Made by a program: the position numbers and the translations under genes. DNA of 64,000 nucleotides from a virus. The stretch lies in the IMG/VR virus record IMGVR_UViG_3300018080_005419, one strand, 5' to 3'. Positions 1-64,000 of the stretch are shown here, piece by piece (within the stretch, counting starts at the first letter, position 1; every line of letters begins with the position of its first letter). Under the pieces are notes generated by a model that was not told where the DNA came from, did no database searches, and saw only the letters and a list, made by a program, of their open reading frames with translations.

Positions 1-631
1 AATAATCTTCAAATCGAGTACATACTTTAGTCCCCTTTAAATCAATATGTACAGGTGATGGTTCTTCCGTATCCAAATGCTTTTCAAGAGTTCCATCAGT
101 TTTCCATTCATTTATCTCATACAGCTTATATATACCTTCAGAACCAATTAACTCTTTACTGCTAATTGATTCTGTATGCTTTAACTTTTTTATTTCTTCG
201 TTGACATTCTTGTTGTTTTCTACAATGTCTTTTGCAAGTGCTATTAAATCTTCTTCGTCTTTATCCTTTAACTTTTCTTTGAGCACTTTATATGTATTTT
301 CAAGCTTTCTTTTTTCTCTTTCTTTCGCAGGTAGCCTTTCTAGGAATACATCTTCTAATGCTGCCTTTATTTTTTCAATAGGTCTTTGTGGATCTAACTT
401 ATCTTTAATAAACTTAGAAATAACCCGCATAGCATCTTTAGGGTATTCTTTCTCAAACTCTAAAAACATATCTTTAAGTTTGGCAATAAGACTAGTATCA
501 GTTGTCTTTTTATTGATTTCCTTGAGAAGATACTTATCCCAAGATTCTGCTATCCCTGCAACAAGAATACGCTTACCTGTTAAATTAGATAAGTATTGAA
601 TTGCTTGTGTTGTATGAGAAAATTTAAGCAC
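1..631 (-). CDS. Partial gene (runs off window start): tagged protein of the K(W/V)C-motif paralogue family
   Basis: Not in the ORF track. Hand translation from GTG at 631 is open to position 1: MLKFSHTTQAIQYLSNLTGKRILVA...GSEGIYKLYEINEW...KGTKVCTRFEDY. Has the N-terminal tag and resembles the 38256 and 43642 proteins. Confidence 0.85.
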   Translation of the reverse strand, partial: MLKFSHTTQAIQYLSNLTGKRILVAGIAESWDKYLLKEINKKTTDTSLIAKLKDMFLEFEKEYPKDAMRVISKFIKDKLDPQRPIEKIKAALEDVFLERLPAKEREKRKLENTYKVLKEKLKDKDEEDLIALAKDIVENNKNVNEEIKKLKHTESISSKELIGSEGIYKLYEINEWKTDGTLEKHLDTEEPSPVHIDLKGTKVCTRFEDY

Positions 632-639
632 TTCCTAAA

Positions 640-1125
640 CTATCCTTCTTCAATTCCCGTTACCTTAGCTTTAATAGAAAACTCAACACCAGTAGTTGTT
701 TTAACATGAAAAGATATGTCATCATTCCTTAATTCAACTTCTACATCTTTAATCTCGCCAGGAAGCATATCCATTACTCCTCGGCTTTCTACATATTCCT
801 CAACAAAATCCTTCAAATTATCAGACGCAGCTATCTTTAACCTCTTACCTGTTAAATCTGCAAAAAATTTAAAAGCACTATCCTCAGAAGCAAAAGATAG
901 TTCCTGCTGACCTTTATATCTATTGCTAGTAAAATACTTATCAATTAAATTATGCCGATTCTTTTCTACCCATTCTAATGCTTCTTCTGCTCTAATTCTT
1001 TTCTGATCTGCATAATCCAAAGCAAAAGTCAAAAATGAATCGTCAAATATCTCTTTTGTGTCTAAACCATTTATCTCAGCCACTTTATTAATATAATTCA
1101 AATGTATCGTCGCCATTTTTCTCAA
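640..1125 (-). CDS. Hypothetical protein with internal 25-aa tag (probable start ATG 1116)
   Basis: ORF track; GGAGG RBS; contains GQQELSFASEDSAFKFFADLTGKRLKIA. Confidence 0.8.
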   Translation of the reverse strand: MRKMATIHLNYINKVAEINGLDTKEIFDDSFLTFALDYADQKRIRAEEALEWVEKNRHNLIDKYFTSNRYKGQQELSFASEDSAFKFFADLTGKRLKIAASDNLKDFVEEYVESRGVMDMLPGEIKDVEVELRNDDISFHVKTTTGVEFSIKAKVTGIEEG

Positions 1126-1157
1126 CCTCCAAAAATTCCTCTACATATAATGAGAAC

Positions 1158-1175
1158 AAAATATAAAGAAAATTT
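1158..1175 (-). promoter_or_regulatory. Putative late-promoter motif (ATTTTCTTTATATT on coding strand)
   Basis: About 40-60 nt upstream of the tagged gene; near-identical copies lie upstream of other minus-strand genes. Confidence 0.45.
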
Positions 1176-1369
1176 CACATAAATATATTGTCGAAAATGT
1201 TGTCTTAAAATGACTTATCTCTATGCAAAAACAAACCTGCAGAAAACTTGTAGCAATATCAAAATACATTGTATATAATAAGAAGGTCAAATTGTGTATA
1301 GAGTAGAAGGTTTATGGAGCTTTTGTAAACGTGGGGCAAATTATGGCTTGATATATGTAGGAGAGGAGT

Positions 1370-1561
1370 ATGAAGGCTAAAATATTAATAACAGACTCCA
1401 TTGGCCGATTCAAAGCAGGAGAAATTGGAACCGTGAAAGAAAACGACTTTGACAAATACGATTATTATATTGAGTTAGAAGATGGGATAATGAACGGAGA
1501 AACATTTAAAAGGAATTATTATTTTTATGAGAATGAAGTAGAAATAATAGAAAAGGAATAG
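1370..1561 (+). CDS. Hypothetical protein
   Basis: ORF with AGGAG RBS. Confidence 0.7.
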   Translation: MKAKILITDSIGRFKAGEIGTVKENDFDKYDYYIELEDGIMNGETFKRNYYFYENEVEIIEKE

Positions 1562-1631
1562 ATAGGAATGCAAAGGATTGAAAAGTTAATGTACAGGAGA
1601 GGCAATTTAATCTAACAAGGAGAAATAAGAA

Positions 1632-1955
1632 ATGAATCCAGAGACAACAAAAGAAATTCTAAATCAATTAAATCTAGCAGCAGAAACAGCATTGCCGAAA
1701 ATCTACGAAGCTATATGGTACGACGGAATGCTCAATGTTCTCTCTATCGTATTAGCAATCCTATTAGGCATTGTCGCGTATAAAAAATCCGCCAAAAAGG
1801 TTAAAGATGATGATTATACCGGGGCAATTATAGGATCATGTATGGTGGGGACAATATCCTTTTTTACTTTTTTTATTTTTAGCATGGGAATTGTCAAGTT
1901 GATGTTCCCAGAAGGATACGCCCTTTATAAGCTAATTACTTTTGGATGCGGATAA
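1632..1955 (+). CDS. Two-TM membrane protein, paralogue of 2363..2677
   Basis: AAGGAG RBS; two hydrophobic segments; shares KEILNQLxxAAExAL..EAxWYDG with 2363. Confidence 0.8.
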   Translation: MNPETTKEILNQLNLAAETALPKIYEAIWYDGMLNVLSIVLAILLGIVAYKKSAKKVKDDDYTGAIIGSCMVGTISFFTFFIFSMGIVKLMFPEGYALYKLITFGCG

Positions 1956-1970
1956 CAAGGAGAAAGAAAA

Positions 1971-2357
1971 ATGGCAGAAGAAAAGATTGAACTAACAATA
2001 GTAGCAGATTGGAATGACGCAGATTATGTTAAGTCTGTCTGCAATATAGATGAAGATGAATTAGAAATTATGCGACCCCTCTTTGAAGCAATATCTGAAT
2101 TCAAACCATATACTGTCAAAACAAATTCTGGTTTTGAACTAACATACTCTCACAATTATCCATTCGGCGGATATCATTTAAGAGCGAATATGGGAGAAAA
2201 ATGCCCCGAAGATCTGTATCCTAATGTTTCCAGCGATGCAATTTCTATGTTTAGCGATCTCTTGCCTATGGAAAGTGATGGAGTTCATAGCATCATATCA
2301 ATTAAAATAAGAAGAATCGCGGTATTAACAGAGGAAAAATTTGAATATAGAGGATAA
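1971..2357 (+). CDS. Hypothetical protein
   Basis: ORF with AAGGAG RBS. Confidence 0.75.
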   Translation: MAEEKIELTIVADWNDADYVKSVCNIDEDELEIMRPLFEAISEFKPYTVKTNSGFELTYSHNYPFGGYHLRANMGEKCPEDLYPNVSSDAISMFSDLLPMESDGVHSIISIKIRRIAVLTEEKFEYRG

Positions 2358-2362
2358 ACAAA

Positions 2363-2677
2363 ATGGATACCGAATCAATTAAAGAAATTCTAAATCAATT
2401 AGGTATTGCAGCAGAATCAGCACTTTCAAGTATGTCCGAAGCAATGTGGTATGATGGGCTGTCCAATATTTTTATGGGACTTTTTGTTTTTATTGGAACG
2501 TACATATCATTCAAAATAGCTAAAAAGCATGTTGAAGATGATATAGGAACAGTTGTCATTATATCAATCTTATCTTTTTTTGGTCTAATGTTTATTGCAT
2601 TTTTATTAGGAAATGGCTTTGTGAAATTAATGTGCCCAGAAGGTTATACGCTTTATCAAATACTTAATTCAAAATAA
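2363..2677 (+). CDS. Two-TM membrane protein, paralogue of 1632..1955
   Basis: Sequence similarity visible by eye; hydrophobic segments. Confidence 0.8.
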   Translation: MDTESIKEILNQLGIAAESALSSMSEAMWYDGLSNIFMGLFVFIGTYISFKIAKKHVEDDIGTVVIISILSFFGLMFIAFLLGNGFVKLMCPEGYTLYQILNSK

Positions 2678-2690
2678 AAGAGATATAAAA

Positions 2691-3077
2691 ATGAATTGCA
2701 AACATCCTACCTCATGCCGTATGTATTTCCCTCTTGAATCTAGTTTCTGGTGTTCAAAATGTGGTTCTATTTCTATAATTAATACAAATACAGGCAAAAG
2801 AAAAGAATATAAACCTCAAGATATTATATGCTCTAAATGTTCTCAGTTTTTAGCATACGAAAACAGCGACGAAGAAAGAGAACCTAATAATTGTACAAAA
2901 TGGTTATGTAATGATGGAAAATGCCCACATGAAGACGAATTATATTTTAGGAAAGGAGGAGTAGAAAATCTGGTCCTCGTTAAAGATCCACCATATACAG
3001 GAAAGGCACAAATAGGAGGAGAACCAATAACCCCTCGTCCTCCTCCACCCCAAGATGCTGTTAAGAAAATAAATTGA
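2691..3077 (+). CDS. Cys-rich (putative Zn-binding) hypothetical protein
   Basis: Several CxxC/CxH motifs; Pro-rich C-terminus. Confidence 0.65.
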   Translation: MNCKHPTSCRMYFPLESSFWCSKCGSISIINTNTGKRKEYKPQDIICSKCSQFLAYENSDEEREPNNCTKWLCNDGKCPHEDELYFRKGGVENLVLVKDPPYTGKAQIGGEPITPRPPPPQDAVKKIN

Positions 3078-3102
3078 CATATAAAGATCGAGAAGATATA
3101 AT
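3074..3102 (+). promoter_or_regulatory. Consensus sigma70 promoter of cas12
   Basis: TTGACA (3074-3079), 17-bp spacer, TATAAT (3097-3102); AAGGAG RBS at 3141-3146. Confidence 0.9.
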
Positions 3103-3153
3103 ATAAAATCTACCTATTCTGTGCAATAGGACATTAAAACAAGGAGAAAACAA

Positions 3154-6100
3154 ATGAGTCACGATCTGAAACCGCAAAGATTAATCCGCTCGAACATTAC
3201 CAAAACACATTCCGATCAAAACGCAAAACAAGTAGCAGAAGAAGTCAAGAAAGAACACCTTAACTATCTTCTAATTAAAAATGAAATGCTGATATCAATT
3301 GTCCCTGAAGCAAAAGATGACGATGGAAATGACATTGATTTCAAAAAGCAATTAAAAAGCTTATACAAAGAAACAGATCAATCCGTTTCCTTTTCTGTTT
3401 TTTGCCAGATGATGAAGTTCCGAAATATAGCCCTTCTCTATGCAAAAGGGCAAAGTAGATGGGCTGTCTCTTCGTATTTTACAGGGAATAGAAGAAAAGA
3501 TGATTATGCAAAAGATCTATCTTTATTGGATGAGGCAATCGAACTATTAGAATGTAAAAGACGCAAAAAAGCAGAAGAAGAAAACGAAGAGGAAAATGAA
3601 ACGCCCAAAAAGAAAGAAGATAATCCTTCTAATATCTCAGAAGAACAAATTATGAAGTTGTTCTATGCAGTGAATAAAAAACTAAAAGAAATAGGCTATC
3701 TTGATCGGTATAGTCATATTGAAAAACAAGAGCAATATGCCATTATCGGAGTAACATCAAGAACCGTTAAAGCCTGGGATTATGCTAATTTTGCGACAAG
3801 AAATCACTATCAATCCGTACAAAATGAATACCAAAAGAAATTAAAGGCACTCCCAGGAACCAAGAAGGATAAAGTTTGCCTTGAAAAATTCTTTGATCAT
3901 CTAAATGAAAATAATATTGCAGCAGACTGGGATAAATGGCGTCTTAAAAAGCATATTCTCCAATGTATTATTCCTGCTGCTAAAATAGGCTTAAAAGAAT
4001 TAAAACAATCATTCTATGTAGACAATAAGGGCAATAAACACAATTATTTTGTCAACGGTTTATATGAAGAAATCCTGAAACGACCATTCCTCTATAGTGC
4101 AGAAGATCCAGAAGAATCTATTTTATATCTTGGAGTTGAAGTTGCCTCCTTGCACTCGAAATTGAATCATCTACGCTCAGAAGCTAGATTCTCCTTTGAA
4201 ACTCCCGACGATATATGTAAGTATATGACTATATGCGGAGACAACTATCACAATTTTACCATGTCCGCTATTGGAGAAGATGTTGAAGATATTGAGGTCG
4301 AAGTATATGATTATAACCATTCCAAAAAATATGAAACTATGCGATTCATTAATGGAAAAAGAACTACTGATTTAAGCTTAAACTTTAAAGGCATTCCTGT
4401 GCGTTTATGTCTTGAAGGAAAAAGAAATAATTCCTATTTTGCCGATGCTATAGTATGGGAGCTTGATAATAAGGATAAGACTGGTTATTTAATCGAATAT
4501 GGAAAATCAAACAATAGGCTGTATATGTTAGTTAAAGAACCACTGATAGGCTGCCGTCGCAAATTTGGAAAAGATGTGTTGTTTGTTAGTCTTTCCGGAA
4601 CTCTTGTTAACAAATATATTGAAGATGATATTGTTTCTGCTCGATATTTAATGCAAACGGCGGCTCCTATTTTCAAAACGTCAAGAGCCAAAAAACAAGA
4701 TAAAATAGGAGATAAGTGGTTTGAACATTGCCAAGGATCAACTATTAAAATTGCTGGCATTGATATTGGAATAAACCCTATTGCTGCTATAACTGTTGCC
4801 AATGTTACTTTTGACAGAGCACTAGGGAATAAAATCAAAAACCAAAAACAAATAGTAATCGATTGTTATGCTGAAGATTATAAAATAGATCCAGTTGTCG
4901 TTAAAAGAATGGAAGACATCAGACACATCAAATATACTATCAATTCCTGGTATCATCTTGCGGATTGTTGCCGATTAAAGGCTGCTAATAAAGAATATGT
5001 AGTCAATGAAAGAAAGCAAGGATTCTTCAGAGAAAATATTGAATACCTTAAAGAAGTTGCCAAAAAAGCAATAACAGAATCTGATCAACAAATCAAAGAA
5101 CAAAAAGCTGCCTTAAAAAGATTTGATGGAGAGAAGAAGAAAGAGATACAGGCGACAATTAACGGGTTCAACCTTAAAATCAAAATCTTAAAGAAATTCG
5201 TCAGACAATCCGCTAAAAAGATTTTCGATTCCACATTAGAGACATTGGAAAAGTACGATAATAATATAGAACAGGCAAAAAGAGATAGAGAATTCGGCTT
5301 AAAAATTATTTACGACCTTATCATTAAGTATTATAAAAGATCTAAAAAAGAAAGAGAAATGAATCAGAGAATTTATGTTGACGATTATAACCAGGAAGAA
5401 ATAGACACCGAAAGAACTAAAAAAATTCGCAAAGAGACAATCACATTTTGCGACAACGATTGGAATAGCCTTACTAAACGTATTCATGATCTAGAAAAGA
5501 AGATGAAGAAAATTGGTATTAGCGAACCAGGAAGAGTTGAACAAGAAATTAACGACCGCGACTACTATAATAATATTCAAGATAACACCAAGAAAAGACA
5601 AGCCAAAATTATTGTAGATGCTTTAAAAGAAGAGGGTGTTTCTATTATTGTCGTTGAAGATCTTACAGGTGGCGGTTCTGAAAATACCAAGGAAATCAAT
5701 AAATCTTTTGATGCATTTGCTCCTATTAGATTTCTAAATGCGCTTAAAAATTGTGCCGAGACAAACGGAATACAGGTTACAGAAGTTCTGTCTCCAATGT
5801 CTTCAAAAATGGTTCCAAGTACAGGAGAAATTGGGCACCGTGACAAAAGAGATAAACAGCTATATTATAAAGATGGAGAAGAACTAAAGAGTATAGATGG
5901 AGATATTTCTGCTTCTGAAATTCTATTAAGGAGAGGTGTTTCCCGACATACAGAATTAATTGGGACTATGAATGTTGAAGATGTACTGGATAAAAACAAT
6001 AATAAAAATAAGTGTATAAAGGGATATGTCTGCAATCGATGGGGAAATATACAGAATTTCGAAAAGATCCTTAAAGAAAAAGGAATAGGAGAAAGGGAAA

Positions 6101-6312
6101 TCATCTACTTACATGGCGATAAAATCTTAACCATGGATGAAAAAAGAACATTGCAGGCATCTATCAGAAAAGAACTAAAAGAAATGCGCGAGAGGGAGAG
6201 TGGTGAAGAAAATGCAGGAACCGCTCGCAAAAAATCTAAACCTAAGAAGAAAAAGAAGATAAAAAGAAATAACGATCAAGATTTAAGCAATAATAGACCT
6301 GCAGCAAGTTAA
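3154..6312 (+). CDS. cas12: Type V CRISPR effector (Cas12-family, RuvC), 1052 aa
   Basis: RuvC-I IAGIDIGINP, RuvC-II IIVVEDL, RuvC-III SIDGDISASEILLRRG; SSKMVPSTGEIGHR resembles the post-RuvC-II segment of Cas12b/h/i-type enzymes; directly upstream of a CRISPR array. Confidence 0.92.
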   Translation: MSHDLKPQRLIRSNITKTHSDQNAKQVAEEVKKEHLNYLLIKNEMLISIVPEAKDDDGNDIDFKKQLKSLYKETDQSVSFSVFCQMMKFRNIALLYAKGQSRWAVSSYFTGNRRKDDYAKDLSLLDEAIELLECKRRKKAEEENEEENETPKKKEDNPSNISEEQIMKLFYAVNKKLKEIGYLDRYSHIEKQEQYAIIGVTSRTVKAWDYANFATRNHYQSVQNEYQKKLKALPGTKKDKVCLEKFFDHLNENNIAADWDKWRLKKHILQCIIPAAKIGLKELKQSFYVDNKGNKHNYFVNGLYEEILKRPFLYSAEDPEESILYLGVEVASLHSKLNHLRSEARFSFETPDDICKYMTICGDNYHNFTMSAIGEDVEDIEVEVYDYNHSKKYETMRFINGKRTTDLSLNFKGIPVRLCLEGKRNNSYFADAIVWELDNKDKTGYLIEYGKSNNRLYMLVKEPLIGCRRKFGKDVLFVSLSGTLVNKYIEDDIVSARYLMQTAAPIFKTSRAKKQDKIGDKWFEHCQGSTIKIAGIDIGINPIAAITVANVTFDRALGNKIKNQKQIVIDCYAEDYKIDPVVVKRMEDIRHIKYTINSWYHLADCCRLKAANKEYVVNERKQGFFRENIEYLKEVAKKAITESDQQIKEQKAALKRFDGEKKKEIQATINGFNLKIKILKKFVRQSAKKIFDSTLETLEKYDNNIEQAKRDREFGLKIIYDLIIKYYKRSKKEREMNQRIYVDDYNQEEIDTERTKKIRKETITFCDNDWNSLTKRIHDLEKKMKKIGISEPGRVEQEINDRDYYNNIQDNTKKRQAKIIVDALKEEGVSIIVVEDLTGGGSENTKEINKSFDAFAPIRFLNALKNCAETNGIQVTEVLSPMSSKMVPSTGEIGHRDKRDKQLYYKDGEELKSIDGDISASEILLRRGVSRHTELIGTMNVEDVLDKNNNKNKCIKGYVCNRWGNIQNFEKILKEKGIGEREIIYLHGDKILTMDEKRTLQASIRKELKEMRERESGEENAGTARKKSKPKKKKKIKRNNDQDLSNNRPAAS

Positions 6313-6377
6313 AATAATATAGGCGCTCGAAAAGTACTATATAAGTTGTTCTTTGACAATATGATACAACGAAGACT

Positions 6378-7566
6378 CTATCAGTGTAAAACCCATCGAG
6401 GGTTTATCTACACGGACCGTTGGAAATCCGCCCGTCTTTTTTGAACTCCTATCAGTGTAAAACCCATCGAGGGTTTATCTACACGGATGTTCAGGGACTT
6501 CCTGAATGATATCGCAGCAACTATCAGTGTAAAACCCATCGAGGGTTTATCTACACGGTCAATTCTCGTGCATCCTACGGTGCCCTACGAGCCTATCAGT
6601 GTAAAACCCATCGAGGGTTTATCTACACATGACCTTCGGATATGCGAGGCCGGGCTATGGGAGCTATCAGTGTAAAACCCATCGAGGGTTTATCTACACC
6701 GATGCTTCTCTCTGGCCTTCTCTAAATCGCATCCTTCTATCAGTGTAAAACCCATCGAGGGTTTATCTACACTCGTTGAAGTACTCCAGGTTGCCGCAGT
6801 AGTCAAAGCTATCAGTGTAAAACCCATCGAGGGTTTATCTACACTTGGCCAAACCATGTGCCTCATAGCAGGGCAGGCCGCTATCAGTGTAAAACCCATC
6901 GAGGGTTTATCTACACACGCATTATCCTGACCTCATCAACATGATCATCGAAAACTATCAGTGTAAAACCCATCGAGGGTTTATCTACACACAGGTTGCT
7001 TTTCATTGTTCTTTTCTTTTTCAACTGCTATCAGTGCAAAACCTATTGAGGGTTTATCTACACGGCCACCTCGAAAACTGGCTCCACGATTTCTGCACAT
7101 CCTATCAGTGTAAAACCTATTGAGGGTTTATCTACACGGGATATTGGGGGTCTTCTTGTTGCTGATTTTCAAGCTATCAGTGTAAAACCCATCGAGGGTT
7201 TATCTACACAGCGCTCCTGTTGGATATGGAAAGACACATCTGGCCCTATCAGTGTAAAACCCATCGGGGTTTATCTACACCTCACAACACGAATGGCATC
7301 CAACAGGTCAATCTCCCTCTATCAGTGTAAAACCTATCTAGGGTTTATCTACACACCTGGATGATTGTCGTGATCCAGACACAGGAAACATTCTATCAGT
7401 GTAAAACCTATCGAGGGTTTATCTACACGAGGGCGTTTTTCATGTGTGAATATTTCAGATATCAGTGTAAAACCTATCTAGGGTTTATCTACACAGTAAG
7501 GTCTGAGCCATGGGAAGCTGTAGCCGCGAGCTATCAGTGTAAGGCTCTTAATGGGCCTATCTACAC
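6378..7566 (+). CRISPR. CRISPR array: 17 repeats (36 bp), 16 spacers (35-38 bp, one 30 bp)
   Basis: Consensus CTATCAGTGTAAAACCCATCGAGGGTTTATCTACAC. Repeat starts: 6378, 6449, 6521, 6593, 6664, 6737, 6809, 6881, 6955, 7028, 7102, 7174, 7246, 7319, 7393, 7459, 7531. Variants accumulate rightwards, so the leader is on the cas12 side. Confidence 0.98.
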
Positions 7567-7612
7567 CAAGATCATGCTCCCATTTAAATTAAAAAAGAAA
7601 GGAGAAATAAAA

Positions 7613-8335
7613 ATGCAAGTAGTAGAACAAAGTGCAGAATTATTAGCAATGACGCCAAATCCTCTTTTATTAATTGAGAGGGGTGGTAGAGTTTGCTATA
7701 AAAGTGAAGACAAATTAGAATGTCATAATCTAGGTTGTTGTTCGATTGACAGACAGACAGGAAAAAGATTGCCTCCTTGTGATGACTGTATGCAAAGAGC
7801 GTCTAAATTTGTAAAGGGCATAATTAAGAGAGGTCACGATTCTGTGTTGGAACATGCTAGTGCTACATTTTTATTAATAACAGACAGAGGGATGACACAC
7901 GAACTAGTAAGACATAGAATTTGCTCATTTAGTCAGGAAAGTACGCGATTCTGCAATTATGGTAATAAAGGTGGTGAAATTTCTGTTATTGAGCCTGACC
8001 TATCTGAAGCAAGAGAAAAGTATGGAAAAGCTCAGGATTTATGGCGAGAGACAATGAGAAAGGTTGAAGAAGCTTATTTACAGATGATTGAAATGAAAAT
8101 AGCTCCACAATGGGCCAGATCTGTTCTTCCTACTTGTCTTAAAACAGAAATCGCAACAACAGCCAATTTCAGAGAATGGCGACATATGATTGGTCTGAGA
8201 TTGAACAATAAGGGAGGAAAAGCACATCCACAAATCAGGGCTCTTTTCAGGATGATTTTGGATGAATTGATGCAAACTGAGGCGGCACCAATATTTGAAG
8301 ATATCGCAAAAGAAGCCGAGGAAATGGAAGACTAA
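7613..8335 (+). CDS. thyX: Flavin-dependent thymidylate synthase ThyX
   Basis: GHDSVLEHAS, THELVRHR, FSQESTRFCNY motifs; true start ATG 7613 after AAGGAG (the ORF track extends it into the array). Confidence 0.93.
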   Translation: MQVVEQSAELLAMTPNPLLLIERGGRVCYKSEDKLECHNLGCCSIDRQTGKRLPPCDDCMQRASKFVKGIIKRGHDSVLEHASATFLLITDRGMTHELVRHRICSFSQESTRFCNYGNKGGEISVIEPDLSEAREKYGKAQDLWRETMRKVEEAYLQMIEMKIAPQWARSVLPTCLKTEIATTANFREWRHMIGLRLNNKGGKAHPQIRALFRMILDELMQTEAAPIFEDIAKEAEEMED

Positions 8336-8362
8336 GAGGTATAATATAATGAGGAGAAAATA

Positions 8363-8560
8363 ATGGCAGATAAAAGAGAGAAGAAGGACGAACACACAAT
8401 AGTTGTATCAATTGAGAAGGATCAAATACAGAAAATGAATAGATACGACTTAATTTTTAGGTCGTTAAATTTGGCTTTTAAGGAATTGGGATACAGCAGA
8501 TTAAAATTGCAATATTTAGGCGATGAAAATGATGAGATGAAATTTGAAGTAAAAGGATAA
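8363..8560 (+). CDS. Hypothetical protein
   Basis: ORF with GAGGAG RBS. Confidence 0.7.
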   Translation: MADKREKKDEHTIVVSIEKDQIQKMNRYDLIFRSLNLAFKELGYSRLKLQYLGDENDEMKFEVKG

Positions 8561-8565
8561 GTTAT

Positions 8566-8997
8566 ATGGACCTTAACAAAATAAAATTTTCATCAGGCAC
8601 ATATAAAAATCCTGTACACGAAGAAGATGGACAGTGGTATTTTTGGGATGAAACTTGGATGTATAGATATGGTCCTTTTAAAACAGAAATAGAAGCAAAA
8701 ACAGAATGTAGAAACTATGGAAATTATCTACATCAACAAGCTATAAAAGAAACCCTAACAAAAATGAAAATAAATAAATTAGAGCAAACATGTGGTGCTT
8801 GTCCGACTATATTTGAATGGTTTGATGATAAAGATGAAAGATATTATTTTCGTTTGCGTCATGGATATGCTAAAATAGTCAGAGATAAAGACAGTCATAT
8901 AATTGTCGAAGCTAAAATGCCAGGATTTGATGGAATTTGCAATTTTGACGATGCAGAAGAGTGGGCTAAAAATCAAGGAGTAATTTTTGAACTATGA
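8566..8997 (+). CDS. Hypothetical phage protein
   Basis: ORF in tightly packed operon. Confidence 0.7.
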   Translation: MDLNKIKFSSGTYKNPVHEEDGQWYFWDETWMYRYGPFKTEIEAKTECRNYGNYLHQQAIKETLTKMKINKLEQTCGACPTIFEWFDDKDERYYFRLRHGYAKIVRDKDSHIIVEAKMPGFDGICNFDDAEEWAKNQGVIFEL

Positions 8998-9205
8998 ATA
9001 TATAGAAATACATAGACAAGAAATACCAGGAAGAAAAACTCCTATCTATCATGTCATCAATAAAAAAGCTCAGGTTCCATTAGCCCAGATAAAATGGCAT
9101 GGAGCTTGGAGGCAATATTGTTTATTTGTTGATTCTGATACGATATGGAGTGAAGGTTGTTTAGATGATTTGAAGGACGCTCTTAGACAAATAAAAGGGA
9201 AATAG
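8987..9205 (+). CDS. Hypothetical phage protein
   Basis: Overlapping start, AAGGAG RBS. Confidence 0.7.
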   Translation: MNYEYIEIHRQEIPGRKTPIYHVINKKAQVPLAQIKWHGAWRQYCLFVDSDTIWSEGCLDDLKDALRQIKGK

Positions 9206-9207
9206 AA

Positions 9208-9495
9208 ATGCATCAAGACACCGGAGAAATAAAAAACCTAGATGAGATAAAGAGATTTTTCGAAGCAGATCCAAAAGAAAAAGAAAAGTGGTTTTTAATT
9301 GATAATGAGCCAAATCCAAAATGCAAAGCGTGTGAGGGCAATGGATATGTTGGGTATTTTCCGAATTCCAAAGTCATTCCTTGTGTTTGCATATTTGAAA
9401 CTGATCATCATTGGTCTCTTGCTATAATTAGACAGCGAGATCTACCAAAGGCATCTAAAGACAAAGGACTCAAGCAAATACAGAAAGGCAAATAA
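9208..9495 (+). CDS. Hypothetical protein with CxxCxGxG...CxC Zn motif
   Basis: CKACEGNG and PCVC motifs. Confidence 0.7.
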   Translation: MHQDTGEIKNLDEIKRFFEADPKEKEKWFLIDNEPNPKCKACEGNGYVGYFPNSKVIPCVCIFETDHHWSLAIIRQRDLPKASKDKGLKQIQKGK

Positions 9496-9500
9496 AGAAA

Positions 9501-9695
9501 ATGGAAGAATATCATTTAATTACATGGACAACAACAAAATTTGGAGTGTCTAATTTCAACAATGATCTAATCGAAATAAATCCTCAAAATTGGCTTTTAG
9601 AGAAGTGGAAGAAGGGTGAAAAAATAACTCTGATTCATTCTCAAAAAGTTACCGGCAGAGAATATAGGGAAATGAAGCAATGGCAGCCGAAATAG
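9501..9695 (+). CDS. Hypothetical protein
   Basis: ORF in operon. Confidence 0.65.
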   Translation: MEEYHLITWTTTKFGVSNFNNDLIEINPQNWLLEKWKKGEKITLIHSQKVTGREYREMKQWQPK

Positions 9696-9876
9696 ATTTT
9701 TCATATAAATTAGGAGATTCAATTGATTAATAAATTGCCCTATTTCCCTAAACAATATGGAGAACCTTTTTTGTCTCCTGAAATAATTAAAATGTGCCTC
9801 CAGGAAGAAATATTAAAGAAATCTATGTTGGAATTTCATATGCAAAGATCAAGACGCGACAATAAAGGTACGCACA

Positions 9877-10221
9877 ATGACAAAAAAGAAAACCGATAAA
9901 GAGTTGAACAAATTAGCAGAATCTTTATTAGAAGAACTACAAAACATTAAGTATTCAGGAGATGTAGAGCAAGATCCTGAAGCTGAATTAGTATTGAGCT
10001 ATTTTAACAAGGTTGTAGAAGAATATCAAACGCCAAAACAAGAAAGAGAAATAGAAGAGCTTAAATATATTATACAGCGATTGAAAAAGTGCATAGAAAG
10101 AATTAAAAAGGTAAATCAGCATCAAAACAAAGAAAAGGTGAAAAAAGCAATAGATAAGCTTGTTGACCTTGAAATTAAGAATTACGGGGAAAAAATTAAG
10201 GAAATATTAGGTGAAGAATGA
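9877..10221 (+). CDS. Hypothetical coiled-coil protein
   Basis: ORF in operon; overlaps next start. Confidence 0.65.
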   Translation: MTKKKTDKELNKLAESLLEELQNIKYSGDVEQDPEAELVLSYFNKVVEEYQTPKQEREIEELKYIIQRLKKCIERIKKVNQHQNKEKVKKAIDKLVDLEIKNYGEKIKEILGEE

Positions 10222-10547
10222 GTTTAGCATATTTAGCCACCCCATATAGTGATCCAGATCCAGAAGTCAGAGAAGAGAGGTTCAGGATTGTTAATAAAGT
10301 AGCTGCTCGTTTAATACAAAATGGACAGCTTATCTTTAGTCCGATAAGTCATACACATCCAATTGCTTTAGCTGGAGATTTGCCTAAGGGATGGGAATTT
10401 TGGGAGAATTATGATCGAATTATGATGTCGGCTTGTTCTAAACTCATAGTATTGCGTCAAAGTGGCTGGGAGAAATCAAGCGGAGTAAAAGCTGAAATTT
10501 CTATTGCTGAAGAGATGGGCTTAGAGATAGAATATATTGATCCTTAA
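10218..10547 (+). CDS. DUF1937 / nucleoside deoxyribosyltransferase-like protein
   Basis: YLATPYS, FSPISHTHPI, GWEKSSGVKAEI motifs. Confidence 0.75.
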   Translation: MSLAYLATPYSDPDPEVREERFRIVNKVAARLIQNGQLIFSPISHTHPIALAGDLPKGWEFWENYDRIMMSACSKLIVLRQSGWEKSSGVKAEISIAEEMGLEIEYIDP

Positions 10548-10561
10548 ATGGAGAACTAAAA

Positions 10562-10750
10562 ATGGGAAAATGCGTAAATGAAAACTGCAAAAAGGACCCG
10601 CTAGATTCTATGCATTATGTAATAGCCAGTGCTGATGGAGATGCTGCTTGTTGTCAGAAATGCCTTGAAGAATATAAGAAGCAGAGAGACCATTTTTTCA
10701 ATGTTGTAATACACGATGATAAGAAATATAATGAGTGGTTAAACAAGTGA
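10562..10750 (+). CDS. Small Cys-rich hypothetical protein
   Basis: ORF with GGAG RBS; CxxxxC and CCxxC. Confidence 0.65.
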   Translation: MGKCVNENCKKDPLDSMHYVIASADGDAACCQKCLEEYKKQRDHFFNVVIHDDKKYNEWLNK

Positions 10751-10980
10751 CAGAAATAAGTAAAGAAGAATATCCTTGGAAGTTTGTTCATGCTGCCTGT
10801 AAAGGAGTAGCATTTTATTGCAATGAGAAGATAGAGCCTTATAGCGATATAACAAGTGAAGGCAAAATATATCCTAATGGAGAACCAATTCCTTATATGG
10901 GAGAGATTATTTGTGGGTCTTGTGGAGAAAAAATAGAGTTTAAACATCTCCGTAGTGTATTTTGTATGAAAAGGTATTAG
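10735..10980 (+). CDS. Small Zn-ribbon-like hypothetical protein
   Basis: HxxC and CxxC motifs. Confidence 0.55.
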   Translation: MVKQVTEISKEEYPWKFVHAACKGVAFYCNEKIEPYSDITSEGKIYPNGEPIPYMGEIICGSCGEKIEFKHLRSVFCMKRY

Positions 10981-11019
10981 AGTTAGAACTATTCTTTTAT
11001 TTAAAAAATTTTATTAAAA

Positions 11020-13263
11020 TTGCTTATATTCTTTAAAAAGAAGGATATAATATTTATAAATCAGACAAGGACTATTTATAAAATGAGTATATCAGATATT
11101 AATCCATTCAACTACACAAACAGTTGGTTAATGTATAGAAATATTTTTTTGCGGGGTTTAATTATAGATTTAAATATTATTACACAAGAACAACTTAAAA
11201 AATTTATAGCTAATTTTGATAATTTTCACCCTCCAGAACGCATTGCTTATTTTGAAAAAAATATAGGGAAAATAGTCGGAGATGTACCAAAAGATATATA
11301 TTATGACACCTTATTATGGAGAATGAGTAGCGATTTTATTATTGGATATGATTTAGGGCTTGAAAAAAAAGGTTGGTCATTAGCAGAAATAGAAAGAGAA
11401 ACAAGAACAAAAGTTTTGCATCATGTAGAAGAAAGAAACGAAGAGGGATTGAATGGTTATAGTATGTTAAGTCATGAATTAAAATGTTATAAAAGCTATT
11501 TAGAAAAAAAGTTATTTTTGATTCATGATTTTGGGAAGCATGCTGTTGAAATTCACAAAAAGGGAAAGAAAATGACAGAAATGGATTATAAAGAGCACAT
11601 AAAAACTTTGAAATACGAACATGGAAATTGTCATGCATTTCTAATTAAATTGAGAAATATAATGGCACGTTTTTTTGATTTTTCTAAAGAGTTAATAGGA
11701 ATTGAGTTTTCAAAAATAAAGAATTCTAAAGGAAAGGAGTCATCTCAGGCTGTATATATGTTATATTATTTTTTAGATCGATACGATGCTACTTGTAAAG
11801 GAAAAAATAATTTTCTTAACAAGGTAAATAAAGCAAGAGATATAGAACAATTGCCGTATACAACTTATACTTGTTTGACAAAACGTCAACTTGTCGAGTT
11901 TATATATATATTGAATACTTTGGCATATGCTGATGATTCGACAACCGAAAAGTGCAAGCCGAAAGATATAAGAAGTCTTCGAAAATACATTAAAGGATTC
12001 TCACAAGAAAAAATCAATAAAGATTTTGATGATTTTGAAAAGAAGATTCTTTCTTTGAGCGAAGAAGATTTTGTCAATGGCATTATTAAATCTAGAACTG
12101 GAGCTGGAACAGATATAGAATTAGATTTTGATATTAATGATAAAATATATTATGAGGGATTAGAAGATGAAATAGGAGATGAAATAGAGGAGTTAAATCA
12201 AGAGACAACAATAGATGCAAAAGACGAAGAAATCAAAAAAGGAGAAGAAATGAAGACACAAGACAAAGAAACAACAGAGAAAGCGAAGAGAAAAGAAAGA
12301 CAACCCCGAGATCTTAATGAAGAATATATTAAAAAAATAATTAAAGCTACCAATAAAAAATACTTAAGAGGTGTATTTTTACAATTAAAAGATCCTAAAG
12401 AAAATAAAGACAAACTGATAATTGGATTTAGCGATATTAGTACAAGCTCCGATAAATTTATAGTAGCAGATTTTTTTCAAGAAGAAGGCTACAAAGCAAA
12501 GCCAATTATTTATGGCAGTTTGGATTTACTTATAAAATCAATTTATGGAAACAACAAAAAATCTGGAGTTGGAGAACTAGTAATTTTATTAGAAGATGTG
12601 TCGAATATTTTAAACAGCGAAGATTGCCAAAGGTCGTTTGCTAACATCTTAAATATCTCAAATTTTATTATGTCTAATGGTTACACTTATACTACTGTTG
12701 AGAATTATATTACAAGGAGATATCCAAACAAAGAAAAATATACTAATGCTATAGAAAAACCAGAAAAAGAGAAAGATGAAAAAGGAAACGAAATTGAAGT
12801 TGATTTTAAACTTAAATTAAATATAGATAATATAAATAAAGAACAATATATTAAACTTTTTGATCCTCAAACTAGCATTGAAATTCATAAGAAAATTCAG
12901 AAATTTAATCCACAAAATGGCATTAGATATTGCGACCTTAAACGCAAAGAGATAATTAAAAAATCAGATTTTAAAATTAATAATCTTCGAGATTTTGTAA
13001 TGGAAAGAATAAAGATAGAAGACAATAAGAATAGTGATTCTCCTCAAGGAAAAACAAAACCATCAGAACCGTCAAATATGATTGATGTACAAGAAATATA
13101 TTTTTCCGGAATTCAAGCCCTAATTGAATCTCAAGAACATACAAATAAATTTAGAATTGCTAAAAATGTGATCGAACAATATCAGAACAAAGAAATCACA
13201 AAAGAACAATTGCATTTTATTTTGGATGAATTAGACATTAAAATGCCAATAGGCATAAAGTAG
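11020..13263 (+). CDS. Large hypothetical protein (about 730-750 aa; start possibly ATG 11083)
   Basis: Long uninterrupted ORF; no family motif recognised. Confidence 0.8.
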   Translation: MLIFFKKKDIIFINQTRTIYKMSISDINPFNYTNSWLMYRNIFLRGLIIDLNIITQEQLKKFIANFDNFHPPERIAYFEKNIGKIVGDVPKDIYYDTLLWRMSSDFIIGYDLGLEKKGWSLAEIERETRTKVLHHVEERNEEGLNGYSMLSHELKCYKSYLEKKLFLIHDFGKHAVEIHKKGKKMTEMDYKEHIKTLKYEHGNCHAFLIKLRNIMARFFDFSKELIGIEFSKIKNSKGKESSQAVYMLYYFLDRYDATCKGKNNFLNKVNKARDIEQLPYTTYTCLTKRQLVEFIYILNTLAYADDSTTEKCKPKDIRSLRKYIKGFSQEKINKDFDDFEKKILSLSEEDFVNGIIKSRTGAGTDIELDFDINDKIYYEGLEDEIGDEIEELNQETTIDAKDEEIKKGEEMKTQDKETTEKAKRKERQPRDLNEEYIKKIIKATNKKYLRGVFLQLKDPKENKDKLIIGFSDISTSSDKFIVADFFQEEGYKAKPIIYGSLDLLIKSIYGNNKKSGVGELVILLEDVSNILNSEDCQRSFANILNISNFIMSNGYTYTTVENYITRRYPNKEKYTNAIEKPEKEKDEKGNEIEVDFKLKLNIDNINKEQYIKLFDPQTSIEIHKKIQKFNPQNGIRYCDLKRKEIIKKSDFKINNLRDFVMERIKIEDNKNSDSPQGKTKPSEPSNMIDVQEIYFSGIQALIESQEHTNKFRIAKNVIEQYQNKEITKEQLHFILDELDIKMPIGIK

Positions 13264-13267
13264 ATAA

Positions 13268-13519
13268 ATGAATCTAAAAGAAGAAAGAATAAAGCAATCT
13301 CTATCTCATTTTGTTAGAGAAGTTCGCAAAGTTAATGGATATCCAGAAGGCAAAGAAAAATGCCAATGTTGTGGTGCTATGAATGCAACAAGGCAAAGAC
13401 AAAGAACATGCTATCCAAATGACGAAGATAATTTCAAAACATATTGCCCTAAATGTCAAGAAGAGGAAGACGAACATTGGGACGATATGTGGGATGAATA
13501 TTATAGCATGGTAATGTAA
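13268..13519 (+). CDS. Hypothetical Zn-finger protein
   Basis: CQCC and CPKC motifs; acidic C-terminus. Confidence 0.7.
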   Translation: MNLKEERIKQSLSHFVREVRKVNGYPEGKEKCQCCGAMNATRQRQRTCYPNDEDNFKTYCPKCQEEEDEHWDDMWDEYYSMVM

Positions 13520-13532
13520 AGGAAAATATAAA

Positions 13533-13763
13533 ATGGATTGTGAAAATTGCCAAAAAATATTAGAAAACGTACAACCGATGATTGAATATATAAAGAATTG
13601 TAGAGACAGATTTGCAAGAGAGGCAGAACATCATAAGCGTTTGCGCGGCTATCTTCCTCATGATGCTGGTCGAGATGTTTTTATAAGAGGAGAGATAGCA
13701 ACATATTCGAAATCAGTAGAAGAATGCGATAAATTGTTAGAATGCTGGCAAAACACACCCTAA
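13533..13763 (+). CDS. Hypothetical protein
   Basis: ORF in operon. Confidence 0.65.
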   Translation: MDCENCQKILENVQPMIEYIKNCRDRFAREAEHHKRLRGYLPHDAGRDVFIRGEIATYSKSVEECDKLLECWQNTP

Positions 13764-13779
13764 ATGGATCAATAAGAAA

Positions 13780-14022
13780 ATGGCAGATAATTGGCCTTGG
13801 GATAGTTTTCCAGAGGATCAATCAACGTGGGAAGCTTGCAAACGGAAATATGATGAACTAAAAGAAGAATTAGAGAAAAAGAACGGTATAATAGACTCAA
13901 TAGATTCTTGTATTTCATTGGCTGTAGAGATGTCTAAGGATAAAGATGTAGATAAAAGATCCATTGAACACTCTGCTTTAAGAGATATAAGAAGACACAT
14001 TAAAAGAGGAATAAAGAAATGA
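13780..14022 (+). CDS. Hypothetical protein
   Basis: ORF in operon. Confidence 0.65.
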   Translation: MADNWPWDSFPEDQSTWEACKRKYDELKEELEKKNGIIDSIDSCISLAVEMSKDKDVDKRSIEHSALRDIRRHIKRGIKK

Positions 14023-14345
14023 CAGATAGAACAACCTTAGAATATTGTTGCGAAAGAAGCAGAAGATTGTATAATTCCGCGTTGTCTAAAGATAATTTGG
14101 TAACATTGCTTGATATTGCCTTAGATGTACATATGACAGCTAATTGGTCTTACGATAGAGACGCAAATGGATCAGAACACCAAGAAGATGTTAAAATTCT
14201 AAAATATGCTCTAGATAATTGGAAAGAGGGGAGAAAAGAATATAGTCGTTTTGATAATGCTGTGAAGGAATTGATAGAGGCTGCACTTGAAGAAAACGAG
14301 AAACATCTTAAATGCATAGAGGAATTTAAAAATGCAAAAAGATGA
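14019..14345 (+). CDS. Hypothetical protein
   Basis: ORF in operon, overlapping start. Confidence 0.65.
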   Translation: MTDRTTLEYCCERSRRLYNSALSKDNLVTLLDIALDVHMTANWSYDRDANGSEHQEDVKILKYALDNWKEGRKEYSRFDNAVKELIEAALEENEKHLKCIEEFKNAKR

Positions 14346-14634
14346 AGAGCTAATAGAAATCGAATTGCCCTTAGAAGAAATAGGAAGATTGGCTTTAGAA
14401 GCACATGAAAGAGACATGACGCTGAATGATTATGTTGTAGAAATATTATTAAGAGAAGCAAACAAAGAACTGGAGAAAACTATAGAAATAGAATTAACCG
14501 AAGAAGAAATAGGATATCTTGCAATAGCGGCACATAATAAAAATATGACTTTGAATGATTTTATAAATGCTCTTTGTTTAGATTATGTACAAAAAAAGAT
14601 AGATGAATATCCCGAGTGGGAAATCGGGAGATAA
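14332..14634 (+). CDS. Tandem-duplicated ribbon-helix-helix-like protein
   Basis: Two internal repeats IEIELxxEEIGxLAxxAHxxxMTLNDxV/I. Confidence 0.65.
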   Translation: MQKDEELIEIELPLEEIGRLALEAHERDMTLNDYVVEILLREANKELEKTIEIELTEEEIGYLAIAAHNKNMTLNDFINALCLDYVQKKIDEYPEWEIGR

Positions 14635-14674
14635 TAAATTTGTAGTTTTTTGTTTTTAGAAAAGGAGAAGAAGA

Positions 14675-15187
14675 ATGAAGAAATGGATGTTGTTTGTTAG
14701 TATTTGTATGTTTGCTTTAGTTGGTTGTACCTCGTCAGATTATTCCCAAAACATGAGGGTAGCAACGGCAAGAGCAACAGCGGGAGTAGCAACTAAGGCT
14801 GTGCTTGATGAAATTGATCTTGATAAATATGACAAGACCAAGCAAACAGTAATTACAGTTGCTCAAGAAGTCAAGCTTTTTTGTGATAATGGAAAGATTG
14901 CTGATTTGCCTGTTGATAAAGCAGAACAAAAAGTCATTAACTACATGATTGAGAAGGGATGGAGCCAATACGTTTCTATTGTTGCTGGCATTTTCTCAGT
15001 TGTAGAAGCGCAAACGGTTCCAGTAGAAAAGCTAGGCAGTGACAACCTATTTTTGATTAAAACAGGCTTAGATGAGGTAATCGAGAGTGCCATGTCTTCA
15101 AAGCAGGAATGGCGCAGACCTACAAAGAGAGGTCTATTTGGAAGAGAAGATTTGCCTCCGAACAAGGTCCAATTGTATAGAGAATAA
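14675..15187 (+). CDS. Putative lipoprotein
   Basis: Signal peptide with lipobox LVGC; AAGGAG RBS. Confidence 0.8.
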   Translation: MKKWMLFVSICMFALVGCTSSDYSQNMRVATARATAGVATKAVLDEIDLDKYDKTKQTVITVAQEVKLFCDNGKIADLPVDKAEQKVINYMIEKGWSQYVSIVAGIFSVVEAQTVPVEKLGSDNLFLIKTGLDEVIESAMSSKQEWRRPTKRGLFGREDLPPNKVQLYRE

Positions 15188-15207
15188 TAGACATTCAAAT
15201 ATTAAAT

Positions 15208-15244
15208 AAAGGTGGTTCTGATTTAATTCGGAGCCACCTTTTAA
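15208..15244. terminator. Intrinsic (likely bidirectional) terminator
   Basis: AAAGGTGGTTCTGA-TTTAAT-TCGGAGCCACCTTT stem with two G-U pairs, followed by T. Confidence 0.85.
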
Positions 15245-15466
15245 TTGATACAAACAATGATTAGTCGAAATAAATGTAGTTATTTTTCTACTTTTAAACC
15301 CTTATAAAACAATAGATTATGAAGGATGCTTTAAATTTTAAAAATTATTTGCTTGCTAATAGGATGAAGGTTGATATAATAGCCCTATATCGATTGAGGT
15401 TTTAGCGCCAGCATAGTTTGTATCCGAGAAAATTTTAAAGTATATTTATCTGGAAATTAAGGAAGA

Positions 15467-16522
15467 ATGAGTAAAACAAATCACTTCACAGACTCCTCTC
15501 TCTACCATACTTATGTTGATCTTTGTGGTCATATCACTTCGGGTTATATTCCTAGTATACCTGAAATAACTATCGAAAAAGAAATTGAACTTGCCTATCT
15601 AAAAGATCTACATATGGTGAACAATGATTATAAATTATATCCTCAACTTGAATTCAGTTCACGCAAAAACTTCCGTCAAGACATAGTAAATAAATATATG
15701 TCTATGAAAGAACGAAAAGGGAATAGAAGAGTAAATATGCCCCTTCCAATTGTTGCAAATATTGGTCGTAAACATTATCAAATTTTAGATGGATTTCTTC
15801 GTCTTAGTGCAGATTTGTTACTGTTAAAAGATAAGGTAAAAGTTCGCGTATGTAAATGTAGAAATACGACAGAAGCGCATAAAATATTTATTGGTCTTCA
15901 TATCCAAAGCAATCCAGAAATTAAAGAAACAATGCCAGAGTTTTACGACACACGGGGATTATCAAGAAGTGTTAACGATTTTGCTCATATGCTGAGATTG
16001 TTTATCAAAAGATTATCAAGAGAAGACCCCGATTTTATTACCAACTTCGTTCAAGCTAACAGTGATAATATAAACTCTAAAAATGGGATTCTCAATGCCT
16101 GCATGTTAGGATATCATCTATTTGGACCTTATATTAAAGATGGTATGGTGCCTGGGAAGAATCAAACAGCATTAAAAAATAGGGTGTGCAATATTGTAAC
16201 AGGGAAAAATATTGGCAAAAAGATTAAAAGAAAAAGAGCAAGAAAAAAAGACAAAAATGGCAGATTGATAGTTTTAAAAATGGACGATGAATCTGATACT
16301 CCTGAGATTTTAAGAAGCGCTTCTAAAACAGGAAAGAAAAGTCGAAAATTAGCTATTCAGTACAACAAAAAAGAAATGGATATTGTTAAAATGAGAGGTT
16401 CTATAGATTATGCTTGTCGAGAATTGGAAAAACTAATTATTTCAGCAAAGGAGGGCCAATCAGAGGCATTTTATTATTTGGAGAACAAGATTCGTGTTTT
16501 AAACAATTTGATGAAGATGTAG
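15467..16522 (+). CDS. ParB/Srx-like N-terminal domain protein (module copy 1, gene A)
   Basis: PLPIVANIGRKHYQILDGFLRLSA; paralogue of 30225..31319. Confidence 0.65.
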   Translation: MSKTNHFTDSSLYHTYVDLCGHITSGYIPSIPEITIEKEIELAYLKDLHMVNNDYKLYPQLEFSSRKNFRQDIVNKYMSMKERKGNRRVNMPLPIVANIGRKHYQILDGFLRLSADLLLLKDKVKVRVCKCRNTTEAHKIFIGLHIQSNPEIKETMPEFYDTRGLSRSVNDFAHMLRLFIKRLSREDPDFITNFVQANSDNINSKNGILNACMLGYHLFGPYIKDGMVPGKNQTALKNRVCNIVTGKNIGKKIKRKRARKKDKNGRLIVLKMDDESDTPEILRSASKTGKKSRKLAIQYNKKEMDIVKMRGSIDYACRELEKLIISAKEGQSEAFYYLENKIRVLNNLMKM

Positions 16523-16547
16523 TGTTTATTACTTCTAAGGAGAAGAA

Positions 16548-17804
16548 ATGAGTAAAAAAACAAGTAAAAAGAACACAATTGGCAACTTGAAAAAGGTAAA
16601 GGGAGCATATCAAGGCAAAGTTCCACAAAAAGGATTGAATCTAACTGGAACTTCTCAAACAGGATTGCCAAGTTTTGTGGATAAAAAGTTTCCAAAAATT
16701 CTTGCAGCACTTGATGAGATGTTTGGCAAGAAGACAAGAGCAAACAAAACAACTTTGGCTCAAATGAATAGGGCGGCTCAGTTTTCTTGTACATTCCCTT
16801 TGGTTGCGGTTTATTTCGCCACGTTAAACAGAAAGACCGCTAAATTTTATTATTATGATATTGCCGAAATTGATGGAGAACGACAACCTTCTCTAGAAGA
16901 GGATCGCATTAAGAAACATGTCAGCTGTATGGATCAAAAGACGTTTTTGCCTTCTGGGAGAATTTGTTTAGTTTATATTGAAGAATGTGGTTGTATTTTT
17001 AAGATCGATGGAAATGGAAGAAGTTTTGCTCTTTTATTGTTGGTTGGTGATGAACTGGATTATGAAATCCCAATGCAATATCATATATATTATGTTAAAA
17101 CAATAACTGATGCATCTAGTCTGTATAATAGTTTTGATCAAAGAAATTCTAGTCGTAAAAAAGGACAACAACAAGAAATTCAACTTAAAAATAGCGGCTT
17201 AGAATATCTTAAAGACCACCATTCTCGTACATTTTTAACGCAAGCCCAAAAAGCACTCCTTCTTATGGAAGAACGATACAAGTATGCTCATCTTTCTATT
17301 GACGAAAGACCCCGACGTTATGATGAAAATGAGCAATCTCGTATTTGTGTTGAATATGCTGACTTGTTGCAAAAAGCCGAGCAGATTTTGGGTACTCTAG
17401 ATTCCACAACTTGCATTTGGAAAGCTCCTGATGTGTTTGCTTTCATGTTGTATACTATCGATCAATGTTGGGATAATGACAATATGGATGCTATGTTAAC
17501 ATTTTGGGGGATGCTTCTTAACGAAAGACAAACAAGTCTTGATGCAAAGAAAAGCAAAATGGCGGCAATGATCCAACAAGTTTATCAAAAAATGAGTCTC
17601 TACGACAAGAACAAGGATAAGTGGCCAATGCCGTGGAAAAAATACGGCATTAACTCAAGGCCAGCACCAAGTGTATGTTATCGGGCTTTAGCTCTTTATG
17701 TTACACAAGCCTGGAACGCATTTATGAAGGATAAGCCGCTTCAAAAACTTAGATATCATAAAAATCTCAAAGAAATGCCTATGCCTATTATTCCAGAAGA
17801 ATAA
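16548..17804 (+). CDS. DGQHR/ParB-fold-like protein (module copy 1, gene B)
   Basis: IFKIDGNGRSFA; extensive similarity to 31316..32560. Confidence 0.6.
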   Translation: MSKKTSKKNTIGNLKKVKGAYQGKVPQKGLNLTGTSQTGLPSFVDKKFPKILAALDEMFGKKTRANKTTLAQMNRAAQFSCTFPLVAVYFATLNRKTAKFYYYDIAEIDGERQPSLEEDRIKKHVSCMDQKTFLPSGRICLVYIEECGCIFKIDGNGRSFALLLLVGDELDYEIPMQYHIYYVKTITDASSLYNSFDQRNSSRKKGQQQEIQLKNSGLEYLKDHHSRTFLTQAQKALLLMEERYKYAHLSIDERPRRYDENEQSRICVEYADLLQKAEQILGTLDSTTCIWKAPDVFAFMLYTIDQCWDNDNMDAMLTFWGMLLNERQTSLDAKKSKMAAMIQQVYQKMSLYDKNKDKWPMPWKKYGINSRPAPSVCYRALALYVTQAWNAFMKDKPLQKLRYHKNLKEMPMPIIPEE

Positions 17805-17830
17805 GATATAGGTTTGGAGCTAATTAAGTA

Positions 17831-18139
17831 TTGGAGCCTTGTCATTCTTTAAAGGAGTGGCAAGGCTCTTTTAAAAGAAAGAGATCTATCTTGACAGAAG
17901 AATGGTTTGTTTATATAGTTGAATGTGCTGATGGAACCCTCTATTGTGGATCTACTAACAATATTAAAAAGAGGATAAATCTGCACAATAAAGGCAAAGG
18001 AGCAAAATATACCAAGGGCAGAAGACCAGTTAAGTTAATCGAGTACAGAGGAGGAATGACAAAATCAGAGGCTTTATCTTTTGAGTATAAGATTAAAAAA
18101 GCCAAGAAAAGAGATAAAATCAAAATGTTAAAGGGATAA
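17831..18139 (+). CDS. GIY-YIG nuclease (UPF0213-like)
   Basis: WFVYIVECADGTLYCGSTNNIKKRINLHNKGKGAKYTKGRRPV; true start probably downstream (MTEEWFVY). Confidence 0.88.
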   Translation: MEPCHSLKEWQGSFKRKRSILTEEWFVYIVECADGTLYCGSTNNIKKRINLHNKGKGAKYTKGRRPVKLIEYRGGMTKSEALSFEYKIKKAKKRDKIKMLKG

Positions 18140-18150
18140 AATAGAATATT

Positions 18151-18645
18151 ATGAACAATAAACATCTCACACAAGAACAATGGGGCAATATGATCCTGAA
18201 AAACACCCCAGGAATGTCAGATTGCCAAGTTGTTTCTGCAGTTAACGCCTATATGTATCTGACCGGCAAAGTAATCAAACAGGACTCTAAGAAATATCAA
18301 AAACTGGTTAAACTAGCAAAGGCAGAATATGGGGCTGCTATTTCTATAGAGAAAGTTCATCAACGTTTAGGTATTTGTGTTCGCAAAACAACAGACAGTT
18401 TTTTGGAAATAGCAAGTCATGGAAAGGCTCTCCTGCCTTGTGAGGTTTACGTTTGGCATAAATACTATGGGTTCCATTCTTGCCTGTTAGTAGATTACGA
18501 ACCTCTTACTGAAGCCTTTAGAATGACCAATTTTGACAGGGCAACTTCTACAAATGGATGGATTTTCTCTGAAGATTTAAATCATTTTGTTTCTCATAGG
18601 TGTTCTGCAGATTGGCATCTTCGCGTTTTTAAATTGATTAAATAA
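18151..18645 (+). CDS. Hypothetical protein, possibly papain/C39-like fold
   Basis: DCQVVSAVNA (candidate catalytic Cys) and later FHSCLLVDY. Confidence 0.45.
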   Translation: MNNKHLTQEQWGNMILKNTPGMSDCQVVSAVNAYMYLTGKVIKQDSKKYQKLVKLAKAEYGAAISIEKVHQRLGICVRKTTDSFLEIASHGKALLPCEVYVWHKYYGFHSCLLVDYEPLTEAFRMTNFDRATSTNGWIFSEDLNHFVSHRCSADWHLRVFKLIK

Positions 18646-18651
18646 AAGGAA

Positions 18652-18879
18652 TTGAGTAAAATGATCCTATTTAATCGACAATTTTCTTGGGCTGATGTTG
18701 TAGATTTAGCAGGAGCAATTCGGTGTATGAGGATAGCAAGTCAATATCAAGCTAATGACATGGTGGAAAGAATGCGCTCTTCAAAAAGGATGAGAAAACA
18801 GGTTTTAAACCATGTCAGAGATAATCTTTTGTATAAACTTTGGAAGATAAGGATGGGCAGAACAGGAGGAGAAAATTAA
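18652..18879 (+). CDS. Hypothetical protein
   Basis: ORF (TTG start) after AAGGA. Confidence 0.55.
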   Translation: MSKMILFNRQFSWADVVDLAGAIRCMRIASQYQANDMVERMRSSKRMRKQVLNHVRDNLLYKLWKIRMGRTGGEN

Positions 18880-19145
18880 TGCCTATTACCGTAGCAGAAT
18901 TCATTGAAGAACTTAAGAAAATGCCGCAGGATTCTATTCTTGTTATGCAAAAAGATTCAGAAGGGAATGGTTATAGTCCTCTAGCTGGGGCTGATGACAA
19001 AGCAGTATATCAAGAAGAAACAACGTGGTCGGGATATGTTTATGACACCGAATGGTCTGCCGATGATGCTGGCATGGACGAAGAAGAATGGGAGGAGTTT
19101 AAAAAAGAAAATCCTCCCTGTGTTGTTTTATATCCGGTTAATTAA
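18879..19145 (+). CDS. Hypothetical phage protein
   Basis: Start ATG 18879 after GGAG; MPITVAEFIEELKKMP...DSEGNGYSPL pattern. Confidence 0.7.
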   Translation: MPITVAEFIEELKKMPQDSILVMQKDSEGNGYSPLAGADDKAVYQEETTWSGYVYDTEWSADDAGMDEEEWEEFKKENPPCVVLYPVN

Positions 19146-19158
19146 AAGGAATATTTAA

Positions 19159-20259
19159 ATGTCTACAAGAGCAGTATATGGTGGTTCTTTTGATCCTTTT
19201 ACGAATGGACATCTTCATATTGTCCAAAAAGCTGCAAGAATATTTGATAACATTCTTGTGGTAGTGGCTGAAAACAAATCTAAGAATTGCATGTTCTCGG
19301 CAGAAGAACGCAAAGATATGATTGAAAAAACTATCAGATCGGAAGCTTTGCCACATGTAGACATTTCAATTGTAGAGGGTCAATTTTTGGCTAATTACGC
19401 CAAATCTATAAAGGCAACTCATTTAATTAGAGGTTTGCCCAATGTAGCCGATTTTCAATACGAATATGATATGTACCACGAAAATAGAAACTTATCTGAA
19501 ACAATAGAGACAGTGTTTTTTATGTGCGATAAAGATATACAGCAAGTTAGATCCAGTACTGTTAGAAACATGATCGGTCTGCTTGGTTGGATGGATGTTG
19601 TTAAAGAAAAAGTGCCTCCATTTATATTTGACGAATTGCTTTTGAAATATATGAAAGAAAAATGGGGGAAGCTTGTTGATTCTTTATATGGTCGTCAAGG
19701 AATGAGATATGAAGGTTGGCACAATATAAAAGAGGCATACAAAGGAAAGCCTTATCATAATTTTGAACATATTTGCCGAATGCTTGAGTTTTTAAAAAGA
19801 AATAATATCAATAATGAGAAGCTAGAATTAACTGTTTGGTTCCACGATATAGATAAAAAAGAATTGGTTGCTGCTGAAACAATGTCAGAATTCGGCTGTC
19901 GTTGGTTTCCTTGGAATATTGATCATGAATATTGTAAAGATGTAATTTGCGCTACAGATCCATTTTATAAGAAGAAAATTGAGGAGGAAGATGCAAAGTT
20001 ATTGGTCTGTGCTGATAGAGAAATATTAGCATCAGACTGGAAAGCATACGAAAAATACGCCTTTGCTGTTAGGGCTGAATATCCACAATATGACGATGAA
20101 AAATGGGCAGAAGGAAGAATTAAAGTTCTAGAAAGATTGCTGGAGCTTGATGACATTTTCCCGCACGAAAAATTCAAAAAACTTAACGCCAGAGCAAGAA
20201 ATAATATAACAAAAGAAAAATCATTCCTAGAAAGAGAATTGAAAGATTTAAGAGAATGA
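19159..20259 (+). CDS. coaD: Pantetheine-phosphate adenylyltransferase fused to HD-domain phosphohydrolase
   Basis: N-terminal AVYGGSFDPFTNGHLHIV and LIRGL motifs; C-terminal YHNFEHI, WFHDI, AVRAEY, EGRIKVL motifs of predicted HD hydrolases. Confidence 0.85.
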   Translation: MSTRAVYGGSFDPFTNGHLHIVQKAARIFDNILVVVAENKSKNCMFSAEERKDMIEKTIRSEALPHVDISIVEGQFLANYAKSIKATHLIRGLPNVADFQYEYDMYHENRNLSETIETVFFMCDKDIQQVRSSTVRNMIGLLGWMDVVKEKVPPFIFDELLLKYMKEKWGKLVDSLYGRQGMRYEGWHNIKEAYKGKPYHNFEHICRMLEFLKRNNINNEKLELTVWFHDIDKKELVAAETMSEFGCRWFPWNIDHEYCKDVICATDPFYKKKIEEEDAKLLVCADREILASDWKAYEKYAFAVRAEYPQYDDEKWAEGRIKVLERLLELDDIFPHEKFKKLNARARNNITKEKSFLERELKDLRE

Positions 20260-20543
20260 AACTGATAATAGTCAAATTCGCATGTACAAGAGAAGATCCG
20301 ATAGAATTGTTTGCTTTAACAGAGAAGCAGTACGATAGATGGTTTGATTGCGAACCTCTTCAGGGATATTTTATTTGTGAAGAGATAGGAGAAGCAAGAT
20401 TAACAGATGAAGCGATACAATATGTGCGAGGAATCAATATTAGCAACAAACTAAAGCAACCTAGAGAAGAAGTTAAAAATTCTAGTTTAGCTCCTCCTAG
20501 TGCGACCCAAATGGCATGGAAAGAAATGGAGAAAAATGACTGA
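20256..20543 (+). CDS. Hypothetical protein
   Basis: ORF with overlapping start. Confidence 0.6.
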   Translation: MKLIIVKFACTREDPIELFALTEKQYDRWFDCEPLQGYFICEEIGEARLTDEAIQYVRGINISNKLKQPREEVKNSSLAPPSATQMAWKEMEKND

Positions 20544-20880
20544 AGAAATTAAAATTATAGAATCAAACGAGAACAAAGAACCAATTAAGTTTAAAGTATA
20601 TGAAAAACTTGGAACACCGATATATCCTTATAAAGAAGGTGTTGATTTTAAGGAATTAGTTAAAAATAAAGCCATACATATTCAAGCTGGAGATAAAATA
20701 GTAGCGTGGAGTCATTTTCATGGGTATTCTGTTTTTGAGGTTAAAGACATTGGAGATGCTTTCCAGATAGAGTCGGGAAATCTTTGTGGTTGCTTAGAAT
20801 TTGATGAAGAAGACGGCCATTGGATTTGTATTGGCTGGTATAATAAAAAAGCGTTAGATAAAGTTAATTTCGAAAAATAA
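20536..20880 (+). CDS. Hypothetical protein
   Basis: Start ATG 20536 after GGAG. Confidence 0.7.
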   Translation: MTEEIKIIESNENKEPIKFKVYEKLGTPIYPYKEGVDFKELVKNKAIHIQAGDKIVAWSHFHGYSVFEVKDIGDAFQIESGNLCGCLEFDEEDGHWICIGWYNKKALDKVNFEK

Positions 20881-20968
20881 AACGTAATGGGCGGAATGTA
20901 GCTGGAACGAATTGCATGAGAAAGTAACGGATCGAAACGGTTTATTTTAATAAGGCAGAATTAATAAT

Positions 20969-21217
20969 ATGAAAGATTCTGTCAGGTGTTCTCAAGGCAA
21001 AACCCAAATGAAATGGCTTGGTTTTAATATAAAGAAACCAAAGTCAGAGATTGTTGTTTGTCCTACCTGCAAAAGAAGAATGAGAGGAAGTGTAGAAGAT
21101 TGTGGGGATAAGAATTGTTGGCACCTCTTTCTCCCTGAACACAAGAAAAAAGGTTGGTGGAAGAAAGATAAAATACAAAGGAAAGAAAAACCAATTTGCA
21201 AACGAGCGAAAGGATAA
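20969..21217 (+). CDS. Basic Zn-ribbon-like hypothetical protein
   Basis: CPTC and HLxLPEH pattern. Confidence 0.55.
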   Translation: MKDSVRCSQGKTQMKWLGFNIKKPKSEIVVCPTCKRRMRGSVEDCGDKNCWHLFLPEHKKKGWWKKDKIQRKEKPICKRAKG

Positions 21218-21220
21218 GGA

Positions 21221-21889
21221 ATGAAAAAGGAAATACTTAAAAAGAAAAACAGCATAAGATCAAAAACATGGCACTGGACCAACAGAAAGGGGAAAACTCT
21301 TTGTGGTATTGATATTAGTGAAAGTGTTATTGTCTGGAAAAAAGGAGAAGGAGGAAAAAAAGAATGTCAGCACTGTGCTAAAAAGATAATGAATGATCCA
21401 GAAGTTAAAGATAGCATAAAAGAGGTTTTAGAATCAATAAAAACAGCAGACAGGGAAAAGGGCAGAAAACATACAGAGTTTATTAAAAATTGCTCTACAT
21501 TTCCAAAAGGTGATCCTCAAGAGCATGAAGTTATTAATCAAAAACTAGTACAAAGAAGAAGAGATTTAGAGTCAATAGGATATTCATCAGAAGAAGCAGA
21601 AGGAATAGCTAGTAGAGAAATGTTTGATCTTTTTAATGGAATAGAAGAAATAGAAAACGAGGACAAACATTTTCCAGAGATGGCCCAACTCATCAATGCT
21701 ATTAGTTCTGTTGCTTTTGTAGAATCAAGAAAAAGAGTGTTAGAATCGGCCATTAGCGCTTTAAGAGAAACATTTAACAAGTGGCAAGATGACTGTATTA
21801 AAAACAATCATAGCATTCCTGATTTTGAATATTTCTATAGAGTTATGCGATTGAGAAATATTATTAAAAAGTTTGATGTTGAGTTGTAG
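21221..21889 (+). CDS. Hypothetical protein
   Basis: H/C-rich N-terminal motif (HW..LCG..CQHC). Confidence 0.7.
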   Translation: MKKEILKKKNSIRSKTWHWTNRKGKTLCGIDISESVIVWKKGEGGKKECQHCAKKIMNDPEVKDSIKEVLESIKTADREKGRKHTEFIKNCSTFPKGDPQEHEVINQKLVQRRRDLESIGYSSEEAEGIASREMFDLFNGIEEIENEDKHFPEMAQLINAISSVAFVESRKRVLESAISALRETFNKWQDDCIKNNHSIPDFEYFYRVMRLRNIIKKFDVEL

Positions 21890-21903
21890 AAGGAGATAAA
21901 AGA

Positions 21904-22179
21904 ATGGCAACAAAGACAGTAGAAATTAAAATATGCGACATATGTAAAGAAGAAAAGGATCAGTGTTACGAAATTAAAATTAATTCTGGCGTGAGTTTCG
22001 ATGACGTTTATCAGTGTGTAGATCCTGAATATGTATATTTGGATATTTGTTCTTCTTGTGTTGCAGATTTGGCCGAAAAATATCTAGAAAATAAAATTCC
22101 TGATATAATGAAAAAGGTGAAAGAAAAGGATGGAGAATATTCAAAAGCAATAAGAAAAGCACTTAAAAAGAAGGGATAA
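21904..22179 (+). CDS. Zn-finger-like hypothetical protein
   Basis: CDIC and DICSSC motifs; AAGGAG RBS. Confidence 0.7.
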   Translation: MATKTVEIKICDICKEEKDQCYEIKINSGVSFDDVYQCVDPEYVYLDICSSCVADLAEKYLENKIPDIMKKVKEKDGEYSKAIRKALKKKG

Positions 22180-22186
22180 AAAGAGG

Positions 22187-22867
22187 ATGAGCCATTTCAC
22201 TGTATTAATAAGAGCATCTAATAAACTTGTAGAAGAGTATGGAGGAATTGAAGAGGCAGCAGCTAAAATACTTGCTCCATATCAAGAAAACAATATGGGT
22301 GATTGTCCTCAAGAATATCTTCAATTTTATCCTGCCGAGAAAGAATATGAAGATGAATATAAACCATGTGGACCTAATGGAGAAAGAGGATATTGGGAAA
22401 ATCCTAATGCGAGATGGGACTGGTGGCAATTAGGAGGTAGATGGCAGGGTTCATTTCGTTTAAAAGAATGTGCTGAATCTGGAATTAAAGGTTCTCCTGG
22501 AGTCATGTGCGATCCTATTAAAGATCCATACTTAACTGATGCAGCACAAAAGAAAGATATTGATTTTGAAGGAATGGATTTAGAAGTACAGGGGAAAATA
22601 GATAAATGGTGGATGAAATATCTTGAATTTAAAAAGAACAACGAAAAAGAAGAAGGCATAGACATGATTTATGGGATTCATCATGATCTTATTGAAATGG
22701 GATTAAGGGAGACTCCGCCTGTTAATCACGAAGAAATATGCAAAGCTCGAAATAAATTTCCAGAAGACAGAGATAAGTGGCCCGAGTCAGTATGGAACAC
22801 TAAAGAATTTACGAGATTTGAGCGAGAAAGCCCACGATCTTTAGTCGTGGGAGTATGTCAAACATAG
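22187..22867 (+). CDS. Conserved phage hypothetical protein; C-terminus altered by mini-IS insertion
   Basis: MSHFTVL and NPNARWDWWQLGGRW motifs; last 16 codons derive from the 49-bp insert. Confidence 0.75.
   Translation: MSHFTVLIRASNKLVEEYGGIEEAAAKILAPYQENNMGDCPQEYLQFYPAEKEYEDEYKPCGPNGERGYWENPNARWDWWQLGGRWQGSFRLKECAESGIKGSPGVMCDPIKDPYLTDAAQKKDIDFEGMDLEVQGKIDKWWMKYLEFKKNNEKEEGIDMIYGIHHDLIEMGLRETPPVNHEEICKARNKFPEDRDKWPESVWNTKEFTRFERESPRSLVVGVCQT
22813..22861 (+). mobile_element. 49-bp IS200/IS605 end-fusion mini-element (PATE-like scar)
   Basis: TTAC|GAGATTTGAGCGAG-AAAG-CCCACGA TCTTTAG TCGTGGG-AGTATGTCAA: left-end 5-prime part plus right-end tail of the IS at 34032-35734. Confidence 0.85.
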
Positions 22868-22912
22868 TGCCGATTTTTTAGAATATCAATTGTCTGAAGA
22901 TTATTATTAAAA

Positions 22913-23410
22913 CTAATTAATAGCAATCTTAACTCTTTTGCCCATTAAATCTGATAAATATTGGAGAGCATCATCTTCTGAATTAAATACAAGTTCGTTT
23001 TCTTTAGCTTTTTCATTCATTCTTAAAATACCCATAGAAACATTATGATCTCCATCAGGAAAATATGCTAATTTAGAAGCATTTTTCTTCTTTTCTCGTT
23101 CTACAATTCTTCTTGCCCAATTAATTCCTACATCATCGCCCCAACCTAACCATGCCACATAGCCTCGATCTTTCCAGGGTTTATTTTTATATTTAGGATC
23201 AATTTTGGAGTTTGATTTATGCCTGTAGAAACGAGCCATTCTTTTGACAATATCCAGAGATAGAGGTTTTCCTTCTGCTAATTGTCTGGCTCTAGTCCAC
23301 CCCGTTTTTGTCATAGCTTTCACTTCGTCTGGGTGTTCTTCCTTCCATTTAAGCACTTTCTTGGCAGCTTCTTGCGCACCTTTAGGAGGGACATGTTTTT
23401 CTTTGCTCAT
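22913..23410 (-). CDS. Phage head-associated-type domain protein with C-terminal tag
   Basis: PPKGAQEAAKK..GWTRARQLAEG..KRMARF..GYVAWLGWGDD domain, recalled from phage structural regions; ends ELVFNSEDDALQYLSDLMGKRVKIAIN. Confidence 0.7.
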   Translation of the reverse strand: MSKEKHVPPKGAQEAAKKVLKWKEEHPDEVKAMTKTGWTRARQLAEGKPLSLDIVKRMARFYRHKSNSKIDPKYKNKPWKDRGYVAWLGWGDDVGINWARRIVEREKKKNASKLAYFPDGDHNVSMGILRMNEKAKENELVFNSEDDALQYLSDLMGKRVKIAIN

Positions 23411-23450
23411 CGTTTATACTCCTTGCCAATATTGGTCTACAAAGAATGCA

Positions 23451-23468
23451 AAAATATAAGAAAAATCT
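23451..23468 (-). promoter_or_regulatory. Putative late-promoter motif
   Basis: AGATTTTTCTTATATTTT on the coding strand, 41-58 nt upstream of the start at 23410. Confidence 0.45.
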
Positions 23469-23564
23469 GAATTTTCAAGTGACAATAAGATTTTTAGCGA
23501 TATACTACAAATTGTCTTAGACGAGCTATTTTAAGAAATTAAGCACAATAAGGAGAAAAAAGAA

Positions 23565-23810
23565 ATGAGTAAGAAGCAAAAACAAAACAAGATCGTAAAA
23601 ATTGCCAACATTGGAGAGGCAGCTGGTCTTGTTTGGCATCACCTCAATGACAATGGCAAAACTTCAGTAGCTACATTAACAAGAGTGATCAACCTCCCTA
23701 GAAATACAATTGATCGTGCTCTTGGATGGTTGGACAGGGAAGGAAAGATTATTTGGGAAAGTAAGGGCAATTCTGATCTTGTTCAGCTTAGATCCGAAAA
23801 ATGCTACTAG
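23565..23810 (+). CDS. DUF2582-like winged helix-turn-helix protein
   Basis: IGEAAGLVWHHL...ALGWLDREGKI. Confidence 0.8.
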   Translation: MSKKQKQNKIVKIANIGEAAGLVWHHLNDNGKTSVATLTRVINLPRNTIDRALGWLDREGKIIWESKGNSDLVQLRSEKCY

Positions 23811-24565
23811 TGATTGATAGTATGAATTTCCTGAATATCTAAACCATGCTCTCGATTTAGTTTTTGAGCTAATCGGATTAATTCTGAATCACTTAATTCA
23901 TCATCCCACATAGCCATTTTTGTATGGGATGCTCTGCCGTCATGAGAAATAACTCCGGGTTCAAATGTATTTAATAAAATAATTGATAGTGCTTCAGGAA
24001 AGTCTAATTTATTACTAGGAACTAAAAGTTTTGGCCAATCTTTTTTAAGTTTAGTTTTTGTCCATTTTTTTGAGTCTAACTCTCTGTTTAATGCTCTGAC
24101 GATTTCTTCAATTGTTTTATTAGGCAAATCATTATAATCAAATTTACCTTCTACTATGGAATCTTCTAATAAATCTCCATGCGTAAAAGATCCAATTAAC
24201 AATTTTCCTGTTTTAATTATTTTAGAAAATGTGATAGAGTCTTCGGGACTATCCCATATATCGTCAGGGCTAAAATTACTTCCTCTAATAATTTCAATGT
24301 TATCAGATTTCTTTGTTTTAGGTTTAGACTGTTGGTGCATCATATATTGAACAAGTTGTTTCTTTAGGATACTTTTTTCTTTTCCTGGTGGCATCATATG
24401 AACTTTTCTTTGTAACTCTGCCAATCCTGCTGCTATTCTTATAATCCTACCAAATCTAGCTTTTCCTTCAGGTTTAGACAGTATTTCATTCAACATCTCT
24501 AACTCTTTCTTTAGAATTGCTGATATATTTTCTATTTGATTTTCTTTGTCGGGCATTTTTAACAA
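23807..24565 (-). CDS. Hypothetical protein containing RIIRIA motif
   Basis: ORF track; GRIIRIAAGL near the N-terminus. Confidence 0.7.
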   Translation of the reverse strand: MLKMPDKENQIENISAILKKELEMLNEILSKPEGKARFGRIIRIAAGLAELQRKVHMMPPGKEKSILKKQLVQYMMHQQSKPKTKKSDNIEIIRGSNFSPDDIWDSPEDSITFSKIIKTGKLLIGSFTHGDLLEDSIVEGKFDYNDLPNKTIEEIVRALNRELDSKKWTKTKLKKDWPKLLVPSNKLDFPEALSIILLNTFEPGVISHDGRASHTKMAMWDDELSDSELIRLAQKLNREHGLDIQEIHTINH

Positions 24566-24703
24566 TCTCCTACCTTATATCTAAAATATCCAAAATTTAT
24601 TAAATAAGATACAATTTGTGCTTATTTTTATATAAGTTAAATAAACTTCCCTCTAATAAGGAGCTATCAAAAAGAGAACAAATTAAAAAAGAGGAGAAGA
24701 AAA

Positions 24704-25243
24704 ATGTTACTTGCAATTGATCCAGGAAATGTCGAATCTGCATGGGTTTTATACGACGAAGAAAATAAAAATCCCACCGCATATGCCAAAGAAGAAAATG
24801 AAGTAGTTCTTTCTAAACTGGCAAAATTTAACAAGCAAACAGATACGTTAATCCTAGAAATGATAGCTAGTTATGGAATGAGTGTTGGACAGACAGTATT
24901 TGATACATGTGTTTGGATAGGTAGATTTTGGCAGGCATGGGAAGGCAATGTTGAGCTTGTATATAGAAAAGATGTAAAAATAACGCTATGTCATTCTATG
25001 AAAGCTAAGGATTCTAATATTAGGCAGGCTATAATAGATAGATATGGAGGTTCTAAAGAGGTTGCAGTTGGCAAGAAATCTTCTCCTGGGCCTTTATATG
25101 GAATGTCTCGTGATATGTGGAGTGCTTTTGCTGTTGCTCTTACATATTGCGAAAAAGAGGATTCACCAGGATTTTCAGGATTTAATGCATCTGAAACTAC
25201 AAAAACATTGTTGCAGAAAATACGTGATGCGAAAGAAAAGTGA
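24704..25243 (+). CDS. Phage RuvC-like Holliday junction resolvase
   Basis: LLAIDPG, LILEMIASYG, DSNIRQA, DMWSAFAVA motifs. Confidence 0.8.
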   Translation: MLLAIDPGNVESAWVLYDEENKNPTAYAKEENEVVLSKLAKFNKQTDTLILEMIASYGMSVGQTVFDTCVWIGRFWQAWEGNVELVYRKDVKITLCHSMKAKDSNIRQAIIDRYGGSKEVAVGKKSSPGPLYGMSRDMWSAFAVALTYCEKEDSPGFSGFNASETTKTLLQKIRDAKEK

Positions 25244-25293
25244 GGTTTTTTAAATAAATTTGCTATATTAATGTAAGGATTTAATTTAAGGAG

Positions 25294-25686
25294 TTGATAG
25301 ACATGGCTTATATTATCACATCAAAAACCAGAGGCCGCATGATGAGACAACCTTCAGAGCGGCAAAAAATGTTAAACGAAAGAAGAGCTAAAACATTTGA
25401 AAAACATGCAGTGCGATCTGTTGCACCACTTAAAAATTTTAGCGAAATGGATATTCACGAAGAGCTAGACAAACAAGGAAGTGGCGTAAAAGAATCAATG
25501 ATTGCTAATGAGGAACTTCAAAGAGCCAATAAAAAGATTAAAGATGCTAAACAAAAACCAATTAAAGATAAAATTATAAAGGAAAGAATTGAGAAGTTGG
25601 AAGAAAGAGATAAAAAAAATGGTCGTTTGGAAGAAGGTCGTAAATTCGCCGCTAAACAACGCAAAAAAGCGAGGAAAAAGAAATGA
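25294..25686 (+). CDS. Basic hypothetical protein
   Basis: K/R-rich ORF. Confidence 0.65.
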   Translation: MIDMAYIITSKTRGRMMRQPSERQKMLNERRAKTFEKHAVRSVAPLKNFSEMDIHEELDKQGSGVKESMIANEELQRANKKIKDAKQKPIKDKIIKERIEKLEERDKKNGRLEEGRKFAAKQRKKARKKK

Positions 25687-26714
25687 AGGTTTTTGAACCC
25701 CGTAAAAGAATTGCATTAGATGTCGGCTCTATTGAAGATCCTGAAGTTAAAGAATCAATAAACCAATTAGCCGAACTGCAAAAAGATGTAGGCCAATTGA
25801 ATAATGGTCTCTCTACGCAAATTAGAGCAGCAGAAGCCGAACTACAGACCATGTTGAATCGCATGAAAGAGGCTGATCAAAAACTCACACAACTTCTTGA
25901 TTCAATAAAAGCTCAAACTCAAAGCCTTGTAAATGCAGCACTTCAATATATTCAAATGAATCAATTAGATCTTAGTGAACAAACAGGGCCAAAATTCAGA
26001 GATTCATTTGTATATATGATGAAAGATGCTGTTTCTAATTTACAGCAAATTGTTAACGGTCTTCAAAATCAAGCAGGATCAGTTCTTACCCAATCAGCAG
26101 AAGTTCCAGAAGATATGGATGTTGAAGTTGAAAGTGAAGTGGTAAGTCCTCCAATGTCACCAGAACCATCCAGCCTTGTTACTTCTTCAATTAAAGAGAG
26201 AATTGCTGCTATTTTTCCTCAAGTAATGCAAACAATTGAAAAAATTGAGCCTATGTTAAATCAGGCTGACGGTGTAAAACAAAATAATGAACAAATTGTC
26301 ACCCAGCTTCAAGAAGTTATTGGCACCGTCACGCAAAAGCAAACTCCACAACCCGAACAAACAGAAGCTTTTACTCCAGAAGCCCCAGTAGAAGAAGCCC
26401 CAGTAGAAGAAGGATTTGAGCCACCAGAGGGTATTCCAGAAGGTGAAGTAGAAGAAGCAGAAGCTGTTGAAGAAGGATTGCCAGCAGAAGAAGCTCCCGA
26501 AGAAGAAGGAGGCGAGCCTGTTGCAGAAGAAGCTGTTGCAGAAGAAGAACCAGTAGAAGAAGAACCAGTAGAAGAAGAACCTGTTGAGGAAGCTGTTGCA
26601 GAAGAGGAACCAATAGAGAAAGAAGAACCCGCAGAAGAACCAACTCCTAAAACAGAACCGGCTCCAGAACCAGCAGAAACAGAAACAACAGAAGAAGTAG
26701 TAGAAGAAGAATAA
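25683..26714 (+). CDS. Coiled-coil protein with Glu/Pro-rich disordered tail
   Basis: Gln-rich helical N-half; C-half with EEAPV/EEPV repeats. Confidence 0.8.
   Translation: MKVFEPRKRIALDVGSIEDPEVKESINQLAELQKDVGQLNNGLSTQIRAAEAELQTMLNRMKEADQKLTQLLDSIKAQTQSLVNAALQYIQMNQLDLSEQTGPKFRDSFVYMMKDAVSNLQQIVNGLQNQAGSVLTQSAEVPEDMDVEVESEVVSPPMSPEPSSLVTSSIKERIAAIFPQVMQTIEKIEPMLNQADGVKQNNEQIVTQLQEVIGTVTQKQTPQPEQTEAFTPEAPVEEAPVEEGFEPPEGIPEGEVEEAEAVEEGLPAEEAPEEEGGEPVAEEAVAEEEPVEEEPVEEEPVEEAVAEEEPIEKEEPAEEPTPKTEPAPEPAETETTEEVVEEE
26379..26600 (+). repeat. Imperfect 15-bp coding tandem repeats (EEAPV/EEPVE)
   Basis: gaagccccagtagaa twice; gaagaagaaccagta and gaagctgttgcagaa repeated. Confidence 0.6.
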
Positions 26715-26731
26715 AAAGGAAAAAAACGAAT

Positions 26732-28177
26732 ATGAATGAGAACGAAAGAGAAAAACCAGATTTGTCTATTGCTGAAGTATCTCCATTGCCTCCCGAAGAT
26801 GCAATAGAAGAGTTGAGTGATGTTGCCCTTAGAATTTTGGTTGGAGCAGAAATTTCTGAAGGTCAACATTTTAATCCACGCCTTGTCAGATTGAATTTGG
26901 GAGGTATTCAGCAAGTTCTCCACATTAATGATTTAAATATTGCTAAATGGGCAGCAGATACGGCATACAGAGAACATATTACTCCTGGCAGATTAGAGTT
27001 AATGATTCGATCTTTGCCTTATATGTTAGAATGCAGAAAATGGATTAGAAAATTATTAGTTAATCATTATTCAAAACAAGATAAGGATTTAAGAGTTGTA
27101 TTTTTAAGAGGCGACAATGCAGGATGTGGTTATTGGAGAATGAAACTTCCTGGTGAATTTATCAGAGACGAAGAAAATGGTGTTTCATTACATATTTCTG
27201 ATGTTGAAATTAACTACGAAACACTTTTGCAATATGATGTAATTGTAGTTGAACGTCTTTTTGAGTTTGAGAAGTATTACATTTTAGAAACACTAAAGAA
27301 AGCCGGTAAAAAAATTGTTTATGAAATTGATGATGATGTGTTTAGTTTAGAAGCACATAATCCTGCCGCACGTTTCTATAACAGATTTGATTCTCAGCTG
27401 TGTATTCGGCATTGTTTAAATCTTGCTGATGCGGTTATGGTAACAACTGAAAGACTCGCAAAAGCATTAAACATAGAAGACAAAGCTATTATTTATCCCA
27501 ATTCTCTTGATTGGGATATGTTATTTTATTTAGGCACAAACAAAGACAAAGAAAGAACAAATAAGAGAATATTTTGGGCAGGATCCAATACACACAATGA
27601 AGATTTTAAAGTTTGTATATCTTCATTATTACAGATTATGGCTGAACGTGAAGATGTTGAATTTTGGATTGCCGGTTCTTGTCCTCCCATTATTAGAGAG
27701 ACATTTCAAGCATTTATGGACCGTTTAGTTTTGATTCCTGGTATGCATACAGAGGGTTATTTCCACTTCTTGAGGAATAATTTAGATGTAGATATTGGCA
27801 TTATTCCTTTAGCCAATAGTGTTTTCAATCATAGTAAATCTGTATGTAAAGGTCTTGAATATACACTGGCAAGAATCCCAATTATTGCCAGTGGTTTCCC
27901 TCCATATAGTGACATCTACGAGCATGGTGCGGATGCCATGCTTTGTCAGACAGAAGAAGATTGGTATAATTCAATCAATCAATTATTGGAGAATGATGCC
28001 ATGAGAGAGGAATTGATAAAAGAGGCTAGAAAAAAGGCAGCAGCTAAGTTTAATCTAAGAACAAATGCAGCAAAATTAGCTGAAGATCTCAAAATGGTTG
28101 GTGAAGATATTGTTGCTAATCGTATCGCACAAAAAAATCTCCAGCCAGAAGATCCTGAAGTTGTTCCAGTTTCATAG
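26732..28177 (+). CDS. GT-B (GT4-like) glycosyltransferase
   Basis: VYEIDDD, ADAVMVTTERLA, IFWAGSNTH, DIGIIPLANSVFNHSKS..KGLEY motifs. Confidence 0.85.
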   Translation: MNENEREKPDLSIAEVSPLPPEDAIEELSDVALRILVGAEISEGQHFNPRLVRLNLGGIQQVLHINDLNIAKWAADTAYREHITPGRLELMIRSLPYMLECRKWIRKLLVNHYSKQDKDLRVVFLRGDNAGCGYWRMKLPGEFIRDEENGVSLHISDVEINYETLLQYDVIVVERLFEFEKYYILETLKKAGKKIVYEIDDDVFSLEAHNPAARFYNRFDSQLCIRHCLNLADAVMVTTERLAKALNIEDKAIIYPNSLDWDMLFYLGTNKDKERTNKRIFWAGSNTHNEDFKVCISSLLQIMAEREDVEFWIAGSCPPIIRETFQAFMDRLVLIPGMHTEGYFHFLRNNLDVDIGIIPLANSVFNHSKSVCKGLEYTLARIPIIASGFPPYSDIYEHGADAMLCQTEEDWYNSINQLLENDAMREELIKEARKKAAAKFNLRTNAAKLAEDLKMVGEDIVANRIAQKNLQPEDPEVVPVS

Positions 28178-28979
28178 TAATAATAAAAGTATTAACTCTG
28201 CCAAATGAAACAACAAACGGGGAAGTTCTATCTTTCCACATATTGTCATCTATAACTCTAGATAATATAAACTCGGCTGTATTCAAATCGTTCAAAATAA
28301 CTTCTGCATCAGTTAAGACATTTATAGAATTTTTATCCTTAACTCTCAAAGGAACATTCATCACACCATCAAGTCCCTCCAATTCAGCAAACATACAACA
28401 ATGAGTAGCAGCATCACGAGATGGTTTAAGACCTTCAAAGTGTTTTTCTGATGATTGATAATAAAGTTCTGGAGGGTTTAGATCAAATCTCATTGTAGGA
28501 CAAGAGATTGGTTGAATACTAGAAACGGTACGAGATTGTGTAGTTGTAATGATACCACCTCTCGGATCTAAAGTGGTAATTGTCGGAAGACGACCAGGAA
28601 ATCTATCAGGGATTCTTTCTTTAAGAGCATTAATACAATTATCTAATTCAGTGGGTAATTTCTCATCTTTTTGTGTGTTTTCAACATATTTAGCAAAAAT
28701 TCCATCCTTTAATTTTTGCTGCCATTGAGATTTGGCAGCTATAGCATCTTTCTCAGAGCTATGAAAATTAAATTGTAATACGGGAGTAATTGTAAGCCAT
28801 CTTTGTATTTCAGACAGATGTATGATAGCAAAATCAGCACCGGAAACTTTAAATCTGGCACACTCTGATTCTATCAAGCTATCATCCGGCTTTCTTTTAA
28901 TGTTATTAGACGATCTGTAAACATCAAAATTTTCTTCTACTTTTTCTTCACTCAATTTCTTCCTCCTCAATACTTTCAT
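28116..28979 (-). CDS. Hypothetical protein
   Basis: 287-aa ORF in minus-strand operon. Confidence 0.7.
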   Translation of the reverse strand: MKVLRRKKLSEEKVEENFDVYRSSNNIKRKPDDSLIESECARFKVSGADFAIIHLSEIQRWLTITPVLQFNFHSSEKDAIAAKSQWQQKLKDGIFAKYVENTQKDEKLPTELDNCINALKERIPDRFPGRLPTITTLDPRGGIITTTQSRTVSSIQPISCPTMRFDLNPPELYYQSSEKHFEGLKPSRDAATHCCMFAELEGLDGVMNVPLRVKDKNSINVLTDAEVILNDLNTAEFILSRVIDDNMWKDRTSPFVVSFGRVNTFIITMKLEQLQDLLAGDFFVRYD

Positions 28980-29373
28980 CTGTCTCTATTGATCCTATCA
29001 TTGCTAATTTTATTTCTTTATCTGATGAGTAATTAATAGATTTGAGTTTTTCAATTACTTTTCTTTCTATTCTTTCTATAGTGTGAAATTCTACAATGTC
29101 TATACTGCGCGAACCAATATCAATAGTTGCTATTTCTTCTCCTATATACGCTTCTCCGTTAGACGCAATAAAATAATCAAGATCTAAAAGAAGTGATACC
29201 AATTGAGGGTTTACTTCTGGGTTGTTAATAATTTTATCTTCAAAACTATTTGTTATTTTCTCTAACAATAAATCTGTTGCACATCTTATTGGAACTTCTA
29301 GATTTTCCGGCACAGTACATAAATGTGAGAACTTGACTCCAATCACTAGTTTCGACATAACTTTTATACTCAT
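28948..29373 (-). CDS. Hypothetical protein
   Basis: ORF in minus-strand operon. Confidence 0.7.
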   Translation of the reverse strand: MSIKVMSKLVIGVKFSHLCTVPENLEVPIRCATDLLLEKITNSFEDKIINNPEVNPQLVSLLLDLDYFIASNGEAYIGEEIATIDIGSRSIDIVEFHTIERIERKVIEKLKSINYSSDKEIKLAMIGSIETDESIEEEEIE

Positions 29374-29921
29374 TCTTTATCCTTTCTTATTCTAGACATC
29401 ATTCTTTCTAATTTTTGTTGTCCTATTGCTTTTATTAGTTTATAAAAACTTCTTGCAATAGAGCTCGAAGAAAGAACTGATCCTGTCCAATCTGTTGTCT
29501 CCATAATTTTTCTGCCAGGATCAAATTCTTCCTTTTCGGTTTTATCTTCATCTTTTACTTCTTCCTTAGATTCCTTCTTTGGCGGTTTCTCTGCTATAAT
29601 TTTAACATATCGATAGTATACTTCAAGCTTTTCTAATCCAGCAATAGGTGCATCGGGCGAAGTTTTTCCTGTAATTGGTCTAATGCTTACCTGCATAAAC
29701 ACATTATCTCCAGGCTTTGCAAACCATTTTGGGAACTTCTTAACAGGATAGGTTTTCATAAAAGAAATCCTGCCAGAAGTCCAATTTTCATTAAAGCCCT
29801 GTCTTTCTTTTGCTATGCGCTTAAGGGCATTTGTTGTTTCTAGCCTGCTCAATCTCCTTTTTCTTGGTTCTACAGCATCAATATTCGCAAAATAGTCTTC
29901 AGTCTCTGCCATGATATACAA
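29370..29921 (-). CDS. Hypothetical protein
   Basis: ORF with AGGAG RBS. Confidence 0.7.
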   Translation of the reverse strand: MYIMAETEDYFANIDAVEPRKRRLSRLETTNALKRIAKERQGFNENWTSGRISFMKTYPVKKFPKWFAKPGDNVFMQVSIRPITGKTSPDAPIAGLEKLEVYYRYVKIIAEKPPKKESKEEVKDEDKTEKEEFDPGRKIMETTDWTGSVLSSSSIARSFYKLIKAIGQQKLERMMSRIRKDKE

Positions 29922-30085
29922 ATCTCCTGCTTAATTTTACCGCACAAAATTAGAAAAAGTATCATGTTTTTTGAAAATATTTTTGTAATTTCTTTTTTGA
30001 TATAGACTTAAGAAAAATACAGAAAGGAGAAAATATGTAGCAAAATCAGCTTCTCAATGAATATAATAAGACTCAAAGGAAAAAC

Positions 30086-30283
30086 ATGGGAAACAACTAT
30101 GTCCATTCTATAAAGGCTACTGAGGATGTGATTTGTCCTCATTGTGGGTATAAAAATTATCCTGGTATTGATGGATTTGATGCTTATGATGATGGTGGAG
30201 TTTGGAAAGCTTATTGTTTGAAATGTGAAAAACCATTCCATTTTGAAGAAGTTAGATGCTTTATGTCATATATTAGAGATTAG
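30086..30283 (+). CDS. Small Zn-ribbon protein
   Basis: CPHCG and CLKC motifs. Confidence 0.7.
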   Translation: MGNNYVHSIKATEDVICPHCGYKNYPGIDGFDAYDDGGVWKAYCLKCEKPFHFEEVRCFMSYIRD

Positions 30284-31319
30284 AAATATTATGAGTACAA
30301 GACGCAGATGTCATTTTATGGATCCGAATATAGTACATAAATATATAGAAACATGCAGAAAAAATAATGGGGGTTATATTCCTAGCCTTTTGCCTTTTGA
30401 GGGAGAAGTGGAATTACCTATTGAAAAAATAAGCATTAATCATGATATACTCAAGATCAGGAAAAAATTCGATAATAATGTTGTTCTGAAATATAAAGAA
30501 GCAATTTTAAAGCAGGATGATTTTCCTTCCATAGCTGTGGTAAGATTTGGACCGAAAAAGTTTTATATATTGGATGGGAGATATCGTCTAAAGGCATATA
30601 CTCTTATTACTGGCAAAATGAACGTAACTGCTAGAATATATAGAGCGCATAACATGGAAGAACTTCAATGGGCTCTTATGGGAATTAATTGGCAAAGCAG
30701 AAAAGAGGTTGAAATATTGGGTGATTTGTGGGATCCTTTAGCAGAGGAATATAATGGAGGAGATATTGCTACATTTTTACGTTCCAGATTAGATAAGGAA
30801 TGGTTAGCGAAATACAAAAGAGAACAGAAAAAAGTTTTGCCCAATGAATTTTACGATATGCACAAGATAGCTGTAAAATGTTATGGTCCTGTCTGTATTG
30901 AAAACAAAAGAAAAGTTTCAGACTTAATTAAAAGAATACGTGAAATTACTGGTATAAATATTAATGGCTCAGTTAGAGAAAATAATAAAATTAGAAATAA
31001 AAATGGGCGAAATCGAAAAAAAATAAGAAAACAAAATAAACATAGAAAAATAAGTTATCCAAAAAGCTTAAGAGAGGCATCGTCGGACATTTTAGATGAG
31101 TCAATAGAAAACATTTTACGTGATGATATAATTAGTTCTTCAAATCAAAGAGCTGAAATTCAAAAAATGTTTGACAAGGTGCGCTCCATCGTATATGAAG
31201 GTAATGAGTGTGATTGGTACGGTTCTAAGAAAGAGGTTCGCAATTGCTTGATTCAGAATTTAAGAGAAATATGTAATTTAATGTCGCTAAGCCTTCGGGA
31301 AAAGAGAGGAAAGAAATGA
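30225..31319 (+). CDS. ParB/Srx-like N-terminal domain protein (module copy 2, gene A)
   Basis: FPSIAVV..FYILDGRYRLKAY; paralogue of 15467; true start probably MSTRRRC. Confidence 0.7.
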   Translation: MKNHSILKKLDALCHILEIRNIMSTRRRCHFMDPNIVHKYIETCRKNNGGYIPSLLPFEGEVELPIEKISINHDILKIRKKFDNNVVLKYKEAILKQDDFPSIAVVRFGPKKFYILDGRYRLKAYTLITGKMNVTARIYRAHNMEELQWALMGINWQSRKEVEILGDLWDPLAEEYNGGDIATFLRSRLDKEWLAKYKREQKKVLPNEFYDMHKIAVKCYGPVCIENKRKVSDLIKRIREITGININGSVRENNKIRNKNGRNRKKIRKQNKHRKISYPKSLREASSDILDESIENILRDDIISSSNQRAEIQKMFDKVRSIVYEGNECDWYGSKKEVRNCLIQNLREICNLMSLSLREKRGKK

Positions 31320-32560
31320 CAACAACAAAGAAAAAGACAAAACAAAAGAATACAACAAAAGAACTTGGACGCAAAATCTCCAAAATTACTCAAAGTACAG
31401 AAAAGTTTGCAAAAGATGCCAAAAGAAAGATGAAAGAAGGAAAAGAACTTTTAACAAATAACACACACCTAAAGAAAATCGTTATTGGTCTTGATGATCT
31501 TTTTGGCAAGAACAATAGAATTTCAAATATAGAAAAATTTAATTATATTCCTCCCCAAGGGAAATATAATGAATTTGTTGCAAGGAATCCCATTGTTTTA
31601 GGCTATCATGGCATACTGAATGAAGCTTTTGCTGATTATTATTTAGGAGATGATGTTTCTGAATTAAAATGCGAAAGAGATGCAAGAGAAACACAAATTA
31701 GAATCAAAAAACACATTGGAAGTATGAAAGAAGGAAAATTTAATTCTCACGGTGTTATCTGTATGGCATATGTGCAAAGCAAAAGACGGATTTATAGACT
31801 TGATGGAAAGGGAAGGACTTTTGCTTATCGGCATTTTTTAGCTCAGGGAGGTGTCACCCAATTCCCAATTACTATTTTTATTTATTATGTTAAAACAGTA
31901 AAAGAACTATCAGATCTCTATAATGGATTTGATCAAAAGGCCCCGGTTAGATCTAAGAGTCACCAAGTAGAAATAGCAAATTCGAATAGTGGTATAGAAT
32001 TTCTTGAAAATCATGAATATCGCAGACTGTTGAGGAAATATCAAGATGCATTACTTTATATGGAAGAGAAATTCCTTAAAGGAGATAGAAGATATGATGA
32101 ATCTAACGCTGCACACATCAATATTGAATTTTCAGACCTTTTAGAAGAAGTTGACGAATCTTTGGTTCCTTATAATTCGTCAAAACACATTTACAATATT
32201 CCTGCTGTCCTTGCTGTTATGTTATATATTTTCTATATTTCCGATGAAGATACAAGAAAGGCAAAGCAGTTTTGGAAAATGCTCATTGACAGTTATTCTA
32301 CAGGATTGAATAAGAAGGATCCTATTTGTTATATGATGCTCAAACTTAATGAAAAATTAACATCATATGATGCTAATAAAAAATCCCCTATTCCTAAGAT
32401 CAATAAAAAAGAACCAGGAGCGAGTGTTTGTCACAGGGCTCTTTCATATATGGTCGCCAGAGCATGGAATGGATTTATTTTGAATGATCCGGTTAGAGTG
32501 TTTAAATATGAAAGAAATCAGGAAATTTTATTCCCAGTACATCCGTCAGAAGAGGAATAA
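31316..32560 (+). CDS. DGQHR/ParB-fold-like protein (module copy 2, gene B)
   Basis: IYRLDGKGRTFAY; paralogue of 16548. Confidence 0.6.
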   Translation: MTTTKKKTKQKNTTKELGRKISKITQSTEKFAKDAKRKMKEGKELLTNNTHLKKIVIGLDDLFGKNNRISNIEKFNYIPPQGKYNEFVARNPIVLGYHGILNEAFADYYLGDDVSELKCERDARETQIRIKKHIGSMKEGKFNSHGVICMAYVQSKRRIYRLDGKGRTFAYRHFLAQGGVTQFPITIFIYYVKTVKELSDLYNGFDQKAPVRSKSHQVEIANSNSGIEFLENHEYRRLLRKYQDALLYMEEKFLKGDRRYDESNAAHINIEFSDLLEEVDESLVPYNSSKHIYNIPAVLAVMLYIFYISDEDTRKAKQFWKMLIDSYSTGLNKKDPICYMMLKLNEKLTSYDANKKSPIPKINKKEPGASVCHRALSYMVARAWNGFILNDPVRVFKYERNQEILFPVHPSEEE

Positions 32561-32613
32561 AATATAGCATCAATATTGTTCTTAATGATGGATAGACTTG
32601 TTCATTTGGATGG

Positions 32614-32826
32614 TTGAGGAGACACATAAAAATGGATGTATTAAAATCTCATCTAAATTATTATTTGGAATTAGTCGATAAAGAAACATTAAAACAAACC
32701 ATCAAGAAAATGTTTGATGATGTTGAATGTATTTTTGAACATTATGGCGCAGACCATGATTTAGATATTGAAATTTTTAAAAGAACAATTATCGATGAAC
32801 TAAGAAAAAGTCCTATTCGGTTTTGA
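32614..32826 (+). CDS. Hypothetical protein
   Basis: ORF; probable start MDVLK after GAGGAG. Confidence 0.6.
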   Translation: MRRHIKMDVLKSHLNYYLELVDKETLKQTIKKMFDDVECIFEHYGADHDLDIEIFKRTIIDELRKSPIRF

Positions 32827-32836
32827 AGGAATAATA

Positions 32837-33046
32837 ATGCCAAGGAAACAATCTTATAACAATAAATTATGGCAACAAATTTTAACCAAAATGTCTGAAT
32901 ATTCTGTAGAAGAAATAGATATGATGTGCGGTGCCTATAGATATAAACAAAAAGAAAATGAAGCTAGGAAACAAAGAGCCAAAGAAGAACGACAAAGAAA
33001 AGAAGAAGAAAGAAGAGTGAAAAGAGAAAATAAAAACAAAATATAA
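32837..33046 (+). CDS. Small basic protein
   Basis: K/R/E-rich C-terminus. Confidence 0.65.
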   Translation: MPRKQSYNNKLWQQILTKMSEYSVEEIDMMCGAYRYKQKENEARKQRAKEERQRKEEERRVKRENKNKI

Positions 33047-33074
33047 ATAAATGTTTTCTTAATACAGAAAAGGC

Positions 33075-33106
33075 AAAAGCCCCTATTTTAGAATAGGGGC
33101 TTTTTT
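33075..33106. terminator. Bidirectional intrinsic terminator
   Basis: AAAAGCCCCTATT-TTAG-AATAGGGGCTTTT between convergent genes. Confidence 0.9.
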
Positions 33107-33128
33107 ATTGTTGGCACTCCATAATTGC

Positions 33129-33311
33129 CTATTTTTTATCTACTTTCTTTTTGCACTTAACACAGTATTTAGTCTGATCTAAGACCTTGGTTCCACAATC
33201 AGGACACGGAAAGGTCTTAGCAGCAACTTCGATTCTTTGTCCAGTAAGATCTGACAAATACTGAATTGCTTCTTCTTCGCTGGCAAAAATAAGTTCTTTT
33301 TCTTCTGACAT
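33129..33311 (-). CDS. Small tagged protein with Zn ribbon
   Basis: ELIFASEEEAIQYLSDLTGQRIEVAA followed by CPDC..CVKC. Confidence 0.8.
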   Translation of the reverse strand: MSEEKELIFASEEEAIQYLSDLTGQRIEVAAKTFPCPDCGTKVLDQTKYCVKCKKKVDKK

Positions 33312-33360
33312 TGCTTTAGCTCCCTTCTCAAAAATAAAAAAGACAAATACTAATAAAGGA

Positions 33361-33378
33361 CAAAATATAAAGAAAATT
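33361..33378 (-). promoter_or_regulatory. Putative late-promoter motif
   Basis: AATTTTCTTTATATTTTG on the coding strand, 50-67 nt upstream of 33311. Confidence 0.45.
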
Positions 33379-33444
33379 AAAAGTTCTCTAATTTAATTTT
33401 ATAATTTTGCATATTATGTAGCAATTCTTATAAAGGAGAAAACT

Positions 33445-33729
33445 ATGCGTGATTTGATAACGTTAATACTGAGTCTTGCAAAATTCTTCTATTATCTATT
33501 TTGGCCTTTGATTAAATTATTTGAATTAACCCTTCCTTTTTGGATTTTTGTTTGGAAAATAGCTAGATATCTTAATCCATTTTTGTGGTGGTGCGCTTTG
33601 GTTCATGGTGTTGAATGGAGAATTGTCGGATATATGATGCCTTATGGAATTGGTGGAGGATATGATAGAGAAGGATATTATTGTCAAGAATGCGATAAAT
33701 TATATTGCGGGAGAGATTCGGAGAAATAA
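33445..33729 (+). CDS. Membrane protein
   Basis: Hydrophobic N-terminus; AAGGAG RBS. Confidence 0.65.
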   Translation: MRDLITLILSLAKFFYYLFWPLIKLFELTLPFWIFVWKIARYLNPFLWWCALVHGVEWRIVGYMMPYGIGGGYDREGYYCQECDKLYCGRDSEK

Positions 33730-33730
33730 A

Positions 33731-33907
33731 ATGAGAATAGAATTTAAGAAGACTAACTGTGTTAAATGCGGCTCTGAAATATGGAAAATGTTTCCTTATA
33801 ATCAAGAAGAACTGAATAAAACTATTTGCAGTATTTGCGAAGAACCCAATAAAGAATTGCCACCTATTATCTTTAAAGGATATCGAAGCAATGTTAATGA
33901 AAAATAG
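33731..33907 (+). CDS. Small Zn-ribbon protein
   Basis: Start ATG 33731; CVKC and CSIC motifs. Confidence 0.65.
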   Translation: MRIEFKKTNCVKCGSEIWKMFPYNQEELNKTICSICEEPNKELPPIIFKGYRSNVNEK

Positions 33908-34071
33908 AGACATACAAAAAGAAGAGTGGATCAAAGATATGATTGTTAAACATATACAAAACAATCCAGGAATAGACCCTTTAGATATAGCAAACGATCT
34001 TGATATTCCTCTTATTCGGGCAGTCAATCTTTTGACATACTCCCACGACTTAAGATCGTGGGATTCTTGGC

Positions 34072-35226
34072 TTAAGCGATACTAGCTGTCCGAAAGGACA
34101 GTCTTACGGTATCTAGGCCAGCAGAAGATGCCCCTTCTGCATAAATATTAAAACTAGCGTTCCGATCTCTGTCTAATTCAGTTTTACAACTAGGGCATAT
34201 CCAACTTCTGTCTTTTAACGTTAATCCTTCATTCTTATACCCACATACATAGCATTGTTTAGTAGATGGAAAGAAGCGATTGATTTTATGCACTGTCTTA
34301 AGATATTCTTCGGCTTTAAAGCTCAAAATCTGCATAAACTGATAAAATCCTAAATCGCTTACTTTTCTTCCATATTGTTTTTGCAGCCATTTGATGTTTA
34401 AATCTTCGAAAAACATATAATCATAACTTCGAACTAAAGCTAAAGCTAGTTTAAAATGGAAATCTTTTCTTTTGTTAGTTATCTTTCTATGCATCCTAGC
34501 TAACTTCAATCTAGCTTTTTCTTTATTTCTACTTCCATCTTTCTTTTTAGACAAAGATCTGTTTAACTTCTTTATTCTTCTAATGTCCCTTTTAAAAAAC
34601 AAAGGGGATTTTATATCTTTGTAATCGCTAGATGTTAGAAAGGTTTTCAACCCAAAGTCAAATCCTGCGCTTTTACCCGTCATGAATTTGTCTTTTTCTG
34701 GGCTGTCTTCTAAGACTAACGATATACAAAGCCAAAGATCACCTAAACTATCTCTCTTTATCGTTACTGTTTTTACTTCTCCTTTCGTTTCTCTTGATTT
34801 AGAATACTTATAAATACTCTTCTTTATTTTGATTTTGTTTCCTTCCAGGAATTTATATCCTGCTTGTTTAAGCGTAAATGATTTGTATTTTTTAACCTTT
34901 TTAAACGAAGGAGGGCTACATTTTATTTTCTTTTTGTGCAGTTTAAAAAACAGCTTGTATGCTTTGTCTATACGTTCAGTTATATCTTGAACTGATTGAC
35001 TTGGAATAACCTTAAGATATTTAAATCTTTCTATATTGCTGTTTCTAAGTTTTTTAATATGCTTTTGCAGCTTGTTTTTATCAAGATATTTTCCGTAGAG
35101 TTTATAGTATTTTTTATGCAATGCTATGCAATGATTATACAAAATTCCTGTACAATCAATTGTCTGCATAAGAAAACAATTTCTCTTATGCTTATACAAT
35201 TTATATTTATACGTTCTTCTCTGCAT
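34072..35226 (-). CDS. tnpB: TnpB RNA-guided endonuclease
   Basis: HTH N-terminus, GFDFGLK, FFEDLNI, CYVCG/CPSC Zn finger, DRDRNASFNI; the three RuvC acidic residues are present. Confidence 0.96.
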   Translation of the reverse strand: MQRRTYKYKLYKHKRNCFLMQTIDCTGILYNHCIALHKKYYKLYGKYLDKNKLQKHIKKLRNSNIERFKYLKVIPSQSVQDITERIDKAYKLFFKLHKKKIKCSPPSFKKVKKYKSFTLKQAGYKFLEGNKIKIKKSIYKYSKSRETKGEVKTVTIKRDSLGDLWLCISLVLEDSPEKDKFMTGKSAGFDFGLKTFLTSSDYKDIKSPLFFKRDIRRIKKLNRSLSKKKDGSRNKEKARLKLARMHRKITNKRKDFHFKLALALVRSYDYMFFEDLNIKWLQKQYGRKVSDLGFYQFMQILSFKAEEYLKTVHKINRFFPSTKQCYVCGYKNEGLTLKDRSWICPSCKTELDRDRNASFNIYAEGASSAGLDTVRLSFRTASIA

Positions 35227-35229
35227 AAA

Positions 35230-35628
35230 TTATTTGTTTTTCTGATCGTCTATATACTTCTGAATTGTTTCTTCAGAAATATGTCCAACGGACTCACAAT
35301 AATAACTTCTTGTCCAAAGACAAGGAAGTCTGCTTTTTAAAGAATTAAACTCTTTTCTTAAATTTCTAGAAGAATATCCCTTTAATTGTTGAACTATAAA
35401 ATGAGGACTGTCAACAGGAGTAGCTTTTACAAAGAGATGAACATGTTCAGGCATAACTTCCATAGAAAGAATTTGAACACTTAGCTCTTTGGCTTTTTCT
35501 TTTAATAATTGTTTCAATCTTTTTTCAATATCATCAACAAAAACAGGTCTTCTATATTTAGAACACCAAATAAAATGATAGCCTATGTTGTAAACACAAG
35601 TTTTGCTAGTTGTCCATCTCTTTTCCAT
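35230..35628 (-). CDS. tnpA: IS200/IS605 Y1 (HUH) transposase TnpA
   Basis: YHFIWCSKYRR, PEHVHLF (HUH), LWTRSYY, IQKYIDDQ. Confidence 0.96.
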   Translation of the reverse strand: MEKRWTTSKTCVYNIGYHFIWCSKYRRPVFVDDIEKRLKQLLKEKAKELSVQILSMEVMPEHVHLFVKATPVDSPHFIVQQLKGYSSRNLRKEFNSLKSRLPCLWTRSYYCESVGHISEETIQKYIDDQKNK

Positions 35629-35786
35629 GTTGTTTATTTTATTCTATAAATAGTCATTTGTCAAATAAATATTTAATTAAATCTGTTCGCTCTCATCCCA
35701 CGACTAAAGTCGTGGGCTTTCCCGCTCAGTTGTCGTAAAAGATTTAATTCGCGAAGGAAAAATAGATTGGATAGAGGAGTAGAGCT

Positions 35787-36254
35787 ATGCCATATTTTTA
35801 TTTCCCAAGAGAAGAAAACTTAAGACCTCTAAGCAATATAGAAGTCATAACAATGCAAGCTTGTTTAGGCAAGTTAGACGATAAGAAATTACCTTGGTCA
35901 TACGAGATAGAAACTTATAAATTTAGATATTTTGAAGATAAGGGTATGACACTCGACAACGGAATTATGGGATATACGAGATTTTTCAGCAAAGATATTC
36001 TATTATCGCCAAATGTTGTTAAGGGACTGCTATGGACAGACAATCAAGGAATTCCAAATAATGAACAATCTATAAGCATAGTTGTCCATGAATTAACTCA
36101 TAGAAATCAAATGAAATGGTTAGGTGGGTTGCTGTGGCCGTTTTTAAATATGTTTGGAGTTGCTGATCTAACAATAGAAAAATGGGCACGAGAAAACGAA
36201 CAGTGTGCCCTTAATGATCTTGCTAAAATATATAGAGAAGAAAGAGAAGGTTAA
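35787..36254 (+). CDS. Putative HExxH metallopeptidase-like protein
   Basis: IVVHELTHRNQ ... IEKWARE. Confidence 0.6.
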   Translation: MPYFYFPREENLRPLSNIEVITMQACLGKLDDKKLPWSYEIETYKFRYFEDKGMTLDNGIMGYTRFFSKDILLSPNVVKGLLWTDNQGIPNNEQSISIVVHELTHRNQMKWLGGLLWPFLNMFGVADLTIEKWARENEQCALNDLAKIYREEREG

Positions 36255-36871
36255 GAAATAGGCAAATCAAGAGCTTTCCAGCCAGCTACCGGAATTCCTT
36301 CAACAGGGCTAATTCCCATCCCATATTTTAAAGTAACCACATTATATCCTAAAAGCCTTAAAAGAGTCATAGTTTGGCTTGCTGTATGTCCAACATAGCA
36401 AATTAATACAATGGTTTTATCTTTAGGTAATTTTTCTAGGTTTTCAGGCTTAAATAAATCTAACCAAAATATATTAATTGTTCCTTCAATATGTCCTTTT
36501 TGAAAATCATCTGGTTTTCGAATATCCAATAAGAAAAGATCATCGGTTTGGTCGTTATCTATTTTCTTTTTAAGATCTTCAGGAGTAATATAATTCCAAT
36601 TTTTGTCTACTTTGGATATGTATTGAGATATCTTATCTTCCATTTTATTAGTAGATTGAGCTTGATCTGTGGCTAGCTCATAAAAAACAGACTCAAGATC
36701 ATGCACATCATATCCATTTTCTTCTGCCCATTTATGAACTACTGGATCTTTTGGATTTGGATTATCTTGGAGAAATTTTTTAACCTCTTCTTTTGAAGGA
36801 GATTCCTTAGCAATTTTCAGTTTGCTAAGTTTTTCGGCAATTTTTGCAATTCTGTTTATATTTTTGTTCAT
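36251..36871 (-). CDS. Rhodanese-domain protein with N-terminal RIAKIA motif
   Basis: LLDIRKPDDFQKGHIEGTINI, active-loop CYVGHTA, LLGYNV. Confidence 0.85.
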   Translation of the reverse strand: MNKNINRIAKIAEKLSKLKIAKESPSKEEVKKFLQDNPNPKDPVVHKWAEENGYDVHDLESVFYELATDQAQSTNKMEDKISQYISKVDKNWNYITPEDLKKKIDNDQTDDLFLLDIRKPDDFQKGHIEGTINIFWLDLFKPENLEKLPKDKTIVLICYVGHTASQTMTLLRLLGYNVVTLKYGMGISPVEGIPVAGWKALDLPIS

Positions 36872-36887
36872 CTATGTTCTTAAAATA

Positions 36888-36920
36888 AGAGCCCCATATT
36901 TGATTAGAATACAGGGCTCT
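36888..36920 (-). terminator. Probable terminator of 36944..37189
   Basis: AGAGCCC/GGGCTCT stem with inner TATT/AATA pairing; T-rich tail on the minus strand. Confidence 0.5.
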
Positions 36921-36943
36921 GAGAAAATATCTAAAAATTCCTC

Positions 36944-37189
36944 TTATGCAGTACGAGAACCAAGCTGACCACTGGCATAAGCACCACCACCAAGACCCTG
37001 TGCTGCCTGTGTAGGAGTTTTGCCTCCGTAACGATGAGCAACTACCAGGAACTTTGCCGTGTCATCCTCTACCAACGGAGAAGCGCATTCCGAGTTAAAA
37101 GCTGCATTTCTTTGGATTCCATATTTTCTTTCCCTTGCATGAATAGGATCATTAGGGATTGCTGGGGTTACGCCTACAGGGACTGCCAT
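36944..37189 (-). CDS. Small Gly/Ala-rich hypothetical protein
   Basis: GGAGG RBS; upstream late-type motif at 37231-37245. Confidence 0.75.
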   Translation of the reverse strand: MAVPVGVTPAIPNDPIHARERKYGIQRNAAFNSECASPLVEDDTAKFLVVAHRYGGKTPTQAAQGLGGGAYASGQLGSRTA

Positions 37190-37230
37190 TGTGATATCCT
37201 CCTAAAAAACTAAACTAAAAACACTCTCTA

Positions 37231-37245
37231 CAATAAAGAAAATCT
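37231..37245 (-). promoter_or_regulatory. Putative late-promoter motif
   Basis: AGATTTTCTTTATTG on the coding strand. Confidence 0.4.
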
Positions 37246-37257
37246 ATTTAAAAATTA

Positions 37258-37725
37258 TCAATCCTTTTTTGGTCTGACAGCAATCGATATGTGAAATTCG
37301 TGATTGCCCTTCATCAGCGGAGTTAAACCGTATTTCTCCCGTAACTTCTCTAATTGTGGGCTTTTACATTGAATAAACCACACCTTTTCCATTTCGTCCC
37401 AACCTTCTGGATCACAAGACTCAACAGAAGAAATAGCATATTCAAATTCTTGCCCAACTTCTTCAATTGGACCTACTTTTTCTACTTCCTCATCCGTCAT
37501 TACTGAAATGTGAGGATCGTAGTCTGGTGGTTTTTCCATGTCTTCTTCGTAAATCGTTTCATATATATTATTTACAAAATCTTTAGGGACAGTTAAAATT
37601 GCATAACTTCCCTTTTTGTTTTGCACTTTTAATTTGCCCTTCATAGGAACTGCAGGATATTCAGTTACAGTATTTCCTGCAAGAACCATATTAGCTATTC
37701 GAATTATTCTTCTAAAATCGGACAT
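37258..37725 (-). CDS. 2H phosphoesterase (LigT/Acb1-like fold) with N-terminal RIIRIA motif
   Basis: Two HxS motifs: YDPHISV and EFHISIA; 155 aa. Confidence 0.78.
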   Translation of the reverse strand: MSDFRRIIRIANMVLAGNTVTEYPAVPMKGKLKVQNKKGSYAILTVPKDFVNNIYETIYEEDMEKPPDYDPHISVMTDEEVEKVGPIEEVGQEFEYAISSVESCDPEGWDEMEKVWFIQCKSPQLEKLREKYGLTPLMKGNHEFHISIAVRPKKD

Positions 37726-37727
37726 TT

Positions 37728-38144
37728 TTAGCCTTTAAGAAGTTCATTATATTTGGCTTCTGCTTGTGCCATACTATCAAAGTAATAAGCTTCTTTTGGT
37801 TTCCATTTATCATCTTTGAGAACATAAACTTCTGTCTCAAACATATCGTCTTCTCTTTCGATTACAACCTTTCTTGTTTCTGAAGTTTGAGTCTCTTTGA
37901 CGTATTTCTCTTCACCCTCGCTAGATTCTTCCTCTTCTTTGCTGGATTCTTCTTCCTTTGTCTCCTCTTCCTCTTTTTCTTCAGAAGTTTTAGAAAAAGG
38001 ACACTCATCTGTCTCAGAGTTTGGTCCTGTACCATCTGGAATACCTGGGCCCAACTTTGAACCAGCAATATAAACCTTTTGTTCTAACAAATCAGCTAAG
38101 TATTGTAGAGCTTCTTTTTCGGTGGCAAATCGTAGCTCATTCAT
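37728..38144 (-). CDS. Tagged acidic hypothetical protein
   Basis: Starts MNELRFATEKEALQYLADLLEQKVYIAG. Confidence 0.8.
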   Translation of the reverse strand: MNELRFATEKEALQYLADLLEQKVYIAGSKLGPGIPDGTGPNSETDECPFSKTSEEKEEEETKEEESSKEEEESSEGEEKYVKETQTSETRKVVIEREDDMFETEVYVLKDDKWKPKEAYYFDSMAQAEAKYNELLKG

Positions 38145-38195
38145 TTTTTCATCTCCTTAATACAATAACAAAAAATTAACACTCTATATAATAGC

Positions 38196-38214
38196 AAATA
38201 TATAGAGAAAATTT
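38196..38214 (-). promoter_or_regulatory. Putative late-promoter motif
   Basis: AAATTTTCTCTATATATTT on the coding strand. Confidence 0.4.
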
Positions 38215-38255
38215 CAAAATTTAAGATGTATTGTTGAAAATTATGAGGTAAGAAA

Positions 38256-39647
38256 TTATTTAATAATTATTCGTTTGCCTGTTAGATTGGATAAATATTG
38301 TAGTGCATCGTTAATAGAAGCCATTTCAAACATTTTTTGTTGCCCTTTGGACTCGGCTAATTCTCTAAAAGGATCAGGATATTTTTCTTTAAGTCTTTGT
38401 TTGTCAGGATGTTTGCTAAGTTCATCTATGTTTATTTTTTGATTTGTCATTAATTTGAATTCTAATGGATCTTTAACTAAATCTTCTGCATAATCAGGAC
38501 CATATTCATTAAAAATATATTGTAAAGTTGGAATATCTTCTTTAAATCCTTCAGTCAAAAGTTTAACAATTGGTTTCATTTCACTTTCTGTCATTTTTGT
38601 ATTGCCAGCATTATTAAATTCAATACCCTGTCCTGTTCCTGGAATTGGTATTTGCATATATTCACCATCATCATCATAATAAATTTGTTCCAGATTTTCT
38701 TTTATTTCGCTTTCGTCAGGCTCATATTCTTCTATTAGTTCATCTTTAACCTCATCTACTTCTTCAGGATGATCTTCTATCCATTCCTCAAAAGTATATT
38801 CTTCCTCTTCTCCTTCTTCTAGTTCTGCTTTTTCACTCTCTCTGTATTCTAAATAATCATCATATCTGTCTTGTAATTTTTGATCAATATCATATTCATC
38901 AGGTTCGTAATGTTCTTTCAACCTCTCAATAACTCCATCTTCATAATCATATCCATAGTTATTTAACCATTCATCAAAATCTATTTTTTCTGTTTCTAGC
39001 ATTCCTTCTACATTCAAAAGTGCATATAATTTATTCCCTTTAGTAATAAGATAAAATGGAGGATCATATCTACGAAACCAATCTTCATCTCGAACACACC
39101 ATTTACCAGCTTGAATCGTATCAAAAGTCTCATCATAATCATCTATTCTAAACAATCTATATTTACCGTTAGATGATAATAACTTTTCATCCATATGACT
39201 AAATAAATCTTCTAGTCTGGGACGTTTATTTTTAAGATTTTCCATAAAATTAGATAGTCCCCTCAAGCCTCTTTCTATAATGTGTTTCATTTTATTTTCG
39301 TTCATTACTTCTGGAACTTGTTTTTGCTTCATAGACATGTATTCTTTTAAAATGGGCTTAGCTTCATCAAGTTCTTCTGGTTTAACTTTATCCTTTTTAA
39401 TCCATTCAATAAGCTGTTTTATAAATTTACCGTCAATTCTTGTATTTTCATCTAACTTTGCAGGTGGGTTTTTAACAGTGGGGTCAGCTTGTATAATTCT
39501 TAAAAATAAGTCGTCAGAATATTTGTCTTCTAACATCTTTTGGCCAAGTTCCATTGTGAATTTCTTGGCAATAATAATTCTACTATCAGTTAATTCTGCT
39601 AGATATTGTATAGCATCAAATTCAGAAGAAAATCTTAATCTTGACAT
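38256..39647 (-). CDS. Doubly tagged KWC-motif protein with acidic insert
   Basis: Tag at both termini; GKWCVRD motif; D/E-rich middle; paralogue of 43642. Confidence 0.8.
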   Translation of the reverse strand: MSRLRFSSEFDAIQYLAELTDSRIIIAKKFTMELGQKMLEDKYSDDLFLRIIQADPTVKNPPAKLDENTRIDGKFIKQLIEWIKKDKVKPEELDEAKPILKEYMSMKQKQVPEVMNENKMKHIIERGLRGLSNFMENLKNKRPRLEDLFSHMDEKLLSSNGKYRLFRIDDYDETFDTIQAGKWCVRDEDWFRRYDPPFYLITKGNKLYALLNVEGMLETEKIDFDEWLNNYGYDYEDGVIERLKEHYEPDEYDIDQKLQDRYDDYLEYRESEKAELEEGEEEEYTFEEWIEDHPEEVDEVKDELIEEYEPDESEIKENLEQIYYDDDGEYMQIPIPGTGQGIEFNNAGNTKMTESEMKPIVKLLTEGFKEDIPTLQYIFNEYGPDYAEDLVKDPLEFKLMTNQKINIDELSKHPDKQRLKEKYPDPFRELAESKGQQKMFEMASINDALQYLSNLTGKRIIIK

Positions 39648-39780
39648 TTTAAACTGACTCCTTTCTCTATTAGTTTTAGGAAATTATAAAATTTTTCTGA
39701 AAATTCTTGGTTTCTGACTTGTCTATGCAGATATGTCAGCTATAATAATCAAGACTACATATTGCATCCAGGACATATAA

Positions 39781-41112
39781 ATGACTATAACAAAACAAGA
39801 ACGAAGAAAATTTAAAAAAGAAATGGAGAGAAAAGAAGAGGAAATCAAAGCCTCTCTTGCCAGGAAAATCAAGCCTAAAAAATCCAATAAGGATGAAGAA
39901 ATTAAAGAGGTAGTCTATAATAAGTTTTGCGAACCCACTCGTAAATTTTGTTTAAATCATCCTCTATATTGCACTTACAGAAACATAAAATACGATCAAG
40001 ATAAAAAACTGTGGTATAAATATCAAAATCAAGCTCTTGAGAAACTACTTCATACCTGTTTTGATTTAGAATTAATGTATGATGAAAAATGCTGCAAATG
40101 TCTCCCAAAAATAGCACTTTATTGTCAAGACTGGATGCGAAACTTAGAAGACTGGAAACCCAAAACTCATAATAGACATCGACAAATTGCACATCTTTTG
40201 CGTTGGCTTTTTGTAAAATATGACATGCCACTTTTTATGGACACTGCATGGTACGAACAAAAGCAAAATAAATATATCTCTTGGTATATCGATATTGGAA
40301 AAGGAGGAAGTGTATATAAAACATTAAAGCCTTATAATATGACAAGAAAAATGGCTCACCTGTTTGTCCAGTCTCCTAAAGATCTTTCCATTACTGAAGC
40401 TTTGCGATGGACTCAAACTCTAGCATATGGAGGCGATCAAAAAATTGCTCATGCTATTGTCAAAAGTGAACTGCCCATATTGGATCTGAAATTCCCATTT
40501 TGGATGGAGCTAATTCATTTGTTTGCTAGAAGCCCAATGATGGATGCGGCACAAATTGGACCTGTTGTGGATTATGTCAGATTTCAAAAAGCACAAAATG
40601 ATGAATATACTTTAAAAGGGAGAACAATCAATTCTCTCATCAAGCACACAGAAGATTGGCATCAAGGATTAGTTAGAGAAAGAAGGGTCAAGGGGAAATG
40701 TTGGGAGGGCATATGTCTGCCTGATTGGAAACACATTGAAGGCAAAAGTCATCCTAATGAAGATGAAAATGCACTTAACAAAAAACAAACTGTATATAAA
40801 ATTGTACAGATTTTGAACGGAAAAGAATTAGCAGAAGAAGGTAGATCTATGTGCCATTGTGTTTATTCTTATAGCTATTCGTGCGAAAGAGGACAAAGCT
40901 CAATTTGGTCCTTAAGAAAAAATGCATGGGAAGAAGCACGGCAAGAAAGAGTAACTAGAAGACTTTTAACAATCGAAGTTAGAAATCGTGATAATACTAT
41001 ATCCCAAGTAAGAGGAAAATATAACAGAACACCTAATGGTAAAGAGATTTTTTTGTTGAAAAAATGGGCTGAGGAAGCTAGACTTAGAATTAATGCTTTT
41101 GGAGTTAGATGA
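39781..41112 (+). CDS. PcfJ-like domain protein
   Basis: ELAEEGRSMCHCVYSY..SSIWSLR..TIEVR..QVRGKYN. Confidence 0.8.
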   Translation: MTITKQERRKFKKEMERKEEEIKASLARKIKPKKSNKDEEIKEVVYNKFCEPTRKFCLNHPLYCTYRNIKYDQDKKLWYKYQNQALEKLLHTCFDLELMYDEKCCKCLPKIALYCQDWMRNLEDWKPKTHNRHRQIAHLLRWLFVKYDMPLFMDTAWYEQKQNKYISWYIDIGKGGSVYKTLKPYNMTRKMAHLFVQSPKDLSITEALRWTQTLAYGGDQKIAHAIVKSELPILDLKFPFWMELIHLFARSPMMDAAQIGPVVDYVRFQKAQNDEYTLKGRTINSLIKHTEDWHQGLVRERRVKGKCWEGICLPDWKHIEGKSHPNEDENALNKKQTVYKIVQILNGKELAEEGRSMCHCVYSYSYSCERGQSSIWSLRKNAWEEARQERVTRRLLTIEVRNRDNTISQVRGKYNRTPNGKEIFLLKKWAEEARLRINAFGVR

Positions 41113-41375
41113 AAAAGGGAGAGAACACGATGAAGGTCTTATTTGGTTTATGTACGATTGGTCCTGAATGTGAGGTGATAATGAAAGCTGGGCATGGAAA
41201 AGGAAGTGCCGCTATAAAAAATGTAAATACTGGCCAAGAAAAGATTATTATGATTCCGTTTATGGAAATAGGTGTAGATGAAGCACAAAATCAAGAAGAA
41301 GAACTTACATTGCTTAAAAAGGAATGTTATAAGCTTATTGATGATATACTAGAAGAAGCAGCACAGAAAGAATAA
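41109..41375 (+). CDS. Hypothetical protein
   Basis: ORF in operon. Confidence 0.65.
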   Translation: MKKGENTMKVLFGLCTIGPECEVIMKAGHGKGSAAIKNVNTGQEKIIMIPFMEIGVDEAQNQEEELTLLKKECYKLIDDILEEAAQKE

Positions 41376-41378
41376 AGA

Positions 41379-41693
41379 ATGCCTATTTGTGCTTTATGCG
41401 ATAGAGATGTTGATGAAACAACTGAACATCATCTTATTCCGAAAACACGACATAAGAACAAGAAGAATAAGAAATTGTTTACAAGAGAAGAAGTTAAAGA
41501 GAGAAAAATATCCGTTTGTAGACCATGCCATGATAATATTCACGCTTTATTTTCAGAAAAAGTGTTGGCAAGAGAATATAATACTCTTGAAAAATTAGAG
41601 AATCATCCTAGTATTATCAAGTTCACAAATTGGATTAAAAATAAACCAATAGATACAAATATTCCAAACAGAAGAAATAAAGGAAGAAGATAA
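41379..41693 (+). CDS. Small HNH endonuclease-like protein
   Basis: CALC..TEHHLIP..CRPCHDNIH. Confidence 0.75.
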   Translation: MPICALCDRDVDETTEHHLIPKTRHKNKKNKKLFTREEVKERKISVCRPCHDNIHALFSEKVLAREYNTLEKLENHPSIIKFTNWIKNKPIDTNIPNRRNKGRR

Positions 41694-41977
41694 TGTCTAC
41701 AGAAAAACTAAAAAGATTAGAAGCTCAAGCTAACCAACATTTGAAGAAAATTGAGTGGATGGAAAAGAAACATATGCCAGAAAGAGCAATTGAAAAAGAA
41801 AGAGATCTATTAGCCGATATAGATGTAGAAATTGCTCTAGAAGTACATTTAAATCCTCCTGACGACACTCCAGAAGAACAACTAAAGAAGAGCATTAAAA
41901 AGGTAGCTAATGATTTGAAAACACTGTCAAACTTCAATAAATTAGGAAGGGCTCTTAGAAACCTCTTTGATCAATAA
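41693..41977 (+). CDS. Hypothetical protein
   Basis: ORF in operon. Confidence 0.65.
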   Translation: MSTEKLKRLEAQANQHLKKIEWMEKKHMPERAIEKERDLLADIDVEIALEVHLNPPDDTPEEQLKKSIKKVANDLKTLSNFNKLGRALRNLFDQ

Positions 41978-41991
41978 AAAGGAGAAGAGTA

Positions 41992-42171
41992 ATGAAGAAT
42001 GTTGAAATGAATGTGGACGGAGATGAATTAACTATTAAAATCGATTTATCTCAGGATTTCGGACCTTCAAAATCTGGCAAAACCATTATCGTAGCATCAA
42101 CAGAAGGAAATATTGCTATTCCAGAAACAGAAATGAAAATTGGAATGAACATATTTAAGCCCAAGAAATAA
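41992..42171 (+). CDS. Conserved 59-aa hypothetical protein
   Basis: Not in the track: MKNVEMNVDGDELTIKIDLSQDFGPSKSGKTIIVASTEGN...; AAGGAG RBS. Confidence 0.8.
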   Translation: MKNVEMNVDGDELTIKIDLSQDFGPSKSGKTIIVASTEGNIAIPETEMKIGMNIFKPKK

Positions 42172-42184
42172 AGGAGATTTATAT

Positions 42185-42322
42185 ATGATTTCCACTCGAA
42201 GAAAAAAGCTCAAGAGAAAGTCAAGAAGAAATCGCAAAGACAAAGAAAAACAATTAAAGAACAAAGAAGCAAGATCGGCCAAACGAAAAGCATACAATCT
42301 AAAATATAAATCTAAGAAATAA
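42185..42322 (+). CDS. 45-aa very basic peptide
   Basis: Not in the track: MISTRRKKLKRKSRRNRKDKEKQLKNKEARSAKRKAYNLKYKSKK; AAGGAG RBS. Confidence 0.65.
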   Translation: MISTRRKKLKRKSRRNRKDKEKQLKNKEARSAKRKAYNLKYKSKK

Positions 42323-42354
42323 AAGAAGATATATTATTTTTGAATTAAATTGAA

Positions 42355-42383
42355 TAACATCCTCTTTAGATAGGAGGATGTTA
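42355..42383 (+). promoter_or_regulatory. RBS-sequestering hairpin
   Basis: TAACATCCTC (42355-42364) pairs perfectly with GAGGATGTTA (42374-42383), which covers most of the AGGAGG RBS of the exonuclease gene. Confidence 0.7.
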
Positions 42384-42388
42384 AGAAA

Positions 42389-43228
42389 ATGCCTAGTCGT
42401 ATATATAGAATAGCCAAAAGACTTATTGTTTCGGCAGCATTAACCGGCATTACAGATCCACGCCAATTATTTGAAGAACTGTCAGGAAGCGATATAGTAT
42501 TCTTTGATGTAGAAACAACAGGTTTAGATCAACACGAAAAACAAATAATCGAAATTGCAGCTATTCGTGTAGATGGTAGTACATTAAGAGAAAAAGACAA
42601 GTTACATAAAAAGATAAAGCTCACCCAAAAAACTCTAAAACAAATTCAAGAACAAAAAGAAAATCCCTCAACTCTCAAAAAAGGAGAATGGGGCGTAGAA
42701 AAAGTATTAGAATATACCAGATATAATAAGCTGAATCTACCCGAAGAAGAAGAAATAAAAGTCCTAGAGGAATTTAAGGAGTTCTGTGAAAAAAGCAATG
42801 CATATTTAGTGGCACATAATGCTAAATTTGATTTAAAAATGATAGGAACAAGAATCGGTAAAATTAAGAACCTCAAAGTCTATGATACAATGATGTTTGC
42901 CCGATTTTTCTTCATTCCTTCTTTAACTGCGCTATCAAAAGCAGGAGACGAAGAAGCCACCGATCTTCTTGAGAAAATGAAAACGTCAAAAGGAAAAGTG
43001 AGTTCTGGGCTTGTTTATTTAGGAAAAGGGTTAGGCATAGATGTTTCACAAGCCCATAGTGCTTTAGCCGATGTACAAACTACTATCAAGGTTTTTAAGG
43101 GAATTGTCGATCATTTTGAAAATAAGGCAGAGAGTTTAGAATCAGAAGAATATGAGAAGGGGAGACAAAAAGCAATTATGAAAGAAAGGTTCTACAAACA
43201 ATTAGATAAGAAGAAAAAGAAGCGTTAG
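42389..43228 (+). CDS. DEDDh 3-prime to 5-prime exonuclease (DnaQ/PolC-epsilon-like) with N-terminal RIYRIA motif
   Basis: FFDVETTGL, IIEIAA, VAHNAKFD, DT, AHSALADV. Confidence 0.9.
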   Translation: MPSRIYRIAKRLIVSAALTGITDPRQLFEELSGSDIVFFDVETTGLDQHEKQIIEIAAIRVDGSTLREKDKLHKKIKLTQKTLKQIQEQKENPSTLKKGEWGVEKVLEYTRYNKLNLPEEEEIKVLEEFKEFCEKSNAYLVAHNAKFDLKMIGTRIGKIKNLKVYDTMMFARFFFIPSLTALSKAGDEEATDLLEKMKTSKGKVSSGLVYLGKGLGIDVSQAHSALADVQTTIKVFKGIVDHFENKAESLESEEYEKGRQKAIMKERFYKQLDKKKKKR

Positions 43229-43638
43229 TATTTTGACTCGTACACTTTTTCAACAATCATTACTGGAATTTTATCTGCCCCGAGAGCTTTTGCTGCTGTT
43301 GCTCTATGATGTCCTTCTTGTCCTTTTCTGGCATAATCCAAATAAAGCATTGGAAATCTGTCGCCATTTTGCATATCTTCTATGTATTTTTGAACTAATT
43401 TTTGATCAAGTCTGTGCTCCATGCTTTGAGGATTAGATCCAAAAAGATCTTGAACCTTTTGTATATAATCATCGGGGCTCATCCATTCAATTTTAAATTT
43501 TCTATTCTTTTTGTCTTTGAAATATTCTGGCAGTTTCATCATATCGTCATAGTCAGTTTGATTGGTCGTATCTGTTTTCCAATTGATTTTTGTTGTACTA
43601 CTAATTAAAAGATTAGCAATTCTAAGCGTTCTTCTCAT
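43225..43638 (-). CDS. ParB/Srx-like domain protein with N-terminal LRIA motif
   Basis: FPMLYLD..QEGHHRATAA..IPVMIV. Confidence 0.7.
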   Translation of the reverse strand: MRRTLRIANLLISSTTKINWKTDTTNQTDYDDMMKLPEYFKDKKNRKFKIEWMSPDDYIQKVQDLFGSNPQSMEHRLDQKLVQKYIEDMQNGDRFPMLYLDYARKGQEGHHRATAAKALGADKIPVMIVEKVYESKY

Positions 43639-43641
43639 ATT

Positions 43642-45267
43642 TTATTCCACAGGCACAGATTCAATCCCACCTTCCTTAACCATCTCATAGAACTTCCTTT
43701 TTCCTGCCAATCCTGAAAATAGCTTTCTATTAATATCGATAGGATGCATATAGGCCGTTCCTAATTTGTCTAAAGCATGCATAAATTCATCTTCATTTTG
43801 AGCTTCTTCTACAAGTTCAGCAAGCTTTTTCAGAGATGCTTCTAGTTTGCTTGTTTTAGGAGCTTTTGGATTTGATGGTTCTAAAAAACTTTGAGAACTA
43901 GGAGCACTAACATCTCTTTCCATGATTTTTTGCATAGCTTTAGAGACATCGATTGTAGGTGTACTTATTTTAATACGTTTTCCTGTTAAATCAGCTAAAT
44001 ATTGAATTGCTTTATCTACACTGGAAAATAGAACTTGTTGACCGTAATGCTCTTTTAGCTCTTTGAAATATTTAGGATAAGATTTTTCAAGATATTTGAG
44101 TCTTTTCTTGCTTAACTTTCCTAATGTGCCCTTTTGAAGCATTGTATTATGATATATAGTTCTTTCAATGTCGTCGCCTAAAAGAAATTGAATATCCTTC
44201 CAGGGAGTGTTGTTTGCTACTCTTTCAACATTAATATAAATGCTCCAAGATCCATCATAATCTTGTTCCCATTCCCAATATAAGCTGTTATCTTCAGCTA
44301 CTTCTTCAAAAAGCTCGAAAAGATCTTTTGCGCCTATATCTCCTATATCTAATTCTTCATCATACCCTTCTTGCATATCTTCTACTTTATCTTCAAACTT
44401 ATTCTCAAGCGCTTTAACATAATCATCCTGTGCCCAACTATCCCATGCATCTCTCTCATAATCTCTTTGTTGTTCATAAGGAGGCTCATTACTTCTATAA
44501 TTTTCATATGCATTAGATCTTTCAAATGCTCTCTCTAAATCTAACTTTTCTATTAAAGGCATTAGTTCGTCTATTTCATCGGCTTCTATAGGATCATTTG
44601 TGACATTATTAAACATTTCATCACTAGGACTAAATAGAGCATAATAGCTTCTATTTGGTTTTGTGAACAGCCATAGGGGTTTATAGCCTTCATAATTATC
44701 TTGTTCATTTACACACCATTTAGTTTGATGTGCGAATAATGGTTGTCCCTCTTCTTCCCAACTTCCATCAATTAAATAAGCGTGATATCCATTTAAAACC
44801 AAGTCGGGAGTTTTAAGTATTTGTTCTCTCTTATCGTTTGCCAATTCTTCTTCTGTGTCTTCAATAAAGCTAATGAGATCTGCACCCTTTTGGAAATCCT
44901 TTAACTTTTTAGATGTTTTGCCTTTTCCTCTTAGATTGTTTAGCTTTCTTATTGCATCTTTAATTTCTTCTTTTCTATAAACATTAGACATATATGGAGG
45001 ATTATCAAAATACCACTCTAAAAGAATATGAATAGATTTAACACTCTTCTTTAAATTGCCATCAAATTTTGGATCTATACGAGCAATTTCAACGATTTCT
45101 TGTTGTACTCTATGATCTTCCCAATTTTTAGATATACTCACGCGCTTTCTAAATCTTTCTACTAATTCAGGCATTAGGTCTTCAAGAGATTTAGCAATAA
45201 GAATCCGGCTACCTGTTAAATTAGCTAGATATTGAAAAGCCAAATTAGCATTGGAAAATTTTAGCAT
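43642..45267 (-). CDS. Doubly tagged KWC-motif protein with acidic region
   Basis: Tag at the N-terminus and near residue 415; TKWCVNE motif; paralogue of 38256. Confidence 0.8.
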   Translation of the reverse strand: MLKFSNANLAFQYLANLTGSRILIAKSLEDLMPELVERFRKRVSISKNWEDHRVQQEIVEIARIDPKFDGNLKKSVKSIHILLEWYFDNPPYMSNVYRKEEIKDAIRKLNNLRGKGKTSKKLKDFQKGADLISFIEDTEEELANDKREQILKTPDLVLNGYHAYLIDGSWEEEGQPLFAHQTKWCVNEQDNYEGYKPLWLFTKPNRSYYALFSPSDEMFNNVTNDPIEADEIDELMPLIEKLDLERAFERSNAYENYRSNEPPYEQQRDYERDAWDSWAQDDYVKALENKFEDKVEDMQEGYDEELDIGDIGAKDLFELFEEVAEDNSLYWEWEQDYDGSWSIYINVERVANNTPWKDIQFLLGDDIERTIYHNTMLQKGTLGKLSKKRLKYLEKSYPKYFKELKEHYGQQVLFSSVDKAIQYLADLTGKRIKISTPTIDVSKAMQKIMERDVSAPSSQSFLEPSNPKAPKTSKLEASLKKLAELVEEAQNEDEFMHALDKLGTAYMHPIDINRKLFSGLAGKRKFYEMVKEGGIESVPVE

Positions 45268-45725
45268 TATTCTTCCTCGTCTGGATCTGGAGCTAAATTT
45301 TTTCCAGCTTTAATTGAATCGAAAATAATCTTACCTTCTTCAGGAGACTCACCTTTAGGATGGAAGCTAAGGGTTTTCTCTTCTCCACGTTCAAAAAATG
45401 CTCTGTCGTGAATTGGGTCTACTGTACTGTACCAAACGCCTTCATGAAATTGACTGCTTGATGGTTCTGCTGCACCTTCTTTCAACATATAATCAATCAT
45501 CTCATATAAAGAATCAAATTCCATATCTTTATGCTCAAATCCAGTTTCGGCATAATCTCCTGCTCTTGCTGATTCTTCAGTTACAATCTGATATGTGACA
45601 TCAAGTTTAAAATCTTGGAAAAGAGTCTGCTGTCCATCGTATGCAGCAATAATAACTTTCTTACCCGTCATATCAGAAAGGTGTTGAATTGCTTCTTGTT
45701 CACTGCTAAAATTGAGTTCACGCAT
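45267..45725 (-). CDS. Tagged hypothetical protein
   Basis: MRELNFSSEQEAIQHLSDMTGKKVIIAAYDGQQTLF. Confidence 0.8.
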   Translation of the reverse strand: MRELNFSSEQEAIQHLSDMTGKKVIIAAYDGQQTLFQDFKLDVTYQIVTEESARAGDYAETGFEHKDMEFDSLYEMIDYMLKEGAAEPSSSQFHEGVWYSTVDPIHDRAFFERGEEKTLSFHPKGESPEEGKIIFDSIKAGKNLAPDPDEEE

Positions 45726-45863
45726 TGTTTAATCTCCTTATTTGCCTTCTACACAATATACTCCAAATATTCAAAAATATTAAAATACATATAACTACTT
45801 AGAAATAAAACAATTAAATATTTTTAAAAAGATATGAAATTTTTGGAGGGAGTTTTGTTTATA

Positions 45864-46043
45864 TTATTTAGAAAGGATCTCGATAGGATATGTTTTTAAG
45901 AGGCAAACTGTACAAATAGTTCCGTCTTCGCACATTTGGTCGAAAATTTCGTTGATCTTTTTCTTTGTTAATCTTTTGCAATCAAGAGGGATTGTTTCTT
46001 TGTGTCCGCATTGAAGTTTGAAAGTTATTGATTTCTGTGCCAT
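45864..46043 (-). CDS. 59-aa Zn-finger-like peptide
   Basis: Not in the track: MAQKSITFKLQCGHKE...ICTVCLLK... Confidence 0.55.
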   Translation of the reverse strand: MAQKSITFKLQCGHKETIPLDCKRLTKKKINEIFDQMCEDGTICTVCLLKTYPIEILSK

Positions 46044-46076
46044 AATAGGTTAAACTCTCTTTCTAAAAAGATAAAA

Positions 46077-46148
46077 GCGCCCGTCGTCCAATGGTTAGGG
46101 CTCAGATCTCTAAAATCTGTTATAGGAGTTCGATTCTCCTCGGGCGCA
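46077..46148 (+). tRNA. Amber suppressor tRNA (anticodon CUA)
   Basis: Cloverleaf: acceptor GCGCCCG/CGGGCGC, D arm GTCC-AATGGTTA-GGGC, anticodon stem CAGAT/ATCTG with loop CT-CTA-AA (anticodon 46110-46112), 4-nt variable loop, T arm AGGAG-TTCGATT-CTCCT, discriminator A; CCA not encoded (CTA follows). Confidence 0.9.
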
Positions 46149-46188
46149 CTAATATTATCAAAGAATCAAACTTTTTCAAATAGTTTTC

Positions 46189-46217
46189 TTGACAAACGAA
46201 GGAATATAGAGCATAAT
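46189..46217 (+). promoter_or_regulatory. Sigma70 promoter
   Basis: TTGACA, 17-bp spacer, CATAAT. Confidence 0.8.
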
Positions 46218-46222
46218 AGACA

Positions 46223-46325
46223 ATACTTGCAACTGGCTTGAATGGTAGATACGGAAGCCATAGGATATGTGACCCCGTACTATATTCTGAAAAGAACGAA
46301 TCAAGGTCATCCCCAGTGCAAGTGT
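46223..46325 (+). ncRNA. Candidate structured leader RNA of the Pth-like gene
   Basis: ATACTTGCA(A)CTGG pairs with CCAGTGCAAGTGT; inner GGCTT/AAGCC and GGAT..GACC/GGTCATCC stems; starts at the predicted TSS. Confidence 0.5.
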
Positions 46326-46342
46326 TCAGAAAAGGAAAAGAA

Positions 46343-46669
46343 ATGACCTAGGTAAAACACTGGAACTATATTCTCCTCCGTACTGATCTTCCAATAGATC
46401 AACAAATCGTCCAATCCGCCCATGCAGCTTATGAGGCGGCTTTATATTTGGACCAACCTCGCTCTCCTGTTAATTCCTTGGTTATTTGTGCTGTGCCTAA
46501 TGAAAACGCTCTGCTAAAAGAGTATGAGCGTTTGGCATCCTATAATATCGATTCAATTCTATTTCAAGAGCCAGATAGAAACAATGAAGCAACGGCATTT
46601 TGCACAGAGCCGATTTCTAAAAAGAAGAGGAAGTTATTTTCAAAATGGAAACTTTGGAAGGAGAAATGA
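46343..46669 (+). CDS. PTH2-like peptidyl-tRNA hydrolase with in-frame TAG at codon 3
   Basis: ATG ACC TAG GTA AAA CAC TGG AAC TAT ATT CTC CTC CGT ACT GAT CTT gives MT*VKHWNYILLRTDLPIDQQIVQSAHAA..LVICAVPNENAL..FQEPDRNNEATAFCTEPI; in frame with track ORF 46448..46669; the conserved N-terminal motifs lie upstream of the track start. Confidence 0.75.
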
Positions 46670-46670
46670 A

Positions 46671-46778
46671 ATGCGTTAGGCAAAAGCTCGTGGACCTCCT
46701 TTTTGGATTTCAGAAATGGCTTTAGGGCTAGTTTGTAGCAAGTTTAATTTAAGTACTTTGTTAATCTTAAACTTGTAA
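46671..46778 (+). CDS. Minigene ATG-CGT-TAG; read-through 35-aa peptide MR*AKARGPPFWISEM...
   Basis: AAGGAG RBS (46658-46663) 7 nt before the ATG; TAG at 46677-46679. Confidence 0.45.
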
Positions 46779-46842
46779 TAATTCTTAAAAACAGTTTTGT
46801 CAGAAAAAGATATACAAATTTCTGTCAAAAAGGAGAATCAAA

Positions 46843-47139
46843 ATGACTGCTATTGAGACGAAAAATGAAGTTCGCAAAGAGATTTTAGAAACAAAGGAAA
46901 AGATCAAGGCATTAGCTGCAATTCAAAAAGAAGAAAAACAACTTTTAAGAATGCCACATAATAAAATTCCAACAATAGATATTAAACTTCGTAGTGGAAA
47001 TGTTTATCAATGTGGCGGAATTGATCGTGCAGGTCGTTTAATGAGTATAACCAGAGAAAGAGCATATAAGATTACCAAACTCCATATTAAATATAATCGT
47101 ATGCGAGGAAAGCCAACAGATATGCATGAGTACAAATAA
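46843..47139 (+). CDS. Basic hypothetical phage protein
   Basis: AAGGAG RBS. Confidence 0.75.
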   Translation: MTAIETKNEVRKEILETKEKIKALAAIQKEEKQLLRMPHNKIPTIDIKLRSGNVYQCGGIDRAGRLMSITRERAYKITKLHIKYNRMRGKPTDMHEYK

Positions 47140-47150
47140 GGAGAAAAATA

Positions 47151-47549
47151 ATGGACATCGAACAAGAAGATATTGAGAAGTTTTTTGAAATTTATGAAGA
47201 CGTAAAACAAAAGATTGATGATATTGGGAACCTTATTAAATTTGGGAAAAAGAATGACTGGAGTTTAGAGGATTTCGAAGAGCACGGAGGAAATGTTAAA
47301 GCCTTCTTTGAGTATTGGCCCTCTTGTGGTTGTTGCGGCCCTGAACGTTGCTCTGTAGAAATTCCTATGCATTTGCTTTGGAATGAAAATGGCGAAGAAA
47401 AAGCACTTGAGTTAGGGAAAAGAAACCGCTTTATTGCCAAACAAGAAAAAATCAAGAAAGAGCGAAAAGAGAAATTAGAAAACAAAAAGAGAAACAAAGA
47501 AAAAGAACTGGCTGAATACAAAAGATTAAAAGAAAAGTTTGAAAATTGA
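47151..47549 (+). CDS. Hypothetical protein
   Basis: AAGGAG RBS; CGCC motif; coiled-coil tail. Confidence 0.75.
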   Translation: MDIEQEDIEKFFEIYEDVKQKIDDIGNLIKFGKKNDWSLEDFEEHGGNVKAFFEYWPSCGCCGPERCSVEIPMHLLWNENGEEKALELGKRNRFIAKQEKIKKERKEKLENKKRNKEKELAEYKRLKEKFEN

Positions 47550-47578
47550 TGTAAATATCTTAAACACAATGACGTTAT

Positions 47579-47613
47579 GGGGTCAGAACTAAAAATCTGG
47601 CCCTATATTTTTT
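47579..47613 (+). terminator. Intrinsic terminator
   Basis: GGGGTCAGA/TCTGGCCC stem followed by a T-run. Confidence 0.65.
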
Positions 47614-47688
47614 AAAAAGTTCAATCAAATCTCTCTAAATAGAATATAATATATTGTTGATTGTTTGTTTAAAAGAAAGTATATAACA

Positions 47689-47970
47689 ATGCCAGAGATA
47701 GAGTTTGAAGCAAAACCCAGTGGAGATATGGAGTGCTTTTGCTGGGATGTTACAGAAGAAGAGTACAAAAGAGTTGTCGGAAAAGATGACTATCAATTTG
47801 AAAAAGAATACAGAGAAGAAAGCCATCATGAAGAATATTTAAGAGAATCAGGATTGCCACCTTCTCCTTGGTTTCTTTATCCTGGACATATATTGAGAGC
47901 TATGGGTTTCGATCCAAGCAAAAGTGAAAGTCTAAGAGTGAAAATGATTGTAGAAAAAATTGAAGCCTAA
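47689..47970 (+). CDS. Hypothetical protein
   Basis: Probable start ATG 47689 (MPEIEF). Confidence 0.65.
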   Translation: MPEIEFEAKPSGDMECFCWDVTEEEYKRVVGKDDYQFEKEYREESHHEEYLRESGLPPSPWFLYPGHILRAMGFDPSKSESLRVKMIVEKIEA

Positions 47971-47975
47971 ATAAA

Positions 47976-48416
47976 ATGCCAAGAAATATAATCCGATTTT
48001 ATAGACACACTCAGCCTTGTTTTTGCTTTTCGAACTTTTTTAAGTTTCCAATAGTTCTTAAAGATAAAATATGGCCTACTTCGGAACACTATTATCAAGC
48101 CCAAAAATTCACAAATACTGAATATGAAGAAAAGATCAGGCTTCTCAAAACACCAAAACAAGCAGCAAATATGGGCAGAGACAGATCCCTTCCTCTAAGA
48201 AAAGATTGGGAAGAAGTTAAAAATGAAATTATGTACGAAGCTTTAACGGCCAAATTTTCCCAATCAAAAGAATTAAAATCTATTCTTCTAGCAACAGGAA
48301 ATGCAATATTGATAGAAGACTCGCCTAAAGACTATTATTGGGGATGCGGAAAAGATAATACAGGAAAGAATATGCTTGGGAGATTGTTGATGAAAATTCG
48401 CAAACAAATGAGGTAA
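47976..48416 (+). CDS. NADAR (YbiA/DUF1768) family hydrolase
   Basis: FSNF, WPTSEHYYQAQKF, LRKDWEEVK, LIEDSPKDYYWG, GKNMLGRLLMKIR. Confidence 0.92.
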   Translation: MPRNIIRFYRHTQPCFCFSNFFKFPIVLKDKIWPTSEHYYQAQKFTNTEYEEKIRLLKTPKQAANMGRDRSLPLRKDWEEVKNEIMYEALTAKFSQSKELKSILLATGNAILIEDSPKDYYWGCGKDNTGKNMLGRLLMKIRKQMR

Positions 48417-48424
48417 CAAGTAAA

Positions 48425-48646
48425 ATGTTTAATATTAACAAAAACAAGAGAGATGGGATATTAATTTTCGTACTCGTTTTTGCATTTATTGTGATGGTTT
48501 TATTTTGCATTCATCACATAATAATATATCGCGAAAATGTAGCCAATCAAAAGAAAGTACAAGAATTAGAAATGGAACAAATGAGAATTAAATTACAACA
48601 ATTACAAGAGAAAAAATGTACCGAAACCCAGAGTAGAGAAGAGTAG
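48425..48646 (+). CDS. Single-TM membrane protein
   Basis: Hydrophobic N-terminal helix plus coiled coil. Confidence 0.7.
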   Translation: MFNINKNKRDGILIFVLVFAFIVMVLFCIHHIIIYRENVANQKKVQELEMEQMRIKLQQLQEKKCTETQSREE

Positions 48647-48854
48647 TAGGATGAGAATGGAATGCAACGGTTTTATTTAGTTTTTAAAAGAGAAAGGCAA
48701 CAGAAGTAAAATGGGTAAGACAAGAAGACATGACGAATTTTTGGAAGATGATTTTGATAACAACAGAAAAAACAAGAAAAAGAAAAATCAAACAATAAGA
48801 GAAAACAGAAAAAAAGCAAGGGAAAGAAGAGAAAGGGGTGACTATGCAACAATC

Positions 48855-49526
48855 TTAGAACAATGACTCTTGTTTATCACTAATATCGGGCGCTTCAACA
48901 ACCCAAAATGTGACATCAAGATCGTTATTCCAAGCTAAATTACTACGTCTATTTCCCGAGAATCCATAATAGGTTTTCGGGAATTTTATTAAGATAGGTG
49001 CTTCTAACTCTATTTTTATTTTTTCATTTAATCTATCTCTAAGTTGTGTATATCCTTCTCTATATGTTGGATCTTGTATTTCTTCCTGGAAATCTTTAGG
49101 ATCCTTTGTAATGTTCATAGCAGGATTGACACCAAATTTACTTATTTTTTGGAGCTTACCGTTACTTAAGAAATCAATTAATTCTTTATCTGTTTTAAAA
49201 GAATAACCCATTTTAGCAAAGAAACGCCTAGTAGGATCGTTTTCAAAATACTCACCTGCCTCATCCGCAAAATCAGGCTTTATCCACTTGATTTCTTTTT
49301 GTGGAGGATTGAGTTGATTTGAGACTTCTTTTGTTGAAACTCCATATTCTTTAGCGGCTTGTGCTATTGCTACTCCATACGGTTTACCTTTTTTTTTAAC
49401 TAAAAATCTAACTCTATCTGCTGCCTTTTCTATTTCTCTTGAGGCAGCAACAATAATACGCTTACCTGTCAAATCAGATAAGTATTGGATAGCTTCTGAT
49501 GTACTAGAAAATTTAATTTGCTGCAT
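48855..49526 (-). CDS. Tagged ParB/Srx-like protein (true start ATG 49526)
   Basis: MQQIKFSSTSEAIQYLSDLTGKRIIVAA; LEAPILI..YYGFSGNRR; ends KQESLF. Confidence 0.75.
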   Translation of the reverse strand: MQQIKFSSTSEAIQYLSDLTGKRIIVAASREIEKAADRVRFLVKKKGKPYGVAIAQAAKEYGVSTKEVSNQLNPPQKEIKWIKPDFADEAGEYFENDPTRRFFAKMGYSFKTDKELIDFLSNGKLQKISKFGVNPAMNITKDPKDFQEEIQDPTYREGYTQLRDRLNEKIKIELEAPILIKFPKTYYGFSGNRRSNLAWNNDLDVTFWVVEAPDISDKQESLF

Positions 49527-49554
49527 TTTGTATCTTTCTAAATAAACTGTATCT

Positions 49555-49570
49555 AATATTAAGAAAAGAT
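49555..49570 (-). promoter_or_regulatory. Putative late-promoter motif
   Basis: ATCTTTTCTTAATATT on the coding strand, about 30-45 nt upstream of 49526. Confidence 0.35.
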
Positions 49571-49628
49571 ATCCAGTTTTTATGAATAGTTTTTCCATTA
49601 GTAGAGAACAGATAAAGGAGGAAAGAAA

Positions 49629-50564
49629 ATGAATATATTGCAAGCTATTATTGATTTTTTCTGGATGTTTAGGAAAAAGCCAAAAGAGAGTAAACCCGAA
49701 AATAATGAAGGAGAAAATAATATGTCAGAAGAAACGAATACGGCCCCAGCTATTGTTCCGAAAAGAGAAAAAAGAGCATTGTTAGTTGGTATTAATAAAT
49801 ATAGAATTCCTGCTGCTAATTTAAATGGCTGTGTTAATGATGTAGAAGATATTTATCATCTTCTCACAACTACCTATGATTTTAAGCCAGATAATATAAG
49901 AGTAATTGTTGATGAAAGAGCCACTAAAGCAGAAATTGAAAAAAGATATAAATGGATTCTTTCTTCAACAAAAGAAAATGATGAAGCGCTTATATATCAT
50001 AGCGGACATGGAAGTCAATGGAGGGATCGTTCTGGAGATGAGCTTTCTGATAAATTAGATGAAATTTTAATAACTCATGATCATACCTGGAGAGATCCTT
50101 TAACTGATGATGTTATCGGAGAATATTTTAAGCAGTTAGTTAAAGGTGCATATCTCACAATGATAGTTGATGCCTGTCACTCTGGAACAATCACTAGATC
50201 TTTTATTGGAAACCCTGAACCATATGCTATTCGTTATTTGCAGCCTCCATTTGATATTGCAGCAAGAAGTATTGGAAGAGATATGCCTTTAAGATTTGTT
50301 GGGGCTAAAACTGGGGATGAAGAAAATCAAAGACATATTCTTTTATCTGGTTGTAAAGAAAGCGAAACAAGCAAAGAATTAAGATTAGGAACAAAAATTA
50401 GAGGAGCGTTAACCTATAATTTAACGAAACTATTAAGAGAAAATCCGAATATGACATGGAAAGAAGTACAACAAAAAATTATACCATTAGTAAAAAGACT
50501 AGATCAAGAGCCACAATTGAGAGGTATGACGGAACTTAAACAACGTAAAGTTTTTGGAGGATAA
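49629..50564 (+). CDS. Caspase-family (peptidase C14, metacaspase-like) protease
   Basis: KRALLVGINKY, LNGCVND, YHSGHGSQ (catalytic His), VDACHSG (catalytic Cys), LLSGC, GALT. Confidence 0.92.
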   Translation: MNILQAIIDFFWMFRKKPKESKPENNEGENNMSEETNTAPAIVPKREKRALLVGINKYRIPAANLNGCVNDVEDIYHLLTTTYDFKPDNIRVIVDERATKAEIEKRYKWILSSTKENDEALIYHSGHGSQWRDRSGDELSDKLDEILITHDHTWRDPLTDDVIGEYFKQLVKGAYLTMIVDACHSGTITRSFIGNPEPYAIRYLQPPFDIAARSIGRDMPLRFVGAKTGDEENQRHILLSGCKESETSKELRLGTKIRGALTYNLTKLLRENPNMTWKEVQQKIIPLVKRLDQEPQLRGMTELKQRKVFGG

Positions 50565-50569
50565 TCAAA

Positions 50570-50764
50570 ATGGCAAGTCTCAGCAATAATAATCTCTACA
50601 AAAGAGAAGGTCTTTACGGTGCTCCTCTTCCTTCTGGTTTGACCAATATGCGCTATCCCGAAAATCCTCGGGTAGTTACACCAGAAACAGCCAAGAAGGG
50701 TATTAAAGATTGGAATTCTCTATATCCTGCAGAAAATAGATCATTATTACCTTCAAGTATCTAA
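50570..50764 (+). CDS. Small hypothetical protein
   Basis: GGAGG RBS. Confidence 0.7.
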   Translation: MASLSNNNLYKREGLYGAPLPSGLTNMRYPENPRVVTPETAKKGIKDWNSLYPAENRSLLPSSI

Positions 50765-50786
50765 AAATAAAGGTATAATAATCTTA

Positions 50787-50980
50787 GACGACTGAAATGT
50801 AGGCGAGACAAATGCAACCGAATTAAGAGTATAGTATTGGAGCGGTTATTCTATATTTCAGTTGTTAAAATAAAATATTAATGTAGCGGAAAACAATGTA
50901 AGGTATCGTAATTGAAGAGAGTCGAAATCTACCGTATAGGAAACGCTTTGGCCCTACTTAAATAACTAAGTAGGGCCAAA
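50787..50980 (+). ncRNA. Candidate structured RNA / leader
   Basis: TATAAT at 50774-50779; 17-bp stem 50787-50803 with 50850-50866 (four G-U pairs); inner AACCG/CGGTT; perfect 14-bp hairpin 50947-50980. Confidence 0.45.
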
Positions 50981-50997
50981 ATGTTAAGGAGAAAGAA

Positions 50998-51633
50998 ATG
51001 AAAAAAATAATCATTATATTAACAATGTTTTTAGTTGGCTGCTTTCCTATAAAGAAAGAAAAACAAAATCAATGCTCGGCTATATTCCAAGTTTGTCATG
51101 ATCATTCAAAAGGAGTAAGTTGCGGATCTGCCTTTCTTGTTAAATATCGAAATAAAATGTTTGTTTTAACGGCTGCTCATGTTGTATATGATGGAAATAT
51201 GATATGGCTCTTAAAATATAACAATGAAGTATCACCAATCAAAATAATCAGTGTAATCAATCCAAATTTTGAAGATATAGCCATTTTGCTTGTAGATGGT
51301 ATTCCTAAGAATCATCCATATTTTGAATTGGCTTCTGCTAAAGGATTATCTATTGAAAAAGTAGAATCATATGGTTACAATAAATACTTATTTAAAAGCA
51401 AAGGGAATTTATTAGACATGCAATTTGCCACATCAGCCAAAGGACAGGCAAAAACATATTTACTAAGTGATTGTCAAATGATAGGTGGAATGTCAGGAGG
51501 TCCGTTGTTGTATGAAGGAAAGGTAATAGGAGTGAATATAGCTAAAATGGTTGATATTGAAGGATTAAGAGGCGTTCACGTAGATGTCGATAATTTTATA
51601 GACGAGTTAGATGCAATGATAGATCAATTTTAA
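50998..51633 (+). CDS. Trypsin-like serine protease lipoprotein
   Basis: Lipobox LVGC; TAAHV, DIAIL, GMSGGPL triad motifs. Confidence 0.88.
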   Translation: MKKIIIILTMFLVGCFPIKKEKQNQCSAIFQVCHDHSKGVSCGSAFLVKYRNKMFVLTAAHVVYDGNMIWLLKYNNEVSPIKIISVINPNFEDIAILLVDGIPKNHPYFELASAKGLSIEKVESYGYNKYLFKSKGNLLDMQFATSAKGQAKTYLLSDCQMIGGMSGGPLLYEGKVIGVNIAKMVDIEGLRGVHVDVDNFIDELDAMIDQF

Positions 51634-51872
51634 ATATCTGTAGCGTTTCTATGATTTGCATGCCATCTACTTTGTTTAATGACTTGTTCTTGAGTTAATT
51701 CTTGAGTTCCTACCATTGTTACTTTCCAGGTTTTTGTCCATTCTCCTGTATCTCTATTTTTCAGTTCTAATATTTTTCCTTTAACAGCATATTTTTCAGG
51801 TAGCCATGTAGTATTAATGAGTACTGATCCATTATCTTTTCTCATTTCTAGTACGCATTGTTTGTAGTTCAT
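51630..51872 (-). CDS. Hypothetical protein
   Basis: ORF in minus-strand operon. Confidence 0.7.
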   Translation of the reverse strand: MNYKQCVLEMRKDNGSVLINTTWLPEKYAVKGKILELKNRDTGEWTKTWKVTMVGTQELTQEQVIKQSRWHANHRNATDI

Positions 51873-52383
51873 GACATCTCTTTTCGTACACTTTTCTTAA
51901 AATTCCTCTAAAACTATATTCTTTATCTATAAAATTAAAAACTGGAATTTTATAACAATAAGCAATCCTTAAGGCTTGTAATGTACCACCCTTGTTTTTG
52001 TTCGTATAACAGACAACAAAATCTGCAGGCTCATCTAAATTTGGACCTAATACTTGCTGAGAATTTCTTGCATGTAGTCTTTTAGCACCTTGTTTTAAGT
52101 GTTGCCAACCAGGATGATATTGTTCAGCTATTTCAAACGCTTTCTCTGGGGGTTCGAAATAATTAGACTTATTCCCGTTGAATTTTTTCCAAGGTAGAAA
52201 GATTTGCTTTTCTCCTTCTACTCTATCGCATCCTACTTCAAAAGCAGTATCGGCTCCATCTGCTCCACCACTTCTTAAACAATAACCTAATTTGGCTAAT
52301 TGTTCTGCTAAATTCTGAAATTGTTTGATGATTGCTTCAGGGGTTTCTCTAGATCCAATTCCTGCGTAGTATTTTTTAGCCAT
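51832..52383 (-). CDS. DprA/SLOG-superfamily Rossmann-fold protein
   Basis: YAGIGSRETP, LRSGGADGAD, HARN, GGTLQAL..A..IPVFN. Confidence 0.8.
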   Translation of the reverse strand: MAKKYYAGIGSRETPEAIIKQFQNLAEQLAKLGYCLRSGGADGADTAFEVGCDRVEGEKQIFLPWKKFNGNKSNYFEPPEKAFEIAEQYHPGWQHLKQGAKRLHARNSQQVLGPNLDEPADFVVCYTNKNKGGTLQALRIAYCYKIPVFNFIDKEYSFRGILRKVYEKRCHELQTMRTRNEKR

Positions 52384-52401
52384 AATGTTATATTATAGCT
52401 A

Positions 52402-52737
52402 TTATTCGTGCTCAATTCCAGCTTCTTCTTCCATTTTCTTTAATCTGTCATAATAATCTTTAATTTCCCAGAGATGATCTAATGAAATTTCCTTAGCAAT
52501 ATTGCTATCGTTTGTGTGTTCCATTTCAACCTTAATGCCCATAGTTAATTGTTTTTCAATCTCTTCAACGGAGACACCATGCTTATCTGCAATGTCTTGA
52601 ACTGTCTTACTTTCTGCAAAACCTCCTGGCAATAAGTCAGATGGTTCGTCAGCGGCAATCTTAATAGTCTTGCCTGTTAGATCTGCAAGAAATTGAATTG
52701 CTTCATCAAAACTTCTGAATGTTTTATGATTTGTCAC
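52402..52737 (-). CDS. Tagged DUF5661-like protein
   Basis: N-terminal tag plus GIKVEMEHT..AKEISLDHLWEIKDYYDRL. Confidence 0.8.
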   Translation of the reverse strand: MTNHKTFRSFDEAIQFLADLTGKTIKIAADEPSDLLPGGFAESKTVQDIADKHGVSVEEIEKQLTMGIKVEMEHTNDSNIAKEISLDHLWEIKDYYDRLKKMEEEAGIEHE

Positions 52738-52775
52738 AATATATCTCCTTTTTAGATTTATGCTAACTTTGCTAC

Positions 52776-52791
52776 ATATTTAAGAAAATCT
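52776..52791 (-). promoter_or_regulatory. Putative late-promoter motif
   Basis: AGATTTTCTTAAATAT on the coding strand. Confidence 0.4.
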
Positions 52792-52847
52792 ATTCAAAAA
52801 TTATAAATTTTCTTAGATATAATAGTTAATATAGAAAGAAAGATAAA

Positions 52848-53087
52848 ATGAAACCTCCAACATTTATTTTAGCAGGCACATATCATCAAGCTCAATATTG
52901 GATTAAAAATTTAGGTAAAGACTATAGAAAATTTAAAATTATCACCGATACAAGTAGAGTTAGAGGATACAGAGATTATACAATTATAAGAGTTGGGACT
53001 TGGTACGAAAGAAAAGATCTTAGAGAAATAGCAGAAGTAGCTAGAGTTTCAGGAGCAATTATTTTAAATGGAAGGGAAGAAATATGA
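52848..53087 (+). CDS. Hypothetical protein
   Basis: ORF preceding the HAD gene. Confidence 0.65.
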   Translation: MKPPTFILAGTYHQAQYWIKNLGKDYRKFKIITDTSRVRGYRDYTIIRVGTWYERKDLREIAEVARVSGAIILNGREEI

Positions 53088-53521
53088 AGCCAGTAGTATG
53101 TGTTGATTTGGATGGAACCTTGGCCAAATTTGATGAATGGCAAGGAGTAGATCATTTTGGTGATCCTTTTCCTGGAGCCGTAGAATTCACAAAAAAATTA
53201 TCTGATTTTTTTGATGTTTGTATTTATACCTGTCGCTGCAATGAAAAAATAAACCCTCCTGAAAAATCTAATCTTCTCAAAAATAGAGTTAGAGATTGGT
53301 TAGATGAACACGGATTTGTATATAGTCATATTTATGCAGAACAAGGAAAACCTATTGCTCATGCCTATATTGATGACAAGGGAATTTCATGCCAGCCAGA
53401 TTTGAATGGAGAAGAAGCATACAATATGGTTTTGCGAATTCTGGGTGTTCTTGGCAGTCCGCAAGTAGAAGAGGTAGCTACCGCGATTGAAGTTAGCGAA
53501 GAAATGGACAAAGAAGAATAG
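53084..53521 (+). CDS. HAD-superfamily phosphatase
   Basis: CVDLDGTLA (DxDGT), IYTCR, KP..AYIDDK. Confidence 0.85.
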   Translation: MKPVVCVDLDGTLAKFDEWQGVDHFGDPFPGAVEFTKKLSDFFDVCIYTCRCNEKINPPEKSNLLKNRVRDWLDEHGFVYSHIYAEQGKPIAHAYIDDKGISCQPDLNGEEAYNMVLRILGVLGSPQVEEVATAIEVSEEMDKEE

Positions 53522-53548
53522 AATAAAATATATTAGTTTGAAAGATAG

Positions 53549-53588
53549 ATCGAGAGCTTTGACTTAAAAAGTTCTCGATTTTTATTTT
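53549..53588 (+). terminator. Intrinsic terminator
   Basis: ATCGAGAGCTTT / AAAGTTCTCGAT stem followed by a T-run. Confidence 0.8.
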
Positions 53589-53654
53589 GCTAAGGAGATT
53601 TTGAGGTTATAATATACCAACGCCTTTCTAAAAGGACATAAAGGAGAATAAGAA

Positions 53655-54146
53655 ATGAGTACACATGACGTTCCTGGGGCAAAGAAAGTAAACAACGATG
53701 TATTAGCGATGGGGTGCTGGGCTGAGCATGCAGATGGTAGCATGATCTTTGTAGAATCAACAGAAGGTGGTAGAGTTATCTATTCTGTTTTTGATATCAG
53801 CAAAAATCCTCCCGTCGAATTTAGAGACTCAATGCCAGAAAAAGGGTTTAAGGATCATTTTTCCTGGAATCCTAAAGACCCAAATTCTGAAAAGTGGCTC
53901 TGGAAAGATAAAACTCCATTTCCTTGGGATCGAATTATTAAAGAGGGCGTTCCTGATGGTGTAAGACATGCCTGCGCTCATGATCTTATAACATCTGCCG
54001 AAAGAGTTGCACAAAAAAGAGAGCTTATCGGTAAAAAAGTCGATCCTGAAGATATTAAAACCCGCCTCCCTTCTAAGATCATAGGAAAAGTTGGAAGAGC
54101 AGTTATTGCCGGTATTCAAGGCGCAATAGGCGAATTAAAAGCTTAA
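53655..54146 (+). CDS. Hypothetical protein
   Basis: AAGGAG RBS. Confidence 0.8.
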   Translation: MSTHDVPGAKKVNNDVLAMGCWAEHADGSMIFVESTEGGRVIYSVFDISKNPPVEFRDSMPEKGFKDHFSWNPKDPNSEKWLWKDKTPFPWDRIIKEGVPDGVRHACAHDLITSAERVAQKRELIGKKVDPEDIKTRLPSKIIGKVGRAVIAGIQGAIGELKA

Positions 54147-54152
54147 ATCTTT

Positions 54153-54476
54153 TTGGAGTATAAAAACATGCCTGATATTGATTGGGATGATGGGCAAATC
54201 CGTACTGATATGAATTGTACAGAGTGCGGTAAAAACTTTATTGCCGAATTAGATCACAGTATAGATGGAAATCATATTGTTGAATGTCCTTATTGTGGTC
54301 ATGAACATTGCAGAGTTATTAAAAATGGCAAAATAACAGATGATAGATGGGATACAAAATCACAAAGAGTAGATGTAGATAAAAGAAGAGTATGGAAACA
54401 CAATGTATTACCTATGAAAACGTCAACTGCTTGTGCATTTATTCGAGAAAAATGGTTGAATTTTGGACTAAGATAA
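54153..54476 (+). CDS. Zn-ribbon protein
   Basis: CTECG and CPYCGHEHCR. Confidence 0.7.
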   Translation: MEYKNMPDIDWDDGQIRTDMNCTECGKNFIAELDHSIDGNHIVECPYCGHEHCRVIKNGKITDDRWDTKSQRVDVDKRRVWKHNVLPMKTSTACAFIREKWLNFGLR

Positions 54477-54477
54477 T

Positions 54478-55449
54478 ATGCTGACTAACGATCATATGCC
54501 AAATCAATTAGTTAAAGTAGAACTAAACGATAAGGTAGAATCAAAATATATTAAACATATTGGCGAAAGTATACGTCAGCAAATAATGGAAGAAATCACC
54601 CAAGAATTATTTAAAGATATACTGTTTGAAACTCCGGAAGATGCAGCAAACATAATAAAACGAAACACTTCTTTTGATAAGATAGAATGCAGACAAGAAC
54701 CATGGGGGGTTACATCATTTACGCTACATGGAAAGGCTAAGCCGATGCCAACAACTAAGAATAGTAGTTATGCTCAAGCTAGAGTTAATACTTTGTCTCA
54801 ATACAATCTTAAAGGTTTAGTACAGGCTGGTGTTGATATGGCTTATGACAGCACAAGCTCAAGTTCGTTAACCTCATATAATCCAAATTATCATAATAGC
54901 ACAGCATCAACACAACCTATTAATTTTAAGTGTTCTTCCGCTATAGATACTAGTCTCTTTGTTCAGGCACTTAGTAAAATAAAAATAGAAGATGGGCAAG
55001 AAATAGAAATAGAATTACCTGATAATAGCGTTTTAAAGGTTGCAACAAACGGCAGTTATCAAGTCATAGATGATAATGCTCAAGTACAATACAAAGCTAA
55101 TAGAATTAGAGGGTTTAACAGGTATATCAATTCAAGCGACCTATTGCAGGATTTCATACGATTTTTAGGAGAGTTAGGAGTTAGACAGTCTCAGGTATTA
55201 GAGATTCCTATTGAACTATTTATTAATTGGTTGGTATGTAAAGCAGCAGAACAGGATGGGGAAGAAGCACCTGACGATATTACTGCGCCCGAAAATCATC
55301 CAAAATTATTAGAAGCAAAAGAAAATCATTATCATAAGTGTTTGTGTTGCGGAAGATTTATTAACAACTCATTTGCAGAAAAAGGATTTAATTTTTGTAA
55401 TGGTAATTGTGCTTCTAATTTTGCAGAGAACAAGCTAGCTGTTGCATAA
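54478..55449 (+). CDS. Hypothetical protein with C-terminal Zn finger
   Basis: CLCCG..FCNGNC. Confidence 0.75.
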   Translation: MLTNDHMPNQLVKVELNDKVESKYIKHIGESIRQQIMEEITQELFKDILFETPEDAANIIKRNTSFDKIECRQEPWGVTSFTLHGKAKPMPTTKNSSYAQARVNTLSQYNLKGLVQAGVDMAYDSTSSSSLTSYNPNYHNSTASTQPINFKCSSAIDTSLFVQALSKIKIEDGQEIEIELPDNSVLKVATNGSYQVIDDNAQVQYKANRIRGFNRYINSSDLLQDFIRFLGELGVRQSQVLEIPIELFINWLVCKAAEQDGEEAPDDITAPENHPKLLEAKENHYHKCLCCGRFINNSFAEKGFNFCNGNCASNFAENKLAVA

Positions 55450-55452
55450 AGA

Positions 55453-55485
55453 AAGCCCTAAAAGAAGATTAATCCTTTAGGGCTT
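55453..55485. terminator. Bidirectional terminator-like hairpin
   Basis: AAGCCCTAAA / TTTAGGGCTT between convergent genes. Confidence 0.7.
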
Positions 55486-55506
55486 ATATATTGCATTTCT
55501 TAAGTT

Positions 55507-55944
55507 CTATTCGTCTATTAGAATTTTCTTACCTGTAAAATCAGCAAGATATTGAATAGCTTCTTCTTCAGAGGAGAACTTTAATTCGCCTTCCTTAACT
55601 TGAGTTTCGATTTCTCCAGCTAATATATATTGTTCAAATACATCTGCCATAACTTCTGCTGTTGCTTCCATTTCTTCTTCGGTAAGATCAATTTCTTTTT
55701 CAGCAAGGATTTTAACCAATTCTTTTGCAAGCTTAATGGCAACCATTTTAAAATCAGTCATTGCTACTTCACTGCCCTTCCATTTTTTAACTTGTTCCTT
55801 TACAAGATCGCCAATAGCATCCATGACAGGTTTTCTTTTATCACCCAATTTTAAGTCTGCATTTGTAGCAGCAATTTTAATCAATTTAGCAATACGGAGA
55901 CTATTAATTTGGTGATCCGATGCAATTTTAATTCTGAGGGACAT
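55507..55944 (-). CDS. Protein with N-terminal RIKIA/LRIA motifs and C-terminal tag
   Basis: MSLRIKIASDHQINSLRIAKLIKIAA ... GELKFSSEEEAIQYLADFTGKKILIDE. Confidence 0.8.
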   Translation of the reverse strand: MSLRIKIASDHQINSLRIAKLIKIAATNADLKLGDKRKPVMDAIGDLVKEQVKKWKGSEVAMTDFKMVAIKLAKELVKILAEKEIDLTEEEMEATAEVMADVFEQYILAGEIETQVKEGELKFSSEEEAIQYLADFTGKKILIDE

Positions 55945-56005
55945 TGTTTGCTCTCCTTTTAAGAAAATTCATTCAAAAGGGAGAGGAATATAAAAGAATA
56001 TGAAA

Positions 56006-56293
56006 TTATTCTTCTACAATTTTAATGCCGTTTTCTTCACAGGCTTTAAACAATTTGTCTTCAATCACCTTTAAGAGAATTTTTTCTGTTTTTTTACGTC
56101 GAATATATGTTTTAATTTTACAATATATCGTCAAAATGAGAGAGAGAGGACCAAAAAATGTAGCAATACCATAAACTAAAAGACTACTAATCCTCTTTAT
56201 ACCTTCCTTTTTGAGTACTTTATTATAAAACCTTTGATTCCAGATAATACAGATAAGTGTGCAAGTTAGATAAAGATAAATTGCTAGTGACAT
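56006..56293 (-). CDS. Small two-TM membrane protein (paralogue of 56378)
   Basis: Hydrophobic segments; GP motif; AAGGAG RBS. Confidence 0.7.
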   Translation of the reverse strand: MSLAIYLYLTCTLICIIWNQRFYNKVLKKEGIKRISSLLVYGIATFFGPLSLILTIYCKIKTYIRRKKTEKILLKVIEDKLFKACEENGIKIVEE

Positions 56294-56377
56294 ATTGTTT
56301 CTCCTTTATATTTAAGACAACTATATAGACAAATCTAAGTACAAAAATTTTAAACAATTTTATAAAATCACAAAAAT

Positions 56378-56677
56378 TTAATTCTCAATTGCTGTAATCT
56401 TATATTGTTTAAGAAGTTGTGGTAATTCTTTTTGAATTGCAGCCTTAAGTTCTCTTTTATAAAAATATATCTTAATTTTTCTGCAAATATACCTATAAAT
56501 TGTATAAAAAGAAAGAATTGGACCAGATAGAATAAAGAGATAAAATATAGGAATTCGCTCAATATTCTCAAACAATTTTGATTCTAAGTATTTGTAGCTT
56601 AAGATATTATATACAACACAGGTCAAATAGGCAATCATGATGAAATACATTGCTTCTCCTTCTACATATATAGACAA
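56378..56677 (-). CDS. Small two-TM membrane protein (paralogue of 56006)
   Basis: Similar layout (YLTC..I/V..N..RI..GP). Confidence 0.65.
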   Translation of the reverse strand: MSIYVEGEAMYFIMIAYLTCVVYNILSYKYLESKLFENIERIPIFYLFILSGPILSFYTIYRYICRKIKIYFYKRELKAAIQKELPQLLKQYKITAIEN

Positions 56678-56773
56678 ACCAAAACCTAAAAATTTCAGAA
56701 AAATCTAAGAGAATTATAAAAATTGGCAGAAATTGTAGTAGCTATTTGATCTGTCTGGCTATAATATTGTTAT

Positions 56774-57259
56774 TTGGAGAGATTCGAAATGGCCGACATT
56801 GTTAGAGCACCAGAACCATATAACCTAAACAGCAAACCAACTGTCTTTTTAGCAGGCACAATCGACATGGGAAAAGGAGAAAATTGGCAACCTAAAGCGG
56901 AAGAATGGCTCAGCGACCTAGACATTCTGATTCTGAATCCGCGTAGATTAGATTGGGATAGCTCGTGGAAGCAAAGTATTGACGATCCAAAATTCAGAGA
57001 ACAAGTAGAATGGGAACTAACAGCACAAGAAGAAGCAAGTGTCATCTTCATGTACTTTGCTCCAGGTTCTCAATCTCCAATAACTCTTCTTGAATATGGA
57101 TTGTTTGCAAAGACGGGTAAAGTAATTCTATGTTGTCCTGATGGGTATTTTAGGAAGGGTAATTTAGAAGTAACCGCTAATTTCTACGGTCTACCTCTTT
57201 ACGAAGATCTCATTGAAGGGTTAGATGCTGTTAGAAATACAATTGAAGGAAGAGCATAA
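56774..57259 (+). CDS. Nucleoside 2-deoxyribosyltransferase-like protein
   Basis: VFLAGTIDMG..WQ, ILNPRR..WD, QVEWEL, SPITLLEYGL. Confidence 0.85.
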   Translation: MERFEMADIVRAPEPYNLNSKPTVFLAGTIDMGKGENWQPKAEEWLSDLDILILNPRRLDWDSSWKQSIDDPKFREQVEWELTAQEEASVIFMYFAPGSQSPITLLEYGLFAKTGKVILCCPDGYFRKGNLEVTANFYGLPLYEDLIEGLDAVRNTIEGRA

Positions 57260-57727
57260 ATGAATTGGGAAGAATACTTTTTCTCGATGGCAGAATTAGC
57301 AGCAACTAAATCTAAAGATAGATCTACAAAAGTTGGATGTGTCATTGTTGGTCCAGATAATGAAGTTAGATCTATCGGCTTTAATGGGTTTCCTCGTGGC
57401 ATTAATGACGATATAGACGAGAGACATGAACGCCCGATGAAGTACTCTCTCACAGAACATGCCGAACGCAATGCAGTATATAATAGTTGCAGAATGGGTG
57501 TTCCTTTGAAGGGTTGTAGATTATATGCAAATTGGCTATTGTGTGTTGAATGTGCTAGGGCAATTATTCAAGTCGGAATTGTTGAGATTATATATGACGC
57601 CAGAGATGAAGAAGCTAAAAGAAAAAAATGGGATGTGAGATGGAAAGAGAACTTCGAACTGGCGCAATCAATGTTGGAAGAGGCAGGAGTTAAAATCACA
57701 TTTTACAGAGGAGAAGAAAGAAAATGA
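57260..57727 (+). CDS. dCMP deaminase
   Basis: WEEYF, SKDRSTKVGCVIV, GFNGFPRG, HAERNA, CVEC. Confidence 0.9.
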   Translation: MNWEEYFFSMAELAATKSKDRSTKVGCVIVGPDNEVRSIGFNGFPRGINDDIDERHERPMKYSLTEHAERNAVYNSCRMGVPLKGCRLYANWLLCVECARAIIQVGIVEIIYDARDEEAKRKKWDVRWKENFELAQSMLEEAGVKITFYRGEERK

Positions 57728-58299
57728 GCGAAAAGAAATCTCTAAGCACAGGATGTATTGTTGCAATTGGTGTCGCCATTGTTGGACTTATATTTGTTAT
57801 CTCAATTGGTGGTTATTTTGTTAGCACTATGAATACAGAAGTTGGATTAAGAAATACAATAACCGCAAAAGTTCAAGATAACGAGAGTGAATTTGACAAT
57901 ATGTTTAAGAAAATTAGTCAAGTTGCTCAGGTATCCGAAAAACAAATGGACTCTCTTAAGGACATATTTAACTCTCATGCTACCAGTAGAGCAGGAGAAG
58001 GAGGACAAGGTGGTGTAATGATGAATTGGATTAAAGAAAGTATTCCCAATGTAGACACCAAGGTGTTCGCTAATCTCCAAAACATTATTACAGGCTCCAG
58101 AGATAGATGGACAATGCGCCAAAAAGAATTGGTTGATCTGAAAAGAGAGCATGACAATCTATTAGATAAATTCCCAAGTAGTATGGTATGTTCTATTCTC
58201 GGCAAAGAAAAGATCGAAATCACTATTGTATCATCTAGCAGAGCCAAGAAGGCTATGCAGACTGGTATTGATGATGATATTAATGTTTTCAAAGAATAA
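57724..58299 (+). CDS. Membrane-anchored coiled-coil (LemA-like) protein
   Basis: N-terminal TM helix; helical body ending ..LDKFPS.. Confidence 0.55.
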   Translation: MSEKKSLSTGCIVAIGVAIVGLIFVISIGGYFVSTMNTEVGLRNTITAKVQDNESEFDNMFKKISQVAQVSEKQMDSLKDIFNSHATSRAGEGGQGGVMMNWIKESIPNVDTKVFANLQNIITGSRDRWTMRQKELVDLKREHDNLLDKFPSSMVCSILGKEKIEITIVSSSRAKKAMQTGIDDDINVFKE

Positions 58300-58383
58300 T
58301 TTAAAATTATTCTAAAATTTTCTATGTTGATTTTGTCTATATAGGCAGAATGTGGTTTAAAAGTCTATATAGGAGAATACAAA

Positions 58384-59532
58384 ATGTGGATTTTCTATCT
58401 AATCGCTACTCTAATGTCTATTGCAACTTGTGTATTATGGATAAATTATAAAAGGATTTGTTGGTGGGAGGGTTTAATCTCTATAGGAGCGGCTTTCCTA
58501 ACTGCCGGTATTATCCATGTTGTTATTATAAGAGGATTAACGGGCGATGTAGAAACGTGGTCTGGTCAAATAACTAAAGTAATTCATTATCCAAAATGGA
58601 TCGAAGAATATCAGGAAGCGGTCTACAAAACTGTTACTCGTACTTCTGGATATGGTAAAAATCAAAAAACTTATACAGAAAGTGTATTTAGCCATTACGA
58701 AACAAAATATCGAACACATCATGAACATTGGGTAGAAAGTAATTATTTTGGAAGAGAGACGGTTACTAAAAGGATTCCAGAATCCAGATTCAAAGAAATA
58801 GCTCATAATTTTGGTGGCAAGATAATTACAACACAACCACATAAATCAGGATTTTATGAAGGTGATCCAAACATTTATACGATACAGAATGAAACTGGTT
58901 ATATTTATCCGTCTGTAATTACAAAGACATGGACAAATAGGGTAAAAGCTGCTCCTAGCGTCTTTTCTTTTCCTAAAATACCTAAAGGAATACAGGTACT
59001 CGATTATCCTACGCTTAAACATTTTCATCGCTCAAATCGTCTTATAGGGCTTGCAAAAAAGCATATCAGCATTTTAGAGTGGGATCGAATGTGTTCTCGT
59101 CTTGGTCCTATGAAAAAAGTTAATGTGATTCTGATTGGATACATACAAGGCGATGCACAAATAGCACATTATCAGGAAGCAAAATGGATAGGAGGAAAGA
59201 AGAACGATTTGGTGTTGTGTTACGGTGGAGATGAAACTGGCAAGAAAGCAAGTTGGTCTTATGTATTTGGATGGACAGAAGAAGAAATTGTTAAAAGAAA
59301 TCTCGAAACTGTTTTGTTAGAATGTTCAATTGATAATAATATTCTTCCCAAAATAGAAGAAGAAATTGCTAAAAACTATAAGATCAAAGAATGGAAGAAA
59401 TTTGATTATATTAGCGTAGAGCCTCCATTTTGGTCTTATCTCGTTATGCTTTTCGTGACAATCATTTTACAGGGCGGTTTTTTGACATGGGCATTTCTCA
59501 ATAAACACAGAGGACAAGGAATTAAAGAGTAG
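58384..59532 (+). CDS. Membrane protein with large extracytoplasmic domain
   Basis: Two N-terminal and one C-terminal TM helices. Confidence 0.75.
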   Translation: MWIFYLIATLMSIATCVLWINYKRICWWEGLISIGAAFLTAGIIHVVIIRGLTGDVETWSGQITKVIHYPKWIEEYQEAVYKTVTRTSGYGKNQKTYTESVFSHYETKYRTHHEHWVESNYFGRETVTKRIPESRFKEIAHNFGGKIITTQPHKSGFYEGDPNIYTIQNETGYIYPSVITKTWTNRVKAAPSVFSFPKIPKGIQVLDYPTLKHFHRSNRLIGLAKKHISILEWDRMCSRLGPMKKVNVILIGYIQGDAQIAHYQEAKWIGGKKNDLVLCYGGDETGKKASWSYVFGWTEEEIVKRNLETVLLECSIDNNILPKIEEEIAKNYKIKEWKKFDYISVEPPFWSYLVMLFVTIILQGGFLTWAFLNKHRGQGIKE

Positions 59533-59542
59533 GAGAAAAAGA

Positions 59543-60391
59543 ATGAAAATGCAATTTGTTGGAGTTGGATCTGCCTTTACTACTCAGGAATATTATCAGT
59601 CAAATGTTTTAGTTATTGCAGAAAGTGGAAAAAAGTTGCTGATTGATTGTGGTAGCGATGCTAGATTTGCCCTACAAGAATTAAATATTAAGCCTGACGA
59701 TTTAGATGGTGCTTATGTTAGTCATTTGCATGCTGATCATGTTGGAGGCTTAGAATGGTTGGCTTTTTGTACGTATTTTAATCCCAACGCAGAACGACCA
59801 AAACTATATTGCAATTCTGAATTAATGCCTCAGTTGTGGGAACAGGCATTAAGAGGAGGTTTAGAGTCAATACAAGGCAAAGTGGTGACTCTAACTGAAT
59901 ATTTTGAGTGTGTCCCAATTCCTCAAAATGAATCTTTTTATTGGGAAAATATTGAATTTACTCCTGTTCAAACGGTTCATGTTATGGCAGGCTACTACAT
60001 CAAATATTCTTATGGGCTTTTGATTCAAGAAGAGTCTACAGAATCAATAGCATACGATGAACCATATGATGCACTAGGAAATGGATGTATCAATTCTTAT
60101 AGGAGAGTAGAAAGAAAGGTCGAAAAACCCGTTGTATTTTTCACAACAGATACGCAATTTTGTCCTAATCAAATTAAGGATTTTTATAATAGGGCGGATA
60201 TTATTTTTCATGATTGCGAAACGTTTCCTTTTAAGAGTGGAGTTCATGCCCACTATGAAGATTTAAAAACATTAGATAAAGAGACAAAAGAAAAGATGTG
60301 GCTCTACCATTATCAGCCAAATCCATCACAAGATGCAAAAGAGGATGGATTTGCTGGATTTGTTCAGAAGGGTCAAGTGTTTGAAATTTGA
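59543..60391 (+). CDS. MBL-fold metallo-hydrolase, Apyc1-like cyclic nucleotide phosphodiesterase
   Basis: GVGSAF, LLIDCG, SHLHADHVGGLE, LWEQALRGGL, TTDTQF, FHDC, GVHA, LYHY in the same order as in Apyc1/RNase Z-like enzymes. Confidence 0.8.
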   Translation: MKMQFVGVGSAFTTQEYYQSNVLVIAESGKKLLIDCGSDARFALQELNIKPDDLDGAYVSHLHADHVGGLEWLAFCTYFNPNAERPKLYCNSELMPQLWEQALRGGLESIQGKVVTLTEYFECVPIPQNESFYWENIEFTPVQTVHVMAGYYIKYSYGLLIQEESTESIAYDEPYDALGNGCINSYRRVERKVEKPVVFFTTDTQFCPNQIKDFYNRADIIFHDCETFPFKSGVHAHYEDLKTLDKETKEKMWLYHYQPNPSQDAKEDGFAGFVQKGQVFEI

Positions 60392-60430
60392 TTGGTTGAT
60401 AAAGACTATTGACGAAAATTTGGAGGTAAA

Positions 60431-60892
60431 ATGGAATATTATATAGTTTCGAGCTTTGATCCGGAATGCTATAATCCAACTATTTTAAAAGGCCAAAAGG
60501 TAGAAAATTGGGAAGAATATTGCAATTCTCTCATGCCAGAAGCAATCAAACTAGCAATTAAGAAATATAGCAAAGGGAACAAAGATTTTGATGGAGCAAT
60601 AAACCATCTTTCTTTGAGAATAACAGAAGAAAGAATGTCAGAAGCTATGATAGAAGTATTGAAAAAGAAGGGATATGAATTAGTTAAATTTCAAGAAAAA
60701 TCGTTTGGCTGGAGGGGGGATTTTTTCGATATTAATGAAATTGAATTGCACAATCTCAGGGCAGAACTCGAAAACAACGAATCATATATAGAAAGAAAAA
60801 ATGATTATGAGCTTAAGAAAGATACAATCGATTATCTTCAAGAGAAAAATGCCAAAATTAAAACTAAAATAAAAGAACTAGAAGAAAATTAA
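60431..60892 (+). CDS. Hypothetical protein
   Basis: GGAGG RBS. Confidence 0.75.
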   Translation: MEYYIVSSFDPECYNPTILKGQKVENWEEYCNSLMPEAIKLAIKKYSKGNKDFDGAINHLSLRITEERMSEAMIEVLKKKGYELVKFQEKSFGWRGDFFDINEIELHNLRAELENNESYIERKNDYELKKDTIDYLQEKNAKIKTKIKELEEN

Positions 60893-61215
60893 AATTTCTT
60901 TGATTCTTCTCTAAATGCCCTACTATCTTTAAGCCAGCCTTGAATTGCTTGGTGATAATCCTTCATGCTAGATTCTTGTAACTTAACAATATCATCCGGC
61001 ACACCCACTTCTAATGTTTCAAATTCATCGCCTTTTTGGATAGCTACAGTACTTCCTGGTTTGATTCTTACTTTTATTTTTTTGCCACTCTCCATTGTGA
61101 CATTATAGAGATAGCCTTCTTCTGTATCGCTTGAATGGCTTACACTTTTAACTAAGTTTTCTGCAATAAGCATTTGAGCGATGACAATTTTTCTACGCAT
61201 GATGTTATTCTCCAA
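60889..61215 (-). CDS. Hypothetical protein
   Basis: ORF in minus-strand operon; N-terminal RRKIVIA. Confidence 0.7.
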   Translation of the reverse strand: MENNIMRRKIVIAQMLIAENLVKSVSHSSDTEEGYLYNVTMESGKKIKVRIKPGSTVAIQKGDEFETLEVGVPDDIVKLQESSMKDYHQAIQGWLKDSRAFREESKKF

Positions 61216-61218
61216 ATT

Positions 61219-61404
61219 TTATTCTGGTGGATTTTGCCAACGTGGTTCCAAAATGCCTCCGCCAATATCAACTACTGTTAGAATTTGTCCTTCATTACCA
61301 GGATGAAGGCGAATCCAATCTTTACCGTCATAATAAAGAAGGTCGCCAATTAAACCTGCATCTGGTCCATCATAATCGCCAACTTCGGTTTTTTCGGAAG
61401 CCAT
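61219..61404 (-). CDS. Small protein resembling a tail-fibre-type beta repeat
   Basis: GDLLYYDGKDWIRLHPGNEGQILTV..PRWQ. Confidence 0.6.
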   Translation of the reverse strand: MASEKTEVGDYDGPDAGLIGDLLYYDGKDWIRLHPGNEGQILTVVDIGGGILEPRWQNPPE

Positions 61405-61580
61405 TAGTTAGCTCCTCTATCGCTTTTTAAAGACTTGTTAGCTCCTCTTGTGCGATCTACCATATGTTCAAAGCCTTGGCTAATAATAGCAATTTTAACA
61501 GGTTTTCCTAAAGTATCACACAAATATTGAATAGCATCCTCTTCAGATTCAAAAATTAGAGAGTCTTCTGTTTCTTGCAT
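61404..61580 (-). CDS. 58-aa tagged peptide
   Basis: Not in the track: MQETEDSLIFESEEDAIQYLCDTLGKPVKIAIISQGFEHMVDRTRGANKSLKSDRGAN; AAGGAG upstream. Confidence 0.75.
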   Translation of the reverse strand: MQETEDSLIFESEEDAIQYLCDTLGKPVKIAIISQGFEHMVDRTRGANKSLKSDRGAN

Positions 61581-61737
61581 TTTCTATTTAACTCCTTGTA
61601 AGTACAATAGTTTATAGTTTTTAACGTATTATTTTCGACAATACATATTATAATAATTTCGCTTCTTATAATAAGGTCAACATATTAAATAAAATTCAAT
61701 AATTTTTCCTAAGAATATAGAGAGGAGTTTCAAAATC

Positions 61738-62709
61738 ATGCTACAATTTAAAACAGCCAATCAAGCGCTTCAAACACTTGCCGATCTAAAACAGTGTCGC
61801 ATCAAAATTGCAGACATTGATATTCCAAAAAGAAAGTTGGGGAATACAGGATTGGAGGTGGGCATATTTTCTTTAGGTGGACAAGGAGCATTAGAGCATC
61901 AAAGAGACAAAGAAGAAATGGCAGAGATTATCACCAGAGCATATGAGCTTGGGGTAAATTATTTCGACACTTCTCCAATTTATGGTCCTTCTGAAGATTA
62001 TTATGGACATGCAATTCCCAGCTTTAGAAATGATATTATTTTAGCAACAAAGAGCGATAAAAGAGATGGGGATGGAGCTTTAAAAGACATAGAAAAATCC
62101 TTAGAAAGACTGAAAACGGATTGGATAGATGTATGGCAAATTCATCATGTAGATAATATGGAAGAAGTAGAACAAATATTTGGACCTGGAGGGGCATTAG
62201 AGGCCTTTAAACAAATGAAGGATGAAGGTGTTGTTAAAAATATAGGAATTACTGGGCATGAAGATCCTGAAGTATTAGTGGAAATGCTTAACAGATTCCC
62301 ATTCGATACCGTTCTTTGTGTAGCCAATGCTGCTGATGTAAATGTAGATCCTTCTTTTGAATCAACGCTATATCCTGTGGCAAATGAAATGAATGTTGGA
62401 ATTATAGGGATGAAGGTATTTGCTCAGGGTTACATTTTTCATCCAGATGGTATTAAAACAACATGGGAGCCACTTTATTATGCAATGTCGCAACCAATTT
62501 CTACTGTTATTGTTGGATGCGATAGTGTGGCCCAATTAGAAGAGAATGTTGCACTAGCTAAGGGTTTCTATAAATTAAGCCCTGAACAATTAGAAGAAAT
62601 TCAAAATCAAACTAAATCATATACAAAGAGAGGAGCTTTTTTTAGGAGTGAGTTCGGAGGGTATAGTTCTCAGGAAAAGCTCAAAAAATTAGTTGTTTTT
62701 GAAAAATAA
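61738..62709 (+). CDS. Aldo/keto reductase with N-terminal tag
   Basis: RKLGNTG, GVNYFDTSPIYG, ILATK, IEKSLERLKTDWID..QIH, IGITGH, GMKVF; preceded by MLQFKTANQALQTLADLKQCRIKIA. Confidence 0.92.
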   Translation: MLQFKTANQALQTLADLKQCRIKIADIDIPKRKLGNTGLEVGIFSLGGQGALEHQRDKEEMAEIITRAYELGVNYFDTSPIYGPSEDYYGHAIPSFRNDIILATKSDKRDGDGALKDIEKSLERLKTDWIDVWQIHHVDNMEEVEQIFGPGGALEAFKQMKDEGVVKNIGITGHEDPEVLVEMLNRFPFDTVLCVANAADVNVDPSFESTLYPVANEMNVGIIGMKVFAQGYIFHPDGIKTTWEPLYYAMSQPISTVIVGCDSVAQLEENVALAKGFYKLSPEQLEEIQNQTKSYTKRGAFFRSEFGGYSSQEKLKKLVVFEK

Positions 62710-62710
62710 A

Positions 62711-63175
62711 TTAAAACTCTAAAATATTCTCATTCAAACAATTCAACATATCATTTAATTTTATTTTCAGTTCTTTAATAGAATTCGCAATTGGTATATT
62801 TGCATCCTTTTTTATTTCTTTAATCTCTCCATTTTCGTCTTGCTCTACATCGTGAATTTCATACCAAGTTTCCTCAAATTCTCCCGCTTTATATTTTATC
62901 TTTACTACCCTGTTATTCTTATATTCTTGACTAATTTTATCGCGTCTTGTTTCGTAATCTAAAACAGGTTTTTCTAAGCATCTAAGCATTCTTTTTATTT
63001 CTTCTTTTAACTCTGATAAAGTAGTCCCAGCAGGAGAGATGGCGTTTTCTGTCATACCTTCTACTTCATCATTTTCATAATAAACCTCATGAATTTCATA
63101 CCATACATCGTCTGTTGTTTTGGCTTGTCTTTTAACTACCCTATGATTCCAATATTGCCCTTTCTCTTTTTCCAT
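62711..63175 (-). CDS. Hypothetical protein with internal duplication
   Basis: Two copies of NxRVVK...WYEIHxV...E..G...P.A..ELK. Confidence 0.75.
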   Translation of the reverse strand: MEKEKGQYWNHRVVKRQAKTTDDVWYEIHEVYYENDEVEGMTENAISPAGTTLSELKEEIKRMLRCLEKPVLDYETRRDKISQEYKNNRVVKIKYKAGEFEETWYEIHDVEQDENGEIKEIKKDANIPIANSIKELKIKLNDMLNCLNENILEF

Positions 63176-63186
63176 ATCAATACATC

Positions 63187-63966
63187 CTATGCTAAATGTG
63201 CATTATAAAGGGTAGATACAGCCTCTTTAATTTCACTTTCTTCCCAGGAAATATTTACCTTAATAGATGGGTTGTTTTTCTGTTTTTTCACCCAAGCAAC
63301 AATAGAATATTCTCCAGCCTTTCTTTTGACTCTTTTAATCATTAGGAGGGTTCTATCGCCATTTTTTACCAAACCAAAGAAATCCCTTGGATGTTGGAAA
63401 ATATGATCACTTGGAATAGAAGATGAACAAATCTCCAACATCTTTTTCATTTCTGTTTTATTTCTTTTAACACTTGATGTTTTCTTTTCTATATATTTGG
63501 CATATTTGGTTGCAAGAAATTTATCTACAATAGCGGAAATATCGCTATCATTTTTGATGTCTTTTACTTTGACTGTAGTAGTAATCTCTGGTTTACCGTC
63601 GCGTTCACCTCCAGGATGAAATGATATCTCTCCCTTTGAACGATCCTGTGTTATAAAAACGAGAACTAATCTGCCATCTTTAAAGGTTGTATATCTACCA
63701 GAGGGATGAGCATGGACTTCCTTACATTCTTCTATTTTGTTTTTAAACTGATCAATTATTTTGGCTAGGATATCTTTGCATTTTTCCCAGCGCTTATCTC
63801 TACGATCCATATAATTATTTATATTTTCAGACACGAATTTTGTTACAACTTCTTTCATTTCTGCTTCTTCTGTTCCTACAAATACATTTATCTTTGGACT
63901 TGTTTTTCTGTCTCTTTCTCCTCCCATATGAACAATAATTTTCCTAAGCTTCTTTTCAATATACAT
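63187..63966 (-). CDS. Hypothetical protein with internal repeats
   Basis: GGERD motif occurs twice. Confidence 0.7.
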   Translation of the reverse strand: MYIEKKLRKIIVHMGGERDRKTSPKINVFVGTEEAEMKEVVTKFVSENINNYMDRRDKRWEKCKDILAKIIDQFKNKIEECKEVHAHPSGRYTTFKDGRLVLVFITQDRSKGEISFHPGGERDGKPEITTTVKVKDIKNDSDISAIVDKFLATKYAKYIEKKTSSVKRNKTEMKKMLEICSSSIPSDHIFQHPRDFFGLVKNGDRTLLMIKRVKRKAGEYSIVAWVKKQKNNPSIKVNISWEESEIKEAVSTLYNAHLA

Positions 63967-64000
63967 TACAACAGATTTCCCACTTTTAACAGTAGCATAT

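Follow-up and report, generated by a model that had tools for sequence, protein, structure and literature searches.

A recurrent 25-residue motif in the window

The stretch analysed here (the window) comprises 64,000 nucleotides of the viral record IMGVR_UViG_3300018080_005419. A sequence-only reading had described a 25-residue motif repeated 15 times on 13 ORFs. A six-frame scan with an HMM trained on seven seed copies recovered 14 of these copies (E-values of 1e-16 to 4e-5, Table 1). The positions of all 15 agree with those first described (10 N-terminal, 3 C-terminal and 2 internal). The fifteenth, on the plus strand at the N-terminus of an aldo/keto reductase (AKR), is degenerate and weak (E 0.2, seed HMM), and none of the remaining ORFs in the window scored better than this. 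In the genome as a whole the motif occurs at least 18 times, on at least 15 proteins.

The consensus of the motif, hereafter the tag, is L-x-F-[AS]-S-x-x-E-A-[IL]-Q-[YH]-L-[AS]-D-[LI]-T-G-K-[RK]-I-K-I-A. Its N-terminal half is acidic and its C-terminal half basic, with a net charge near neutral, and Q14, Y/H15 and D18 are conserved, exposed residues of the helix. Selection acts on the peptide, as had been proposed: pairwise identity between window copies averages 54% across all nucleotides, with a higher value at codon position 2 (64%) and a lower one at codon position 3 (44%), and identical residues are encoded by the same codon only 50% of the time. The bias of tagged genes towards the minus strand was also confirmed (12/37 minus ORFs versus 1/74 plus ORFs, Fisher p = 5e-6).

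Table 1. Tag copies and promoter-like words, in window coordinates.
Feature	Position	Strand	Location	HMM E-value
Copy 1	554..628	-	N-terminal in gene 2-631	1e-16
Copy 2	826..900	-	Internal, residues 81-105 of 161-aa ORF 640-1125	9e-7
Copy 3	22919..22993	-	C-terminal in 165-aa ORF 22913-23410	2e-9
Copy 4	33219..33293	-	N-terminal in 60-aa zinc-ribbon peptide 33129-33311	3e-16
Copy 5	38061..38135	-	N-terminal in 138-aa acidic protein 37728-38144	4e-5
Copy 6	39564..39638	-	N-terminal in 463-aa ORF 38256-39647	1e-9
Copy 7	38259..38330	-	C-terminal in 463-aa ORF 38256-39647	2e-14
Copy 8	45190..45264	-	N-terminal in 541-aa ORF 43642-45267	1e-14
Copy 9	43960..44034	-	Internal, residues 412-436 of 541-aa ORF 43642-45267	6e-15
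Copy 10	45642..45716	-	N-terminal in 152-aa ORF 45267-45725	6e-11
Copy 11	49443..49517	-	N-terminal in 223-aa ORF 48855-49526	1e-16
Copy 12	52651..52722	-	N-terminal in 111-aa DUF5661 protein 52402-52737	2e-9
Copy 13	55510..55584	-	C-terminal in 145-aa ORF 55507-55944	2e-16
Copy 14	61485..61559	-	N-terminal in 58-aa ORF 61404-61580	2e-5
Copy 15	61741..61815	+	Degenerate, N-terminal in 323-aa aldo/keto reductase 61738-62709	0.2
First word, TTTCTTTATATTT	1159..1171	-	34 nt upstream of tagged gene 640-1125; exact TTTCTYTATATWT match	
First word (TTTCTYTATATWT)	33363..33375	-	52 nt upstream of tagged gene 33129-33311	
First word (TTTCTCTATATAT)	38198..38210	-	54 nt upstream of tagged gene 37728-38144	
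Second word, ATTTTTGAATA	45768..45778	-	43 nt upstream of tagged operon 45725 -> 43642	
Second word (ATTTTTGAATA)	52791..52801	-	54 nt upstream of tagged DUF5661 gene	

The residues given for copy 9 correspond to 426-450 of the open frame.

Carriers and distribution of the tag

The proteins carrying the tag are unrelated to one another. Gene 2-631, which begins at 631 and runs off the window, encodes the first part of an ankyrin-repeat protein of 656 aa, whose full-length form (P0114) has ankyrin Pfam domains. The DUF5661 and AKR assignments made from sequence were upheld (DUF5661, E 7e-17; Aldo_ket_red domain from residue 42, E 6e-36), and an AKR on a different contig (P0177) also fits the tag profile (E 6e-4). 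Pfam matches of the 60-aa carrier to zinc ribbons are weak and fall under the curated cut-offs, while the 165-aa carrier matched only PHROGs of unknown function (phrog_2859). A tagged ParB-like protein, also listed originally, could not be confirmed; the only ParB-like match is an untagged plus-strand gene (30225-31319, phrog_1033, E 6e-4).

A search of metagenomic protein clusters (1.84 billion representatives) with a 34-column tag profile found the motif in 453 clusters at E<=1e-3 and in 71 at E<=1e-10, far beyond chance. Among them are ankyrin, EncFtn-like/rubrerythrin, DUF3175, DUF4116, DUF5661, AKR, NUDIX, rhodanese and kinase proteins, and the portability ascribed to the tag is thus well founded. 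Of 248 copies whose placement was scored, 131 are N-terminal (beginning 1-5 residues past the Met), 87 internal and 30 C-terminal. Two or more copies occur in 58 of the 148 best carriers scored, including tandem tags (P0031) and a family built of an N-terminal tag, a coiled coil and a C-terminal tag. No Pfam family covers the tag in the 13 + 172 carriers searched, its matches to PHROGs are scattered (E >= 0.004) and the best match in a PDB sequence search has an E-value of 0.025. The tag has no significant match to a curated family or solved structure.

AlphaFold2 confidently predicts a strand-helix-strand for both tags of P0048 (pLDDT about 93), and the tag is probably an autonomously folding module. 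The pTM of P0048 is 0.54 despite a 45-residue floppy linker between its tags, which suggests that the two pack together, with the caveat that AlphaFold2 may by default pack two homologous repeats against each other. Such predicted packing would also fit docking to a shared hub, an alternative raised in the sequence-only reading. Comparison of the fold with known structures gave no significant match (Foldseek E >= 3.4, VIA-align Z <= 3.8). Weak structural echoes were seen of SAP and LEM-like helices and of secretin N0 strand-helix-strand units.

Tagged genes in head operons

Most tagged genes sit amid non-structural genes and their carriers include ordinary-looking enzymes (AKR, NUDIX, rhodanese, kinase). 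Tagged genes were also found in head operons. On the same 280-kb contig as the window, locus L009 (record positions 235545-256777) has a head operon in which a 443-aa head protein is followed by P0010, a 410-aa coiled-coil protein with two tags, and a 164-aa protein with one. After this tagged pair come a head maturation protease, two acidic scaffold-like proteins, a 169-aa protein and an HK97-type capsid protein. Over its last 52 aa, P0010 resembles the end of a conserved head-operon protein in L012 (E 7e-15). In L005, from a related phage, the gene for the head maturation protease (phrog_18299, E 4e-13) is likewise immediately preceded by two tagged genes, which encode a C-tagged protein of 111 aa and an EncFtn-like protein of 379 aa with two tags; the capsid gene (phrog_2522, E 3e-54) is nearby. 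The L009 protease is intein-split and shares 73-76% identity with that of L005. In the EncFtn-like protein the tag starts at residue 96, immediately past the ferritin-like core; encapsulated ferritins have their shell-localisation peptide after this core (PMC5012862).

An HK97-fold shell gene lies next to 5 tag copies (L005 and L009 head operons) but not next to the 15 copies of the window. The head loci of L011 and L012, which have the same capsid subtype, contain no tagged gene, and the head-operon copies are therefore accessory. The tag profile did not match the N-terminus of the capsid protein.

Promoter-like words shared with head operons

Two short promoter-like words precede tagged genes (Table 1). 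The window has three exact matches to TTTCTYTATATWT where 0.12 would be expected, and each precedes a tagged gene by 34-54 nt. L009 has a single match (0.03 expected; L009:8588-8600), which precedes the first gene of the head operon by 58 nt, and in L005 the orthologous position is occupied by a copy with one mismatch. Both window matches to ATTTTTGAATA, the only ones found there, are upstream of tagged genes. L009 and L005 have one match each to this second word, lying 50-53 nt ahead of the scaffold-like gene that comes after the head protease. Hence five tagged transcription units have words that, in the window, L009 and L005, are otherwise found only ahead of head-operon genes. It is only from their position that these words are assigned to late or head expression.

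The final alanine and a candidate protease site

The last residue of the tag depends on where the tag lies. Ala is present in 121/131 N-terminal copies (92%) and 66/87 internal copies, but in only 7/30 C-terminal copies (23%; Fisher p = 3e-14 against N-terminal, 5e-7 against internal). C-terminal copies reach a stop 1-2 residues after the motif; in the window, copy 7 ends ...IIIK-stop, without the Ala, and copy 13 ends ...ILIDE-stop. In six related phages, the motif [KR]-x-A-[SA] is 2-4 times enriched among the proteins of the head operon, and its position is conserved in scaffold and capsid proteins. The end of the tag fits this motif only partly, because Ser or Ala follows the tag Ala, at P1', in no more than about 31% of N-terminal copies. 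K/R lies three residues ahead of the putative cut in about two thirds of copies, which counts against head loading. No matching [KR]-x-A-[SA] site is present in the capsid protein of phage G, for which PDB 6WKK lists a near full-length chain.

A putative prohead-loading tag

The tag had been proposed to be a sorting signal, most likely for capsid packaging, with cleavage after (I/V)A. Its portability is borne out, and the capsid link and cleavage receive indirect support: head-operon neighbours, shared promoter-like words, the position-dependent Ala and the enrichment of K/R-x-A-S/A all point to the head. We therefore favour, at a probability of roughly one half, a portable prohead-loading tag with a protease site after the Ala, used by a clade of phage-G-like giant phages. 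Tagged and head proteins would be made together, and the tag would dock its carrier into the prohead core as this assembles. Its partner there would be either a tag on a head-operon protein such as P0010, with which it would pair, or a conserved component of the core or shell. Subsequent cleavage past the final Ala (...K/R-I/V-x-I/V-A|) by the head maturation protease would free N-terminally tagged cargo inside the head, leave C-terminally tagged cargo tethered and split internally tagged proteins, and the cargo would enter the host along with the DNA. Counting against this model are the non-structural surroundings of most tagged genes, the ordinary-looking enzymes among the carriers, the untagged head loci L011 and L012, the partial fit of the tag end to the head-protein motif, the phage G capsid protein and the failure of the tag profile to match the capsid N-terminus.

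In a first competing explanation, the tag would be a generic module that pairs with itself, serves in dimerisation or docking and is unconnected with the capsid. It could build homo- or hetero-oligomers, or else a hub or condensate in the cytoplasm, such as a replication or takeover factory, in which two-tag coiled-coil proteins act as cross-linkers. The predicted packing of two tags and the many multi-copy carriers would suit such a role, as would carriers that are mostly enzymes and repeat proteins; moreover, the tag is self-complementary, since its halves are of opposite charge. However, we consider it unlikely. It accounts neither for an Ala retained at the last position only in copies followed by more chain, nor for the promoter-like words common to tagged genes and the head operon, nor for the insertion of tagged genes immediately ahead of the head protease in two phages. 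Self-pairing can also be part of the prohead-loading model, as its docking step.

Alternatively, the tag may address proteins to some other phage-built compartment or host machine. Candidate destinations would be a nucleus-like shell, a membrane site, a chaperone and, for a degron that times turnover, a protease adaptor. Chain termini are preferred, as with degrons and import signals; the conserved exposed residues of the helix imply one common partner; and ClpXP is encoded by the related phage G (PMC12484599). Most degrons and import signals, however, lack structure, whereas the tag is confidently predicted to fold, and an unsystematic look at the window found no compartment or adaptor gene beside tagged genes. 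With the head-operon position and shared promoter-like words favouring the head, this explanation seems quite improbable. A widely reused mini-domain binding nucleic acid or a ligand, with no sorting role, is very improbable: the basic GKR-I-K-I-A end and the echoes of SAP/LEM-like helices and secretin N0 units would agree with it, but every structural match is below Z 4, neither Pfam nor PDB gave a sequence match, net charge is near neutral, and neither the terminal preference nor the position-dependent Ala would be expected.

Returning to prohead loading, a fuller version is possible, although we hold it tentatively and lean slightly against it as a whole. In a lineage of giant phages, the tag would have evolved into a general self-pairing 'zip code', a 25-residue unit which, gained at either end of any protein, would lead to its co-assembly into the prohead and, if N-terminal, to its release by the head protease. 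The capsid would work like a DNA-carrying encapsulin with an encapsulated ferritin among its cargo, and every injected protein (ankyrins, reductases, NUDIX, kinases) could be read directly from sequence by its tag. Injected proteins are usually found only through virion proteomics of cultured phages. If the tag loads the head, the proteins injected into the host could be listed from sequence for a whole clade of uncultured giant phages, and head assembly would be linked to encapsulin cargo loading via a shared cargo type, the EncFtn-like ferritin. The tag would then also be a compact, transferable packaging signal, functional at either protein end, that could help to load capsids with enzymes. 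Should it be only a docking module, it would still be an undescribed, very widespread and highly conserved protein-interaction unit.

Comparison with known systems

The capsid-targeting sequence (CTS) of T4 combines targeting and processing residues in one propeptide and directs proteins into the prohead core (PMC9026906). Like the tag, the CTS (on IPI-III and Alt, removed by the prohead protease gp21) is a short portable sequence on unrelated, non-essential proteins whose genes are scattered outside the head operon. The two have no sequence similarity, and the tag has 25 residues in a predicted strand-helix-strand whereas the CTS is a propeptide of roughly 10. Unlike the CTS, the tag is also C-terminal, internal and multi-copy, with 131/248 copies N-terminal. 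T4 is cut after Glu in L/I-x-E and the tag, putatively, after Ala; for T4 both targeting and cleavage have been demonstrated, whereas for the tag they are inferences. In jumbo phages of the phiKZ/SPN3US type, a prohead protease processes numerous proteins inside the head at a short consensus site (PMC10052503, PMC7411985), which would be alike if the prohead-loading reading is true. Unlike tag carriers, their ejection and inner-body propeptides share an A-x-E type cleavage motif and no common folded tag, and their capsid lineage differs from that of the tagged phages.

Bacterial microcompartment encapsulation peptides are likewise N-terminal, C-terminal or interdomain on unrelated enzymes and form an amphipathic helix with a tendency to self-associate, as is predicted for the tag. 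They are, however, single amphipathic helices conserved only in pattern, whereas nearly every residue of the tag is conserved, and no microcompartment shell genes were seen. Encapsulin cargo-loading peptides are short, unstructured, of GSL type and bind the inner shell surface; the tag is longer, predicted to be folded and different in sequence, with no GSL motif in its consensus, and the shell in question is that of a true phage head, with its own protease, scaffold and DNA packaging. Nevertheless, the role proposed for the tag resembles that of the peptide on cargo such as EncFtn, in that various enzymes would be brought into an HK97-fold shell by a terminal peptide. On EncFtn-like proteins of related phages the tag occupies the position of EncFtn's localisation peptide, directly after the ferritin-like core (PMC5012862), and the genes for these proteins lie near an HK97-fold shell gene.

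Tag copies in the window

Copies of the tag were searched for with a regular expression and then with an HMM derived from seven seed sequences of the tag, across all six reading frames of the window. Fourteen copies were recovered with E-values of 1e-16 to 4e-5, together with a weaker fifteenth (E 0.2) on the plus strand, at the N-terminus of an aldo/keto reductase; beyond these 15, nothing in the window outscored the E 0.2 copy. They lie on 13 ORFs (10 N-terminal, 3 C-terminal and 2 internal), which matches the list drawn up in the sequence-only reading. The minus-strand bias claimed by that reading was also borne out, the tag being found on 12/37 minus-strand ORFs compared to 1/74 plus-strand ORFs (Fisher p = 5e-6). 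Pairs of copies are on average 54% identical in nucleotide sequence; the figure is 64% for second and 44% for third codon positions, and identical tag residues shared the same codon in only around half of cases. Because divergence between copies is greatest at third codon positions and identical residues often have different codons, a DNA-level repeat or recombination cassette was rejected, and conservation is at the level of the peptide, as had been proposed.

The source contig, k141_362108 of ENA ERZ27256796, is metagenomic and 280,011 bp long, with the window forming its first 64 kb; as only part of it was covered, the tags counted are a minimum for the genome. Its capsid protein shares 38% identity with gp27 of Bacillus phage G, 46% with that of Tunturiibacter phage Tunturi_5 and 63% with that of an uncultured 485-kb phage. 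Judged by these identities, the window's phage is a member of a phage-G-like giant phage lineage.

Tagged genes in head operons

A tag-bearing protein from outside the window, P0010, led to L009, a head-operon locus on the same contig, whose gene order is given in the table. In L005, the head locus of a related phage, two tagged genes likewise occupy the slot immediately upstream of the protease gene (phrog_18299), and the gene for the capsid protein (phrog_2522, E 3e-54) is nearby. One encodes a protein of 111 aa that is tagged at its C-terminus, and the other a 379-aa EncFtn-like protein that carries the tag twice. The first tag of the latter begins at residue 96, immediately after the ferritin-like core, a position occupied in encapsulated ferritins by the encapsulin localisation peptide (PMC5012862). 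The slot contains no tagged gene in L011 and L012, head loci of related giant phages with the same capsid subtype, and the tagged genes of head loci are therefore accessory insertions. P0010 retains the 52-residue tail of a conserved L012 head-operon protein (E 7e-15), the body of which aligns with the 443-aa L009 gene (E 7e-141). This division of the 411-aa L012 gene, its body in one L009 gene and its last 52 residues at the end of another, suggests that the tags came with an insertion of about 350 codons.

Positions of the features discussed (window or locus coordinates)
Locus	Order	Position (strand)	Feature
L009		235545-256777 of the record	Head-operon locus
L009	1		443-aa head-operon protein
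L009	2		P0010, 410 aa, two tags and a coiled coil
L009	1-2	8658-11233	Two genes equivalent to L012 411-aa gene
L009	3		164-aa protein, one tag
L009	4	11758-13866	702-aa head maturation protease split by intein, 73-76% identical to L005 protease
L009	5-6		Two acidic scaffold-like proteins; scaffold at 14664-16067
L009	7		169-aa protein
L009	8	16804-17775	HK97-type capsid protein, with N-terminal extension
L012		1433-2668	411-aa head-operon gene
Window		2-631	Tagged gene, full-length form P0114
Window		38256-39647 (-)	Tagged gene, shared central region
Window		43642-45267 (-)	Tagged gene, shared central region
Window		37728-38144 (-)	Tagged gene, G-P-G-I-P-D-G-T-G-P...C stretch
Window		39781-41112 (+)	PcfJ-like gene
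Window		34072-35628 (-)	TnpB-type gene
Window		36251-36871 (-)	Untagged, R-I-x-[RK]-I-A leader
Window		37258-37725 (-)	Untagged, R-I-x-[RK]-I-A leader
Window		42389-43228 (+)	Untagged, R-I-x-[RK]-I-A leader
Window		23565-23810 (+)	Untagged, R-I-x-[RK]-I-A leader
Window		55507-55944 (-)	R-I-x-[RK]-I-A leader at N-terminus

Short promoter-like words accompany some of the tagged genes. The window contains exactly three occurrences of TTTCTYTATATWT, against 0.12 expected, and all of them precede tagged genes by 34-54 nt. L009 has a single copy (0.03 expected), located 58 nt ahead of the gene that opens the head operon; a one-mismatch copy is found at the orthologous place in L005. For ATTTTTGAATA there are two matches in the window, both of which precede tagged genes, at distances of 43-54 nt. 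L009 and L005 have one match each, 50-53 nt ahead of the gene after the protease. Within the window, neither exact word was found upstream of an untagged gene or anywhere else. Moreover, tagged genes held five of the six best scores in a 19-nt weight-matrix scan of upstream regions. Judged only by position, both words would be late or head promoters.

The protease intein of L009 has a homing-endonuclease domain and is inserted after ...VWYC. The protease gene is also split by an intein in L012, and is intact in L005 and L011.

The capsid family is very conserved. One subclade, including the L009 protein, has an N-terminal extension, rich in Gln and Ala and about 37 residues long, which is missing from forms of 285-286 aa. 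The presence of this extension does not follow that of tagged genes in the head locus, and it was rejected as a marker of tag-bearing phages as it is present in L011 and L012, whose head loci are without tags. Derivation of the tag from the capsid N-terminus, or mimicry of it, was likewise rejected, the tag HMM scores being negative on all 120 capsid proteins.

Spread, architecture and predicted fold

Among 1.84 billion protein representatives, a 34-column profile made from the 15 copies matched 453 at E<=1e-3, of which 71 reached E<=1e-10; the matches are from metagenomes in every case. The 248 copies located on 177 proteins were N-terminal (131), internal (87) or C-terminal (30). N-terminal tags start 1-5 residues past the start Met, and at C-terminal tags the chain stops 1-2 residues past the last strand. 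At least two copies were present in 58 of the 148 best-scoring carriers; multi-tag carriers include tandem copies and a family arranged as N-tag, coiled coil, C-tag. Recognisable carrier domains were ankyrin repeats, DUF3175, DUF4116, rubrerythrin/EncFtn-like/ferritin, DUF5661, aldo/keto reductase, NUDIX, rhodanese, P-loop kinase, RNA polymerase alpha C-terminal domain and LPD25. In other phages, stretches of 17-21 kb of non-structural DNA contain 3 or 4 tags. Neither the tag alignment nor a 541-aa carrier gave confirmed loci when scanned against IMG/VR, tblastn with one tag found no match in cultured or deposited relatives, and phage G, Tunturi_5 and LR745208.1 gave no tag in a profile search, a weak negative.

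The fold was predicted with AlphaFold2 for P0048, which consists of two tags joined by a Pro/Gln-rich linker, using a 50-sequence alignment. Both tags form strand(2-5)-helix(8-19)-strand(22-25) with a pLDDT of about 93, compared to 51-61 for the linker. As only 52/97 residues are ordered, the pTM of 0.54 implies that the two tags are predicted in a fixed mutual arrangement, consistent with structural alignments of 44-55 residues at 2-3 Å that cover both. This model suggests that tags can pair with each other, a packing of two homologous repeats that may be default behaviour of AlphaFold2. A single-sequence prediction of a 152-aa carrier was uninformative (pLDDT 43). A known domain was rejected as the identity of the tag, since Pfam, PHROG and PDB sequence searches gave no family covering it, and its fold matched no known structure (Foldseek E >= 3.4, VIA-align Z <= 3.8).

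A candidate cleavage site

The tag ends in Ala in 121/131 N-terminal and 66/87 internal copies, but in only 7/30 C-terminal copies (Fisher p = 3e-14 and 5e-7, respectively), where Lys, Glu or Ser takes its place. This distribution indicates that the final Ala matters only where the chain continues, as expected for P1 of a putative processing site. In the head-operon proteins of L009, L005, L011, L012 and two further related loci (L007, L008), [KR]-x-A-[SA] is enriched 2-4 times over shuffles, with 18 observed against 4.8 expected in L009. The scaffold C-end has a positionally conserved K-[VIT]-A-S, and the capsid protein has a conserved G-R-x-[RK]-[IL]-A-[AT]-S at the junction of its variable N-terminus and invariant body; other head proteins also keep the motif at conserved positions. 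[KR]-x-A-[SA] is a candidate maturation-protease site of these six related giant phages. The tag end, K/R-I/V-A, fits it only partially, and Ser or Ala follows the final Ala in about 31% of N-terminal tags. The phage G multi-omics paper contained no cleavage-site data.

Prohead loading and alternative readings

We consider it about an even chance (roughly 0.5) that the tag is a portable prohead-loading tag with a putative protease site at its end. The T4 capsid-targeting sequence similarly combines targeting and processing residues (PMC9026906), and would be a parallel for prohead loading with a processing site at the tag end; encapsulin cargo-loading peptides resemble the tag as a proposed loading signal. 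However, unlike either, the tag is a folded 25-residue unit by prediction, can sit at either end of a protein or inside it, often occurs in more than one copy and, according to the model, is probably self-pairing.

The predicted pairing would also be seen under the main rival, a self-pairing docking module without relation to the head. This rival would leave the tagged genes upstream of the protease, and the final Ala, outside its account, and we regard it as distinctly less probable. A compartment or degron signal, or a ligand-binding unit, is less likely still.

Other features of the tagged genes and their neighbours

Several carriers that are otherwise unrelated, namely one window gene (see table) and the proteins P0005, P0151 and P0076, have a G-P-G-I-P-D-G-T-G-P...C stretch after the tag. 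We presume that it resembles a DUF5320 motif. Two tagged window genes and P0114 have a common central K-W-C-V...Y-x-P...[FL]-[IL]-T-K...Y-A-L region and are therefore paralogues; the PcfJ-like gene sits between two of them. The TnpB-type gene lies among tagged genes, encodes OrfB_IS605 and a Cas12f-like TNB domain, and has a 132-aa ORF upstream. A TnpB is also found near the capsid gene of L007.

A short R-I-x-[RK]-I-A leader, resembling the last strand of the tag (K-R-I-K-I-A), opens four untagged window proteins and the protein at 55507-55944. This leader, one carrier of which is an RNase T-type exonuclease, may be a minimal signal for processing or targeting.

Follow-up and report, generated by a model that had tools for sequence, protein, structure and literature searches.

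A divergent Cas12 effector and its CRISPR array on a probable huge phage

Described relatives and layout of the locus

Type V systems without Cas1, Cas2 and Cas4 are carried by huge phages, with spacers directed against competitors and host genes (PMC7162821). Of the solved structures, the four most closely related to the effector described here, Cas12X, Cas12X2, Cas12o1 and Cas12h1, are all deposited as crRNA-only complexes according to their entry titles; for Cas12o1, Cas12X and Cas12X2, PMC12721324 cites Duan et al. (Cell Res 2025), and the Cas12o1 repeat measures 36 nt (PMC13717751), as does the repeat of the present locus. For a variant of Cas12h, an association with Cas3 was reported computationally in 2023 (Altae-Tran et al., PNAS 2023, PMC10691335).

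The window, which is the whole 64-kb stretch of DNA analysed, belongs to a 280-kb contig, ENA ERZ27256796 k141_362108 with 280,011 bp, that is probably a huge phage, and contains a cas12 gene followed by a CRISPR array, as shown in Table 1. The candidate sigma-70-type promoter ahead of cas12 is the sole perfect TTGACA-17-TATAAT in the window, where 0.13 would be expected, and no terminator-like site was found between cas12 and the array. The initial annotation had described this perfect promoter, a 65-bp gap preceding a 17-repeat array, thyX beside the array and the absence of cas1, cas2 and cas4; the first three were reproduced, and the absence was borne out by the Pfam matches of all called genes in contig bases 1-60,582, among which none is Cas1, Cas2 or Cas4. 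No Rfam family matched over positions 2500-8000, and no conserved accessory gene flanks cas12 among seven loci. The GC content of cas12 (0.336) equals that of the window (0.335), indicating that the gene is a long-term resident. A 747-aa ORF at 11020-13263 was considered as a hidden helicase and rejected, as it showed no similarity and no Pfam match. The locus, with identical spacers, is also present in one JGI metagenome contig, and the same cas12 gene occurs in a Logan assembly, where the contig ends ahead of the array; the samples concerned are ERZ27256796, JGI 3300017991 and SRR6963352.

The motif CGCTCG[AC]AA is confined to the downstream side of cas12, in the present locus as in each of the six relatives with a downstream flank (L004-L007, L022 and L023, the duplicate being L024). 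The locus of the 1052-aa effector (P0001) shares the leader feature of the Cas3-associated clade, namely these motifs together with TCTTTGACA, a feature that is an observation of the present analysis and not a published criterion. As the proteins of these loci have only about a quarter of their residues in common, the conserved motif suggests a regulatory or acquisition signal that has so far gone unrecognised.

Table 1. Positions of the features of the cas12-CRISPR locus in the window
Feature	Position	Strand	Remarks
Candidate sigma-70-type promoter, TTGACA-17-TATAAT	3074-3102	+	12/12 consensus matches; ahead of cas12
Shine-Dalgarno-like AAGGAG	3141..3146	+	Sequence read; 8 nt 5' of ATG at 3154
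cas12 gene, 1052 aa (P0001)	3154..6312	+	Intact ORF
Leader motif CGCTCG[AC]AA, first copy	6222..6230	+	Within codons of the disordered C-terminal tail
Leader, 65 nt	6313..6377	+	From cas12 stop to first repeat
Leader motif, second copy, CGCTCGAAA	6324-6332	+	In the 65-nt leader
TCTTTGACAAT, -35-like	6350-6360	+	Recurs in relatives' leaders
CRISPR array, 17 repeats and 16 spacers	6378..7566	+	65 nt past cas12 stop
Spacer 6	6773..6808	+	Translated in reverse complement, gives the conserved HsdR motif FDYCGNLEYFN
Terminal repeat variant	7531..7566	+	Inner stem AAACCC/GGGTTT changed to AGGCTC/GGGCCT, hairpin kept
thyX	begins at 7613		Just past the array; PF02511, phrog_85

Catalytic residues, fold and placement of the effector

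The three acidic residues of RuvC, all of which the initial annotation had recognised, were located at D537 in RuvC-I (IAGIDIG), E835 in RuvC-II (IIVVEDL) and D917 in RuvC-III (IDGDISA), and their columns are invariant in a family alignment of 20 sequences. In the same alignment, RuvC-III of P0001 has S919 where the family has a nearly invariant N, and the tree branch of P0001 is long (2.2 substitutions per site), on account of which its activity may be reduced. No match to HNH or another nuclease family was obtained for P0001, and the 1052-aa protein has no Pfam match; its sequence, that of one large effector in which the C-terminal RuvC is split (D, E, D) and HNH is lacking, marks it as a type V (Cas12) protein. 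The REC2/Helical-II domain covers approximately residues 580-826 and a conserved C-terminal domain approximately 940-1015, with a disordered Lys-rich tail at 1020-1052. The region between RuvC-II and RuvC-III holds no Cys pairs and therefore no Zn finger, and these cysteines are also missing from the family consensus and the aligned Cas12h1 stretch, so that the noted lack of a TnpB-type Zn finger stands as an absence and is common to relatives instead of peculiar to this protein. Similarly, the "long helical insert" proposed between RuvC-I and RuvC-II proved to be the ordinary REC2/Helical-II, as seen in the full-length alignment with Cas12b, Cas12h and Cas12o. P0001 is indeed larger than the compact phage effectors CasPhi and CasLambda (1052 aa vs about 700-800 aa), which limits its value as a tool, and practical use would depend on its PAM and activity.

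The HMM search, tree placement and structure prediction that had been suggested for the protein were run, giving a Cas12h/o/X-like fold and a separate clade. An exhaustive HMMER search detected approximately 46 distant relatives, among which identity to P0001 peaks at 27-28%, and nothing in approximately 15 billion proteins exceeds 28% identity to P0001. A word-indexed search of 5.8 billion proteins returned the query itself only, tblastn against 50,697 phage records gave no match, and no relative was confirmed in IMG/VR scanned with P0001 and with the family alignment. The family profile matched Cas12X/Cas12o1 (E 3e-46), Cas12h1 (E 2e-26) and Cas12b (E 2e-18). The AlphaFold (AF2) model of P0001, with a pLDDT of 76, gave Z scores of 20-23 against Cas12X, Cas12o1 and Cas12h1, with 550-770 residues aligned, of 17-18 against Cas12b and of 13 against CasPhi; its residues 2-1015 align with Cas12X, Cas12h and Cas12b (Z 17-23), and the predicted structure has the bilobed Cas12 fold (WED, REC and RuvC-Nuc).

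In the tree, a quick build with long-branch warnings and without a bona fide Cas12h sequence, P0001 lies inside a 21-row clade (SH-aLRT 99) whose rows are clusters at 50% identity, about 20 clusters in number, and include P0002, P0004, P0005, P0007 and P0011; the identity of P0001 to any member is 23-28%. A Cas12o-like cluster composed of P0028 (matching Cas12o1 at E 2e-95), P0036 and P0044 forms a clade apart. P0001 is a very divergent Cas12 whose branch, close to Cas12h and Cas12o, is uncharacterised, and its clade is probably the same as the Cas3-associated "Cas12h variant" of PMC10691335. The effector appears to belong to no characterised subtype, and the divergence noted initially is upheld; it is not an orphan, since some 20 clusters make up its clade, and most of the members examined are partnered with Cas3.

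Array, guide RNA and spacers

The repeats are 36 nt long (one of 35) with the consensus CTATCAGTGTAAAACCCATCGAGGGTTTATCTACAC, and the spacers range from 30 to 38 nt; ten repeats carry the exact consensus, and variants accumulate in the distal half. The bulged hairpin flush with the spacer, as annotated initially, was recovered with the predicted fold ......(((((((((((.....))))))...))))) at -10.2 kcal/mol (z -3.3), and compensatory changes in the terminal repeat preserve it. The position of this variant repeat at the distal end, together with that of the conserved leader elements towards cas12, orients the array with its 7566 end leader-distal. The repeats of two relatives, L021 and L006, are built in the same way, with a tail, an outer and an inner stem, a loop and a bulge on the 3' side; this comparison consists of single-sequence folds, since MAFFT put the stems of the relatives out of register and the covariation count was dropped. 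The similar layout in these two loci gives independent support for the clade placement of P0001.

The longest repeat-complementary stretch in the whole window is 10-11 nt, which is chance level, and by this anti-repeat test the locus does not resemble the tracrRNA-dependent type V systems (e.g. V-B, V-E and V-F). Since the four closest solved relatives are crRNA-only and no anti-repeat occurs here, the effector is very probably guided by crRNA alone, in keeping with what had been proposed on both counts. The repeat pattern gave 0 matches in IMG/VR viral contigs and in approximately 185,000 species genomes, and thus no candidate host array emerged; it also gave 0 matches in JGI metagenome contigs, where the JGI contig bearing this very locus was missed as well, so that the collection searched does not expose that contig. 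The array is identical in two samples, showing no sign of ongoing acquisition.

The mean spacer GC is 0.50 against 33.5% for the element, suggesting that the targets are foreign to the phage, and no spacer matches were found within the window. The peptide motif encoded by the reverse complement of spacer 6 comes after the Helicase_C domain of EcoEI-type HsdR. A degenerate spacer 6 pattern matched 12 genomes, against approximately 3e-4 expected by the present calculation; 10 of the matches have uncut frames, within open frames of 445 to 1,320 codons, and the two frames that were scanned both contain HSDR_N, ResIII and Helicase_C, with EcoEI_R_C in one of them. Of the spacers, spacer 6 alone gave a match when the retrieved hsdR loci were compared as protein, and these observations assign its origin to a type I restriction hsdR gene, to whose coding strand the spacer 6 crRNA is antisense. 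Its best DNA match (33/36), in one hsdR-like metagenome contig obtained with a near-exact pattern, is not a true protospacer. An origin was thereby identified for 1/16 spacers, while the whole array matched no phage or plasmid record, five spacers searched as exact 26-mers had no match in IMG/VR, and none of the spacers had an exact protospacer in the collections searched. The origin of spacer 6 indicates that part of the repertoire seems directed against defence genes, whether these belong to the host or to a co-resident mobile element, and it offers a concrete lead towards restriction systems as possible targets of phage CRISPR arrays; the remaining spacers are probably aimed at competitors.

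Proposed mechanism, alternatives and comparison with known systems

It is moderately likely that the locus is functional and constitutes a minimal type V CRISPR-Cas interference module on a probable huge phage. The observed locus anatomy, catalytic residues, fold, repeat structure, absences in the stretches examined and spacer 6 origin would be consistent with the following course of expression, processing, PAM dependence, DNA cleavage and biological role. Host RNA polymerase would transcribe cas12 from the consensus promoter at 3074, whose match is the basis of the early expression proposed initially, and the array would be transcribed either as the 3' part of the cas12 transcript or from the TTGACA element of the leader. 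The pre-crRNA would be cut, with no tracrRNA, into units of a 5' repeat handle and a 3' spacer, the handle, directly abutting the guide, being the bulged hairpin GUGUA-AAACCC-loop-GGGUUU-AUC-UACAC and ending in ...AUCUACAC. The Cas12-crRNA complex would recognise double-stranded DNA beside a 5' PAM and form an R-loop, and the single RuvC site (D537/E835/D917) would nick or cut the target; spacer acquisition would not be performed by genes of the locus and may, as proposed initially, depend on adaptation by the host. More tentatively, the phage could possibly use the crRNA-guided Cas12 as a programmable counter-defence weapon against defence genes of the host or co-resident elements, with hsdR as the first case; the effector would then act on its own, having branched off from a family of Cas12-plus-Cas3 hybrids in which the leader control element CGCTCG[AC]AA is shared.

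A true Cas3 (HD plus helicase; cas3_core and cas3_HD) adjoins the cas12 homologue in 5/9 of the relatives' loci examined; members of the clade may depend on a partner which this locus lacks. Such a hybrid, in which Cas12-crRNA would find and perhaps nick the target and a Cas3 helicase-nuclease, encoded elsewhere on the 280-kb genome or supplied by the host, would degrade it, also accords with the association noted for the Cas12h variant (PMC10691335) and with the preference of Cas12h1 for nicking reported in a passage of PMC11830025; it is nevertheless considered unlikely, given that tblastn and a profile made from three clade Cas3 proteins found no Cas3 in the window, that the Pfam lists of contig bases 1-60,582 contain none, that the nearest tree neighbour, P0017, likewise has no adjacent Cas3 within 3.7 kb downstream, and that the RuvC triad is kept in all clade members. 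The antisense orientation of the spacer 6 crRNA and the atypical RuvC-III, with its S919 substitution, would also suit a programmable silencer, whose complex would bind or nick genes of the host or of mobile elements such as hsdR during infection and leave the target undegraded, and host-gene spacers of huge phages have been proposed to alter regulation (PMC7162821). The catalytic D/E/D set is intact and invariant, however, and one spacer only is informative, making a silencing role improbable as well.

The long branch, the array identical in two samples, the repeat variants piling up in the distal half and the overlap of the cas12 ORF with leader sequence might instead reflect a decaying relic, in which a Cas12-Cas3 ancestor lost Cas3 and its function and the array was frozen. 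This is quite improbable in view of the intact 3.2-kb ORF with conserved catalytic residues, the consensus promoter and RBS, the ten exact consensus repeats with variants that keep the hairpin, and a gene GC equal to that of the genome. Equally doubtful is a plasmid-like or other extrachromosomal contig carrying the locus as an ordinary defence system of a mobile element: no virion genes (capsid, terminase, tail) were detected in the window and most of its ORFs have no family match, but several PHROG families were matched and the gene content fits a phage, with thyX, dCMP deaminase, a DNA polymerase exonuclease subunit, an anti-Pycsar Apyc1-like gene, a tRNA with a CUA anticodon and dense co-oriented small ORFs.

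As a phage-borne interference module, the locus shares its setting with CasPhi (Cas12j) and CasLambda, which are huge-phage effectors with an array, no Cas1, Cas2 or Cas4 and no tracrRNA (PMC7162821), and it resembles, by description only, Cas-delta (NAR 2025, PMC12721324), whose proteins of 867-936 aa are approximately 30% identical to one another, end in a C-terminal tail domain and come from environmental metagenomes, and whose loci have 36-nt repeats, rely on crRNA alone and lack an adaptation module. CasPhi and CasLambda are nevertheless other Cas12 branches (Z approximately 13 for CasPhi; Foldseek E 7e-6 for CasLambda), with fold scores that fall far short of those for Cas12X, Cas12h and Cas12b, and neither is among the sequence matches of P0001 up to E 1. 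Seed et al. reportedly found in 2013 that a type I-F CRISPR-Cas system of Vibrio phage ICP1 targets the PLE island of its host. That system, like the present one, is phage-encoded and aimed at a host anti-phage element, although here one spacer of HsdR origin is a lead only, whereas the ICP1 system is class 1, has its own Cas1 and Cas2/3 and is experimentally proven to be active.

Among solved structures, Cas12o1, Cas12X and Cas12X2 (PDB 8xca, 8wru, 8zqb and 8zqc) rank first by structure (Z 21-23) as well as by profile; their complexes are crRNA-only, as is very probable here, and like P0001 they have no Zn finger and carry a C-terminal domain past RuvC-III. P0001 alone, on the other hand, matches Cas12o1 in RuvC-II/III only (E 1.5e-5), has 14-18% identity over the structural alignment with this group, is longer than Cas12o1 (908 aa, with an ATG PAM) and falls by sequence in a clade separate from Cas12o (SH-aLRT 99). 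Cas12h1 (type V-H; PDB 8y9l and 9l12) ties with them in fold score (Z 21-22) and is likewise crRNA-only, without an adaptation module and with a Cas12b-like domain order that places REC2 between RuvC-I and RuvC-II, but its similarity to P0001 is limited to RuvC (E 1.1e-5; 13-15% identity), and it is a bacterial protein of 870 aa that is not phage-borne. The Cas3-associated Cas12h variant is probably the clade in which P0001 is nested, with proteins of approximately 930-1050 aa that are Cas3-adjacent and keep an active RuvC, whereas the P0001 locus appears to work without the Cas3 of its relatives, and comparison with the Cas3-linked members could show what Cas3 contributes to a type V effector. 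With a leader motif that is a possible regulatory signal, P0001 adds a deeply divergent, phage-resident effector to a little-studied part of the Cas12 tree, the branch lying between Cas12b, Cas12h and Cas12o.

Architecture and genomic setting of the locus

The locus is a real, minimal and probably functional type V system carried by a probable huge phage. The statements that the initial annotation had made at the sequence level, including the promoter, the ORF, the gap, the array and thyX, were all reproduced. The perfect promoter site is unique within the 64 kb (0.13 expected), and the + strand contains no terminator-like site from the promoter to the array. The window starts 18 bases into an ENA metagenome contig of 280,011 bp, and the cas12 gene was found on two further contigs, from JGI (29-kb) and Logan (6-kb); the JGI contig contains the array, with 16 identical spacers and a single base difference, in repeat 2, and the Logan contig ends ahead of it. 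The three assemblies, which are independent, each break at most about 1.6 kb upstream of the block of small ORFs before cas12 (window 1-1600), and this shared break may be a genome end or a repeat.

Features of the window, and positions of the Cas3 genes in the fetched loci of relatives
Feature	Position	Strand	Remarks
Promoter TTGACA-17-TATAAT	3074-3102	+	12/12 score
AAGGAG	8 nt ahead of cas12 ATG	+	seen in the sequence
cas12 ORF	3154-6312	+	1052 codons
Other CGCTCG[AC]AA copy	6222-6230	+	within cas12 codons, disordered Lys-rich C-terminal tail
Region between cas12 and array		+	65-nt
Leader motif copy, CGCTCGAAA	6324-6332	+	single occurrence in 64 kb; 0.18 expected
TCTTTGACAAT	6350-6360	+	recurs in leaders of relatives
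CRISPR array	ends 7566	+	17 repeats, consensus CTATCAGTGTAAAACCCATCGAGGGTTTATCTACAC; 16 spacers, 30-38 nt
thyX	start 7613	+	
IS200/IS605 TnpB	34072-35226	-	OrfB_IS605 plus TNB
IS200/IS605 Y1 TnpA	about 35230-35628	-	
tRNA, anticodon CUA	46077-46149		amber-reading; ARAGORN
NADAR-domain gene	47976-48416		
Caspase-like Peptidase_C14 gene	49629-50564		
Anti-Pycsar Apyc1-like gene	59543-60391		metallo-beta-lactamase
Cas3 gene, L004	5253-7514		
Cas3 gene, L006	5709-7961		
Cas3 gene, L007	137-2431		
Cas3 gene, L023	5742-7922		

No virion genes were detected in the window; features that fit a huge phage are its PHROG matches, thyX, dCMP deaminase, nucleoside deoxyribosyltransferase, DNA polymerase exonuclease subunit, the Apyc1-like, NADAR and CUA tRNA genes, the IS200/IS605 element and the small ORFs arranged in long co-oriented runs. 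Type V systems lacking Cas1, Cas2 and Cas4 are known from huge phages, where the spacers are directed at rival phages and at genes of the host (PMC7162821). The Apyc1-like, NADAR and Peptidase_C14 genes hint at a broader set of counter-defence or host-manipulation functions. Through the TnpB of the IS200/IS605 element, the same genome has a further gene for a RuvC RNA-guided nuclease, unrelated to the Cas12.

Relatives of the Cas12 protein and the Cas3 partner

Pfam and PADLOC searches of P0001, the Cas12 of the window, gave no match, and the sole NCBIfam match was TnpB-related and sub-threshold (residues 814-878). A word-indexed search of 5.8 billion clusters returned P0001 itself only, and HMMER, run exhaustively over 1.84 billion representatives, recovered 46 other proteins, the best of which show 27-28% identity and are mostly 900-1050 aa long. 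Public metagenome collections already include P0001, with neither a name nor a Pfam family seen for it there. The catalytic residues D537, E835 and D917 are unchanged throughout a 20-sequence alignment, and the RuvC position N919, nearly invariant in the family alignment, is S in P0001.

Among solved structures, the family profile matched Cas12X/Cas12o1 (E 3e-46), Cas12X2 (E 2e-31), Cas12h1 (E 2e-26), Cas12b (E 2e-18) and Cas12f (E 1e-12). An AlphaFold model of P0001, built with the family alignment (mean pLDDT 76), matched Cas12X, Cas12o1 and Cas12h1 at statistically tied Z scores of 20-23 over 550-770 residues spanning 2-1015, followed by Cas12b (Z 17-18), Cas12f (Z 14-15), Cas12i (Z 13-14) and CasPhi (Z 13). 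The long helical insert described between RuvC-I and RuvC-II is present (about 580-826) but not special, being the usual REC2/Helical-II of a Cas12b-like layout; likewise, Cys pairs are indeed missing between RuvC-II and RuvC-III, but the family consensus and the aligned stretch of Cas12h1 share this lack of a Zn finger.

A quick maximum-likelihood tree built from 36 full-length matches places P0001 within a 21-row clade (SH-aLRT 99), outside which lies the Cas12o-like group. The relative P0028 is closely related to Cas12o1 (E 2e-95), and the similarity of the top matches (P0002, P0018) to Cas12o1 is confined to RuvC. The nearest partner of P0001 is P0017 (SH-aLRT 97), a pairing to be taken with caution since both are long branches. 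Their arrays give this pairing independent support: the P0017 repeat, GAAGTAGTGTGGAAGTCCAGCAGGGCTTCGTTGACAC, resembles the window repeat in its GTGT...ACAC outer stem and 3' bulge, whereas the inner stem differs and is self-complementary.

In five of nine relatives (P0002, P0004, P0005, P0007 and P0011), the gene directly adjoining cas12 encodes a true Cas3 (about 730-770 aa; cas3_core, cas3_HD and Cas3-like_C_2 matches), so that these loci are class 2/class 1 hybrids. L006 contains a 13-repeat array as well, and some of these contexts look phage-like (small ORFs, GP88). A Cas12h variant that acquired Cas3, with both proteins predicted active, has been described (Altae-Tran et al., PNAS 2023, PMC10691335), and the Cas3-linked clade of P0001 is most probably this variant. 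P0001 is a highly divergent member of an uncharacterised Cas12h/Cas12o-like, usually Cas3-associated clade, and at this locus it stands without Cas3: none was found in the window by tblastn or by a profile from three clade Cas3 proteins, and Cas1, Cas2, Cas4 and Cas3 are all absent from the Pfam matches precomputed for bases 1-60,582 of the contig. The P0017 locus also has no adjacent Cas3 within 3.7 kb downstream, and Cas3 aside, seven loci compared have no neighbour genes in common.

Guide RNA, leader and spacers

The window repeat folds (-10.2 kcal/mol, z -3.3) into a bulged hairpin that abuts the spacer, a layout shared by the L006 repeat. The terminal repeat, in which the inner stem AAACCC/GGGTTT becomes AGGCTC/GGGCCT through two double substitutions and one wobble, folds as the consensus does (-12.6 kcal/mol), and most internal variants lie in the loop or give a G-U pair. 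Since this variant repeat is at the thyX end, the leader elements are at the cas12 end, and array and cas12 are co-oriented, as also in L006 and L021, transcription of the array is placed on the + strand, with a predicted 5' repeat-derived handle like that of other type V crRNAs. Complementarity to the repeat never runs beyond 11 nt in the 64 kb, no Rfam match was obtained at the locus, and the four closest solved relatives were each deposited as a crRNA-only complex, which together make guidance of P0001 by crRNA alone, as initially proposed, a well-supported inference.

The motif CGCTCG[AC]AA was observed in the stretch that directly follows cas12, both in the window and in each of the six relatives with downstream flank (L004-L007, L022 and L023, the last with its duplicate L024), often as an inverted pair in the relatives, and nowhere else in 26 loci. 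As judged from the copy within the cas12 codons, the ORF has apparently grown over former leader sequence. The motif is non-coding, conserved, near a TCTTTGACA element and limited to the cas12-array leaders of loci with about 25% identical proteins, and it is a possible regulatory or acquisition signal.

Mean GC is 0.50 in the spacers, 0.335 in the window and 0.336 in cas12. None of the spacers matched the window, GenBank phages or PLSDB plasmids, nor did five of them, searched as exact 26-mers, match IMG/VR. For spacer 6, a degenerate pattern for FDYCGN(L/F)EYFN was searched in 596 Gb of species genomes and found in 12 genomes of several phyla, where about 3e-4 chance matches were expected by our own calculation. 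In 10 of the 12 the frame was not cut short; the open frames span 445 to 1,320 codons, and contig ends truncate several of them. The two frames scanned both contained HSDR_N, ResIII and Helicase_C, with the motif directly behind Helicase_C, and one also EcoEI_R_C. The best DNA identity was 33/36, in one Microthrixaceae genome and one metagenome contig. Given the pattern excess and this domain context, spacer 6 derives from an EcoEI-type hsdR of an unsampled organism or element, and its predicted crRNA would be antisense to the hsdR coding strand. Such an origin was assigned to this one of the 16 spacers.

Comparison with known systems

Three points are of real interest: the Cas3 partner, lost or absent at this locus, the HsdR-derived spacer and the conserved leader motif. 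Phage type V systems without adaptation genes and the wider Cas12 clade have both been reported before, and the locus is therefore not a new kind of system.

What the first reader, a model, noticed from the sequence alone, without database searches (positions are those of the whole stretch)
46077..46669. Amber-suppressor tRNA paired with a peptidyl-tRNA hydrolase gene that needs amber read-through (ATG-ACC-TAG)
Seen: a canonical cloverleaf tRNA with CUA anticodon lies about 200 nt upstream of a PTH2-like gene. That gene's only well-placed start (ATG 46343 after AAAGGAAAAG) is followed by TAG at codon 3. The conserved N-terminal motifs (YILLRTDL, QIVQSAHAA) lie between this TAG and the next usable start. 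Elsewhere in the window TAG behaves as an ordinary stop. Established: two-codon minigenes such as the lambda bar sites cause peptidyl-tRNA drop-off, sequester tRNA and are toxic unless Pth is active. Inference: without suppression the locus makes an fMet-Thr minigene product (a Pth substrate); with the phage tRNA charged it makes Pth. This would be a locus-specific translational switch tying phage tRNA availability or release-factor competition to tRNA recycling, and a strong candidate for an undescribed system.
Basis: partly seen in the sequence, partly recalled or inferred. Interest (0 to 1): 0.93.

Follow-up and report, generated by a model that had tools for sequence, protein, structure and literature searches.

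The report
Suppressor-tRNA-gated phage Pth2 operon
A large phage with the normal genetic code carries its own UAG-reading tRNA beside a tRNA-hydrolase-like gene and a tiny leader peptide that both have UAG as their third codon; dozens of phages, several lab-grown, keep this layout, so these genes are probably made only while that tRNA overrides the stop.

Summary
A canonical tRNA with a CUA anticodon lies at 46077-46149. A Pth2-fold gene at 46343-46669 starts ATG-ACC-TAG, and it has no usable start codon before the conserved core is lost. The rest of the window uses the standard code.

This is not a private mutation. In 58 non-redundant phage homologues, 31 carry TAG and 3 carry TGA within codons 2-9, mostly at codon 3. 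TAG loci have tRNA-CUA nearby and all TGA loci have tRNA-UCA (Fisher p=4e-4). Two relatives gate a partner gene with TAA and carry tRNA-UUA. Cultured phages GAP32, CBB, Yen9-04, RsoM2USA, Arash and XacN1 share the gate. Published genome papers report their suppressor tRNAs without finding targets.

New here: 1 nt after the Pth2-like stop lies a second amber-gated ORF (46671-46778). It carries an RGPP motif, and its Pro-Pro codons are a perfect 10-nt complement of the ribosome-binding site of the next gene (46843-47139). That gene belongs to a conserved partner family I call "X".

Best reading: a translational switch that makes these proteins only while the phage tRNA reads the stop. Nothing is experimental. 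This scan has already noted the same module on many other genomes. I found no published description.

The parts
46018..46046 (+). Promoter-like site (TTGAAA-17-CATAAT, with TG) about 30 nt upstream of the tRNA
   Evidence: Consensus scan, 10 of 12 matches. Consensus match only.
46077..46149 (+). Suppressor tRNA, anticodon CUA (reads UAG)
   Evidence: ARAGORN. Rfam tRNA 60.3 bits. Its nearest relatives among 288 tRNAs of related loci are other CUA tRNAs, at 65-76% identity.
46189..46217 (+). Promoter-like site (TTGACA-17-CATAAT, 11 of 12) ahead of the Pth2-like gene
   Evidence: The roughly 118-nt leader RNA shows no significant fold (z -0.23).
46343..46351 (+). Gate: ATG ACC TAG, with the Shine-Dalgarno AAAGGAAAAG at 46331-46340
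   Evidence: The gate is conserved as M-x(1-3)-TAG or -TGA in 34 of 58 non-redundant homologues. The next base is a purine in 33 of 34. The next codon is never ATG, GTG or TTG.
46343..46669 (+). Pth2-fold gene (108 codons including the UAG; stop TGA 46667-46669)
   Evidence: AF2 model with pLDDT 94.2. Foldseek TM 0.76-0.81 to the Pth2 structures 2zv3, 1q7s, 3erj and 1xty. The family profile hits PDB Pth2 chains at E about 1e-6. 29 of 47 relatives hit Pfam PTH2.
46671..46778 (+). Second amber-gated ORF (leader): ATG CGT TAG, then 32 codons, with R-G-P-P at 46689-46700. Its SD (GGAG, 46660-46663) lies inside the Pth2-like gene's 3' end.
   Evidence: Sequence. Analogous gated leaders with a Pro-Pro motif occur in at least 12 related lineages. 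Enrichment near the Pth2-like gene is 14 of 45 against 7 of 173 elsewhere in the same loci, p=1.6e-6.
46696..46705 (+). Anti-SD arm (CUCCUUUUUG) inside the leader's Pro-Pro-Phe-Trp codons
   Evidence: Perfect 10-nt complement of 46826-46835. Duplex -14.5 kcal/mol, and present in the MFE fold.
46826..46835 (+). Shine-Dalgarno region of gene X (CAAAAAGGAG), the pairing partner of 46696-46705
46843..47139 (+). Gene X: 98-aa conserved partner of unknown function (motif H-I-x-Y-x-x-hydrophobic-R-G-K/R)
   Evidence: A profile built without the window sequence finds this ORF as the only hit among 770 six-frame fragments of the window, E 8e-7. X lies next to, or is fused to, the Pth2-like gene in many loci. 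The AF2 model has pLDDT 85.8 and is a helical hairpin with a beta-hairpin; it only weakly resembles prefoldin beta.

Best explanation
The window holds a self-contained, suppressor-tRNA-gated translation module of a large phage that otherwise uses the standard code.

Shown from sequence and comparison:
- The phage encodes a tRNA-CUA.
- The adjacent Pth2-fold gene cannot be made in full without decoding UAG at codon 3.
- A second small ORF starting 1 nt after the Pth2-like stop also has UAG at codon 3.
- The stop type and the suppressor anticodon co-vary across phages.

Inferred mechanism:
1. While the tRNA is absent, uncharged or outcompeted by RF1, ribosomes end after two codons and neither protein is made.
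2. Once the tRNA is active, the Pth2-like protein is produced in proportion to read-through.
3. Ribosomes that pass the leader's UAG reach the RGPP codons and probably pause there.
4. This melts the 10-bp helix that hides the ribosome-binding site of gene X, which switches X on.
5. Placing the gate at codon 3 makes failed attempts cheap. Very short nascent chains are also poor release-factor substrates (from memory), which should favour the tRNA.

Function (least certain): the Pth2-like enzyme, with X and in other phages an HD-domain protein, acts on ester-linked tRNA species that arise when stops are read through. Alternatively it acts on the suppressor tRNA itself. In either case its dose tracks suppression.
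For: - Anatomy of the locus.
- The window uses the standard code.
- 31 TAG-gated and 3 TGA-gated homologues among 58 non-redundant ones. tRNA-CUA lies within 6 kb in 22 of 31 TAG loci, and tRNA-UCA in 3 of 3 TGA loci with no cross-matches (p=4e-4). The gate sits at codon 3 in 23 of 34.
- L086 (TGA gates, two tRNA-UCA) and L087 (TAG gates, tRNA-CUA) have Pth2-like proteins 77% identical, so the stops and the anticodon switched together.
- L070 and L083 gate the leader-X frame with TAA and carry tRNA-UUA.
- Cultured phages carry the gate: GAP32, Yen9-04 and RsoM2USA, Arash and XacN1. Each examined has a tRNA-CUA (PMC5852040).
- In the whole GAP32 genome, an early-stop scan returns only two loci, both TAG: the Pth2-like gene and a gated GPP-leader fused to X.
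- In lineages whose Pth2-like gene has no internal stop, a gated Pro-Pro leader sits directly upstream of it, or of X fused to it.
- Leader enrichment: p=1.6e-6.
- Anti-SD to SD complementarity in the window.
- Context: gate stops are followed by A or G in 33 of 34 loci, whereas genuine TAG stops in the window are followed by T in 9 of 19.
Against: - Nothing is experimental. It is unknown whether the tRNA is expressed or charged, with which amino acid, or how efficiently it reads UAG.
- 17% of the window's genes end in TAG and show no excess of back-up stops, so strong suppression should be costly.
- 9 of 31 TAG-gated loci show no tRNA-CUA within 6 kb. In RsoM2USA it lies 13 kb away, so absence in those loci is not shown either.
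- The catalytic Lys of canonical Pth2 aligns with an invariant Gln, so hydrolase activity is uncertain.
- The leader-to-X RNA as a whole does not fold better than shuffles (z -0.64).
- CCUCC from Pro-Pro codons will pair with any SD, so the anti-SD idea rests mainly on the five extra matched bases in this window. Pairing is weak in L009 and L055.
- Only 64 kb of a roughly 212-kb genome was seen.
Confidence: 0.72

Rival explanations
1. First reader's version. The two-codon ORF (fMet-Thr-stop) is itself functional as a bar-like minigene. Unsuppressed ribosomes drop dipeptidyl-tRNA, a Pth substrate, so the locus couples tRNA sequestration to production of its own hydrolase.
For: The form fits: a strong SD, two sense codons and a stop in 23 of 34 gated homologues. 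The downstream leader with Pro-Pro motifs would also yield short stalled peptidyl-tRNAs. That short ORFs are prone to drop-off is established knowledge (bar minigenes, from memory).
Against: The last sense codon is not conserved: 17 different codons in 34 loci. Gates also occur at codons 4-9 and inside the protein. Some lineages have no gate in the Pth2-like gene at all. The canonical catalytic Lys is absent. No data on toxicity or drop-off exist.
Confidence: 0.12
2. The phage is partly TAG-recoded (code-15-like), as in crAss-like or Lak phages. The tRNA exists to read many in-frame TAGs in late genes outside this window, and the Pth2-like gene is just one recoded gene among many.
For: Phage suppressor tRNAs and block-wise recoding of late genes are documented (bioRxiv 10.1101/2021.08.26.457843). 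About 147 kb of this genome was not examined.
Against: The 64-kb window is standard code: 19 of 112 genes end in TAG, and reading TAG as sense adds no coverage. In the complete GAP32 genome the early-stop scan finds only module genes. XacN1's authors found no read-through targets among its annotated amber stops (PMC5852040). The gates are positionally conserved at codon 3 rather than scattered.
Confidence: 0.08
3. No suppression is needed. Translation starts after the stop at a non-canonical codon, or by re-initiation after the two-codon ORF. The mini-ORF is an ordinary upstream start-stop element and the tRNA linkage is coincidental.
For: ATT follows the stop in 9 of 34 loci. In mycobacteriophage IkeLoa the arrangement is ATG-TAG-GTG, with the SD better placed for the GTG. 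In XacN1 an ATG follows 4 codons after the TAG.
Against: In the window the next codon is GTA. Across loci it is never ATG, GTG or TTG, and it is often AAC, ACT, ACC or GTA. The SD is spaced for the upstream ATG. This reading cannot explain why the stop type tracks the neighbouring anticodon, nor the conserved internal TAGs.
Confidence: 0.05
4. Pseudogene, private nonsense mutation or assembly error.
For: Gene callers truncate the gene to 73 aa.
Against: A second assembly is identical. The stop is conserved at the same place in dozens of diverged phages. Downstream residues are invariant and the fold model is confident.
Confidence: 0.02

Closest known systems
Stop-codon recoding in phages with phage-encoded suppressor tRNAs (TAG read as Gln, 'code 15'; crAss-like, Lak and others; bioRxiv 10.1101/2021.08.26.457843)
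   Same: A phage tRNA reads a stop codon, and in-frame stops are proposed to delay or condition translation of particular genes.
   Different: Here the genome is standard code. Only two to four module genes carry the stop, and it sits at a fixed early position. The target genes lie beside the tRNA and encode tRNA-related functions rather than structural or lysis proteins. All three stop codons occur, each with a matched anticodon.
prfB (RF2) autoregulation through an in-frame UGA
   Same: An early in-frame stop makes the output of a translation-factor gene depend on the competition between termination and an alternative decoding event.
   Different: prfB escapes by a +1 frameshift and senses RF2. 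Here escape is by a dedicated suppressor tRNA. Whether there is feedback is unknown.
Lambda bar minigenes (two-codon ORFs toxic in pth-defective hosts)
   Same: A strong SD, ATG, one sense codon and a stop, with a link to peptidyl-tRNA hydrolase biology.
   Different: bar ORFs are free-standing and end in ordinary termination. Here the stop is in frame with a conserved protein and co-varies with a suppressor anticodon. No toxicity data exist.
Leader-peptide translational attenuation and RAPP/RGPP arrest peptides (ApdA, ApdP, ApcA; ermCL, secM)
   Same: A short upstream ORF carries an R-G-P-P or Pro-Pro motif, and the downstream gene's SD is base-paired with leader codons.
   Different: Entry into the stalling segment itself requires stop-codon suppression. 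The nascent chain would be only about 9 residues. The regulated gene is not a secretion or resistance gene. Stalling is untested.
Archaeal/eukaryotic Pth2 (PF01981; 2zv3, 1xty, 1q7s)
   Same: Same fold (TM 0.76-0.81), with conserved Q..HA and T-A motifs. Iyer et al. 2021 (PMC7824862) already list PTH2 in jumbo phages.
   Different: The window protein scores below the Pfam cut-off. The canonical catalytic Lys position holds an invariant Gln, and Asp is replaced by Glu (HMM alignment; the catalytic roles are from memory). That paper mentions neither the in-frame stop nor the tRNA linkage.

Membership tests
Pth2 peptidyl-tRNA hydrolase (PF01981) | Sequence match above Pfam's gathering score | tested here: not met
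   17.8 bits against a cut-off of 23 for the window protein. 29 of 47 relatives match at E<=0.01, best 7e-12. XacN1's fusion scores 25.3 bits.
Pth2 peptidyl-tRNA hydrolase (PF01981) | Pth2 alpha/beta fold | tested here: met
   Model pLDDT 94.2. Foldseek probability 1.0 and TM 0.76-0.81 to 2zv3, 1q7s, 3erj and 1xty.
Pth2 peptidyl-tRNA hydrolase (PF01981) | Catalytic Lys (GK motif) and Asp (DAG motif); their roles are recalled from S. solfataricus mutagenesis and I could not check them in the library | tested here: not met
   In the profile alignment to 2zv3 and 24bt, the Lys aligns with Q17, which is invariant in 47 sequences. The Asp aligns with E73, which is nearly invariant. This rests on an HMM alignment, not a residue-level superposition.
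Pth2 peptidyl-tRNA hydrolase (PF01981) | Hydrolysis of peptidyl-tRNA | not testable with these tools
   Needs an enzyme assay.
Nonsense suppressor tRNA | Canonical cloverleaf with an anticodon complementary to a stop, plus U33 and purine 37 | tested here: met
   The anticodon loop is CU-CUA-AA. T33, A36, A37 and A38 are invariant across 8 module suppressors.
Nonsense suppressor tRNA | Expressed, aminoacylated and able to read UAG in vivo | not testable with these tools
The amino acid is unknown. The D-arm resembles Gln/Glu tRNAs and the best non-suppressor matches are tRNA-Gln at 70-71% identity, but G1:C72 and A73 do not fit E. coli tRNA-Gln (from memory).
tRNA-Pyl (ARAGORN's label) | Atypical tRNA-Pyl architecture (short D-loop, 3-nt variable loop, long anticodon stem) and pyl genes | tested here: not met
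   It has an 8-nt D-loop and a 5-bp anticodon stem, and it matches the general tRNA model end to end. The label only reflects the CUA anticodon.
Genome-wide TAG-recoded phage (code 15) | Many genes with in-frame TAG, and coding density that rises when TAG is read as sense | tested here: not met
   Coverage is 90.7% under code 11 and 90.6% with TAG as sense. 19 of 112 genes end in TAG. Only 64 kb of about 212 kb was seen.
bar-type minigene | SD, ATG, one sense codon and a stop | tested here: met
   46331-46351.
bar-type minigene | Toxicity through peptidyl-tRNA drop-off, relieved by Pth | not testable with these tools
   Needs genetics in a pth(ts) host.
RAPP/RGPP arrest peptide or attenuator leader | R-[AG]-P-P motif in a short ORF upstream of the regulated gene | tested here: met
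   RGPP at leader codons 7-10 (46689-46700). Related loci have RGPP, GPP, KPP-stop or APP-stop.
RAPP/RGPP arrest peptide or attenuator leader | Ribosome stalling that remodels mRNA structure at the downstream SD | tested here: inconclusive
   There is a perfect 10-nt anti-SD to SD complement in the window (-14.5 kcal/mol). The whole-region fold is not better than shuffles, and pairing is weak in some relatives. Stalling needs toeprinting.

The most novel reading that the evidence does not exclude
The module is a closed homeostat for stop-codon read-through. The suppressor tRNA licenses synthesis of a Pth2-derived enzyme (Gln in place of the catalytic Lys) and its partners X and HD. These in turn act on the suppressor's own aminoacyl or peptidyl ester, or on ribosomes stalled by read-through. 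Read-through is thereby held at a set level in a cell whose other genes still need the stop. The amber-gated Pro-Pro leader with its anti-SD arm is a second, RNA-level read-out of the same signal. The design has been rebuilt for UAG, UGA and UAA.
Probability: 0.2. Interest if true: 0.92.

Novelty: new variant of a known kind. Interest (0 to 1): 0.84.

Why it matters
Genome papers on cultured jumbo phages report suppressor tRNAs whose targets could not be identified: XacN1 (PMC5852040) looked and found none, and RsoM2USA (PMC8504454) names none. This module supplies specific, conserved targets. They went unnoticed because gene callers skip a two-codon ORF.

It would be a natural example of something synthetic biologists build by hand: a gene circuit gated by a suppressor tRNA. 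It has matched versions for all three stop codons.

It ties phage control of termination to tRNA-ester metabolism. It also corrects annotations: the genes are missing, truncated or split in GAP32, Yen9-04, Serratia phage BF, the Erwinia pEa_SNUABM phages, RsoM2USA and Arash.

It is directly testable in laboratory phage-host pairs.

Tried and rejected
- Near-identity DNA search of 12 kb against cultured phages found no match. A distant search with the tRNA alone also found none.
- The word-indexed protein search returned only the window's own truncated 73-aa product.
- No whole genome is held for this window.
- The 5' leader RNA of the Pth2-like gene has no significant structure (z -0.23). Its spacer does not align with relatives.
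- Back-up stops after TAG-ending genes show no excess over other genes.
- An HD-domain partner is gated in GAP32-like and other phages, but tblastn finds none in this window.
- Function of X: no Pfam or NCBIfam hit. The Atlas gave nothing above noise. Foldseek gave only weak prefoldin-beta-like hits at E 0.3-0.5.
- The minus-strand TAG at 26768 and the plus-strand TAG at 48678 came up in the early-stop scan. I set them aside as antisense or ambiguous.
- Papers that would confirm the Pth2 catalytic residues were not in the library.
Full report

ARAGORN finds exactly one tRNA in the 64-kb window, at 46077-46149 on the + strand, with anticodon CTA. Rfam's tRNA model matches it end to end at 60.3 bits against a gathering score of 29. 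It is an ordinary class I cloverleaf whose anticodon loop reads CU-CUA-AA. ARAGORN's label 'tRNA-Pyl' reflects only the anticodon.

About 190 nt downstream, AAAGGAAAAG is followed by ATG (46343), ACC and TAG (46349). An open frame of 105 codons then runs to TGA at 46667-46669. The next canonical start is TTG at 46448. Starting there would remove the first strand and helix of the protein, including its invariant residues.

A second assembly from another record (L001) is identical over all 421 bases compared, including the tRNA and the TAG.

**2. Does the window use the standard code?**

A greedy gene set under code 11 covers 90.7% of the window. 19 of 112 genes end in TAG, several of them large. 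Reading TAG or TGA as sense adds no coverage. One of the three gaps over 250 nt is this locus. The window has no close relative among cultured phages. Its proteins are mostly novel. The contig is about 212 kb.

**3. What is the protein?**

- Pfam PTH2 scores below its cut-off for the window protein (17.8 against 23 bits).
- 29 of 47 aligned relatives match PTH2, the best at 7e-12.
- A profile of the family hits solved Pth2 chains at about 1e-6.
- An AlphaFold model (pLDDT 94.2) superposes on archaeal and human Pth2 structures with TM 0.76-0.81.

So the protein has a Pth2 fold.

In the profile alignment, the lysine of the canonical GK motif aligns with Gln17, which is invariant in all 47 family members. 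The aspartate of the DAG motif aligns with a nearly invariant Glu. I recall these two as the catalytic residues of S. solfataricus Pth2, but I could not retrieve the source. I therefore call the protein Pth2-like and treat hydrolase activity as unproven.

**4. Is the early stop a private defect?**

No. tblastn against cultured phages finds homologues mainly in jumbo phages. In many records nothing is annotated under the match, or the gene is truncated or split. Reading the DNA shows the reason:

| Phage | Start of the gene |
|---|---|
| Yersinia phage fHe-Yen9-04 | ATG TCT CAC TAG |
| Cronobacter phage GAP32 | ATG GCA CAA TAG |
| Ralstonia phage RsoM2USA | ATG TTG TAG |
| Salmonella phage Arash | ATG CTG TAG |

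A profile-guided scan of IMG/VR returned 80 loci. After reduction to 58 sequences at 85% identity or less:

- 31 have TAG and 3 have TGA within 31 residues upstream of the invariant His. In each, an SD-preceded ATG lies 1-8 codons before the stop and no usable start lies after it.
- The stop is codon 3 in 23 of these 34.
- The base after the stop is A or G in 33 of 34. Genuine TAG stops in this window are followed by T in 9 of 19.
- The codon after the stop is never ATG, GTG or TTG. This excludes simple re-initiation at an adjacent canonical start.
- Several lineages add a second in-frame TAG in one surface loop.

**5. Is the tRNA the partner?**

- Among the 31 TAG-gated loci, 22 have a tRNA-CUA within 6 kb, often within 300 nt on the same strand. 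None has only a UCA tRNA.
- All three TGA-gated loci have tRNA-UCA and none has CUA. Fisher's exact test gives p=4e-4.
- L086 and L087 encode Pth2-like proteins that are 77% identical. L086 uses TGA gates and has two tRNA-UCA. L087 uses TAG gates and has tRNA-CUA.
- In L070 and L083 the neighbouring partner frame is interrupted by TAA and the adjacent tRNA has a UUA anticodon.
- Where no suppressor lies in the flank, it can lie further away. In RsoM2USA it is 13 kb off on the same strand.
- The complete GAP32 genome has one tRNA-CUA. A genome-wide scan for 'SD-ATG, at most 9 codons, stop, long open frame without an early start' returns only two loci. Both are TAG and both are module genes.
- Even homologues without an internal stop usually have a suppressor tRNA beside them (13 of 20). 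This includes Bixzunavirus mycobacteriophages.

**6. More parts of the module**

(a) *An HD-domain protein.*
- In XacN1, Xoo-sp13 and several metagenomic phages it is fused to the N-terminus of the Pth2-like domain.
- In XacN1 the fusion is preceded by ATG AAG TAG, five codons before the annotated start.
- In GAP32-like phages it is a separate gene overlapping the Pth2-like stop. It has an in-frame TAG at codon 47, which explains why it is annotated as fragments.
- In L074, L086 and L087 it carries an early stop that matches the local suppressor.
- No HD homologue is detectable in this window.

- One base after the Pth2-like stop lies ATG CGT TAG (46671-46679). Its SD, GGAG, lies inside the Pth2-like gene. 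The stop is followed by 32 codons, of which codons 7-10 read R-G-P-P (46689-46700).
- Gated leaders of the same kind sit either just after the Pth2-like gene (L008, L009, L019, L055) or just before the operon (L038, L048, L067, L068, L077, L080, L082). They have an early TAG followed by a Pro-Pro motif a few codons later, often directly before the stop.
- Near the Pth2-like gene, 14 of 45 SD-preceded early-stop mini-ORFs contain Pro-Pro soon after the stop. Elsewhere in the same loci the count is 7 of 173, p=1.6e-6.
- In the lineages I had scored as 'ungated', this leader directly precedes the gene. The operon is still amber-dependent there, by a different route.

(c) *Gene X.*
- The ORF after the leader (46843-47139, 98 aa) belongs to a family that follows such leaders or is fused to the Pth2-like domain.
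- A profile built without the window sequence picks this ORF as the only hit in the window, at E 8e-7.
- In GAP32 the second genome-wide hit is a gated GPP leader fused in frame to X.
- X has no Pfam, NCBIfam or Atlas assignment.
- Its model is a helical hairpin with a beta-hairpin and only faintly resembles prefoldin beta.

**7. How it most likely works**

The leader's Pro-Pro-Phe-Trp codons contain CUCCUUUUUG (46696-46705). This is a perfect complement of CAAAAAGGAG (46826-46835), the ribosome-binding site of X. The duplex energy is -14.5 kcal/mol and the pairing appears in the minimum-energy fold.

A ribosome that ends at the leader's UAG (46677-46679) should stop short of this helix. A ribosome that reads through reaches the helix and probably pauses on RGPP, which would free the SD of X. 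This is the classical leader-peptide attenuation design, with suppression as the input.

Two cautions apply. The whole region folds no better than shuffles (z -0.64). CCUCC will also pair with any SD, and pairing is weak in some relatives.

For the Pth2-like gene the gate is direct: no read-through, no protein. Placing the stop at codon 3 makes failed attempts cost two residues. Release factors act poorly on very short chains (established for minigenes, from memory), which should favour the tRNA.

The output of the module would therefore report the balance between charged suppressor tRNA and RF1. What the proteins then do is inference. The recurrent fusions of Pth2-like, HD and X, and their fixed linkage to suppressor tRNAs, point to the 3'-ester chemistry of tRNAs. 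They could clear by-products of read-through or feed back on the suppressor.

Both the tRNA and the Pth2-like gene have near-consensus sigma-70-type promoter matches.

**8.

The form fits a bar-like minigene. However, the last sense codon is not conserved, the position of the gate varies, and some lineages gate through the leader instead. No result here bears on drop-off or toxicity. I keep the idea as a minor rival.

**9. Known or new?**

- Suppressor tRNAs in these phages are published, but without targets. XacN1's authors read through the 18 annotated amber stops of the genome and found nothing (PMC5852040). The RsoM2USA paper only notes the tRNA (PMC8504454).
- Iyer et al. list PTH2 in jumbo phages without mentioning a stop or a tRNA (PMC7824862).
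- Work on recoded phages does not mention a hydrolase.
- Full-text searches combining Pth2, phage, stop codon and suppressor found no paper.
- Within this scan the module has been noted many times on other genomes. Those are unchecked AI notes. Here I re-derived the gating and the stop-anticodon covariation independently.
- I add the TAA/UUA case, the whole-genome specificity test in GAP32, the XacN1 explanation, the Lys-to-Gln difference, the Pro-Pro leader statistics, the anti-SD pairing, and the assignment of 46843-47139 to family X.

**10. Verdict**

The module is a new variant of two known kinds, phage stop-codon suppression and leader-peptide control. It is well conserved, it is found in cultured phages, and it is directly testable.

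Noticed in passing
window 30035-30283: A minimal start-stop ORF (ATG TAG) with a strong SD (AAAGGAGAA) lies in frame 15 codons upstream of the normal start (ATG 30086, with its own SD) of a 65-aa zinc-ribbon-like gene that itself ends in TAG. Read-through would add an N-terminal extension. This may be a third suppressor-sensitive site or may be chance.
   Followed up: partly
L004 (GAP32) 1818-2384; L003 (Yen9-04) same coordinates: The HD-domain gene directly after the Pth2-like gene has an in-frame TAG at codon 47. In GAP32 it is annotated as separate small ORFs (GAP32_398, GAP32_399). In Yen9-04 it is also split into two ORFs (g408, g409), and the Pth2-like gene is not annotated at all.
   Followed up: yes
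L006 (XacN1) 937-960: ATG AAG TAG with a well-placed SD lies five codons upstream of the annotated start of ORF364, an HD-Pth2 fusion. This is a likely target of XacN1's two published amber-suppressor tRNAs, for which its authors found no target.
   Followed up: yes
GAP32 genome 311451-311861 (L103 11451-11861): ATG CTA TAG is followed by a GPP motif and is fused in frame to an X-family protein, immediately after a tRNA gene. It is the only other hit of the genome-wide early-stop scan.
   Followed up: partly
L070 about 5020-5466 and L083 about 4960-5430: The leader-X frame is interrupted by TAA (followed by P-R-G-P-P) and the neighbouring tRNA has a UUA anticodon. This is an ochre version of the module. 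ARAGORN reports these tRNAs as 91 nt long, so they need checking.
   Followed up: partly
L107 (Salmonella phage Arash) 2507-2581: The tRNA annotated as tRNA-Phe in the record is called with a CTA anticodon by ARAGORN. The Pth2-like gene (ATG CTG TAG) is annotated only as a 50-aa C-terminal fragment.
   Followed up: partly
L106 (Mycobacterium phage IkeLoa) 1165-1869: The Bixzunavirus 'peptidyl tRNA hydrolase' gene begins ATG-TAG-GTG, with the annotated start at the GTG, and is followed 250 nt later by tRNA(cta). The linkage is conserved but the gate is ambiguous.
   Followed up: partly
window 34072-35226 (-): A 384-aa ORF matches a PHROG transposase family strongly (phrog_506, E 2e-88). This points to a mobile element inside the phage genome.
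   Followed up: no
window 47976-51633: The neighbourhood downstream of the module encodes NADAR, caspase-like (Peptidase_C14) and trypsin-like proteins, according to precomputed Pfam hits on the identical contig L001.
   Followed up: no
window 48657-48866: ATG, six codons, TAG, ten codons, then the ATG of a 51-aa lysine/arginine-rich ORF, all in one frame. It is ambiguous and probably an ordinary start at 48711.
   Followed up: partly
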